Source: Myxococcota bacterium (GTDB lineage Bacteria; Myxococcota_A; UBA9160; UBA6930). Taken from it: a stretch of 30,829 nucleotides of DNA. Position numbers and translations under genes: made by a program. Below, piece after piece: positions 1-30,829 of the stretch. The notes beneath the pieces are model-generated. The model was not told the origin of the DNA. It ran no database searches and saw only the letters and a list, made by a program, of their open reading frames with translations. Numbering within the stretch: position 1 is the first letter of the stretch; each line of letters starts with the position of its first letter. The DNA lies in contig DATAGA010000195.1 in NCBI GenBank assembly GCA_036257215.1, positions 1-30,829 of the forward strand, in the 5' to 3' direction.

Positions 1-3
1 CGC

Positions 4-31
4 TAGCCTGCCGAGTCCCCGATCCGGAGGT
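4..31 (+). promoter_or_regulatory. Candidate -10 box (TAGCCT, 4-9) and Shine-Dalgarno (GGAGGT, 26-31) for the PEP-CTERM gene
   Basis: GGAGGT lies 7 nt before ATG at 39. The TANNNT hexamer is upstream; any -35 box would be outside the window. Confidence 0.5.
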
Positions 32-38
32 GTCCCGC

Positions 39-680
39 ATGCCGCTGCTCCACGCCCTCGCCGCGCTCGCTCTCGCTCTCTCCGCCGCTCCCGCGCTCGC
101 TGGCACCGAATCACAGGTCGTCTACGACACGTTCGACCTGAACGACGGCGACACGGACGCCATCATCGGCCAGTTCCAGGCGAACGACCTCCAGCTCGCC
201 TACCCGTTCGTCCCGCAGAAGGGAGTCCGGGCCCTGCTCGAGACGGTGACGCTCCGACTGCGCCACTCGCCCGACGCCGCGGTCATGAAGGGCGACTTCA
301 TCGTTCGGCTGCGCGAGGACGACGGCGGGGAGCCGGGCCCGGTGCTCGAGGAATGGACGTTCACGGACGTCCTCAACTCCGAGACCAACGTCGAGTTCGT
401 GTCTGTCGCGCAGCCGGTCATCGAAGGCGAGCAGACGTACTGGCTGAACGTCCTGATCGCGCCCGCCACCGGCCAGGGGCTCTGGATCTCGGCGCAGCCG
501 CGCACGCGTGACCTCTTGTTCGCCACGACCGGCGGGCTGGACCCGGTCTGGCAGGAGCCCCCGAACCCGTTCCTGATCGGCTTCGCGAGCGTGGTGGTGC
601 CCGAGCCGGCGCAGCTCTGCCTCGCCCTCGTCGGCGCGCTGGTGCTCGCGCCGTTCGGCCGCCGCCGGACCAGGGCCTGA
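39..680 (+). CDS. PEP-CTERM sorting-domain surface protein (213 aa); body resembles choice-of-anchor R-type domains
   Basis: N-terminal signal peptide (MPLLHALAALALALSAAPALA). C-terminal VPEP, hydrophobic helix, then RRR (VVVPEPAQLCLALVGALVLAPFGRRRTRA). The SD supports ATG 39 over the track's GTG 30. Confidence 0.85.
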   Translation: MPLLHALAALALALSAAPALAGTESQVVYDTFDLNDGDTDAIIGQFQANDLQLAYPFVPQKGVRALLETVTLRLRHSPDAAVMKGDFIVRLREDDGGEPGPVLEEWTFTDVLNSETNVEFVSVAQPVIEGEQTYWLNVLIAPATGQGLWISAQPRTRDLLFATTGGLDPVWQEPPNPFLIGFASVVVPEPAQLCLALVGALVLAPFGRRRTRA

Positions 681-2710
681 GCGCGCGCGGCGCGGAAGGC
701 GCCGCGGAGGTCGCGAGTCCGCCCGGCCCGCTCGCGCCGCTGCGCGCGCGAGCGGTTCCGGCCGCGGCCGTGCTGCTGGCGCTGCTCTTCGCGCTCGCAG
801 TCGGGCTGCGGCTCCACGGCTTCTCGATCTCGATCTGGCGCGACTGGACCGACGGCTCGCCCGCCCACGAGCTCGTCCTCGGACGCCCACAGCCCGCCCG
901 CATCGACGACTACGCGGTGATCCTGCCGCTCGCGCTGGCGCAGGAGCGCCACCAGCCGCCCTTTCCCGTCGTGAACACGAACGTCGGGCAGGGTCACAAC
1001 ATGCTGCTGCCGTTCTCGCTCCCGGTGTGGCACCCCGTCGCGCTCTTCAAGCCCGACACGTGGGGCTTCTTCCTCGGCGCCGACGTCGGGATGGCGTGGC
1101 GCTGGTGGTCCCGGGCGCTCGGGCTCGCGGGCGCCGCCTGGCTGCTCCTGCTCGTCGTGACCGGCGGCGACCGCGCGCTCTCCGCCGCCGGTGCGCTGTT
1201 CCTGCTCGGCTCGCCCTTCTACCAGTTCTGGGCTCTCCGGCCGGCTCCCGTTACGATCCACGCCGCGCTGCTCGTGCTCGGCGCCCTCGCCGTCGCGTTC
1301 GCGCGGCGGCGCGCGGCGATCGTCCTCGGCGGGCTCCTGCTGGGCTACGCGGCGGTCGGCTTCGCGCTCGTGCTGTATCCGCCCTTCCAGGTGCCGCTCG
1401 CGACGCTGGCGCTGCTCCTCTTCGGGGCGCTGGTCTTCGTCCACCGGGGACACCTCGACCTGCGCGCGTGGCTCGGCTGGCGCGTCGCGGCCGCGCTCCT
1501 CGCCGCGCTCGTGGTCGCGGCCGGGGCCGCGCTCTTCCTCGGCGCGGCGGGCGACGCCTTCGAGACGATGCGCCACACGGTCTACCCGGGGAACCGCGTG
1601 TCGGTGGGCGGGAACCGCCCGGTCGCGGCGCTCTTCGCGGCCGACGTCGGCGTGCCGCTCCTCACGGACCGCTACGGGCCGCTGCTCAACGTCTGCGAAG
1701 CGGCCGGGTTCTGGCTGCTGTCGCCCGCGCTCGTCGCCGCCGCGCTCGCGCGCGCCGCGGCCGAGCGGCGGCGCCCCGACGCGCTCGTCGTCGCGCTCGC
1801 GGCGGCGTGGCTCGCGCTCGTCGCCCACGCCGCGGTCGGCATCCCGGCGTGGCTCGCGCGCGCGAGCGGGTGGAGCTACGTGCCGGGTCACCGCTCGGTG
1901 ATCGCGCTCGGCGTCGCCGAGGTGCTGCTGCTCGCGCGGCTCCTCGCGCGCCCGCTTCCGGTGAGGGGAGCCACGCGGGCGGGGCTCGCCCTCGCGTGGG
2001 GCGCCGCGATCGCGGCGTGCGGCGCAGCGCTCTCGACGCTGCTCGGGGGATTGCCGGCTGGCGGCGTCGCCGCGTTCGCCGCGGCGAACGCGGCGCTGGT
2101 CTGGCTCGCGCTCGCGCCGCGCCGGCCCTGGCACGCGCTCGCGGCCGCGGCGGCCGCCTCGTGGCTCGTGGCCGGCTGGTTCAACCCGCTCGTGCGCGGC
2201 GGCGCCGACGCGGTGCAGGGAAACGAGCTGGCGCGCGCGGTGCAGGAAATCGACGCGGCGAGCGGCGGCGACACGGTCTGGGTCGCGTTCGGCAACCTCG
2301 GCCTCGGCAACCTCTTTCGCGCCGTCGGCGTCCGTTCCGTGAACGGAGTCCAGCCCGTGCCGCAGCTCGAGCTCTGGCGCACGATCGACCCGGACGGCAG
2401 CGAGGAGGAGGCGTACAACCGCTACGCCCACGTCCTCTTCGGCGCGTCCGCCGACCCGGAGCCGCGCTTCGAGCACACGGCGCCGGACGCCTTCCGCATC
2501 TACGTCGACCCCACGTCGCCGGCGATGCAGAAGCTCGGCGTCACGCACCTCGTGATCGGCGCGCCGCAGGCGCGCCGGCTGGCCGAACGCGGCGGCGCGG
2601 TGTGGGTGCGCTCCGCGGGGCCCTATCACATCCTGCGCGAGCCCTGGGTCCCCGCCCCGCCGGGCGGCGCGGCGGCGGCCGCCGCACCCGCGCGCGAGCC
2701 CGCGCCGTGA
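677..2710 (+). CDS. Polytopic membrane protein, putative GT-C glycosyltransferase; start at CTG 677 or GTG 770
   Basis: Many hydrophobic helices, an acidic RIDDY motif in the first extracytoplasmic loop, TVYPGNR motif, soluble C-terminal domain. The frame is open from CTG 677, which overlaps the upstream TGA. Confidence 0.7.
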   Translation: MSARGAEGAAEVASPPGPLAPLRARAVPAAAVLLALLFALAVGLRLHGFSISIWRDWTDGSPAHELVLGRPQPARIDDYAVILPLALAQERHQPPFPVVNTNVGQGHNMLLPFSLPVWHPVALFKPDTWGFFLGADVGMAWRWWSRALGLAGAAWLLLLVVTGGDRALSAAGALFLLGSPFYQFWALRPAPVTIHAALLVLGALAVAFARRRAAIVLGGLLLGYAAVGFALVLYPPFQVPLATLALLLFGALVFVHRGHLDLRAWLGWRVAAALLAALVVAAGAALFLGAAGDAFETMRHTVYPGNRVSVGGNRPVAALFAADVGVPLLTDRYGPLLNVCEAAGFWLLSPALVAAALARAAAERRRPDALVVALAAAWLALVAHAAVGIPAWLARASGWSYVPGHRSVIALGVAEVLLLARLLARPLPVRGATRAGLALAWGAAIAACGAALSTLLGGLPAGGVAAFAAANAALVWLALAPRRPWHALAAAAAASWLVAGWFNPLVRGGADAVQGNELARAVQEIDAASGGDTVWVAFGNLGLGNLFRAVGVRSVNGVQPVPQLELWRTIDPDGSEEEAYNRYAHVLFGASADPEPRFEHTAPDAFRIYVDPTSPAMQKLGVTHLVIGAPQARRLAERGGAVWVRSAGPYHILREPWVPAPPGGAAAAAAPAREPAP

Positions 2711-4086
2711 GCGCCGGGCCCTTTGCGCGTCCGCTGGCGCTCGCGCTGCTCGCGCTCGCGCTCGGGGCCTGCAGACGGCACGAGCCGCAGGCGGACGTCG
2801 TGCTCCTCACCGTCGACACGCTGCGCGCCGACCGGCTCGGGCTCTACGGCTCCGGCCGCGGGCTCACGCCCGAGCTCGACCGCTGGTTCGCCGACGGGCT
2901 CGTCCACGAGCGCGCGTGGGCGTCGTCGGCGTCCACGTCGCCGAGCATCGTGACGCTGCTCTCCGGGCTCTACCCCGGTGAGCACGGCGTTCGGCTCCTC
3001 TACGAGCGGGTGCCCGCAGACGTACGGCTGCTGACGGACCACCTGCCCGACGCCTACCAGACGGCGGCCTTCGTCTCGAACGTCGTGCTCAGCGATCCGG
3101 CGCTCGGCATCGCGGACCGCTTCGACCACTACGACGACACCGTCGACGAGCGCGAGTCCGGCCGCGAGGTGTACGAGCGCCGCGCGTCGCGCACGACGGA
3201 CGCCGCGCTCGCGTGGGTCGAGAGCCGGGCGGAGCGCGACCGGCCGCTCTTCCTCTGGCTCCACTACATCGACCCGCACGGCCCCTATCGCGCGCCCGAC
3301 CCGTGGGCGGGCCGGCTGAGCCACCGCGGCAGCGTGCCGGTCCAGGGCGACCGGATCCTCGCGTACATGCGCCTCCCCGGCGTCGCGGACGCGCTCGAGT
3401 ACGTCGACCGCTACGACGAGGAGGTCGCCTACGTCGACGCCGAGATCGGCCGCCTGCTGCGCGCGCTCGAGGAGTCGCGCGGGCTCGAGCGCACCCTCGT
3501 CGCGTTCACCGCCGACCACGGCGAGACGCTGACGGAGCGGCGGCTGTGGTTCCGCCACGGCTGGCACGTGTACGAGGAGCTCGTGCGCGTGCCCCTCCTC
3601 CTGCGCGGCCCGGGCGTCGACAAGGGGCGCAGCGCCGCACCCGTCTCGGGCGTGGACGTCGCGCCTACGCTGCTGCGACACGCCGGCGTGACGCCGCCGC
3701 CCGGCTGGAGCGCGGTCGACCTGCGCCGGGCCGATGCCGCGCCGCCGCAGCGCGCGGTCTTCAGCGAGGCCACGCTCGCCGACGGCCGCTGGCTCGCGGC
3801 GCGGCGCGGCGGCGCGAAGGCGATGCTGCAGGTCGCGCCCGAGCGCCGCCTCGGCGCGAGCGTCGCCGTCGACCTCGCGCGCGACCCCGGCGAGGAGCCG
3901 CTCCGGCTCGCGGCCCCCGGCGACCCGCTCGTCGCCGAGCTCGCCGCGCGCGCCGCGCACGAGCCGCCGCTCGTCGCGGACGCCGCCGGCGCGCGCGACG
4001 GCCCGCGCCCGACGGGCGCGGACGTCGACCCGCGCGTGCGCGGCGAGGCGCTCGAGCAGCTGCGCCAGCTCGGCTACGTCGAGTAG
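2707..4086 (+). CDS. Sulfatase-fold (alkaline phosphatase superfamily) lipoprotein, 459 aa, with Thr at the formylglycine position
   Basis: GTGA overlap with the upstream stop; lipobox LGAC; VDTLRAD; STSPSIVTLLSG; HYIDPHGPY; TADHGE; C-terminal LRQLGYVE. This is the C-terminal part of track ORF 1027..4086. Confidence 0.85.
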   Translation: MSAGPFARPLALALLALALGACRRHEPQADVVLLTVDTLRADRLGLYGSGRGLTPELDRWFADGLVHERAWASSASTSPSIVTLLSGLYPGEHGVRLLYERVPADVRLLTDHLPDAYQTAAFVSNVVLSDPALGIADRFDHYDDTVDERESGREVYERRASRTTDAALAWVESRAERDRPLFLWLHYIDPHGPYRAPDPWAGRLSHRGSVPVQGDRILAYMRLPGVADALEYVDRYDEEVAYVDAEIGRLLRALEESRGLERTLVAFTADHGETLTERRLWFRHGWHVYEELVRVPLLLRGPGVDKGRSAAPVSGVDVAPTLLRHAGVTPPPGWSAVDLRRADAAPPQRAVFSEATLADGRWLAARRGGAKAMLQVAPERRLGASVAVDLARDPGEEPLRLAAPGDPLVAELAARAAHEPPLVADAAGARDGPRPTGADVDPRVRGEALEQLRQLGYVE

Positions 4087-4101
4087 CCCGCCCGGCGCCC
4101 C

Positions 4102-5952
4102 TCAACCCGGCGGCGCAGCGTCCGTCGTCGCGGGTGGCGCGCCGGGGAGCGCCGTCGGCGCGGCGGTCCGCGCCGCCTCCGCGGGCCAGCTCACGCGGAA
4201 CACGCGCGCGTCGCGATAGCGCGGGCCGCGCGCGCCGAGGCGCGGCGGCGCGAACGGATGACCCAGCCCGGGGAAGCGATGCCAGAAGAGCTCCGGGCGG
4301 TTCTCCCACAGCGTCTCGGGCAGCTCGGCCACGAGCTCGAGCCGGGCCCCGCGCGCCGCGAGCCGGGCCCGCAGCGCCTCGAGCGGCTGGCCGAGCAGGA
4401 GGAACGGGTAGCCGAGGAAGGCCTCGTTGCCGCCGCGCCAGACGATCCAGTCGGCGTCGTCGACGTCGAAGACGTAGCGCGGCAGCTCCCGTCTGCGCGC
4501 GTGGGCGTAGACCGGCGCGGAGGGATCGATGCGCATGCCCAGCCCGAGGTCGCTGTAGTAGTAGAGGCCGTCCCAGCCGAAGTTCGTGAGCACGACGTCG
4601 TCCCGCGCGGCGCGCTCGCGCAGGAGACCGACGAGCGGATGCAGCGTTCCCGCGTCCGGCGCGCCGAGACCCCGCACGAAAGCCCACCACGGCACGTTGA
4701 AGAGCTTGGCGCCGAGGTCCCGCGGCACGGAGACGGCCACGCCTGCGAGCCGCCGGCTGTGACCGAGCGCGAGCCAGGGCAGGGCGCTCCCCGCCAGCTG
4801 CGTCGCGGCGAAGAGCGCGAGCACGGCTGCGTACGCCGCCGCACTCCTTCCGCTCGCGCGGGCGACGAGGACGCCGCTCACGGCGGCCGCGACCGGCAGC
4901 ATGCCGCACACGTAGCGGAGGCCCACGACCTCGAGCAGCGACGCGGACAGCGCGAGCGGCGCGAGCGCGGCGCAGGCGACGAGCCAGGCGGCGCAGAGCG
5001 CGAGCAGCGTGCGGTCGCCCGGCCCCAGGCGCCGCCGGACGAGCGGGAGCCCGATCGCCCAGCCGAGCGCGGGCACCGCGACGCTCGCCTCGGCGGCGAG
5101 CTGTCCGATCCGGCGCGGCCACTCCGCCGCGCTCCCGAGCGGCTCCCAGTTGACGCGCGTGCCCGACCAGGCGAGCAGCAGCCACGCCAGGGTCAGCGCC
5201 GCGACGAACGGGGCGCGCGCCAGGAGCGCGGGAAGCCGCGGGCGGAAGGCCGGGTGGAGCAGCGCCAGCCCGGCGCACGCGGCGAGCGCGACGGCGACGG
5301 GGAGGACCTGCACGTAGAAGAGGAGCACCGCGGCGACGGCGAGCCAGGGATCGCGCCGGCGTTCGCCGAGGCGCAGGAACCCGGCCAGGAGCACGACGGT
5401 CAGCAGCATGTTGGGGGCGTAGCTGCGCGCCTCGCGTCCGAACAGCAGGAACTGCGCGGAGGCGAGCAGCAGCAGCCCGGCGGCGAACGCCGCGCGGGCC
5501 GACCCGGTCGTGCGCAGGACGAGGCCGTAGAGCGCGGCCACCGTCGCGAGGGCCACGAGCGCAAAGGGAAGCCGCGCGGCCCACTCCGACTCGCCGAAAA
5601 GGGCGAAGCTCGCGGCCGCCACGTAGTAGGGAAGCCAGGGCGTCCCGACGAGCACGAAGTCGTGCCCGAGCGCGTGCGGCGCGACGCGCATGCCGTCGTC
5701 GCTGTCGACGAAGCTGCGCCCGTCCCACGCGGTCGGCAGCCCGTCGCGCACGATGGCCCGCGCGAACAGCGCGGTGTCGGCCTCGTCCTCCCACAGCCAG
5801 GGCCCGCCCAGGTCGGTGAACAGCAGCGCCGCCGCCGCGGCGAGCAGCACGAGGAGCGGAGCCAGCCGGCGAGCGCGATCGCCCGCAAGACCCACGGCGC
5901 CGCGCGCGTCCGGCGTTCGCGCGCCTGCGCCGCGCTGCGGATCCGAAGTCAC
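4102..5952 (-). CDS. ArnT/PMT-like GT-C glycosyltransferase, 616 aa
   Basis: LWEDEADTALFAR loop after TM1, GTPWLPYY, ARLPFAL, QFLLFGREARSYAPN, multiple TM helices and a soluble C-terminal domain. Confidence 0.85.
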   Translation of the reverse strand: MTSDPQRGAGARTPDARGAVGLAGDRARRLAPLLVLLAAAAALLFTDLGGPWLWEDEADTALFARAIVRDGLPTAWDGRSFVDSDDGMRVAPHALGHDFVLVGTPWLPYYVAAASFALFGESEWAARLPFALVALATVAALYGLVLRTTGSARAAFAAGLLLLASAQFLLFGREARSYAPNMLLTVVLLAGFLRLGERRRDPWLAVAAVLLFYVQVLPVAVALAACAGLALLHPAFRPRLPALLARAPFVAALTLAWLLLAWSGTRVNWEPLGSAAEWPRRIGQLAAEASVAVPALGWAIGLPLVRRRLGPGDRTLLALCAAWLVACAALAPLALSASLLEVVGLRYVCGMLPVAAAVSGVLVARASGRSAAAYAAVLALFAATQLAGSALPWLALGHSRRLAGVAVSVPRDLGAKLFNVPWWAFVRGLGAPDAGTLHPLVGLLRERAARDDVVLTNFGWDGLYYYSDLGLGMRIDPSAPVYAHARRRELPRYVFDVDDADWIVWRGGNEAFLGYPFLLLGQPLEALRARLAARGARLELVAELPETLWENRPELFWHRFPGLGHPFAPPRLGARGPRYRDARVFRVSWPAEAARTAAPTALPGAPPATTDAAPPG

Positions 5953-5960
5953 CGGGCGGC

Positions 5961-5989
5961 ACGCTATGCGAGGCCCCCCTCCGTCGCAA
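5961..5989 (-). promoter_or_regulatory. Sigma70-type promoter TTGCGA-N17-TAGCGT, 8 nt before GTG 5952
   Basis: Both boxes are read directly from the minus strand, with an exact 17-nt spacer. Confidence 0.65.
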
Positions 5990-6035
5990 CGAAGCGAGCG
6001 TCGAGTCGTGGGCCCTCCTGTGGTAAGGATCCCGC

Positions 6036-8384
6036 GTGCGTTCGAGGCCCGCGGACGTCGCCAGCGCGCTCGCCGGCTTCCTGCTCGCGGCGGTCCTGCT
6101 GGCGCCCTCGCTCTCGGGCCGCGCCGCGTTCCTTCCGGCCGACATCTGGATGCGGGCGGTCCCGTGGGCGTTCTCCGCGCCGCGCGAAGCGGCGCGCTTT
6201 CCCTCCAATCCGTACCTCTCCGACGAAGCGCTGCTCTACGCGCCGCAGCTCGCGTTCGTCCGCGAGAGCCTGCGCGCCGGAAGCTTTCCGCTCTGGAACC
6301 CGCGCTTTCGCTGCGGCGAGCCGCTGCTCGCGACGGCGGTGTCGAGCCCGCTCGCGCCGACGCAGTGGCCGGTGCTGCTGCTGCCGTGGCCCGACGGCTT
6401 CGCCTGGTCCGCGCTCGTGCGCTTCGGCCTCATGTGGGCGGGCGCGTACCTGCTGGGCCGGGAGCTCGGGCTCGCGCGCTCACTGGCGCTCGGGCTCGCG
6501 GTCTCGTTCACGTGGCTCCCGGCCTTCCTGCTGCACTTCCAGCAGCCACACGCGACCGTCGCCGTGTGGTGGCCGTGGATGATGCTGGCGATCGAGCGCT
6601 TCGCCCGCGCCGCGCGCGGCGACGCGCGGGCGCTGGTGCGCGCTGCGCTTCCCGTCGCGGCGGTCGAGCTCGCGGTGCTCGCCGCGACGCACGCGCAGGC
6701 AGCCTTCAACTTCGGCGTCGCGTCCGCTCTGTACCTGCTCCTCCGGCTCCCGCTGCGCCCGTGGCAGCTCGGCCTGCGGGCGCGCGCGCTGGGCGCGGGC
6801 GCGATGGGGCTGGGCCTCCTCGCCGGCGCGCCGCTCGTCGTGCCGTTCGCGGAGCACCTGCGCGAGTCCTCGACCGTCGTCGAGCGCAGCGCGATGGGGA
6901 CGGAGTGGATGCCGTCGCCGCGCGCGGCGGAGACGCTCTGGGACCCCCTCGCGCTCGGCGACGCGAGGCTCGGCAGCGTCTGGCGCGGCGCGCTCAACTT
7001 CGAGGAGGAGCAGCAGTACCTGGGCCTCCTGCCGTGGGTCTTCCTCGCCGGCGGCGCGCTCTCTCTCGCGCGCGGCGCGCGGCGCGAGGCCGGTCTCTTC
7101 GCGGCACTCCTCGGTGTCGGCCTCGTGTGCGGCTCGCTGGCGTACGGCTGGCCGCCTCTGCACGACTGGTTGGCGTCGCAGCCGCCCTTCTCGTGGAACC
7201 GCAACCCGCGCTTCCGCCTCTTCGTCGAGTGCAGCGCGCTCGTGCTCGCGTTCCTCGCGGCCCGCAATTGGCGGGGCTCGCTCGCGGCGCGCAGCCCGCG
7301 CCACGCGGCGCTCGCGCTGACTCTGCTCGCCGCCGCACTCGCGGCTGCGCTCCTCGGACTGGGCCTCGCGAGCCGTTTCGGGCCGCGCCCGCTGGTCGCG
7401 CTCGCGGCCGCGTGCGCGCTCTGGTTCGCCGGCGCGTTCGCCGCCGGCGCGCGCGAGCGCCGCCTCGTCGGCGCCCTGGTTCCGGCGCTGCTCCTCGCGG
7501 ACCTCGCGCCGGTCTACGCGGGCTACCACCCGCAGCCGCCGCGATCGTGGGCGGAGCTGGACCGCGCGGTGGCGGAGCTTCCGGCCGCGCTCCGCGAGGC
7601 GCGCCCGCTGCGGCTCGCGGCGCAGGACTTCTCGCCGCCCAACCTGCCCGCGCTGCTCGGCGCGGTCGACCCGACGGCGTACTCGCTGCCGGTGGCGGCG
7701 CGCAGCGACCTCTTCCAACGCCGGCTGCTCGGCCTCTCCGACCCCGATCGGCTGACGCGCGCCGACCTCGTCCGGCCCGACGTCGTGCGCGCGCTCGAGA
7801 CGACGTGCGCGGACTACCTGTGGACCAACGTCCCGCAGCAGGGCGGAGCGGCCGACGGGCTCGCACTGCTCGACGAGCGGCGCGGCCTGCGGCTCTACCA
7901 CCTCCGCGACGCGGCGCCCTGGGCGGCGTGGCACGCGAGCGCCGAGGTCGCGAGCGCGCCCGGCCTCGACGCCGCACTCGCGCGCCTCGTCGCGGCGCGA
8001 GGCGTGCGGCCCGAGCCGATCGTCGTCGAGGACGGCGCCGCGCGCGAGCCGGCGGCGACGGTACGCCCCGGCGAGCGAGCCGCCGCGATGCAGCGCTCGC
8101 CGCAGCGGATCGACGTGGAGCTGCCCGCGGCCGCCGCGTCCGGCGACGGCTGGCTGGTCGTGCGTACGAGCTTCGACCGCGGCTGGCGGGCGGAGTCGCG
8201 CGACGGCCGCGCGCTGCGCGTCGTGCCGGCGCAGCTGCGCTTCCTCGGCGTCGAAGTCCCGGCGGCGACGGAGGGGGTCGTGCTCCGCTACGCACCGCCG
8301 CACTTCGCGGCCGCGTGCGCGGCGTCGGCGGGCGCGCTCCTCCTCGCGGGGGCGGCCTTCGCGTGGACCCGGCGCCGCGCGTGA
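6036..8384 (+). CDS. YfhO-family GT-C membrane protein, 782 aa
   Basis: LSDEALLYAP...GSFPLWNPRFRCGEPLLA N-terminal signature and YfhO-like C-terminus (SFDRGWRA...LGVEVPA...VVLRYAP). TAAGGA lies 6 nt upstream. Confidence 0.8.
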   Translation: MRSRPADVASALAGFLLAAVLLAPSLSGRAAFLPADIWMRAVPWAFSAPREAARFPSNPYLSDEALLYAPQLAFVRESLRAGSFPLWNPRFRCGEPLLATAVSSPLAPTQWPVLLLPWPDGFAWSALVRFGLMWAGAYLLGRELGLARSLALGLAVSFTWLPAFLLHFQQPHATVAVWWPWMMLAIERFARAARGDARALVRAALPVAAVELAVLAATHAQAAFNFGVASALYLLLRLPLRPWQLGLRARALGAGAMGLGLLAGAPLVVPFAEHLRESSTVVERSAMGTEWMPSPRAAETLWDPLALGDARLGSVWRGALNFEEEQQYLGLLPWVFLAGGALSLARGARREAGLFAALLGVGLVCGSLAYGWPPLHDWLASQPPFSWNRNPRFRLFVECSALVLAFLAARNWRGSLAARSPRHAALALTLLAAALAAALLGLGLASRFGPRPLVALAAACALWFAGAFAAGARERRLVGALVPALLLADLAPVYAGYHPQPPRSWAELDRAVAELPAALREARPLRLAAQDFSPPNLPALLGAVDPTAYSLPVAARSDLFQRRLLGLSDPDRLTRADLVRPDVVRALETTCADYLWTNVPQQGGAADGLALLDERRGLRLYHLRDAAPWAAWHASAEVASAPGLDAALARLVAARGVRPEPIVVEDGAAREPAATVRPGERAAAMQRSPQRIDVELPAAAASGDGWLVVRTSFDRGWRAESRDGRALRVVPAQLRFLGVEVPAATEGVVLRYAPPHFAAACAASAGALLLAGAAFAWTRRRA

Positions 8385-10144
8385 GCGAGGCGCGCGCGCA
8401 CCCGTCCGCGCCGCCGGCGCAGGGCGCGGCAGCGGCGCCCGTCGCGGCCGCGCGCGCGGTGCGGCGCCGCGACGTCGCCCTGCTCCTCGCGCTCGCAGCC
8501 TTGCTCGTACTGCCGAACCTCGGCGGACCGCGACTGTGGTCGGACGAAGGCGACACCGCGGTGTTCGCCCGCACGATCCTCGCGCGCGGGCTGCCGTACG
8601 CGTGGGACGGCCGCACGTTCACCGAGAGCGATCGCGGGCGCCGGCTGAACGAGGACCTCCTCATGGTCGGGACGCCGTGGCTGCCGTACTACGCGACGGC
8701 CGCCTCGTTCGCCGCGCTCGGCGAGTCGGCGTTCTCCGCGCGCCTGCCCTTCGCGCTGTGCGCGGTGGCGGCGGTTGCGCTGCTCTACCTGCTCGTCGCG
8801 GACCTGACCCGCGACCGGCGCGCCGCGCTCGCCGCCGCGCTGCTCCTCCTCGCGTCCGTCCAGTTCCTGCTCTTCGCGCGCCAATCCCGCCACTACGCGC
8901 CCAACGCGCTCGGGACGCTCGCGGTGCTGTGGGGCTTCGCGCGCCTGCGCGTGCGGCCGCGCTCCCCGGTCTTCGCGGCCAGCTCCATCCTGCTCTTCCA
9001 CGTACACCCGCTGCCCGCTGCGGCGACGCTCGCCGGCTCCGCGTTCGCGGCGCTCGTCCACCCGGACTTCGCGCGGGCGCGCCGCCCCCTGCTCGCGTGG
9101 AGCGGGGCGATCGCGCTCGGCACGCTCCCCTGGCTCGCGATCGCGTGGACCGGCTGGGAGGAGAACTCGAGCGCCCTCGCGCGCGCGGGGGAGCTCCCCG
9201 TGCGGCTGGCGCAGGCAGGGGTCGAGGCGGCCGAGGCGGTGCCCCTCCTCGGCTGGCTCGCGCTCTTCCTCGCCGGGCGGCGGCGGCTCGCGCGCGGCGA
9301 CGGCGCCTTCCTCGCGCTCGCGCTGCCTTGCATCGCAGCGTTCGTCGCGCTGCTCGCGCTCGCGCTCTCGGTGGGCGAGCTCTTCGCGCTCGGGCTGCGT
9401 TACGCGGTCGGCGTCCTGCCGCTCGCCGCGGGCGTCACCGGCGTCCTCGCCGTGCGCGCGGCCGGGGCGAGCCGCTGGCGGCTGGCCGCGCTCCTCGCCC
9501 TCTTCGCCGCGACGCACGTGCCGGGCGCGACGGCGCTCTACCTCACGCTCGCGCGCGACTCGGCGCGCGACCAGACGGGTGTCCTCTTCCACGAGCCGAG
9601 GGGCGCCCTCGGGCCGTGGCTGAGAGTGGAATGGCTCGGCTATCCGCGCGAGCTCGTCGAGAGCGATCCGGGCACGGTCTCCCACGTCGTCGCGTACCTC
9701 GCGGAGCACGCGGAGCCGGAGGACATCCTCGTCACCAACTACGAGTGGGAGCCGCTCTACTTCCACACCCGCCTGCCCCAGGGCTACAAGGTGCTGCCCG
9801 ACTACGACCTCTACGAGGCCGCGCGCGCGCACGGGCTTCCCGACCACGCCTTCGACGCGGGCGCGGCGCGCTGGGTCGTGTGGCGGCCTCCCGCGGAGGG
9901 CTACCAGGGCTACCGCTTCGCCGACGTGCGCGCCGCGGTGGAGTCCCGCGGCCGGCGACTCGAGCCCGTCGCAACGGTCCCCGAGACGCTCTGGGAGAAC
10001 CGACCCGAGCTCCACTTCCACCGCTTCCCGGGCGTCCGTTACCTCTACCCGGTCGACGTCCTGCGCTCGGGCTACGGGCACGGCGGCCCCGCGCGGATCT
10101 ACCGCGTCGAGGCAGGAGCTCCTTCGCCTTCGCCGAGCCCCTGA
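8381..10144 (+). CDS. ArnT/PMT-like GT-C glycosyltransferase, 587 aa; paralog of 4102..5952
   Basis: GTGA overlap with the YfhO stop; LWSDEGDTAVFAR, GTPWLPYY, ARLPFAL, ETLWENRPEL. This is the C-terminal part of track ORF 5690..10144. Confidence 0.85.
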   Translation: MSEARAHPSAPPAQGAAAAPVAAARAVRRRDVALLLALAALLVLPNLGGPRLWSDEGDTAVFARTILARGLPYAWDGRTFTESDRGRRLNEDLLMVGTPWLPYYATAASFAALGESAFSARLPFALCAVAAVALLYLLVADLTRDRRAALAAALLLLASVQFLLFARQSRHYAPNALGTLAVLWGFARLRVRPRSPVFAASSILLFHVHPLPAAATLAGSAFAALVHPDFARARRPLLAWSGAIALGTLPWLAIAWTGWEENSSALARAGELPVRLAQAGVEAAEAVPLLGWLALFLAGRRRLARGDGAFLALALPCIAAFVALLALALSVGELFALGLRYAVGVLPLAAGVTGVLAVRAAGASRWRLAALLALFAATHVPGATALYLTLARDSARDQTGVLFHEPRGALGPWLRVEWLGYPRELVESDPGTVSHVVAYLAEHAEPEDILVTNYEWEPLYFHTRLPQGYKVLPDYDLYEAARAHGLPDHAFDAGAARWVVWRPPAEGYQGYRFADVRAAVESRGRRLEPVATVPETLWENRPELHFHRFPGVRYLYPVDVLRSGYGHGGPARIYRVEAGAPSPSPSP

Positions 10145-10548
10145 GCGTTCGGCTCCAGCCGCTCGAGCCGCTGGCGCAGGAGCGCCACCTCCTGCGCCAG
10201 GTCGCGGATGTGGCCCGAGGCCTGCGAGATCCGCACCGCGTAGTTGAGGCAGATCGCGACGAGGAAGAACTCGCCCAGCATGAACAGCGTCGCGCTGATC
10301 GTCCAGGCGCCGAGCGCGCGCGTGAGCCAGCGCAGCAGGTCGAGGTTCAGGGCGACGAGCAGCGTGCCGAAGGCGACCGCCATCCAGATGGGCGTGTACT
10401 CGGCGCGCAGCGTGCGCCGCCGCACGAGCGCGAGCACCACCGCCGCGAGCGAGAGGGCGAACAGCAGCGCCACGAGGCGCACCGCGCCCGACTCGGGGGC
10501 GTGGAGGAAGAGCTGGCGCAGCTCGGCGAGCCGCTCGGCGTCCGTCAT
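10099..10548 (-). CDS. DUF2304-family small membrane protein, 149 aa
   Basis: ATG 10548 has GAGGAG 6 nt upstream. Three hydrophobic helices (LVRRRTLRAEYTPIW...) and a C-terminal coiled tail (IRDLAQEVALL); lies directly downstream of a GT2 gene. Confidence 0.8.
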   Translation of the reverse strand: MTDAERLAELRQLFLHAPESGAVRLVALLFALSLAAVVLALVRRRTLRAEYTPIWMAVAFGTLLVALNLDLLRWLTRALGAWTISATLFMLGEFFLVAICLNYAVRISQASGHIRDLAQEVALLRQRLERLEPNAQGLGEGEGAPASTR

Positions 10549-10554
10549 GCGGGT

Positions 10555-10560
10555 CTCCTC
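10555..10560 (-). promoter_or_regulatory. Shine-Dalgarno GAGGAG overlapping the GT2 stop codon
   Basis: TGAGGAG-N6-ATG on the minus strand. Confidence 0.7.
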
Positions 10561-11239
10561 ATCGACGGGACTCGGCCCAGAGGGACATGAGCATCTTGTA
10601 GACGTAGTAGAAGTCGCGCGTGCCACCGTGCAGCGTCGAGGCGCGCGTGCTCTCGCGCATCCGCACGGGCACCTCGCGGATGCGAAGGCCCCGCCGCGCG
10701 GCCGCGACCAGCACGTCGACGTCGGGGTAGTCGGGCGGGAAGAAGGGCTCGCAGTAGAGCGCGAGCACGCGCCGGTTCATCGCCTGGAAGCCGGAGGTCG
10801 GGTCGCTCACCGCCACCCCGGCCAGCCGGCCGAGCCGGGCGAAGAGCTGCCGCCCGAGCGCCTTCACCGGCCCCATCCGGTAGTCCGACTTCTCGACGAA
10901 GCGCGAGCCGATCGCCAGGTCGCACTCGCCGCTCGCGACCGGCGCCGCCACGCGCGGGATCTCGGTAGGGTCGTGCTGGCCGTCGGCGTCGAGCTGGACG
11001 AGGAGCTCGGCGCCGCTGCGCAGCGCGTACTTGTAGAGCGTCTGGAGCGCCGCGCCGTAGCCGAGGTTGAACGGATGGCGCAGCACGCTCGCGCCGCAGC
11101 GCGCGGCCGCGTCGCCCGTCCCGTCGGCCGAACCGTCGTCGACGACGGCGATCTCGGCGCCGGGCGCCGCGCGCGCCACCGCCGCGAGGACCGCGGGGAG
11201 CCGCTCGGCCTCGTTGTATGCGGGCAGGCCGACGATCAC
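10559..11239 (-). CDS. GT2 glycosyltransferase, DPM1/PpgS-like polyprenyl-phosphate sugar synthase (226 aa; alternative start 11254)
   Basis: PAYNE, VVDDGS, NLGYGAA, QLDADGQH, IGSRF, DPTSGF, YPD motifs. GTG 11239 overlaps the methyltransferase TGA. Confidence 0.9.
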   Translation of the reverse strand: MIVGLPAYNEAERLPAVLAAVARAAPGAEIAVVDDGSADGTGDAAARCGASVLRHPFNLGYGAALQTLYKYALRSGAELLVQLDADGQHDPTEIPRVAAPVASGECDLAIGSRFVEKSDYRMGPVKALGRQLFARLGRLAGVAVSDPTSGFQAMNRRVLALYCEPFFPPDYPDVDVLVAAARRGLRIREVPVRMRESTRASTLHGGTRDFYYVYKMLMSLWAESRR

Positions 11240-11964
11240 GCCGGCCGCGACCACGCGACGGTGAGGTAGCGGTTGGTGAACCCGTATCGCAGCGTCGCCG
11301 CGAGCCGGCGCAGCGCCGCGCGCGGATGCATCGCGTAGTAGCGCAGCAGGTCGGGGCGCATGTCGGCGAGCCGCTCCTCGCGGCGCGCGAGCGTCGCGAA
11401 GAGCGGCACCGGCTGGACCTGGCGCAGCGACGCCTGCGCGGCGAGCCGGTGGGGTGCGAACAGCCGCCCGAACGAGCGCTCGGTGAAGTCGTGCAGGTGG
11501 TGGAGGTTGACGTCGGCCGAGGGCGTCGTCGGCGCCGAGGCGACGAGGACGCCGCCCGGGCGCAACAGCCCGACGAGGTGCGCCACGAGGCGCTCGGGGT
11601 CGGGCACGTGCTCGATGGTCTCGAGCGAGACGATCGTGTCGAAGCCGACGGGGTCCGCGAACGCGAGCCCGTCGGAGACGACGAACTCGACCCCGTCGCG
11701 CGCATAGTGGGTACGCGCGTAGGCCACCGCGTCGTCGGCCACGTCGACGCCGAGCGCGCGCTCGAGCGCGGGCGCGAGATCCGCGACCAGGCGCGTCCCG
11801 TAGCCGACGCCGCAGGCCAGGTCGAGCAGACGCCCGGGGCGCGCGTGTCGCGCGGCGAAGCGGTAGCGCTCGAGGTGGAGCTCGAGCGTCTGGCGCCCGG
11901 TGGCGTCGTCGCGAGCGAGCTCGGCGGGGACCAGGCGCTCGAGGCTCCGCGCGTCGACGGGCAT
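11236..11964 (-). CDS. Class I SAM-dependent methyltransferase, 242 aa
   Basis: HLERYRFA, motif [23 protein letters not shown] 11964 is preferred because the track's TTG 12000 is part of a -35 box. Confidence 0.9.
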
Positions 11965-11971
11965 CCGGCCG

Positions 11972-12000
11972 ATGCTACGCGCGAACCCCCGGGGGGTCAA
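11972..12000 (-). promoter_or_regulatory. Sigma70-type promoter TTGACC-N17-TAGCAT, 7 nt before ATG 11964
   Basis: Near-consensus boxes with an exact 17-nt spacer. Confidence 0.75.
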
Positions 12001-12021
12001 CGAGGTTCCCGCGAGGTTCCC
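12001..12021. repeat. Perfect 10-bp direct repeat CGAGGTTCCC x2 with 11-bp period
   Basis: Copies at 12001-12010 and 12012-12021, between divergent promoters. Confidence 0.8.
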
Positions 12022-12036
12022 GGGGTGGGCGGGCGC

Positions 12037-12042
12037 TACGTT
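12037..12042 (+). promoter_or_regulatory. Candidate -10 box TACGTT, 8 nt before GTG 12051
   Basis: TANNNT hexamer; no -35 consensus and no SD visible. Confidence 0.5.
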
Positions 12043-12050
12043 GCGGCGCC

Positions 12051-12758
12051 GTGACGGACCTCTCCTCGCTCACGCTCTCCGTCGTGGTCCCGTGCTTCAA
12101 CGAGGTCGCGACGCTCGAGCGCGTCGTGGACGCGGTGCGCGCGGCGCCCGTCCCGCGCAAGGAGATCATCCTCGTCGACGACGGCTCCACCGACGGCACT
12201 CGCGAGCTGATCCGCGAGAAGCTCGCCGACCGCGTGGACCGCGTCGTGCTGCACGAGCGCAACCAGGGCAAGGGCGCCGCGCTGCGCACCGGCTTCCGCG
12301 CAGCGACGGGGGACGTCGTCATCGTGCAGGACGCCGACCTCGAGTACGACCCGTCCGAGTACGCGAAGCTCCTGCGCCCCTTCGTCGAGAAGGGTGCCGA
12401 CGTCGTCTTCGGCTCGCGCTTCATCGGCGGCGAGTCCCACCGGGTGCTCTATTACTGGCACTACGTCGGCAACCGCCTCCTCACCACCCTCTCGAACGTC
12501 TTCACGAACCTGAACCTCACGGACATGGAGGTCTGCTACAAGCTCTTCCGCCGCGAGGTGCTCCAGCGCATCGAGCTCGAAGAGGACCGCTTCGGCTTCG
12601 AGCCCGAGATCACGGCCAAGGTGGCGAAGCTCCACTGCACGGTCTACGAGGTCGGCATCTCGTACTCGGGCCGCACCTACGCCGAAGGCAAGAAGATCGG
12701 CTGGCGCGACGGGCTCCGCGCGCTGTGGTGCATTCTCAAGTACAACGTGCTGCGTTGA
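12051..12758 (+). CDS. GT2 glycosyltransferase, DPM1-like polyprenyl-phosphate glycosyltransferase, 235 aa
   Basis: [69 protein letters not shown]. Confidence 0.92.
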
Positions 12759-12786
12759 GCGCGCCTTCGCAGCCATCCGGCGCTTC

Positions 12787-14967
12787 TCACAGGAAGTCGA
12801 GGTTCGCGAACCGCAGGATCACCGTCTTCACGCCCGCGCGGTCGAAGCGGATGCGGAGCTTGCGGCCGGGGCCGCTGCCCTGGCTCTCGAGCACGATCCC
12901 CTCGCCGAAGATCGGGTGACGCACGCGGGCGCCTCGGCCGCCGGCGGCAGGCTCGGAGGGCTCGTCCTGGCCGAGCGAGTAGTCGAGCACGCGGCCGCCC
13001 GGGCCGCCGGCGAAGCGGGGCGGCTCGGGCGCGTCCGGCGTCGAGCCGACGACGAGCGAGGCCGGGATCTCGGAGAGGAAGCGCGAAGGCGCACCGAACG
13101 CGACCGAGCCGTAGCGGCGGCGCTCCGTCGCCCACGTGAGCGTGAGGCGCTCCATCGCGCGCGTCATGCCGACGTAGCAGAGCCGACGCTCCTCCTCGAC
13201 GGAGCGGTCGTCGCGCGTCGCGCTCGCGTGCGGGAAGACGCCCTCCTCCATGCCGACGAGGTAGACGACGGGAAACTCGAGGCCTTTCGCCGAGTGGCCG
13301 GTCATGAGCGAGACGCGGTCGTGGCGGCCCTCGAACGCGTCGACGTCGGAGACGAGCGCCACCTGGTCGAGGTACTGCTCGAGCAGGCTGCGCTCGTCGT
13401 CCTCCGAGCCCTCGAAGTCCTCCGCTCCCGCGACGAGCTCGCGCAGGTTCTCGACCCGCGCCTCGGCCTCCGGCGTCCCCTCGCGCTCGAGCTCGCGCAG
13501 GTAGCCGGTGCGCTCGAGCGCGCGGCCGATCGCCTCGACGGGGAGCAGCGCGGCGACCTCCGCGCGCAGCGCGTCCAGGAGCCGCAGGAACTCCGCCACG
13601 CGCGGGCCCGAGCGTGCGCCCTCGGCGGCCGCGAGGCGCAGACCCTCGACGAGCGGGACGCGGCGCGCCTCGGCGAGCGCGGCGGCGCGCTCGACGGTGG
13701 CCTTGCCGATGCCCCGCGCGGGCACGTTCACGATGCGCCGCAGCGCCAGCGCGTCGCGCGGGTTCACGACGAGCCGGAGGTAGGCGAGCACGTCCTTCAC
13801 CTCGGCGCGCTCGTAGAACCGGATCCCTCCGACGAGCGCGTACGGCACGTCGTACTTGAGCAGCTCCTCCTCGAAGGGCCGCGACTGCGCGTTGGTGCGG
13901 TAGAAGACGGCGAAGTGGCCGAGGGGGCGGCCCTCGCTGCGCGCGCCCTGCAGGATGTCCTGCACGACGAACTGCGCCTCGTCGCGGTCGTCGCGGGCGC
14001 GGTAGAGCCGGATCGGCTCGCCTTCGCCGCGCTCGGCGCGCATGGTCTTCTCGCGTCGCGCCCGGTTGTTCGCGACGACGGCGTCGGCGCCGGCCAGGAT
14101 CGGGCGCGTCGAGCGGTAGTTGCGGTCGAGCGTCACGACGCGCGCCTCGGGGAAGTCGCGCTCGAAGTCGAGGATGTTGCGCACGTCCGCGCCGCGCCAG
14201 CCGTAGATCGACTGGTCGACGTCGCCGACGACGCAGAGGTTGCGGTGCTCCGCGGCCAGCTGCGTCACGAGCCGGTACTGCACGCGGTTCGTGTCCTGGT
14301 ACTCGTCGACGAGCACGTACTGCCAGCGCTCGCGGTAGCGGGCCAGGACGTCCGGGTGCTGCGCGAAGAGGTCGGTCACGAGCAGGAGGAGATCGCCGAA
14401 GTCGAGCGCGTTGGCCTCGGCGAGGAGCGCCTGGTAGGTCCGGTAGAGGACGGCGATCCGCTCGTCGTCGACGTCGCGGGCGCGCGCCGCCGCCTCGTCC
14501 GGGCGCAGCCCGACGTTCTTCCACTGGTCGATGCGCCAGTGCGCGCGACGCGCGTCGGGCCCCCGCGCGTCGGCGCCGTGGCGACGCAGCGCCTCGCGCA
14601 GCACCGCCTGGGACTCGCCGTCGTCGTAGATCACGAAGCTGCGGGGCCGGCCCAGCCGCTCGATGTCCCGGCGCAGGATGCGCACGCAGCTCGAGTGGAA
14701 CGTCGACACCCAGAGCCCGGCGGCGTCGGGCCCGAGCAGCTTCGCGACCCGCTCGCGCATCTCGGACGCCGCCTTGTTCGTGAACGTCACCGCGAGGATC
14801 GCCTCGGGCGCGATGCCGCACGCGGCGATCAGCCACGCGATCCGGTGCGTGAGCACGCGGGTCTTGCCGCTGCCCGCGCCGGCCAGCACGAGCAGCGGCC
14901 CCTCGGTGGCCTGCACCGCCTCGCGCTGCTCGGGATTGAGGTCCGCGACGATGGCGTCGGCGAGCAA
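12787..14967 (-). CDS. uvrD: ATP-dependent DNA helicase UvrD/PcrA (726 aa from TTG 14967)
   Basis: LNPEQ Q-motif, AGAGSGKT Walker A, VDEYQD, VGDVDQSIYGWRGA, NYRS, HSAKGLEF, EERRLCYVGMTRA, and a C-terminal Tudor-like RVRHPIFGEG domain. The start is inferred from SD GAGAGGA (14978-14984) and a -10 box. Confidence 0.95.
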   Translation of the reverse strand: MLADAIVADLNPEQREAVQATEGPLLVLAGAGSGKTRVLTHRIAWLIAACGIAPEAILAVTFTNKAASEMRERVAKLLGPDAAGLWVSTFHSSCVRILRRDIERLGRPRSFVIYDDGESQAVLREALRRHGADARGPDARRAHWRIDQWKNVGLRPDEAAARARDVDDERIAVLYRTYQALLAEANALDFGDLLLLVTDLFAQHPDVLARYRERWQYVLVDEYQDTNRVQYRLVTQLAAEHRNLCVVGDVDQSIYGWRGADVRNILDFERDFPEARVVTLDRNYRSTRPILAGADAVVANNRARREKTMRAERGEGEPIRLYRARDDRDEAQFVVQDILQGARSEGRPLGHFAVFYRTNAQSRPFEEELLKYDVPYALVGGIRFYERAEVKDVLAYLRLVVNPRDALALRRIVNVPARGIGKATVERAAALAEARRVPLVEGLRLAAAEGARSGPRVAEFLRLLDALRAEVAALLPVEAIGRALERTGYLRELEREGTPEAEARVENLRELVAGAEDFEGSEDDERSLLEQYLDQVALVSDVDAFEGRHDRVSLMTGHSAKGLEFPVVYLVGMEEGVFPHASATRDDRSVEEERRLCYVGMTRAMERLTLTWATERRRYGSVAFGAPSRFLSEIPASLVVGSTPDAPEPPRFAGGPGGRVLDYSLGQDEPSEPAAGGRGARVRHPIFGEGIVLESQGSGPGRKLRIRFDRAGVKTVILRFANLDFL

Positions 14968-15006
14968 CGGCGCGTCGTCCTCTCGGGAGGAGATCGGGGC
15001 CGGCAG

Positions 15007-15012
15007 AACGTA
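15007..15012 (-). promoter_or_regulatory. Candidate -10 box TACGTT for uvrD
   Basis: TANNNT about 40 nt upstream of TTG 14967, with an SD in between. Confidence 0.4.
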
Positions 15013-15047
15013 GGCGAGCTGCGCGGGCTGCGCCCGCGGTCCGCGGC

Positions 15048-15053
15048 TAGCGT
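15048..15053 (+). promoter_or_regulatory. Candidate -10 box TAGCGT, 8 nt before ATG 15062
   Basis: Same hexamer and spacing as at 5961-5966; no SD visible. Confidence 0.5.
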
Positions 15054-15061
15054 CTGCCGCC

Positions 15062-16399
15062 ATGCGACGGCTGGCCGTGCTCGCCCTGCTCGTCGGTGCG
15101 GCGGCGGCCGGTGCCTGGCTCGCGTGCGCAGCGCGCGAGCGCCCGCGCAACCTCGTTTTGCTCTCGATCGACACGCTCCGGCGCGACCGGCTCGGCGCGT
15201 ATGGCTACGACCGCCCGACCTCGCCGGTCCTCGACGCGCTCGCGGCGCGCGGCGTCGTGTTCGAGGGCGCGAGCGCGCCGAGCTCGTGGACCGTGCCCTC
15301 CCACGGCTCGCTCCTCACCGGCCTCTCGCCGCAGGCGCACGGCGCGACCGGCGCCGTCCAGCGCCTCGACCCGCGGGCCGAGACGCTCGCGGGCTGGCTG
15401 CGCCAGCACGGCTACGCCACCGCGGCCGTGGTCAACACGGTGCTGCTCAGCGCGAAGCGGGGCTTCGCCGGCGGCTTCGACCACTTCGAGCTCGTGCTCG
15501 GCCCCGAGCCCGCCGCGCCCGAGATCCACGCGCGCGCGCTGCGCTGGCTCGACGGCGCGCGCGAGCGGCGGCCGTTCTTCCTCTTCCTCCACTACTACGA
15601 CGTGCACAGCGACTATGCGCCCGCTCCGGCGTACCGCGAGCTCCTGGTCTCGCCGTATCGCGGCCCCGCGGACGGGACGACGGAGCAGCTCAAGGCGGCG
15701 CGGCTCGGCAGGCTGTCGCTCGCTCCGGACGACGCGCGCCACCTCTCCGAGCTCTACGACGCGGAGATCCGCCAGCTGGACGACGAGCTCGGCCGCTTCT
15801 TCGCGGCGCTCGAAGAGCGCGGGCTCCTCGCGGACACCGCGATCGTCGTGACGTCGGACCACGGCGAGGAGTTCGGCGAGCACGGCGGCGTGCTGCACGG
15901 GCGGACGCTCTACGGCGAGCTCGTGGACGTGCCCCTCATCCTGGCCGGCCCGGGCGTGCCGGCCGGCCGGCGCGTCTCGGGGCCCGCGTCGCTGCTCGAC
16001 GTCTTCCCGACCGTGACGGCGCTGCTCGGGGTCCCCGCGCCGCCCTATGTGGAGGGCACCGATCTCTGGTCGGACGGAGCGCTGCGCCCGCCCGCGGCGC
16101 GCCCGCTCTTCTTCGCTACCGACTGGTGGCTCGGGCGCGCGGACGGCGAGTGGAAGCGCGCGGTCGAGCGCGATGGCTGGAAGCTCCACGTCGCGCACCC
16201 CGGGGCCGCCGCCGAGCTCTACGACCTCGGCGCCGACCCCGGCGAGCGGCGCAACGTCGCGGCCGACGAGCCCGCGCGCGTCGAGGCGCTGCGCGGCTTG
16301 CTCGCGCCGCTCCTCGGTCCGGCGCGCGGCGGCGCCGAGGGGCCGAAGCTCAGCGCGGAGGAGACGGAGGCGCTCCGGAGCCTCGGCTACCTCGAGTGA
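15062..16399 (+). CDS. Sulfatase-fold exported protein, 445 aa, with Thr at the formylglycine position
   Basis: Signal peptide (possible lipobox WLAC), IDTLRRD, SSWTVPSHGSLLTG, HYYDVHSDY, TSDHGEEF, LYDLGADPGE, LRSLGYLE. Confidence 0.88.
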   Translation: MRRLAVLALLVGAAAAGAWLACAARERPRNLVLLSIDTLRRDRLGAYGYDRPTSPVLDALAARGVVFEGASAPSSWTVPSHGSLLTGLSPQAHGATGAVQRLDPRAETLAGWLRQHGYATAAVVNTVLLSAKRGFAGGFDHFELVLGPEPAAPEIHARALRWLDGARERRPFFLFLHYYDVHSDYAPAPAYRELLVSPYRGPADGTTEQLKAARLGRLSLAPDDARHLSELYDAEIRQLDDELGRFFAALEERGLLADTAIVVTSDHGEEFGEHGGVLHGRTLYGELVDVPLILAGPGVPAGRRVSGPASLLDVFPTVTALLGVPAPPYVEGTDLWSDGALRPPAARPLFFATDWWLGRADGEWKRAVERDGWKLHVAHPGAAAELYDLGADPGERRNVAADEPARVEALRGLLAPLLGPARGGAEGPKLSAEETEALRSLGYLE

Positions 16400-18374
16400 C
16401 GCACGGGAGCGCGGCGCCCGCGGCGGTGCCCCGGCGGGCGAGCGCGTCGATGCCGAAGCGCGAGCCCGGACGCAAGGGCGGGTCGCCGAAGCGCTCCACC
16501 TCGTCGTAGCGGTCGCGCAGCCACGCGCCGAGCTGCCGGGCGTAGTCGCGCCCGAACCAGCGCAGCCCGTACTCGCTCGTGTCCTTGTGCACCAGGAAGA
16601 CGAGGTCCGGCGGGTGGGCCTGGAACGCCGAGAGGATGCGGGCCTCCTCGAAGAGGATGATCTCCGGCGGCATGAAGTTGAAGTACGGGGTCGGGTTGCG
16701 CGAGCGCGAGAGGTAGTTGAGCGTCACACCCTCGGGCAGCACCGCGAGCGTCGGCTTGTCGGCGCCCGGAGCGGCGCAGCCCTCGAGCCACGCGAGCGCC
16801 GCGTTCACCGTCGCGCCGCGCGCGTCGGCGAGGAAGCGGTCGCGCCCGTTGCCCATCTCGATCGTCTTGCCCGCGTGCATGCGCGCCGTCTGCACGAGCG
16901 CGATGCCGGCGAAGGCGGCGAGCGCCGTGGCCACCCCGGCGCGCGCCACGGCCGCGCTGCCGCCGCGCCGCGCCACCCCGGCGGGCCACGCGTCCCAAGC
17001 GAGCGCGGCGACGAGCGCCGTCGCGGGGAGGCCCAACGCGAAGCCGTAGTGGTAGAGCCGGGCGTTGAGGAGCATCTTGCCCGTCATCGCGAGGGCGAAC
17101 GCGGAGAAGGCGGCCGCGGCGATCCAGCGCGGCGCATCCGGTCCGCTCGAGGCGCGCCGCGCCGCGACGACGAACGCGACCCCCGCGAAGAGCGGCCACG
17201 CGCGCGGGGCCTGGAGCCAGCGCCCGTCGCCGTAGAGCGCAGCGCCGATGAGCCCCGTCCCCACCACCGCGGCGGCAATCCACCACGGGGACGCTCCAGC
17301 CGCGGAAGCCGCGGCGACGGCGCTGGAGCTTCGTGGACCCCGCACGAGGAGGGCGAGCGTGGCGGCTGGAGCCAGCGCAGCGATCGCCCAGAGCGCCCAG
17401 CGCAGCATCGACGCGACGTTCGCGAGCGGGCGGTCGAGGCCCATGCTCGTCAGGTAGAAGCGCTGCTGCGAGACGTCCGTCGCTGCGAGCTGCGGCCACG
17501 CCCCGAGCGTCGCGCTCCATGCGCCCGCCGCGCCGAGCGACTCGCGCAGGAGCAGCCACGACGCGCCGACGGGAACGAGCGCCCCGAGCGCCAGCGCCAC
17601 GCCGGCCGCGACCAGCCGGCGCGAGCGCAGCCCCGCGAGCCCGACCGCGACGAGGGCGCCCGCCGCGGCCGCGATGAACATCTCGGGCTTCGTCAGGAAC
17701 GCGAGCCCGACGAAGGCCCCGCTCGCGAACGCCCAGGCCGGCCGCCCCGCGACGGCGAAGCGGTGCGCCGCGGCGAGCGCCGCGAGCCCGAGCAGCACGC
17801 CGTGCGTCGCCTCGTGCGAGTAGGGCGTCGCGAAGTTGTAGTTGCCGATGAAGAGCAGCTGCGCGAAGCCGCAGACGCAGAGGACGACGAGGCAGGCGAG
17901 CGTCGCCGCGGTGGTCGACGCGAAGCTGCGCAGCTGCGCGTGGAGCAGCGCGAGGAGGAGCGCGAAGAGCGCGAGATCCACGGCGACGAGGGTCGAGATC
18001 CCGACGCCGAAGAGACGGAACACGAGCAGGTTCCAGCTCGGGCTCAGCGGCCCGTTGAACCAGGAGAGGTCGCCGAAGAGCCGCTCGCCCTCGAGCATCC
18101 GCCACGGCACGTAGAGCTCGCGGCCGTAGTCCACGACGACGTCGGGCCAGCGCCCCTCGGTCCAGGCGTAGAGCGCGGCGAAGGCGGCCGCGAGCACCGC
18201 GGCGTGCAGCCAGGCCGGCGGACCCTGCGCCGTGCAGACGGCCGCGGCCGCGCGCGCGCCCGCGTCCCGCGAAGCGGCTTCGGCCGGCACGCCCGCAGCG
18301 GCGCGGCGCCCGGCCGTGGGCTGCGCGCCGCTCGCAGCATCGCGACCGGGGGCGGGCGGCGCATCCGCGCTCAC
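16350..18374 (-). CDS. Putative GT-C glycosyltransferase, polytopic membrane protein, 674 aa
   Basis: GTGA overlap with the sulfatase stop; VVDYGRELYVPWRMLEGERLFGDLSWFNGP loop after TM1; many TM helices; soluble C-terminus (LPEGVTLNYL...NPTPY). This is the C-terminal part of track ORF 16350..19751. Confidence 0.75.
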   Translation of the reverse strand: MSADAPPAPGRDAASGAQPTAGRRAAAGVPAEAASRDAGARAAAAVCTAQGPPAWLHAAVLAAAFAALYAWTEGRWPDVVVDYGRELYVPWRMLEGERLFGDLSWFNGPLSPSWNLLVFRLFGVGISTLVAVDLALFALLLALLHAQLRSFASTTAATLACLVVLCVCGFAQLLFIGNYNFATPYSHEATHGVLLGLAALAAAHRFAVAGRPAWAFASGAFVGLAFLTKPEMFIAAAAGALVAVGLAGLRSRRLVAAGVALALGALVPVGASWLLLRESLGAAGAWSATLGAWPQLAATDVSQQRFYLTSMGLDRPLANVASMLRWALWAIAALAPAATLALLVRGPRSSSAVAAASAAGASPWWIAAAVVGTGLIGAALYGDGRWLQAPRAWPLFAGVAFVVAARRASSGPDAPRWIAAAAFSAFALAMTGKMLLNARLYHYGFALGLPATALVAALAWDAWPAGVARRGGSAAVARAGVATALAAFAGIALVQTARMHAGKTIEMGNGRDRFLADARGATVNAALAWLEGCAAPGADKPTLAVLPEGVTLNYLSRSRNPTPYFNFMPPEIILFEEARILSAFQAHPPDLVFLVHKDTSEYGLRWFGRDYARQLGAWLRDRYDEVERFGDPPLRPGSRFGIDALARRGTAAGAALPCVTRGSRGSGAPPSPPR

Positions 18375-19822
18375 TTGTCGCGGGCTCCGTCGAGGTAGCC
18401 GAGCTGCTCGAGCCGCCGGCGCGTCTCGTCGTCGACGGCCGTCTCGCGCGCGCCGCCGCCGAGCTCGCGCCGGCGCGCGAGCGCCGCCGCGCGCGCCCGA
18501 TCGAGCGACGCGAAGGCGGCGTCGACGCGCGCGTCGTCGCGGCGGCGCAGCGGCACGCGCTCGCCCGGATCGACCCGCAGGTCGTAGCCGACCTCCGCGG
18601 GGGGGCGCCCACGGCGCCCGCGCCGCGCGTAGGCCTTCAGCTCGCGCGTGCGCAGCGCCCGCTGGTCGCGGCCGTCGGCGTAGAGCTCGAGCAGCGCGTC
18701 CTGCGGCGCGAGCGGCTCGCCCCGAGCGAGCGGGAGGACGTCGCGGCCGTCGACGCCGGCCGGCGCAGGGACCCCGGCGGCGGCGAGCAGCGTCGGCGCG
18801 AGGTCCACGAGCCGCACCTGATCGGGCACCACGCGTCCCGCCGGAAGCCGCCCGGGCCAGTGCAGGACCAGCGGGACGCGCACGACCTCGTCGAAGAGCG
18901 TCTTCTGGTGGCCCTTGCGGCCGTGCTCGAAGAACTCCTCGCCGTGGTCGGCCGTGACGACGACCAGCGCGTCGCCGAGCAGCCCGCGCGCGCGCAGGTC
19001 GTCGAGCAGCCGGCCGAGCACGTCGTCGGTGAAGCGGATCTCGCCGTCGTACAGCGCGACCAGGTGCTCGAGGTCGCGGCGGTCCATGCGGCGGTTCACC
19101 GCCAGGTTCCCCATGAAGTCGACGCCGGTCAGCGTTCCGCGGTAGTCCGGGTCGAACAGGCGGTCGTACGGCGGCGGCGGGATGAAGTCGTAGTGCACGT
19201 CCCAGAGGTGGACGAAGAGGAAGAACGGCCGCTCGCGCGGCTGGCGCTCGGCCCAACGCGCCACGCGCTCGAGCGTTCGGGGCCCGGTGACGTCGCCGTG
19301 CGAGCGCGCGCGCGGCGCGCGCGACTCCGCGCGCAGCTCGGCGTCCGAGAGCTCGCCCGGCACCGCCGTCATGCAGCTCTCCCACACCTCGAAGCCGTCC
19401 GAGAGGCCGAACGTCGGATGGAGGTAGGGGCCGCCGTAGAAGCCCGCGGTGTGGTAGCCCGCGCGGGCGAGCGTCTCCGCGAGCGTCGTGAGCTCGGGCG
19501 CGAGCCGGAGCCCGTTGTCCACGAGCCCATGCGTCGAGTCGTAGAGCCCGGTGAAGAGCGCGGCGTGCGCCGGGAGGGTCCACGAGGTCGTGCTCACCGC
19601 GGACTCGAAGCGCGCGCCCTCGCGCGCGAGCCGGTCGAAGGTCGGGCTCGTCTCGCGCGGGTAGCCGTACGCGTGGAGGTGGTCGGCGCGCAAGCTGTCG
19701 ACGGAGACGAGCACCAGGTTCGGCGGGCGCGCCCGGGCCGGCTCGCGGCACGCGAGCGGCGCGGCCGCGGCGAGAGCGGCGGCGGCCAGGCCCCAGAATG
19801 CGCGCCGACCCGTGCGCCGCAT
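18371..19822 (-). CDS. Sulfatase-fold lipoprotein, 483 aa, with Thr at the formylglycine position and a possible Tat signal
   Basis: MRRTGRRAFW...PLAC leader, VDSLRAD, TSWTLPAHAALFTG, HLWDVHYD, TADHGEEF, LEQLGYLD; TAGGAG upstream. Confidence 0.88.
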   Translation of the reverse strand: MRRTGRRAFWGLAAAALAAAAPLACREPARARPPNLVLVSVDSLRADHLHAYGYPRETSPTFDRLAREGARFESAVSTTSWTLPAHAALFTGLYDSTHGLVDNGLRLAPELTTLAETLARAGYHTAGFYGGPYLHPTFGLSDGFEVWESCMTAVPGELSDAELRAESRAPRARSHGDVTGPRTLERVARWAERQPRERPFFLFVHLWDVHYDFIPPPPYDRLFDPDYRGTLTGVDFMGNLAVNRRMDRRDLEHLVALYDGEIRFTDDVLGRLLDDLRARGLLGDALVVVTADHGEEFFEHGRKGHQKTLFDEVVRVPLVLHWPGRLPAGRVVPDQVRLVDLAPTLLAAAGVPAPAGVDGRDVLPLARGEPLAPQDALLELYADGRDQRALRTRELKAYARRGRRGRPPAEVGYDLRVDPGERVPLRRRDDARVDAAFASLDRARAAALARRRELGGGARETAVDDETRRRLEQLGYLDGARDK

Positions 19823-19836
19823 CGAAGCTCGCGCTC

Positions 19837-20703
19837 CTAGCGCCCGGCCGCGTCCGCGGGACGGACGTTGAGTCCCGCGACCTTCACGCCGAGCGGACCG
19901 CGCGGCACGCCGACGCGCACGCGCTGGCCGGCGCGCTCGACCTCGAGCTCGACGCGCTCGTTGAGCCGGCCGCCCCGGGTCGATCCGACGAGCTCCTCGG
20001 GGTGGAAGAGGCGCGCGCCGTCGTAGGCGTAGACGACGTCGCCCGGCTCGAGGCCCGCCGCCTCGGCGGCCGAGCGCCCGAGCACGCTCTGCACGACGAC
20101 GCGGTTCGGGCGGCCGGTCGAGTAGAGGAGCCAGTCCCAGGTGGGGTCGCCGCGCTCGCGGCGCACCGCGGAGAGCCGCTCGTCGAGCACGGCGAGCTCG
20201 CCCGCGAGGCGCTCCTCCGGCCAGCGCTCGCGCTTGGCGCGGTCGCGGACGTCGAGGCGCTCGAGCTCCGTCGCCTCGAACAGCTCGCGCAGCTCCGCTC
20301 CGTCGCGCTCCGTCAGCCCGGACGCGGCGAAGCGCGCCGGGTCGAACGCGGGCTCGGACGCGGGCAGCTCGCTTCCCGGGAGGAGCGCCGCGGCGTCCGG
20401 CCCCTCGCGCCCCGTCGCGGGAGACGCGTCGACTCCCGTCGCGGCGTCCGCCCCGCCGGAGTCCTCCACCGCGACGGGCGGGTCGGCGCCGCGCGAGCGC
20501 GCGCGCAGCGCCGCCACCTCCCGTTCGCGCAGCGCGACCTCGCGCTGGAGACGCGCGAGCTCCGTACGCCCGTCGTCGAGCTGGGCGCGAAGGTCCGCCA
20601 GCTCCTGCACGGGATCCGGCGACGCGAGCGAGTCCCGCGCGCGCTCGCACGCCGGCAGCAGCGCGGCGAGCGCCAAGAGCGCGAGCCAGCGCGCGCGCGG
20701 CAC
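19837..20703 (-). CDS. Lipoprotein with a coiled coil and C-terminal PDZ domain, 288 aa
   Basis: Lipobox LPAC; heptad segment ELADLRAQLDDGRTELARLQREVALREREVAAL; PDZ signature VVVQSVLGRSAAEAAGLEPGDVVYAYDG...VELEVER. Confidence 0.8.
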   Translation of the reverse strand: MPRARWLALLALAALLPACERARDSLASPDPVQELADLRAQLDDGRTELARLQREVALREREVAALRARSRGADPPVAVEDSGGADAATGVDASPATGREGPDAAALLPGSELPASEPAFDPARFAASGLTERDGAELRELFEATELERLDVRDRAKRERWPEERLAGELAVLDERLSAVRRERGDPTWDWLLYSTGRPNRVVVQSVLGRSAAEAAGLEPGDVVYAYDGARLFHPEELVGSTRGGRLNERVELEVERAGQRVRVGVPRGPLGVKVAGLNVRPADAAGR

Positions 20704-20707
20704 CGCT

Positions 20708-21904
20708 TCAGCGCCCCGCGCCGGCGGGCCAGCGGGACGCGAGCGCCGGCGCCGCCAGCAGGTAGTCGTACAGCTGGCGCGCCACCCAGTCGTTGCCGAG
20801 CGGCGTCAGGTGTCCGACCGCGGCGCGATACGGCAGCGCGCCCGGCTTGATGAAGAGCGGCTCCACCGACGCTCGCGACATCCGCCGCAACCCCTCTACG
20901 AGGTCGAGGTAGGCGATCCCGCGGGCGGCCGCCTCGCGGGCCGCGAACGCGCGCCAGGCGTCCGAGTCCTTGCCCCGGTAGTCCGGCGGCGTCGGCAGCG
21001 CGAGCAGCACGAGCTGGCTGCCCTTGGCGCGGTTGGCGGCCTCGAGCTCGTCGAGCACGCGGCCCACGAGCTCCAGCGTGACGGGGTCCTGCGCGGGCGC
21101 CGCCGGCCGCACGGGAGGCCGCGCTCCGTCGCCGCGGCCGGTCAGCCGCCCGAGCAGCTCGCGCGCGCGCAGCCCGCCCGTCGCGTGCGCGAGGCGCTCG
21201 CCGAGCCCCGCGTAGAAGCGGCGCTGCGGCACGGGCGTGTTCTCGACCGCGAGCGCCCCGTTCCGCACGGCGAGGACGGGCTTTCCGTAGCCGAGGAAGC
21301 TCGTCTCCTGCATCCGCCGGAAGTCGTCGAGGATGAAGGCGAACACGTGCACGTCGTGGGCGAGCGGCGCGCCGTCGCGCCGATACCACAGGTACGCCTG
21401 GTCGATGCCGTAGCCGGCCTGTCCCATGTTGACGCTCTCGAGGCGCGCATCGAGCGCCTCGAGCCGCGCGCACCAGGTCTGGTCGTTCGCGACGCCGTAG
21501 CCCAGGGTGAACGAGTCGCCCGAGCACACGACGCGCAGGCGCCCCGGCGGCACCTCGGGCGCGTACTCGTGGTCGGCGCGGAAGCCCTGGCGGTTCGTCT
21601 CGAGCCAACCCCCCGGGCCGTACAGGTCGTCCACGCGGATCGCGGGAACGTGGGACCAGCCGAGCTCGGGGTCGTAGCGCGTGTGCTGCAGCCGGGCGAG
21701 CGGCCGCTCGCCGCTGCCGGCCGCGTCGAGGACGAGGAGCGCGAGGCTGCTTCCGCCCTCGAGGAGGAGGAACGCGGCAACGGGGACGAGCACCGCTGCG
21801 AGCGCCGCGGCGGCGACCCGCGGTCTCCGCGTCCTGCGAGCGCCCCGCAAGGCGCGCGCTTCGGTGTCGGAGTCGGGCGTCGAGCGCGGCGGTTCGGCAG
21901 CCAA
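20708..21904 (-). CDS. Membrane-anchored SGNH/GDSL-fold protein, candidate O-acyltransferase or esterase (398 aa; start uncertain)
   Basis: Single N-terminal TM helix, TNRQGFR, block I CSGDSFTLG, block II NMGQAGYG, terminal GHLTPLGN. TTG 21904 is preceded by TATCCT at 7 nt. Confidence 0.8.
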   Translation of the reverse strand: MAAEPPRSTPDSDTEARALRGARRTRRPRVAAAALAAVLVPVAAFLLLEGGSSLALLVLDAAGSGERPLARLQHTRYDPELGWSHVPAIRVDDLYGPGGWLETNRQGFRADHEYAPEVPPGRLRVVCSGDSFTLGYGVANDQTWCARLEALDARLESVNMGQAGYGIDQAYLWYRRDGAPLAHDVHVFAFILDDFRRMQETSFLGYGKPVLAVRNGALAVENTPVPQRRFYAGLGERLAHATGGLRARELLGRLTGRGDGARPPVRPAAPAQDPVTLELVGRVLDELEAANRAKGSQLVLLALPTPPDYRGKDSDAWRAFAAREAAARGIAYLDLVEGLRRMSRASVEPLFIKPGALPYRAAVGHLTPLGNDWVARQLYDYLLAAPALASRWPAGAGR

Positions 21905-21911
21905 GCGCGAC

Positions 21912-21917
21912 AGGATA
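21912..21917 (-). promoter_or_regulatory. Candidate -10 box TATCCT, 7 nt before TTG 21904
   Basis: TANNNT hexamer in the only sizeable gap (127 nt) of the minus-strand run. Confidence 0.4.
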
Positions 21918-22031
21918 GAGCGGGCGTCGGGGCGCTGCCGGGCGCCCGGTCTGGACCGCGGGCGCAGCCCGCGGACCCGGCGCTCCGGATCCGGCGAGGC
22001 GTCGTTCGCGACGGAGTCGCAGGTCGCGCTC

Positions 22032-24224
22032 TCAGGGCCACGGCGCGAGGGCGCCGGGGCGGCCGCCGAGCGACGCGCTCCCGTAGTGCCCGAGGAGCGC
22101 GACGGTCTCCGCGTGGGTGAGCAGCGGGAAGCCGAGGAGGAGCCTCTCGAGCCGCTCCTGCGGCAGCCCCGCCGCGGCGCGCCGGGAGATCGCAGCGATC
22201 CGCGCCGCGCGCGCAACGGACGGAGCCGTGCGCTGGAGCGCGGCGGCCTCGTCGCGCGCCTCCTCGACGCGACCCGTCCGCAGCAGCGCGTAGACGAGGC
22301 TGCGGCGAGCGGGGGCGGAGTCCCCTCCCAGCGCCAGCGCGCCGCGCGACGCGTCGATCGCCGCGTTCCACGCACCGGCGACCGCGTACGCCTGCGCCAA
22401 CGTCTCGGCGGCCGCGAGCGCGGCCGCGCCGTCGCCGCGCGACGCAGCCTCGCGCAGCGCGGCCTCGTCGAGCGGGAGGAGCCGCCATGCGCGCGCGAAG
22501 GCGGGCGCCTCGCGCATGACCCGCTCGGGCTCGAAGCCGACCTCGGGGTCGAACGGGACGCCGCGCTCCCGGTAGAACGCGGCCGCCCGCTCGAGGTTGG
22601 CCCGCCCGGCCGCGCGCCGGACGTAGATCGCTTGATCCACCGCGCGGAAGACGGGCACCCAGTCCGGGTCGCCCGCGAGGTGGTCGGCGGTGTACACGCC
22701 GAGCCCGATGCCCGCGCCGACGGGCACCGTGCCGACGCCGAAGAAGACGTCCACGCCGCGCCGGTCGAGCACGTCGCGGTGGCTGGTTTCGCCGCGGCGC
22801 GCGCCGACGCGGCCCGAGACCGCCTGCGCGTCTTCGAGGACGTCCGGCGCGTAGTGCTCGGTGCGCCCGTCGACGAACGTGCGCAAGCGCGGCGCGAGCC
22901 ACCAGCCCAGGTAGCCGCCCATCCAGTAGTGGTTGAACAGCCGGCCCTCGAGCCCGGCGTCCGACAGGAAACGGACGCCCTCCGCATGGTACTTGCGCGC
23001 GACGTGAGGGCGGGCGAGGTACTCCCGCGGCGCTTGCGGCAGGAGCCCGGTCCAGCGCTGGACGCCCCCCGCCGCGTGGAACGCGAGCGCGAGCGCGACG
23101 CTCGCCACCGCGCAGGCGGCGTCCCAGGCGCCGCTGCGGTCCGGCGCGGCGCGGGGGAGCGCGCGCAGCCCGTAGAGGAGCGGCAGGAAGGCGAGCCAGC
23201 GGAAGCGGATCGAGACGAGGATTGCCGCGAACGCCGCGAGGCCGAGCCCGAAGCCCTGTGCGTCGAACGCCGCGAGGTGGGCCGCGTCGCGTCGGCGCCA
23301 GCCGCGGGCGAGCGCTCCGCCTGCGAGGCCGACGAAGGCGAGCGCGAGCGCGTCCGTCAGCGCCCAGGCGACGGGGTTCTCGGCGTAGCCCCCCGCGCGC
23401 CACGAGAGGGGGTCGAAGTGGATCCACTCGTCGCGCACCTGCCACACGGCGGTGTCGCGCGAGGAGTGCAGGAAGGTGAGGTGCTGCGCGGGACCGCGCG
23501 GGTTCGCGAGGGCGGCCAGCGCCCCGAGCGCGAGCGCTGCCGCGAGGCGCCGCGCGCGCAAGCGGCGGGCCGCGCGCCCGGGATCCGTCGCGACGGCGCG
23601 CGCGAGCGCGGCTTCGACGCCCAGGCCGAGCAGCGCGGCGACGACGAGCGCGAGTCCGACCATGACGAGCGAGTGCACGTTGGCCCAGAGCGCGCAGAGC
23701 GCCGCGAAGGCCGCGACGCGTCGCCAGGACGGGGGCGCGGCCGGAGCGAAGAGCAGCGCGTACGTCGCGAGCGCCGCGGCGATGCTCGCGAGGTCCGGGC
23801 GCAGCTGGCCGAGGCGCCACCACGAGAGCGCGAGCCACACCGACGTCGCGAAGAGCGCGGCGGCGGCCGACGGTGCGGCGCGGCGCAGGGTCGCGTAGGC
23901 CGCTGCCGCGAGGCCCAGCACGGCGAGCGCGTGGAGCGCGCGCAGTCCGTGCAGCCCGAACGCGCGCTCCACCGCGTAGACCGCGACGCCGAACGCCCAC
24001 TCGTGCTGCACCGGCGCGTCGGCGTGCGCGGTGTGAAGGAGAGGGTCTCGGGCCGGCCAGGGGCCCTCGCTCGCGTAGGAGCGGCCGGCGCCGAGGTGGA
24101 ACCAGAGGTCGTCGGTCGCGATGGGGCCCGCCGCGACGAGGAGGAGCGGGAGCAGGACGGCCGCCAGACCGGCGAGGGCGACCGGCGTCGCCGCGCGGCG
24201 AGGGCCCGAGAGCGAAGTGCTCAA
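22032..24224 (-). CDS. Putative GT-C glycosyltransferase with C-terminal TPR-like helices, 730 aa
   Basis: TTGA overlap with the upstream stop; ATDDLWFHLGAGR and HEWAFG loop motifs; many TM helices; GRLFNHYWMGGYLGW...FVDGR; TPR-like LAQAYAVAGAWNAAIDASRGAL...RSLVYALLRTGRVEEA. Confidence 0.75.
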   Translation of the reverse strand: MSTSLSGPRRAATPVALAGLAAVLLPLLLVAAGPIATDDLWFHLGAGRSYASEGPWPARDPLLHTAHADAPVQHEWAFGVAVYAVERAFGLHGLRALHALAVLGLAAAAYATLRRAAPSAAAALFATSVWLALSWWRLGQLRPDLASIAAALATYALLFAPAAPPSWRRVAAFAALCALWANVHSLVMVGLALVVAALLGLGVEAALARAVATDPGRAARRLRARRLAAALALGALAALANPRGPAQHLTFLHSSRDTAVWQVRDEWIHFDPLSWRAGGYAENPVAWALTDALALAFVGLAGGALARGWRRRDAAHLAAFDAQGFGLGLAAFAAILVSIRFRWLAFLPLLYGLRALPRAAPDRSGAWDAACAVASVALALAFHAAGGVQRWTGLLPQAPREYLARPHVARKYHAEGVRFLSDAGLEGRLFNHYWMGGYLGWWLAPRLRTFVDGRTEHYAPDVLEDAQAVSGRVGARRGETSHRDVLDRRGVDVFFGVGTVPVGAGIGLGVYTADHLAGDPDWVPVFRAVDQAIYVRRAAGRANLERAAAFYRERGVPFDPEVGFEPERVMREAPAFARAWRLLPLDEAALREAASRGDGAAALAAAETLAQAYAVAGAWNAAIDASRGALALGGDSAPARRSLVYALLRTGRVEEARDEAAALQRTAPSVARAARIAAISRRAAAGLPQERLERLLLGFPLLTHAETVALLGHYGSASLGGRPGALAPWP

Positions 24225-26293
24225 TCGGCCCCCGGCACACCCGCGGCGGGCGCGGACGCGCGCGCGTCGGCTGCGTCGACGAACCAGGGGCTCGACCACG
24301 CGGCGCCGCCGTCGACCTGGACGACGCGCAGGTAGGGCGCCTCGCCCCGCGCCAGCGCGACGGTCGCCTCGAGCGCGAGCTCCCGGGGCGCCGCGTCGGG
24401 CTCGAAGCGCCGCAGCGCCCACGCCTGCGTGCCGCGCACGAGGTCGACCGCCGCGATCGGCGCCGGCGCCGTCACGCGCGCGCGTAGGATGCGCTCGCCC
24501 GGCGGGAGCGCGGAGCCCATGGGGCGACCACCGAGCTCCGCTTCGAGCAGGATGCGGGGCCCGTTCGTCGCGTAGCAGCGACGCGCGCCGAGCGCCTCGC
24601 GCACACCCTCGCGCGTCGCCTGCTCGGCGAAGAGCGCCGCGAGCCCGCCGCTGCGCCCGGCGAGCTGAGCGAGGCCGGGGTGGCCGTCGTGCGAGTCGCC
24701 GCTCCCGACGAAGCCGAGCCGGGCACCCCGCGCGATCACGTCGCGGACGAAGTTGCCCTGGATCCCGCCCGCTACGGGCACGGGCCCTTCGGGCGACTCG
24801 CTGCTCCCGTGCACGGAAACGACCTCCGTCACCGGCTCGAGCTCGGGATCCGGCGCGAAGCGCCAGTTCGTCGCGACGGGCTCCCCCGCCGAGTGGTGCG
24901 CGAAGGTGAACGCCGGCTCGCCGCGCAGCGACGCCCACAGCTCGGCGGGATCGTCGGTCGCCTCGTCGAGCGAGCTGCGGATGCGGCCGCGGTCCGCGAA
25001 CCAGAGCACGTGGCGGTGACCGTGAAGCCAGCTCGTCCACTCGTAGCCGAGGAGGGTGACGAAGCGCCCGGGCTCGTGGAAGCGTGCGGTGGCGGCCTCG
25101 ATGCGCGCCCAGAGCGCAGGCGTCTCGTCCAGGAAGGGCGTGCCCCAGTGATCGTGGTCGGTGAGGGCCGCGACGTCGAGGCCCGCGACGTCGCGGGCGT
25201 AGCGGAAGTAGTCCTCGGGCGTGCCGGTGCCGTCGGAGAAGTGCGAGTGGCCGTGGAGGTCTCCCCACAGGAGGCGCGGCGCGTCCGCCGCGACGCGCAG
25301 CGGGTTGCTCTCCGCGCGCAGCCCCCCCGGCCCCTCGGCGCGCACGCGCGCCACGCCCTCGCCGCGGACGCGCGCCGGAGCGGCGACGACGCCGCCGGCG
25401 TCGGCTGGAAGCTCGAGCGCGGCCGGCAGCTCGAGCGGCCCGTCCGCCGCGAGCGCGATCGTCCCCGACGCCGGCGCGCCCGCGCTCCCGAGCGCGTCGA
25501 GCACCGCGAGGCGCAGCGTGACCGCGTCGCCGGCGCGCGCGGTCGACGGCAGCGTCGCGACGAGGAGCGCCGGGGGTCCCGCGGCCACGTCGACGGTGGG
25601 CGGGTCGGCGAGGAAGCCGCGCGTGCCGTCGCCGTCGCCGTCGACCGCGAACGGGATCGGTGCGGCGCGCTCGGCGAAGCGGTCCACCTGCGCGCCCGCC
25701 GCGCCCGCGCCGTAGACGAGCTCGATGCGCTCGCCGGCCCCGAGCGCGCGGCCGGCGATCTCCACGGCGAGCAGGCCCTGGTCGACGACGCGCGGGCGCA
25801 GGTCGACCCCGGCGGCGTCGCTGCTTGCCTCCGTGTAGCCCGGCGCCGCGGGATCGGCCGTCTGCGGTTCGCTCCAGCCCCAGCTCGGGGGGACCTGGAA
25901 GTAGAGCGCGCCGCCGACGGCGATGCCGAGCGGACCGGCCTCGTAGCGGAAGGGCAGCCGCGCCGGCGCGCCGGCGACGAGCCGCGGCGGCTCGCCGGGG
26001 AAGGCGAGCGCGGCGCGTCCGGCGCCGTCCGCCGGCGAGCGGACGGCCGCGCGCCCCGAGAGCAGGGCGGCGTGGACGTCGACGCGCGCGTTGGGCGAGA
26101 GGTCACTCGCGAGCGCGTCCGCGCCGGCGCGCGCGTCGACCGCGCCCGCGGCCGGCGCTTCGGCCCGGACGGCGTCCGCCGTCGGCGCGGGGAGCTCGGC
26201 CGGCTCGCCGCACCCGGCGCCGAAGGCCAGCGCGAGCAGCGCCGGCGCCGCGAGCGCCTCGCGCGCGGCGCGCCGACCCGAACCCCGCCGCAG
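24221..26293 (-). CDS. PHP-like metallohydrolase lipoprotein (DUF3604 / CehA-McbA-like), 690 aa from CTG 26293
   Basis: WGDLHGHSHFSDG, LTDHDH, GYEW, HRHV, AHH, GSGDSHDGHPG metal motifs. The frame stays open 528 nt upstream of the track's GTG 25765 and encodes a signal peptide with lipobox GAGC. Confidence 0.8.
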   Translation of the reverse strand: MRRGSGRRAAREALAAPALLALAFGAGCGEPAELPAPTADAVRAEAPAAGAVDARAGADALASDLSPNARVDVHAALLSGRAAVRSPADGAGRAALAFPGEPPRLVAGAPARLPFRYEAGPLGIAVGGALYFQVPPSWGWSEPQTADPAAPGYTEASSDAAGVDLRPRVVDQGLLAVEIAGRALGAGERIELVYGAGAAGAQVDRFAERAAPIPFAVDGDGDGTRGFLADPPTVDVAAGPPALLVATLPSTARAGDAVTLRLAVLDALGSAGAPASGTIALAADGPLELPAALELPADAGGVVAAPARVRGEGVARVRAEGPGGLRAESNPLRVAADAPRLLWGDLHGHSHFSDGTGTPEDYFRYARDVAGLDVAALTDHDHWGTPFLDETPALWARIEAATARFHEPGRFVTLLGYEWTSWLHGHRHVLWFADRGRIRSSLDEATDDPAELWASLRGEPAFTFAHHSAGEPVATNWRFAPDPELEPVTEVVSVHGSSESPEGPVPVAGGIQGNFVRDVIARGARLGFVGSGDSHDGHPGLAQLAGRSGGLAALFAEQATREGVREALGARRCYATNGPRILLEAELGGRPMGSALPPGERILRARVTAPAPIAAVDLVRGTQAWALRRFEPDAAPRELALEATVALARGEAPYLRVVQVDGGAAWSSPWFVDAADARASAPAAGVPGAD

Positions 26294-26297
26294 CGGA

Positions 26298-28133
26298 CTA
26301 CTCGACCGTGACGCTCTTCGCGAGGTTGCGCGGCTGGTCGACGTCGGTGCCCTTCAGCATGGCGACGTGGTAGGCGAGCAGCTGCAGCGGAATCGTCGCG
26401 AGGACGGCGGTCAGGTACTCGCCGAGGTCGGGCACGTACACGACGTCGTTCGCCTTCTGCGCGATCGTTTCGTCGCCCTCACTCGCGATCGCGATCACCT
26501 GCCCGTCGCGCGCCCGCACCTGTTCGAGGTTCGAGATGACCTTGTCGTAGATCGGGCTCCGGGTCGCGATCACGACGACCGGCATGTTCTCGTCGATCAG
26601 CGCGATCGGCCCGTGCTTCATCTCGCCGGCCGCATAGGCCTCCGCGTGGACGTACGAGATCTCCTTGAGCTTGAGCGCTCCCTCGAAGGCGATCGGCACC
26701 ATGACGCCGCGCCCGAGGTAGAGGAAGTCGCGGGCGTGGACGTACTTGTGCGCGATCTCCCGCACGGAGTCGTCGAGCCGCAGCACGCGCTCGACGAGGC
26801 GCGGCAGGCGCAGCAGCTCCTCCACGCGCCGGCGGCCCTCCTCGCGGGAGAGCGCGCCGCGGGCGAGGCCGAGCTTCACGGCGATCATGTAGAGCGCGAC
26901 GACCTGGGTGGTGAAGGCCTTCGTACTCGCAACGCCGATCTCGGGCCCCGCGTGCGTATAGAGCACGTCGTGGCTCTCCCGCGCGATCGTCGCGTCGCGC
27001 ACGTTGCACACGGCGAGCACGCGCGCGCCCTGGGCCTTGCCCTCGCGCAGCGCGGCCAGCGTGTCGGCGGTCTCGCCCGACTGCGAGACCGGCACGACGA
27101 GCACGTCCTCGCCCAGGATCGGGCGGCGGTAGCGGAACTCGCTGGCCAGGTCGACCTCGCACGGGATCCCCGCGAGCTGCTCGATCAGGTACTTGCCGAC
27201 GAGGCAGGCGTGCCAGGCGGTGCCGCAGGCGACGAGCGCGATGCGCTTCGTGCGCGCCACGCGGGCGGGCGAGAAGTCGATGCCGTCGAGGTCGAGGTCG
27301 CCCTCGGTCTCGAGCACGCGCGTCCCGATCGTGTCCGTGATCGCGCGCGGCTGCTCGTAGATCTCCTTCTGCATGAAGCGGTCGTAGCCGGCCTTCTCCG
27401 CCGAGACCGCGTCCCACTGGATCGCGCGCGGCTCGCGATCGACCGGGCGGCCGTCGCGGTCGAGCACCTGGACGCCGTCGATCGAGAGCACCGCGAACTC
27501 GCTGTCCTCGAGGAAGAGCATCTGCCGCGTGTAGGGCAGGATCGCGGGGATGTCGCTCGCGAGGAAGCTCTCCTTCTCGCCGAGCCCGAGGACGATCGGG
27601 CTCCCGCCCTGCTTGGCGACCACGATGTGGTCCGGGTGCTCCTCGCACAGCACGCCGAACGCGTACGAGCCCGTCACGCGCGCGCAGGCCTCGCGGACGG
27701 CGGACACGAGGTCGGCTCCCGCGCGCAGCCGGTCGTCGATCAGGTGCGCGATGAGCTCGGTGTCGGTGTCCGAGGCGATCTCGTGGCCCGCGGCCTCGAG
27801 CTCGGCGCGCAGCTCGCGGTAGTTCTCCATGATGCCGTTGTGCACCACGACGACGGAGCCCGCCTTGTGCGGGTGCGCGTTGCGCTCGGAGGGCTTGCCG
27901 TGCGTCGCCCAGCGCGTGTGGCCGACGCCGACGCGGCCGGGGAGCGGCCGATCGCGCAGGACCGCCTCGAGGTTGCCGAGCTTGCCGACGGCGCGCCGGA
28001 TCGCGATGCGGTCGCCCTCGATGATGGCGACCCCCGCCGAGTCGTAGCCCCGGTACTCGAGGCGCCGGAGCCCGTCGAGCAGCACCTCCTGCGCCGTCCG
28101 ACCGCTGCCGACGTAGCCCACGATTCCGCACAT
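26298..28133 (-). CDS. glmS: Glutamine--fructose-6-phosphate transaminase (isomerizing), 611 aa
   Basis: MCGIVG N-terminus, EYRGYDSAG, GHTRWATHG, HNG, SQSGETADT, EGALKLKEISY, GEMKHGP, PRNLAKSVTVE; GGGAG upstream. Confidence 0.98.
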   Translation of the reverse strand: MCGIVGYVGSGRTAQEVLLDGLRRLEYRGYDSAGVAIIEGDRIAIRRAVGKLGNLEAVLRDRPLPGRVGVGHTRWATHGKPSERNAHPHKAGSVVVVHNGIMENYRELRAELEAAGHEIASDTDTELIAHLIDDRLRAGADLVSAVREACARVTGSYAFGVLCEEHPDHIVVAKQGGSPIVLGLGEKESFLASDIPAILPYTRQMLFLEDSEFAVLSIDGVQVLDRDGRPVDREPRAIQWDAVSAEKAGYDRFMQKEIYEQPRAITDTIGTRVLETEGDLDLDGIDFSPARVARTKRIALVACGTAWHACLVGKYLIEQLAGIPCEVDLASEFRYRRPILGEDVLVVPVSQSGETADTLAALREGKAQGARVLAVCNVRDATIARESHDVLYTHAGPEIGVASTKAFTTQVVALYMIAVKLGLARGALSREEGRRRVEELLRLPRLVERVLRLDDSVREIAHKYVHARDFLYLGRGVMVPIAFEGALKLKEISYVHAEAYAAGEMKHGPIALIDENMPVVVIATRSPIYDKVISNLEQVRARDGQVIAIASEGDETIAQKANDVVYVPDLGEYLTAVLATIPLQLLAYHVAMLKGTDVDQPRNLAKSVTVE

Positions 28134-28167
28134 CTGGATGGTCTCCCTGCGCCGGCCGGGCCGGCTC

Positions 28168-29514
28168 CTACGACGCCGGCTCGCCCGGCTTCGCCGGCCG
28201 GGCGCGCCGCGCCGCCCAGCCCTCGAGGTTTCGCTGCCGCCCGGTAGACACCGCGATGGCATCGGTCGGCACGGTCTTCGTCACCGTCGTCCCGGCCGCG
28301 ACGAACGCGCCCGGCTCGATCTCGATCGGAGCCACGAGGTTGGCGTTGCAGCCGATGCGCGCGCCCGCGCCCACGCGGGTGCGGTGCTTGCGCTCCCAGT
28401 CGTAGTTCACGGTGATCGAGCCCGCGCCGAAGCTGGCGCCCGGCCCGACGTCGGCGTCGCCGATGTAGCTCAGGTGGTCGGCCTTCACGCCCTCGCCGAG
28501 CTCGCTGTTCTTCACCTCGACGAAGTTCCCGACCCGCACGCGGTCGTGCAGCCGGCAGCCGGGCCGCAGGTGCGCGCTCGGACCGAGCTCGCAGTCGTCG
28601 CCGATCCGGCTCGCCTCGATCACGCAGTGCGGCTTCACGTGGCAGCGTTCGCCGATCCGCGTCGTGCCCGTGATCCGCACGCTCGGCTCGATCACCGTGT
28701 CGCGGCCGACCTCGACGTCGGCGTCGAGCCAGGCGCTCGCGGGGTCGACGAAGGTGACGCCCTCGGCCATGAGCCGCTCGACCGTGCGGCGGCGCGCGAC
28801 GGTGGCGGCCTGCGCCAGCTCGCGCCGGTCGTTCACGCCGAGGCACTCGTCCGCGTCGTCGAGCAGGAGCGCCTCCACGCGGCGGCCCTCCGCCACGACG
28901 CGCTCGACCACGTCCGTCAGGTAGAGCTCGCCCTGCTGGTTCTGGTCGTCGAGCTGCGCGAGGCACTTCCAGAGCAGCTCGGCGCCGAGGAGGTACACCC
29001 CCGTGTTGCCCTCCTGGATGCGCAGCTCTTCGGGCGAGGCGTCGGTCACTTCGACGATGCGCTGCACGCGCCCGGCGGCGTCGCGGACGACGAGGCCGGG
29101 GAGCGGGATCGGCGAAGTGAGCATCACGAGGTCGGCGCGCCTCTCCGCCTTGCAGGCGCGCATGCGCTCGAGCGTCTCGGGACGCAGGAGCGGCACGTCG
29201 CCGTAGAGGACGAGCACATCGCCCCGGTGGTCCCGCAGCGCGGGCTCGGCTTGCTGCACCGCGTGACCCGTGCCGTTCTGCTCGGCCTGGACCACGAAGC
29301 GCGCGCGGCCCTCGAACGCCGCCGCCACCTTCTCCGCGTCGCGCCCGATCACGACGACGAGGGCGTCGGGCCGCAGCGCCTCCGCCGCGGCGAGCGGCCA
29401 ACCGAGAAGGGGACGACCGGCGACGTCGTGGAGGACCTTCGCCACGTCCGACTTCATGCGGGTGCCCTGCCCGGCAGCCAGGATCACCACCGCAAGGCTC
29501 GTAGGAGGCGCCAT
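28168..29514 (-). CDS. glmU: Bifunctional UDP-GlcNAc diphosphorylase / glucosamine-1-phosphate N-acetyltransferase, 448 aa
   Basis: ILAAGQGTRMKS, EQNGTGHA, YGDVPLL, GELYLTD, GVNDR, hexapeptide repeats, GNFVEVK, HLSYIGDA, NYD. Start is ATG 29514 (or ATG 29526). Confidence 0.97.
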   Translation of the reverse strand: MAPPTSLAVVILAAGQGTRMKSDVAKVLHDVAGRPLLGWPLAAAEALRPDALVVVIGRDAEKVAAAFEGRARFVVQAEQNGTGHAVQQAEPALRDHRGDVLVLYGDVPLLRPETLERMRACKAERRADLVMLTSPIPLPGLVVRDAAGRVQRIVEVTDASPEELRIQEGNTGVYLLGAELLWKCLAQLDDQNQQGELYLTDVVERVVAEGRRVEALLLDDADECLGVNDRRELAQAATVARRRTVERLMAEGVTFVDPASAWLDADVEVGRDTVIEPSVRITGTTRIGERCHVKPHCVIEASRIGDDCELGPSAHLRPGCRLHDRVRVGNFVEVKNSELGEGVKADHLSYIGDADVGPGASFGAGSITVNYDWERKHRTRVGAGARIGCNANLVAPIEIEPGAFVAAGTTVTKTVPTDAIAVSTGRQRNLEGWAARRARPAKPGEPAS

Positions 29515-29561
29515 CGATCCTCTCATCGGCCCGCGGGGCGGCGGGACGGACGCGGCCTTTG

Positions 29562-29590
29562 ACGGTACTGCGGTGAGTGCCGTCGCAGTA
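29562..29590 (-). promoter_or_regulatory. Candidate glmU -10 box (TACCGT, 29567-29562) overlapped by inverted repeat TACTGCG-N11-CGCAGTA (29566-29590)
   Basis: Hexamer and 7-bp perfect inverted repeat are read directly; function is inferred. Confidence 0.35.
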
Positions 29591-29620
29591 GGGATCGGGT
29601 CGTGCCCCGCGGGGAATCCA

Positions 29621-29649
29621 TTGCGGGGCGTGAGCCCCCACCATAGATT
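29621..29649 (+). promoter_or_regulatory. Sigma70-type promoter TTGCGG-N17-TAGATT for hflX
   Basis: Both boxes present with an exact 17-nt spacer. Confidence 0.65.
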
Positions 29650-29686
29650 CGTCCCATCCCCCTCCGCCGAGCGATCCCCCACACCA

Positions 29687-29708
29687 CTCTGGAGCCCGAT
29701 TCCAGGAG
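29687..29708 (+). promoter_or_regulatory. Hairpin pairing the hflX Shine-Dalgarno (AGGAG, 29704-29708)
   Basis: CTC-TGGAG-cccga-TTCCA-(G)-GAG: 8 pairs including one G-U, plus one bulge. Confidence 0.45.
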
Positions 29709-29714
29709 AGTGCC

Positions 29715-30829
<1,115 letters not shown>

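Follow-up and report, generated by a model that had tools for sequence, protein, structure and literature searches.

Genes at the locus

The window, that is the whole stretch of 30,829 nucleotides analysed here, comes from a fragmented MAG (3.25 Mb, 75% complete), of which it is the longest contig. Using a GC3 frame plot together with Pfam and NCBIfam scans we called the following genes:

g01, 39..680, + strand: small secreted protein with a choice-of-anchor R domain (NF041539, 33.2 bits, cut-off 30) and a PEP-CTERM tail (PF07589, 18.5 bits, below the cut-off of 20.7)
g02, 770..2710, + strand: GT-C fold membrane protein, DUF7657 plus periplasmic DUF7654 (Pfam 308 and 94 bits)
g03, 2707..4086, + strand: Thr-type alkaline-phosphatase-superfamily (sulfatase-fold) lipoprotein (PF00884, 153 bits)
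g04, 4102..5952, - strand: GT-C, PMT_2/ArnT-like (PF13231, 38 bits, above cut-off)
g05, 6036..8384, + strand: YfhO-like GT-C (Pfam YfhO covers the C-terminus only, 24 bits)
g06, 8381..10144, + strand: GT-C, PMT_2/ArnT-like (PF13231, 33 bits, above cut-off)
g07, 10099..10548, - strand: small DUF2304 membrane protein of the GacJ/Rv3632 family (PF10066, 64.5 bits)
g08, 10559..11254, - strand: polyprenyl-phosphate glycosyltransferase-like GT2, partner of g07
g09, 11236..11964, - strand: SAM-dependent methyltransferase (Methyltransf_11, 60 bits), first gene of the g09-g08-g07 operon
g10, 12051..12758, + strand: DPM1/AglJ-like GT2 (PF00535, 136 bits; AglJ, 115 bits, below cut-off)
g11, 12787..14970, - strand: uvrD/pcrA helicase (UvrD-helicase, 315 bits), start approximate (~14970)
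g12, 15062..16399, + strand: Thr-type sulfatase-fold lipoprotein (PF00884, 150 bits)
g13, 16350..18374, - strand: GT-C, PMT_2/ArnT-like (PMT_2, 23.7 bits, below cut-off)
g14, 18371..19822, - strand: Thr-type sulfatase-fold lipoprotein (PF00884, 164 bits)
g15, 19837..20703, - strand: PDZ-domain lipoprotein (PDZ_6, 31.8 bits; lipobox LLPAC)
g16, 20708..21904, - strand: SGNH/GDSL-like protein with an N-terminal membrane anchor (Lipase_GDSL_2, 25.7 bits, below the cut-off of 32.9)
g17, 22032..24224, - strand: GT-C of a family that Pfam does not cover; periplasmic TPR domain at the C-terminus
g18, 24221..26293, - strand: DUF3604/PHP-like predicted phosphoesterase lipoprotein (DUF3604, 44.6 bits)
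glmS, 26298..28133, - strand: SIS and GATase domains, protein starting MCGIV
glmU, 28168..29526, - strand: NTP_transferase and hexapeptide repeats

The start of g18 is probably the CTG at 26293; no canonical start was found upstream of 25765. A sequence-only reading had described this locus by its motifs and a gene list, and these observations are confirmed, with both GT2 genes, the DUF2304 gene, the methyltransferase, the three sulfatase-fold genes, glmS and glmU all present. Its SGNH protein is found as g16 but scores weakly, and its PEP-CTERM gene is found as g01, where the tail architecture (VVVPEP, a hydrophobic stretch and RRRTRA) is kept in orthologs but the Pfam score stays below cut-off. 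The list had left out the helicase g11, the PDZ lipoprotein g15 and the DUF3604/PHP lipoprotein g18. The helicase is a housekeeping gene outside the glycan system, and uvrD-glmS-glmU-hflX is a housekeeping backbone.

GT-C proteins, putative lipid-sugar synthases and lipoproteins

All six polytopic proteins are GT-C-like, as had been proposed, and they fall into four families. The six acidic motifs quoted earlier were all found in the loop that follows the first hydrophobic segment, namely RIDDY at residue 44 of g02, WEDEADT at residue 54 of g04, LSDE at residue 61 of g05, WSDEGDT at residue 53 of g06, VVDYGRE at residue 80 of g13 and TDDLWFH at residue 37 of g17. The assignment comes from Pfam for g04 and g06 (47% identical to each other), from confident AlphaFold models for g02 and g17 and from Atlas structures for g05 and g13, which needed structural evidence because they score below the Pfam cut-offs. 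The AF2 model of g02 (pLDDT 93.7) has nothing but GT-C enzymes among its 12 best PDB matches (AglB, ArnT, AftA, AftD, PglB, EmbB); the same holds for the 20 best matches of the g17 model (pLDDT 90.5; STT3, PglB, AglB, AftA, DPY19), after which TPR proteins follow. The structure of g05 matches a cluster that is 92% YfhO with a TM of 0.87, and g13 matches PMT_2/ArnT clusters with TM values of 0.84 and 0.62–0.64. R44 and D46 are invariant in an alignment of 32 g02 homologs, as are D39 and W41 among 40 g17 homologs. With no match in the Pfam or NCBIfam scans, g17 is a GT-C family lacking a Pfam model. Genome-wide there are 21 PMT_2-like matches, which by chance would put about 0.2 into 30.8 kb; the window has three and a further three GT-C genes besides, so that the clustering is real, and it sits inside a genome-wide expansion.

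Among characterised enzymes g08 and g10 most closely resemble DPMS, ArnC and GtrB, in line with their proposed role as lipid-sugar synthases, their closest relatives being polyprenyl-phosphate glycosyltransferases. The best PDB matches are DPMS (5mlz) and ArnC for g08 and DPMS, ArnC and GtrB for g10. The best NCBIfam match of g08 is PpgS, whose 98 bits fall far short of the equivalog cut-off of 370, and g10 matches the PgfS model weakly (70 bits); with both proteins far below the NCBIfam equivalog cut-offs the sugar is not fixed by these models, a point against the reading that we prefer below. A promoter-like site at 12000-11972 lies ahead of g09, and the g09-g08-g07 operon is kept in the related contigs L008 and L011. 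GacJ and Rv3632, of the same family as g07, stimulate their partner GT2 (10.1101/180810).

The lipoproteins g03, g12 and g14 have a Thr at the formylglycine site within an NPP-like T-x-P-x-H motif, retain the D..T..DH residues and carry lipoboxes. The site reads STSPSI in g03 (lipobox LGAC) and WTVPSH in g12 (lipobox WLAC), and WTLPAH of g14 aligns with the formylglycine site of 7stt. The whole genome holds 15 sulfatase-family matches. In L011 g12 is missing, g15 is conserved and the g18 ortholog precedes g17; g16 has orthologs in L009 and L011.

Sub-modules in relatives and the PEP-CTERM neighbourhood

Start/stop overlaps of 4 nt join g02/g03, g05/g06, g14/g13 and g18/g17 and thus indicate translational coupling, which ties two of the three Thr-type lipoproteins to a GT-C; g02 and g03 are also fused once, in P0009. 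Three sub-modules recur, g01-g02-g03, g17-g14-g13-g16 and MTase-GT2-DUF2304. A single contig, L009, compactly joins g01-g02-g03-g17-g14-g13-g16 in an order rearranged against the window, L011 keeps the operon glmU-glmS-g18-g17-g16-g15-g14-g13, and g13 pairs with g17 in L009, L012, L019 and L030. Co-conservation across relatives therefore holds for sub-modules but not for the whole island, and the view of the 29.5 kb as one stepwise line or conserved unit had to be given up, as the genes are patchy and mostly unlinked in 40 relatives. The complete set is confined to near relatives, g02 was found in only two of the 40, g05 has one weak match and no close ortholog among them, and g04-g06 is an indel missing from the closest syntenic contig (L008), g04 included. 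In 23 of 67 species-level loci, which come from across the g17 tree, g17 has a sulfatase-fold gene at no more than 10 kb. Most g17 loci have no partner gene within that distance, which, like the confinement of the complete set to near relatives and the scarcity of g02 and g05, counts against the reading that we prefer below. MTase and GT2 genes are found near g17 in distant loci, and one distant cluster holds DUF7657 together with GT2, DUF2304 and MTase genes.

The poor synteny, the g04-g06 indel, the contiguity of uvrD-glmS-glmU-hflX in G038 and the many PMT_2-like and sulfatase-family matches in the genome would also fit a window without a functional system, in which members of two very large families (GT-C and Thr-type sulfatase-fold), each acting on its own on unrelated substrates, were inserted around the backbone and stand together by chance or by inheritance within the lineage. 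We regard this as improbable, as translational coupling, the g02-g03 fusion and the rearranged yet compact cluster in L009 argue against it, and GT-C/sulfatase-fold/GT2 neighbourhoods recur in G017, G038, G040, L013 and many g17 loci across the tree.

A search of the source genome for exosortase and further PEP-CTERM genes, suggested by the sequence-only reading, returned 2 exosortase matches and at least 16 PEP-CTERM matches beyond g01. Orthologs of g01 with the same tail stand directly upstream of g02 in L008 and L009, and a same-strand PEP-CTERM ORF is found at this position in the window, L008, L009 and G036, the G036 protein being unrelated to g01. The same arrangement is seen directly upstream of g17 in L023, L064 and L078, and an exosortase-EpsI gene abuts g17 in L050/L057 and L056/L068, four loci from two separate clades. 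The PEP-CTERM link of the g02 and g17 modules thus has comparative support from other lineages; the neighbourhood claimed earlier recurs and may point to the acceptor. Within the order the phyletic profile of g17 against exosortase gives no discrimination, which counts against the reading preferred below. In the literature searched, exosortase and GT-C did not come up together in any paper.

The genomes compared have 34–79 PEP-CTERM matches each. Since PEP-CTERM genes are known from polysaccharide loci (Haft 2006, PMC1569441), the adjacency fits a polysaccharide acceptor equally well. The same chemistry could then act on a polysaccharide or glycolipid encoded elsewhere in the genome (exopolysaccharide, LPS O-antigen or core, lipid A), modelled on GacL/GacH on rhamnan, ArnT/EptA on lipid A and Rv3779 on arabinogalactan. 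The PEP-CTERM genes would in that case be neighbours solely through the clustering of exosortase cargo genes with EPS loci. This we consider possible, if rather unlikely: three of the GT-C enzymes are ArnT/PMT_2-like, the structural matches include AftA, AftD and EmbB, a distant pair of DUF7657 genes lies within a polysaccharide cluster with Wzx, RmlA and RmlC, and SGNH enzymes typically target polysaccharide O-acyl groups. However, no priming transferase, Wzx/Wzy, ABC exporter or chain-length gene was found in the window, L008, L009 or L011, the Pfam scans agreeing with the earlier statement on Wzx, Wzy and ABC exporter for the window, and no backbone polysaccharide genes were found in the window or L009. 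Moreover, g17, which has a TPR domain, finds its best matches among GT-C enzymes that modify proteins, and the PEP-CTERM genes immediately upstream are non-homologous yet in the same orientation.

Predicted decoration scheme and related systems

From the observed folds, families, motifs, gene coupling and recurrent neighbourhoods we predict that this locus of an uncultured Myxococcota lineage is an island built up by accretion of extracytoplasmic modules for glycan decoration, and not one fixed pathway, with a probability of about 0.5. The island most likely decorates surface molecules outside the cytoplasm. The GT-C folds, the GT2 type and the PEP-CTERM neighbourhood are retained from the earlier interpretation and the single conserved unit is not; what we infer is the donor, the acceptor and what the Thr-type enzymes catalyse. 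At the cytoplasmic face g10, and g08 with its putative DUF2304 activator g07, would use a nucleotide sugar to charge polyprenyl phosphate with a monosaccharide. The precedent of GacI and PpgS and the operon link to glmS-glmU make a HexNAc the probable sugar, which the co-transcribed methyltransferase g09 may methylate. A flippase would carry the lipid-linked sugar across the membrane; none was identified, which counts against this reading. The proteins g02, g04, g05, g06, g13 and g17 would then pass sugars to periplasmic acceptors via the conserved Asp in the first periplasmic loop, and g03, g12 and g14 may use their Thr nucleophile to attach a phosphoester group to the same glycan or to take one off, with further editing by g18 and g16. 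For g01-g02-g03 and g17-g14-g13-g16 the acceptors would most likely be secreted PEP-CTERM proteins (exosortase cargo, e.g. g01) or the glycoconjugate they are sorted into.

In the eukaryotic GPI pathway the PIG mannosyltransferases are GT-C enzymes, the ethanolamine-phosphate transferases PIG-N/O/G are Thr enzymes of the AP superfamily, and DPM1 is part of the set. With this parallel in composition, exosortase genes abutting g17 in four loci and the GlcN-supplying glmS and glmU in the same operon, the GT-C, Thr-type phosphotransferase and lipid-sugar synthase set might build a GPI-like glycolipid anchor onto which exosortase transfers PEP-CTERM proteins after tail cleavage. We think this very improbable, as it is pure analogy with homology no deeper than the superfamily level, exosortase cargo is not known to be lipid-anchored and the locus has no deacetylase or inositol-related gene.

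For the predicted decoration island the closest known systems are the streptococcal GacI/J/L/H and Pgf machineries and PpgS/Rv3632/Rv3779, and the statement that no described system has this composition was too strong in view of the first two (10.1101/337519; PMC5856776). For the side chain of the group A carbohydrate GacI (GT2) and GacJ (DUF2304) make HexNAc-P-polyprenol and GacL (GT-C) transfers the sugar outside the membrane (10.1101/180810; 10.1101/337519), and GacH, a sulfatase-fold Thr enzyme, adds a phosphoester as phosphoglycerol transferase (10.1101/337519). All four component types are present in the island, but its host is a Gram-negative myxobacterium, it has six GT-C genes of four families, no rhamnan genes and no Wzx-like GacK, its sulfatase-fold proteins are soluble lipoproteins that lack the LtaS/GacH membrane domain and in some cases are fused or coupled to a GT-C, and g08 is far below any equivalog threshold. 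In Streptococcus mutans PgfS (GT2), PgfM1 and PgfM2 (GT-C) and PgfE O-glycosylate surface-sorted proteins (PMC5856776; 10.1101/2024.05.05.592596). The island likewise combines a GT2 lipid-sugar synthase with GT-C enzymes, g10 matches PgfS weakly and the g17 and g13 pair recalls the two PgfM, but Pgf cargo is LPXTG/sortase proteins whereas the putative cargo here is PEP-CTERM/exosortase, and the island lacks an epimerase and has phosphoesterase-type and SGNH enzymes.

In mycobacteria PpgS (Rv3631), Rv3632 (DUF2304) and Rv3779 (GT-C) decorate arabinogalactan with GalN. Here too the PpgS-like g08 adjoins a DUF2304 gene and the GT-C of that system uses a lipid-linked amino sugar, but the PpgS score is 98 against 370, the methyltransferase is co-transcribed and the acceptor would differ. 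Lipid A is modified by ArnC (GT2), ArnT (GT-C) and EptA (a Thr-type phosphoethanolamine transferase), the same three enzyme classes at the periplasmic face, with g04, g06 and g13 ArnT/PMT_2-like and ArnC one of the best matches of g08 and g10 among solved structures. In contrast, the island has no Ara4N synthesis genes and no ArnE/F, its Thr-type proteins are without EptA's five-helix membrane domain and the ArnT equivalog model scores only 16 bits. Described exosortase (EpsH) loci hold cytoplasmic GT1/GT4, priming transferases and chain-length genes and not GT-C, but g01 shares the PEP motif, hydrophobic helix and basic tail of their cargo (PMC1569441), the genome has its two exosortase matches and g17 homologs elsewhere adjoin exosortase-EpsI genes.

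Genes of the window

The G+C content of the window is 72–78%, so raw ORF lists are useless here; genes were called from a frame plot of third-position GC (GC3) and named by Pfam and NCBIfam scans, which resulted in 21 genes:

g01, 39–680, plus strand: choice-of-anchor R domain and PEP-CTERM tail
g02, 770–2710, plus strand: DUF7657 and DUF7654
g03, 2707–4086, plus strand: sulfatase fold
g04, 4102–5952, minus strand: PMT_2
g05, 6036–8384, plus strand: weak YfhO match
g06, 8381–10144, plus strand: PMT_2
g07, minus strand: DUF2304
g08, minus strand: GT2
g09, minus strand: methyltransferase
g10, plus strand: GT2
g11, minus strand: UvrD/PcrA helicase
g12, plus strand: sulfatase fold
g13, minus strand: weak PMT_2 match
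g14, minus strand: sulfatase fold
g15, minus strand: PDZ lipoprotein
g16, minus strand: weak GDSL/SGNH match
g17, minus strand: without Pfam or NCBIfam family
g18, minus strand: DUF3604/PHP
glmS and glmU, minus strand
hflX (start only), plus strand

All genes listed by the sequence-only reading are present, and uvrD, the PDZ protein and the DUF3604 protein, which it had left out, have to be added. Its statement that the window lacks Wzx/Wzy or an ABC exporter also holds, as none of the 21 genes matched flippase, polymerase, exporter or priming transferase families in the Pfam scans. We rejected uvrD as a member of the system, since it belongs to a housekeeping backbone: uvrD, glmS, glmU and hflX are contiguous in the related genome G038, showing that g12–g18 are an insert in this backbone in the lineage of the window.

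Some gene starts and signals deserve mention. Only a short intergenic region (14965–15062) separates the divergent genes uvrD and g12; a uvrD ORF of maximal length (to 15174) would run over the start of g12, and homologues suggest a uvrD start at around 14965. In the part of g18 that lies upstream of position 25765 (25766–26293, minus strand) no ATG, GTG or TTG is present, while this part has a GC3 typical of coding DNA and the signal of a lipoprotein (..LALAFGAGC), the start candidates being CTG codons only (26293, 26239 and 26230). When promoters and terminators were scanned for, a single promoter-like site was found, and terminators were not more frequent than by chance. This sole sigma-70-like match in 1–20000 (TTGACC-17-TAGCAT, 11972–12000, minus strand) ends 7 nt before the ATG of g09 at 11964, suggesting that the putative methyltransferase–GT2–DUF2304 operon might be transcribed as a leaderless mRNA.

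Candidate GT-C enzymes, lipid-sugar synthases and sulfatase-fold lipoproteins

In order to assign the six membrane proteins g02, g04, g05, g06, g13 and g17 to the GT-C class we looked for 8–13 helices followed by a periplasmic domain, an acidic residue in the first loop and likeness to solved GT-C structures. The six motifs quoted by the sequence-only reading were all found in their places. Hydropathy gave 8–13 hydrophobic segments in each protein, and in all six the first extracytoplasmic loop carries a motif that includes an acidic residue; in alignments of two of the families this residue is invariant (D46 in 32 g02 homologues, D39 in 40 g17 homologues). AF2 models built from these homologues (pLDDT 93.7 for g02 and 90.5 for g17) show 11–13 helices and a C-terminal soluble domain. 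In a Foldseek comparison of g02 with the PDB the best 12 matches are all GT-C enzymes (AglB, ArnT, AftA, AftD, PglB and EmbB, TM ≤0.53), as are the best 20 for g17 (STT3, PglB, AglB, AftA and DPY19, a C-mannosyltransferase); next in the g17 ranking come TPR proteins, which match the C-terminal part of the model. Comparing predicted models with predicted clusters, g05 matches a YfhO cluster with a TM of 0.87 and g13 matches PMT_2/ArnT clusters with 0.84 and 0.62–0.64. g04 and g06 score above the Pfam PMT_2 cut-off, their GT-C assignment being by Pfam alone, and a phmmer search of g04 against the PDB gave no match. Thus the GT-C nature of all six proteins, as proposed before, was borne out by HMM and structure searches with evidence differing in strength per protein, namely predicted AF2 structures for g02 and g17, model clusters for g05 and g13 and Pfam for g04 and g06. 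Profile–profile comparisons among the g17, g02, g13 and g05 families found no connection (probabilities 0.2–3.6%), so the relatedness of the six rests on fold and not on sequence. Their predicted donor is a polyprenyl-phosphate-linked sugar.

The g17 proteins are a GT-C family without Pfam model that is almost confined to uncultured Myxococcota; among 200 genomes of the phylum it was found in the order of the window only. Homologues also occur in GTDB representatives titled Spirochaetales/Spirochaetaceae or Gammaproteobacteria (L040, L043, L050, L053, L055, L057, L058, L066, L068, L069; L018, L038, L042), and these nest among Myxococcota sequences. One of the isolate names contains 'MYXO', and these titles are probably mislabelled.

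The closest solved relatives of g08 and g10 are dolichol-phosphate mannose synthase (DPMS, 5mlz), ArnC and GtrB, and their nearest NCBIfam models are PpgS and AglJ, with scores of 98 bits (cut-off 370) and 115 bits (cut-off 325), respectively, and thus far below equivalog level. This likeness backs the earlier call of two lipid-sugar synthases and supports an assignment of both to the polyprenyl-phosphate GT2 class, with the sugar specificity not being given by an equivalog match. The next gene downstream of g08, in the same orientation, is the DUF2304 gene g07 (PF10066, 64.5 bits), and the pair is kept in L008, a contig from a related organism. GacJ, the DUF2304 protein of S. pyogenes, binds GacI, a GlcNAc-P-undecaprenol synthase, and stimulates it, and Rv3632 from M. 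tuberculosis acts on PpgS as GacJ does on GacI (10.1101/180810).

The three sulfatase-fold proteins g03, g12 and g14 each possess a lipoprotein signal, this being all that precedes the fold as a multi-helix N-terminal membrane domain of the EptA/LtaS/GacH type was found in none of them. The formylglycine motif C/S-x-P-x-R is absent from all three, the sites being T-L-P-A-H, T-V-P-S-H and T-S-P-S-I (within WTLPAH, WTVPSH and STSPSI). The formylglycine position is therefore occupied by a Thr, which in alignments with solved sulfatases falls on their nucleophile, and the Arg of the motif is replaced by His or Ile. Both exchanges mean that these proteins are not sulfatases, and we rejected this identity. 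The metal-binding Asp, Thr and Asp-His of the superfamily are kept (D37, T77, D270 and H271 invariant in all three), PF01663 is also matched, and the T-x-P-x-H/..TGL motif resembles that of nucleotide pyrophosphatase/phosphodiesterases. Most likely g03, g12 and g14 are phosphoester hydrolases or transferases, as predicted from these residues. Among the sulfatase-fold copies of the window genome eight have a motif that can be read, and seven of these are of the Thr type. For most 'sulfatases' of the lineage a sulfatase identity is thus excluded. The sole C-T-P-S-R copy is located on contig C614. Altogether this 3.25-Mb MAG (75% complete) has 21 PMT_2-like and 15 sulfatase-family matches.

Conservation as modules

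The sequence-only reading had taken the whole stretch as one system. Synteny in 40 genomes from the family and order of the window was mostly negative, the window genes being present largely on separate contigs: g02 was found in two of the 40, g13 in eight and g17 orthologues in about seven, with one weak match for g05 and one close orthologue only for g04. The latter (65% identity; G017:C10:1570919–1572647, L005:10989–12645) matches in two adjacent frames, which suggests a possible frameshift or sequencing error. Metagenome contigs were needed in order to see conserved sub-modules, and with them the claim of co-conservation survives in part: a 29-kb unit is not conserved but sub-modules do recur (L008, L009 and L011). 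In L008, the nearest syntenic contig (g02 70% identical), g01-g02-g03 is directly followed by DUF2304-GT2-methyltransferase; g04–g06 are absent, corresponding to an indel of about 6 kb within the island (window 4102–10144). L009 shows g01-g02-g03-g17-g14-g13-g16 on one strand with no genes interposed, and L011 has the order glmU-glmS-g18-g17-g16-g15-g14-g13-uvrD, then g10, g09 and g08. On a further contig (L010:10001–13366) a g02-type GT-C (DUF7657 and DUF7654) is even fused in frame to a g03-type sulfatase-fold protein (P0009, 1121 residues), although this fusion, seen on one contig only, may be an assembly or frameshift artefact.

Other loci share parts of this arrangement. In L012 g17 and a g13-like gene form a pair, with all other surroundings unrelated, in L013 g17 is found with PMT_2, methyltransferase and sulfatase-fold genes, and four sulfatase-fold genes flank the g02 homologue in G040. 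Of 67 species-level loci, 23 have a sulfatase-fold gene and nine have a GT2 gene within 10 kb of g17, and the loci with partner genes are scattered across the g17 tree. Pfam scans of ten unannotated homologue neighbours gave only one weak GT87 and one weak TPR match. From the recurrence of the sub-modules, the recurring unit is a GT-C enzyme plus a Thr-type lipoprotein, fed by a GT2 module with or without DUF2304 and methyltransferase.

Exosortase context and possible acceptors

The tail of a PEP-CTERM protein, consisting of PEP motif, hydrophobic helix and basic cluster, is present in g01 and its orthologues as had been proposed, even if the Pfam score of g01 (18.5) is under the cut-off of 20.7. 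The suggested genome search also found exosortases, with two PF09721 matches (C52 and C313), and at least 16 further PEP-CTERM matches, so that a single adjacent PEP-CTERM gene means little alone. The neighbourhood recurs, however. In L008 and L009 g01 orthologues with the tail VVVPEP...RRR precede g02. The g02 orthologue in G036, which belongs to another family of the order, is also preceded by a PEP-CTERM protein, in this case one unrelated to g01. In L023, L064 and L078 PEP-CTERM ORFs lie upstream of g17 on the same strand, their ends being no more than a few hundred bases away from it, and an exosortase–EpsI fusion gene abuts g17 in two separate clades (L050/L057 and L056/L068). With 34–79 PEP-CTERM matches per 5–6-Mb genome, immediate same-strand adjacency is expected for about two per thousand genes and exosortase adjacency even more rarely; as the loci are not independent no P value is given. 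A phyletic profile of g17 against exosortase in the 200 genomes of the phylum was uninformative, since nearly all genomes of the order have exosortases with or without g17. A literature search found no paper joining exosortase with GT-C enzymes and none on DUF7657.

In the biosynthesis model that has the best support, g08/g07 and g10 would make lipid-linked monosaccharides, which a flippase not among the window genes would move across the membrane. The GT-C enzymes would then transfer the sugars at the periplasmic face, where the Thr-type lipoproteins and g18 would edit phosphoesters and g16 would edit acyl groups. As acceptor we favour PEP-CTERM proteins, because g17 carries a TPR domain and has protein-modifying GT-C enzymes as its structural neighbours, because upstream PEP-CTERM genes recur and because no polysaccharide backbone genes are present in the window, L008, L009 and L011. 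A polysaccharide or glycolipid as acceptor is a serious rival: ArnT-like members are found among the GT-C enzymes, a distant DUF7657 pair is located together with GT2, DUF2304, methyltransferase, Wzx, RmlA and RmlC genes, and PEP-CTERM genes are known from exopolysaccharide loci (PMC1569441).

The composition of the window matches the logic of streptococcal GacI/GacJ/GacL/GacH (10.1101/180810; 10.1101/337519) and the Pgf protein-glycosylation machinery (PMC5856776) as well as PpgS/Rv3632/Rv3779 and ArnC/ArnT/EptA. The host group and the number and families of the GT-C enzymes set it apart from all these systems, the Thr-type enzymes being lipoproteins coupled or fused to a GT-C without a membrane domain of their own, and the exosortase context is particular to the window. 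The GT-C and alkaline-phosphatase-fold pairs, with one fusion, thus carry the Gac/Pgf/Arn logic to Gram-negative myxobacteria.

Exosortase/PEP-CTERM sorting is common among environmental bacteria. To our knowledge, the fate of the cargo after export has not been described. The Pfam-less g17 family recurs next to genes for PEP-CTERM proteins and exosortases and is accompanied by Thr-type lipoproteins, which now provides concrete candidate enzymes and, with g01, a small candidate substrate. It is possible, with a chance of roughly one in five in our estimate, that g17-type (STT3/PglB-like with periplasmic TPR) and DUF7657 GT-C enzymes with their coupled Thr-type phosphotransferase lipoproteins are a dedicated machinery for exosortase cargo in Myxococcota, either glycosylating and phospho-decorating periplasmic PEP-CTERM proteins or building the glycoconjugate that receives them from exosortase. 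If so, PEP-CTERM sorting would for the first time be linked to a defined post-translational pathway.

Two further observations concern neighbouring genes. Near the g17-PMT_2-methyltransferase-sulfatase cluster of L013 (GCA_028277885.1) two further items are located (287–2355 and 7089–7787), namely a gene for a VanZ-like membrane protein with a gene of the EpsI family behind it, and a gene for an Rce1/CPBP-like protease. Spermine-synthase-like genes encoding about 1000 residues lie beside PEP-CTERM genes near g02 homologues (L010:16232–19366 and L014:21560 onward).

Follow-up and report, generated by a model that had tools for sequence, protein, structure and literature searches.

Three genes in the window, by which we mean the whole 30,829-nucleotide stretch of Myxococcota DNA analysed here, encode exported proteins of the sulfatase fold that carry threonine where a sulfatase carries the precursor of its formylglycine (FGly). 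The locus therefore raises the question of whether these proteins are sulfatases and, if they are not, which reaction they may catalyse and on which substrate.

Threonine at the formylglycine site

Genes were called from a GC3 frame plot and translation. The three products are Thr-type sulfatase-fold proteins: Sulf1 (2707..4086, plus strand; 459 aa) of the STSPS[VI] subfamily, Sulf2 (15062..16399, plus strand; 445 aa) and Sulf3 (18371..19822, minus strand; 483 aa) of the WTLP[AS]H subfamily. They match the Pfam Sulfatase family PF00884 at 1e-44 to 5e-48, and each has an N-terminal signal peptide, after which comes a conserved Cys; they are probably lipid-anchored. At the (C/S)xPxR position Sulf1 reads TSPSI (2935..2949, plus strand, Thr codon ACG at 2935-2937), Sulf2 reads TVPSH (15290..15304, plus strand, Thr codon ACC at 15290-15292) and Sulf3 reads TLPAH (19565..19579, minus strand, Thr codon ACC at 19579-19577). 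In HMMER alignments to solved sulfatases the Thr falls on the FGly Cys/Ser position, the Pro on the Pro and the His on the motif Arg, which in the window proteins is replaced by His or Ile. The initial annotation had reported the Thr in all three proteins, the missing Arg and intact metal ligands, and translation and alignment agree with it on each point; the ligand set is complete, with the first Asp within V/I-D-S/T-L-R and a D-H-G-E motif in each protein. The key residues are D37, T77, I81, H186, D189, H191, D270, H271 and H284 in Sulf1 (LGYV at 455-458), D37, T77, H81, H177, D180, H182, D266, H267 and H279 in Sulf2 (LGYL at 441-444) and D42, T82, H86, H205, D208, H210, D292, H293 and H305 in Sulf3 (LGYL at 474-477).

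S1 sulfatases (SulfAtlas S1) have the motif (C/S)-x-(P/A)-x-R, whose Cys or Ser is open to conversion into FGly; the motif is found in none of the window proteins. Their two-subdomain, alkaline-phosphatase-like fold with Asp...Asp-Asn/His ligands is present, D42, D292 and H293 (Sulf3 numbering) being conserved. The sulfate-binding Lys-x-His of S1 enzymes (G-K-W-H) aligns to G-P-Y and the distal Lys to Gln or Gly, whereas Cys-type paralogues of the same genome retain the sulfate-binding Lys.

The TxPxH motif is present in 117 of the 120 closest Sulf3 homologues and also in most representatives of 50%-identity clusters, TxPS[VI] is present in about 95 of 120 Sulf1 homologues, and the Thr is kept in all of the 80 genomic loci (80/80) from Planctomycetota, Myxococcota, Acidobacteriota, Binatota and others. 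The 3.2-Mb MAG encodes 12 Thr-type paralogues, which have in common D42, S/T43, T82, H98, H205, D208, H210, D292, H293, H305 and G475-Y476 (Sulf3 numbering), a pattern of HxxDxH, DH, a distal His and a C-terminal LGY tail. Two aligned Cys-type paralogues from the same genome have D-D, C, R86, A205, N293 and K306 and are without the GY tail. The His at +4 is not universal: Sulf1 has Ile there, and further paralogues have F, A or T. Judged by this conservation, the Thr-type genes are not decayed, and the persistence of the Thr with its companion residues throughout the family is not a matter of chance. Active enzymes are favoured because neither the nucleophile nor the metal ligands vary between distant phyla or among the 12 paralogues. 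In the literature we found no family member with a biochemical characterisation.

The initial annotation had noted that no FGly-generating enzyme (FGE) is encoded in the window, and indeed PF03781 has no match on its contig. Matches on three other contigs of the same genome suggest that the organism probably has the means to mature the few canonical sulfatases that it encodes. The conclusion of the initial annotation that Sulf1, Sulf2 and Sulf3 are not formylglycine sulfatases is well supported at the sequence level: none of them keeps the motif Cys/Ser, the Arg or the sulfate-binding Lys-x-His and Lys, and hundreds of relatives show the same replacements. The non-sulfatase status of Thr-bearing PF00884 proteins was put forward in print in 2016, with the argument that Thr cannot give FGly and that such proteins should not be called sulfatases (PMC5066984).

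Fold and kinship to characterised enzymes

In an AF2 model with Sulf3 numbering (pLDDT 93.8), strand 70-76 precedes helix 82-91, whose first residue is T82, strand 35-41 ends at D42, and D292-H293 follow strand 285-291, a modelled placement that is the canonical geometry of the superfamily. Among the structural matches, the top 50 from the PDB and the top 30 from Swiss-Prot consist entirely of S1 sulfatases and phosphonate monoester hydrolases (PMH), with Foldseek TM scores of 0.68-0.72, and sequence searches lead to the same enzymes (phmmer 1e-29; family profile 5e-57), the best matches including PDB 7stt, 4upi, 4uph and 2vqr and the NCBIfam models arylsulfatase PRK13759 and PehA. The window proteins share with them the two-subdomain fold, the first Asp, the PMH-type D-H pair and the His equivalent to ASA His229, and Sulf3 has an Asn at +21 from the nucleophile, presumably as in PMH. 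They differ in having Thr instead of FGly as nucleophile, in the replacement of the Arg, Lys-x-His and distal Lys, and in the extra invariant H205, D208 and H305 and the C-terminal LGY tail. Their NCBIfam scores against S1/PMH models are all far under the family cut-offs (77-128 bits against a cut-off of 900 for PehA), and of the two features of PehA/S1_0, an FGly nucleophile and an Asp-His pair, they have the pair, with Thr as the nucleophile. By sequence and by modelled fold they are much closer to S1 sulfatases and PMH than to LtaS, EptA or NPP, which corrects the initial annotation.

The functional proposal of that annotation, a phosphodiesterase or a transferase or editor of phosphate-linked groups on the glycan, is favoured by the active-site comparison. 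In an hhalign comparison of the family profile A2 with E. coli EptA (probability 84%, E 7e-6), D42 aligns to Glu, T82 to the nucleophile Thr, H205 and H210 to the H-x4-H pair, D292-H293 to D-H and H305 to the distal His. The set that characterises EptA/MCR, Thr with Glu/Asp, His, Asp-His and a distal His, is invariant in A2 and in the three window proteins; the Thr nucleophile is shared with the phosphoethanolamine transferases EptA and MCR-1 (and, more loosely, with LtaS, OpgB and the GPI EtNP transferases), and all Zn and catalytic residues of EptA align. The D-H pair and the distal His are 13 residues apart in the window family, which we take to be the same spacing as in MCR-1. EptA/MCR-1 modify envelope glycoconjugates at the outer face of the membrane, as we propose for the window proteins. 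Nevertheless, the sequence similarity is remote (NCBIfam E about 1e-6), the NCBIfam EptA, MCR and CptA models scoring 15-41 bits against cut-offs of 400-1250. Unlike EptA/MCR-1, the window proteins have a C-terminal sulfatase-type subdomain (SGSH_C) and, in place of an N-terminal 5-helix membrane domain, only the signal peptide and Cys. To our knowledge, an N-terminal membrane domain is present in all known lipid-donor phosphotransferases.

The model PF01663 for nucleotide pyrophosphatases/phosphodiesterases (NPP, type I phosphodiesterases) also recognises the window proteins (45.4, 64.6 and 66.2 bits; cut-off 23), Sulf1 lacking the +4 His, and the likeness is a local motif around the Thr nucleophile, T-x-P-x-H-x4-T-G-x5-H-G. 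The match is mainly N-terminal; in overall fold and in their C-terminal half the proteins resemble sulfatases, and the spacing of the second-site ligands of NPP is not reproduced. Candidate ligands for a bimetallo Zn site (H205, D208, H210 and H305) are conserved.

Coupling and fusion to membrane glycosyltransferases

The initial annotation described two of the three genes as overlapping a GT-C gene through GTGA. Both overlaps are real: at 2707-2710 the stop of the gene at 770..2710 (plus strand) overlaps the start of Sulf1, and at 18374-18371 Sulf3 overlaps the GT-C gene at 16387..18374 (minus strand). The class of the Sulf1 partner needs a nuance. It is a polytopic membrane protein with 11-12 hydrophobic segments and the domains DUF7657 and DUF7654 (Pfam 1e-91 and 1e-26), for which Pfam gives no GT-C match, but its Atlas model resembles YfhO-family GT-C proteins (TM 0.74). 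The Sulf3 partner, of 662 aa, has a PMT_2 match slightly under the Pfam cut-off (6e-5), and Foldseek ranks 1-22 for its AF2 model, whose pLDDT is only 67, are all GT-C proteins (among them AglB, ArnT, STT3, AftA and PglB). Both products therefore have the polytopic GT-C fold, as far as these models show. Sulf2 is not coupled in this way. It meets the GT-C gene at 16387..18374 tail to tail, the two 3' ends sharing 13 nt, and it is missing from the syntenic locus L005.

The coupling recurs in other genomes. The 4-nt overlap of the 770..2710/Sulf1 type is found again in L106, and orthologues of the 16387..18374 gene with the 4-nt Sulf3-type overlap occur in L005 and L026. In some relatives the partners are fused, namely a PMT_2 GT-C with the Thr domain in P0186 and an MprF-type flippase domain (LPG_synthase_TM) with the Thr domain in L093 and L101. 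Another form, found in about 45 of 147 representatives, has a 4-6-helix anchor; the N-terminal helices of these relatives have no Pfam match and look, from their sequences, like a mere anchor because none of their residues is invariant. The GT-C fusion and the anchored form both fall inside the Sulf3 clade with support 100/100. Polytopic membrane ORFs are enriched 2.7-fold beside the Thr-type gene (0.119 against 0.044 per kb), and many of them are PMT_2, YfhO, Wzy_C or flippase proteins. GT-C adjacency itself is seen in only about 30% of the sampled loci.

The rest of the window is of the same character. PMT_2-type GT-C membrane glycosyltransferases are encoded at 4102..5952 (minus strand; Pfam PMT_2 2.6e-9) and at 8381..10144 (plus strand; 6e-8), the latter starting at GTG 8381 within a GTGA overlap (8381-8384) with the stop of a YfhO-like polytopic membrane protein (6036..8384, plus strand; weak Pfam YfhO match). 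By Pfam, a minus-strand operon at 10099..12000 consists of a methyltransferase (11236-12000), a GT2 (10559-11254) and a DUF2304 protein (10099-10626), a trio also found in L005; it probably makes a polyprenyl-phosphate-sugar donor. A further GT2 glycosyltransferase lies at 12051..12758 (plus strand; Glycos_transf_2 1e-39). On the minus strand, 14 nt upstream of Sulf3 and in the same operon, is a PDZ-domain protein (19837..20703; PDZ_6, PDZ_2), an arrangement conserved in L005, and the operon includes a GDSL/SGNH-like protein (20708..21943, minus strand; Lipase_GDSL_2 1.4e-4, below the cut-off). GDSL genes flank relatives in L005, L106 and L107 too, and the neighbourhoods are biosynthetic, with GT2, methyltransferase, GlmS/GlmU, DegT, UDP-glucose dehydrogenase and GDSL genes. 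This small genome encodes at least 21 PMT_2 GT-Cs.

A possible role in envelope glycoconjugate assembly

We consider it likely that the three proteins are periplasmic phosphoryl-transfer enzymes with a Thr nucleophile that act with GT-C enzymes on an envelope glycoconjugate. Sulf1, Sulf2 and Sulf3 would be exported metalloenzymes of the alkaline-phosphatase superfamily that transfer phosphoryl groups and do not hydrolyse sulfate esters. The Thr at the N-terminus of the active-site helix (T77, T77 and T82), activated by a metal that has the first Asp and the D-H pair as ligands, would attack a phosphoester and form a covalent phospho-Thr intermediate, while the second site, HxxDxH and the distal His, would stabilise the leaving group. 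Resolution by a glycan hydroxyl would place a phospho-substituent (phosphoethanolamine or phosphoglycerol, for example) on the glycan, and resolution by water would make the enzyme a phosphodiesterase or phosphatase. Transfer, that is, decoration, is slightly favoured because of the biosynthetic context and the EptA-like catalytic set. The reaction would take place at the outer face of the cytoplasmic membrane, with the translationally coupled GT-C glycosyltransferases and possibly in a physical complex with them. The target may be a lipid-linked or envelope glycoconjugate built from polyprenyl-phosphate sugars made by the neighbouring GT2/DUF2304 genes.

Several observations count against the phosphotransfer reading. 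Among characterised proteins the closest by sequence and fold are hydrolases, namely S1 sulfatases and PMHs, the window proteins are without a membrane domain, the +4 His is variable, and GT-C genes are adjacent in about 30% of loci. In addition, archaeal sulfatase-fold proteins in a GT-C (AglB) cluster act in sulfation (PMC11980604).

These archaeal proteins, Agl30 and Agl31 of Halobacterium salinarum (Q9HQQ3 and Q9HQQ2), which we compared by description and for which the paper names no nucleophile residue, are the basis of a genuine but weaker rival that the initial annotation had left aside. They have a sulfatase fold, and their genes belong to the AglB (GT-C) cluster; N-glycan sulfation depends on them, and in Haloferax they are sufficient for it (PMC11980604). 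The window shares this setting of a sulfatase fold beside GT-C genes. In their glycan-assembly cluster Agl30 and Agl31 decorate the glycan and do not degrade it. By analogy, the window proteins could accept sulfate from an activated donor as a covalent enzyme intermediate and pass it on to the glycan of a GT-C pathway, and an ATP sulfurylase is encoded on another contig of the genome. We regard this as quite improbable, given that Agl30/Agl31 work on the cytoplasmic side with an activated sulfate donor, Agl31 being cytosolic and Agl30 acting on a dolichol-phosphate-bound glycan (PMC11980604). The window proteins all have export signals, and the fused relatives place the domain after the last GT-C helix, on the periplasmic side, which is without PAPS/APS. 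There are no PAPS genes in the window, the sole APS-kinase match in the genome is marginal, and the conserved residues match the EptA Zn site.

A similarly low, marginally smaller probability attaches to non-catalytic or regulatory scaffolds or sensors that would bind a glycolipid or a GT-C enzyme without turnover. Such a role has been proposed for the periplasmic domain of YejM/PbgA, and weak matches to the YejM model (E 1e-5 to 2e-8), the conserved LGY tail and the many paralogues per genome would be in keeping with it, but an invariant nucleophile and ligand set across distant phyla and 12 paralogues is typical of active enzymes. It is extremely unlikely that the proteins are true sulfatases in which the Thr itself, or some unrecognised maturation, serves the hydrolysis of sulfate esters. 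Their overall fold and best sequence matches are those of S1 sulfatases and FGE-like genes exist elsewhere in the genome, but no (C/S)x(P/A)xR is found near the site, the adjacent Ser residues are out of register with the Pro, and the sulfate-binding Arg, Lys-x-His and Lys, all replaced here, are kept in the canonical Cys-type sulfatases of the same genome; on the published view, moreover, Thr cannot give FGly (PMC5066984).

Returning to Thr-dependent phosphoryl transfer, pairings of GT-C enzymes with phosphoethanolamine transferases are established in other systems. In modifying lipid A, EptA has ArnT-type GT-C enzymes as functional neighbours, and in GPI synthesis GT-C mannosyltransferases alternate with EtNP transferases. 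We speculate, as a rather doubtful extension, that Thr-type enzymes together with GT-C partners make up an undescribed system widespread among bacteria, in which each sugar added by a GT-C to a lipid-linked envelope glycan is followed by a dedicated transfer of a phospho-substituent. If so, it would be a prokaryotic counterpart of the alternation seen in GPI-anchor synthesis, the conserved C-terminal LGY tail would be a docking element, and the 12 Thr enzymes and at least 21 PMT_2 GT-Cs would encode a combinatorial code of glycan decoration. The site of the type found in Thr-centred phosphate enzymes and the coupling to membrane glycosyltransferase genes suggest, at the level of sequence, that Sulf1, Sulf2 and Sulf3 probably add or remove phosphate-linked groups on a sugar polymer of the cell envelope. 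The Thr-type family to which they belong is large and misnamed, and databases would call its members sulfatases.

Gene organization and translational coupling in the window

Because the G+C content of the window is about 77%, genes were called by third-position GC and checked with Pfam. Three of the predicted proteins belong to PF00884: Sulf1 (2707-4086, plus strand, 459 aa), Sulf2 (15062-16399, plus strand, 445 aa) and Sulf3 (18371-19822, minus strand, 483 aa). All three begin alike, with a basic and hydrophobic signal sequence ending in a conserved Cys, and all three end in L-G-Y-(L/V), a few residues from the stop. Sulf1 follows the gene for a DUF7657/DUF7654 membrane protein (770-2710) that is YfhO-like by structure (TM 0.74), and its GTG start overlaps the TGA of that gene as GTGA. 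The stop of Sulf3 overlaps in the same way the GTG start of the gene for a 662-aa membrane protein (16387-18374, minus strand), here called the GT-C partner. This protein has a PMT_2 match (E 6e-5) and a GT-C fold; the best 22 structural matches of its AF2 model, which has a pLDDT of only 67, are AglB, ArnT, STT3, AftA and PglB. The initial annotation had two of the three PF00884 genes overlapping a GT-C gene through GTGA. Both overlaps are real, but the partner of Sulf1 is the YfhO-like DUF7657/DUF7654 protein. Sulf2 is convergent with the GT-C partner gene, with a tail-to-tail overlap of 13 nt. A third GTGA start/stop overlap, at 8381-8384, couples a YfhO-like gene (6036-8384) to a PMT_2 gene (8381-10144), and translational coupling by GTGA is therefore a cluster-wide habit, not specific to the sulfatase-like genes.

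Sulf3 and the GT-C partner belong to a long, conserved minus-strand operon (16387-26293) that also encodes a DUF3604/PHP-like protein, a 730-aa protein (22032-24224; no Pfam match) and, upstream of Sulf3, a GDSL-like protein with a weak Pfam match and a PDZ protein. The stretch also has two clear PMT_2 GT-Cs, one of them the GTGA-coupled gene at 8381-10144, two GT2s, a DUF2304 protein, a methyltransferase, uvrD, glmS, glmU and hflX. The longest uvrD ORF (12787-15174, minus strand) would overlap the start of Sulf2 by 113 nt (15062-15174); the true start of uvrD probably lies downstream of this, since the UvrD helicase domain begins only at residue 79. The partial ORF at the window start (3-680, plus strand) has a weak C-terminal PEP-CTERM-like motif (E 0.002, below the Pfam cut-off), and from its sequence is a possible exosortase substrate adjoining the glycan cluster.

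A predicted threonine nucleophile on a sulfatase-type scaffold

The motif at the formylglycine (FGly) position reads TSPSI from 2935 in Sulf1, TVPSH from 15290 in Sulf2 and TLPAH from 19579 (minus strand) in Sulf3, as the initial annotation had it. In phmmer and profile alignments to solved sulfatases, Thr aligns with the Cys/Ser that becomes FGly, Pro with Pro and His with the motif Arg. Among ten classical S1 sulfatase residues the metal binders, which had been described as intact, are indeed kept together with one His, while the sulfate binders (the motif Arg, the Lys-x-His of G-K-W-H and the distal Lys) are all replaced. With Thr at the FGly position and every sulfate-binding residue replaced, the earlier view that these proteins are not FGly sulfatases is well supported. 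As had also been noted, the window contains no gene for a formylglycine-generating enzyme (PF03781 has no match on this contig); PF03781 matches occur on three other contigs of the same genome. In the AF2 model of Sulf3 (pLDDT 93.8, pTM 0.90), T82 is the first residue of helix 82-91, directly after strand 70-76, D42 lies at the end of strand 35-41 and D292-H293 follows strand 285-291. As modelled, this is the standard arrangement of nucleophile and ligands in the alkaline-phosphatase superfamily.

The family profile aligns with E. coli K-12 EptA (probability 84%, E 7e-6) such that, in Sulf3 numbering, D42 falls on the metal-binding Glu, T82 on the nucleophilic Thr, H205 and H210 on the H-x4-H pair, D292-H293 on the D-H pair and H305 on the distal His. 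We take these EptA positions to be E246, T285, H390/H395, D465/H466 and H478 in MCR-1, in which the spacing from D-H to the distal His would be identical, 13 residues. The local motif of the family also matches that of the NPP nucleophile, T-x-P-x-H-x4-T-G-x5-H-G, and Sulf1, Sulf2 and Sulf3 all pass the threshold of PF01663. The scaffold, in contrast, is clearly that of S1/PMH enzymes: arylsulfatases, choline sulfatase and PehA/PMH lead the matches in NCBIfam, PDB and AlphaFold-DB, and none of EptA, LtaS and NPP is among the top structural matches. The family thus carries an EptA/NPP-type catalytic set on a body of the sulfatase/PMH type. A maximum-likelihood tree of catalytic domains, Thr-type (Thr nucleophile) and Cys-type (canonical (C/S)xPxR FGly sulfatase) together with E. 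coli EptA, OpgB and YejM, does not place the origin of the Thr clade inside or outside the FGly sulfatases; its deep nodes lack resolution and long branches attract.

Conservation, genomic context and domain fusions

The Thr-type site is a family character. Of the 120 database sequences that match Sulf3 best (identities down to 50%), 117 have T-x-P-x-H, nearly always as S-W-T-L-P-[AS]-H, and so do most 50%-identity cluster representatives. A second conserved subfamily, distinct from this one and including Sulf1, has S-T-S-P-S-[VI], and in it HxxDxH, DHGE...H and the LGY tail are retained throughout. When one genome per species was scanned, at least 594 loci were recovered, all from uncultured organisms, in Planctomycetota, Myxococcota, Acidobacteriota, Binatota, Eisenbacteria, Fermentibacteria and others; Thr occupies the site in 80/80 retained loci, a figure with some ascertainment bias, as one of the three search patterns held the motif. 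The strongest case is the genome from which the window comes, a MAG of 3.2 Mb and 75% completeness, which has 15 PF00884 genes. Twelve of these are Thr-type, sharing D42, S/T43, T82, H98, H205, D208, H210, D292, H293, H305 and G475-Y476, and only two to three are canonical Cys-type. In the two aligned Cys-type genes the corresponding residues are D-D, C, R, Ala at 205, N293 and the sulfatase Lys, and the GY tail is missing; a third gene (L021) also reads C-C-P-S-R. Since each type keeps its own coherent residue set, two functional classes exist side by side in this genome. Several results thus agree that the Thr replacement is design, not decay. The same genome has at least 21 PMT_2 GT-C matches, and both families are unusually expanded in it.

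L-G-Y-(L/V/A) lies near the C-terminus (4074-4086 in Sulf1, 16385-16396 in Sulf2, 18383-18394 in Sulf3; columns G475 and Y476 of the family alignment A2). L-G-Y is invariant throughout the Thr-type paralogues of this genome and, across phyla, in the two subfamilies, and is absent from Cys-type sulfatases. The tail may serve in docking, oligomerisation or sorting. Binding by the upstream PDZ protein was rejected as a general account of the tail, since paralogues and phyla without an adjacent PDZ gene keep it too. A complex prediction for the GT-C partner (alignment A5) with Sulf3 tail residues 448-483 scored 0.02, which speaks neither for nor against an interaction.

The association with membrane glycosyltransferases extends to other genomes. 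A locus with 77% identity (L005) has the same operon of DUF3604/PHP, a 788-aa protein, GDSL, PDZ, Sulf3 and GT-C, with tight or overlapping junctions including the same 4-nt overlap, and also GT2, methyltransferase, GT2, DUF2304 and DUF7657 genes. Sulf2 is absent from this otherwise syntenic locus, where uvrD directly follows the GT-C gene, and stands alone in the paralogue tree; it looks like a lineage-specific insertion. In a Planctomycetaceae MAG (L026, 58% identity) the Sulf gene and the orthologous GT-C gene overlap in ATGA, and another locus (L024) has consecutive Sulf, PMT_2, GT2 and PMT_2 genes. The DUF7657-Sulf overlap is kept with a Sulf1 orthologue (L106), followed by a second pair, Sulf and then a membrane protein, again with a 4-nt overlap; in two further loci (L107, L108) Sulf1-like genes lie amid GT2, methyltransferase, WbqC, DegT, GDSL, PMT_2 and UDP-glucose dehydrogenase genes. 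Over the 80 loci, polytopic ORFs (at least 7 hydrophobic segments) occur at 0.119 per kb near the Thr-type gene versus 0.044 per kb further out, with one within 1.5 kb in 23 loci. Among these neighbours are PMT_2 proteins (7, with three close relatives in the count), YfhO proteins (2), Wzy_C and a flippase of the Polysacc_synt type. The association is frequent but not universal; one locus (L023), for example, is without such a neighbour.

Domain fusions support the association independently. In one protein (P0186) a PMT_2 GT-C is fused to the Thr domain; in two others, of about 1050 aa, the fusion partner is an MprF-type LPG_synthase_TM (lipid flippase) domain (L093, 4285-7416, from a Sandaracinaceae MAG; L101, 4195-7383, from a Fermentibacteria MAG). 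About 45 of 147 representatives have an N-terminal anchor of 4-6 helices, which has no significant Pfam match and no invariant alignment column. The GT-C fusion and the anchored form fall within the Sulf3 clade with full support. BLASTP of the fused relatives' N-terminal membrane parts against the window's membrane proteins gave no match. Gene coupling and fusions together put the Thr domain on the outer side of the cytoplasmic membrane, beside machinery for lipid-linked substrates.

Probable function and its significance

We consider it likely that Sulf1-3 are Thr-nucleophile metallo-phosphoryl-transfer enzymes working with GT-C enzymes on an envelope glycoconjugate. The initial proposal of phosphodiesterases or phospho-substituent transferases for the glycan is favoured by the EptA/NPP-type residue set seen in the profile alignment and PF01663, although the top structural matches of the scaffold are S1/PMH enzymes. 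The reaction may be either of two. Transfer of a phospho-substituent is suggested by the EptA-type residue set, by the biosynthetic character of the operons and by fusion to flippase and GT-C, while the window proteins' lack of a membrane domain, the poorly conserved anchor of their relatives and the fact that the nearest characterised relatives are all hydrolases point to hydrolysis of a phosphoester. Two literature leads were set aside: 'PhoY' gave PhoU-type regulators only, and the Mn-dependent arylsulfatase EfAS has Cys as nucleophile.

The most serious rival, compared by published description, is a sulfotransferase of the kind described in Halobacterium, where Agl30 and Agl31, sulfatase-fold proteins of the AglB cluster, are N-glycan sulfotransferases (PMC11980604). 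We regard this as quite unlikely here, because the window proteins are predicted to be exported, away from PAPS, sulfate-activation genes were not found nearby and the site matches a Zn-phosphoryl site. A pseudoenzyme, which we consider very unlikely, and a true sulfatase, which is extremely so, are disfavoured by the invariance of the catalytic set and the disappearance of all sulfate-binding residues. That Thr-bearing PF00884 proteins are not FGly sulfatases is already known: the SulfAtlas authors stated in 2016 that many sequences with Thr for Cys exist in PF00884 and cannot be FGly sulfatases (PMC5066984). In the literature we found no characterised member of the Thr-type family and no description of a family that puts EptA-type residues on an S1/PMH scaffold, of the invariant C-terminal LGY tail, of a single small genome with 12 Thr-type copies and at least 21 PMT_2 genes, or of coupling or fusion to GT-C and flippase domains.

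Many database entries annotated as 'sulfatase' or 'arylsulfatase A-like' in Planctomycetota, Myxococcota, Acidobacteriota and candidate phyla fall into this group, and treating them as sulfatases leads to overestimates of sulfated-polysaccharide degradation. A sulfatase/PMH scaffold with an EptA/NPP-type set is also a natural case for chemistry switching in the alkaline-phosphatase superfamily. If these are phosphoryl-transfer enzymes coupled to GT-Cs, they point to an unstudied pathway that modifies envelope glycans or lipids, the logic of which would be comparable to the modification of lipid A by EptA and ArnT, which governs resistance to cationic peptides.
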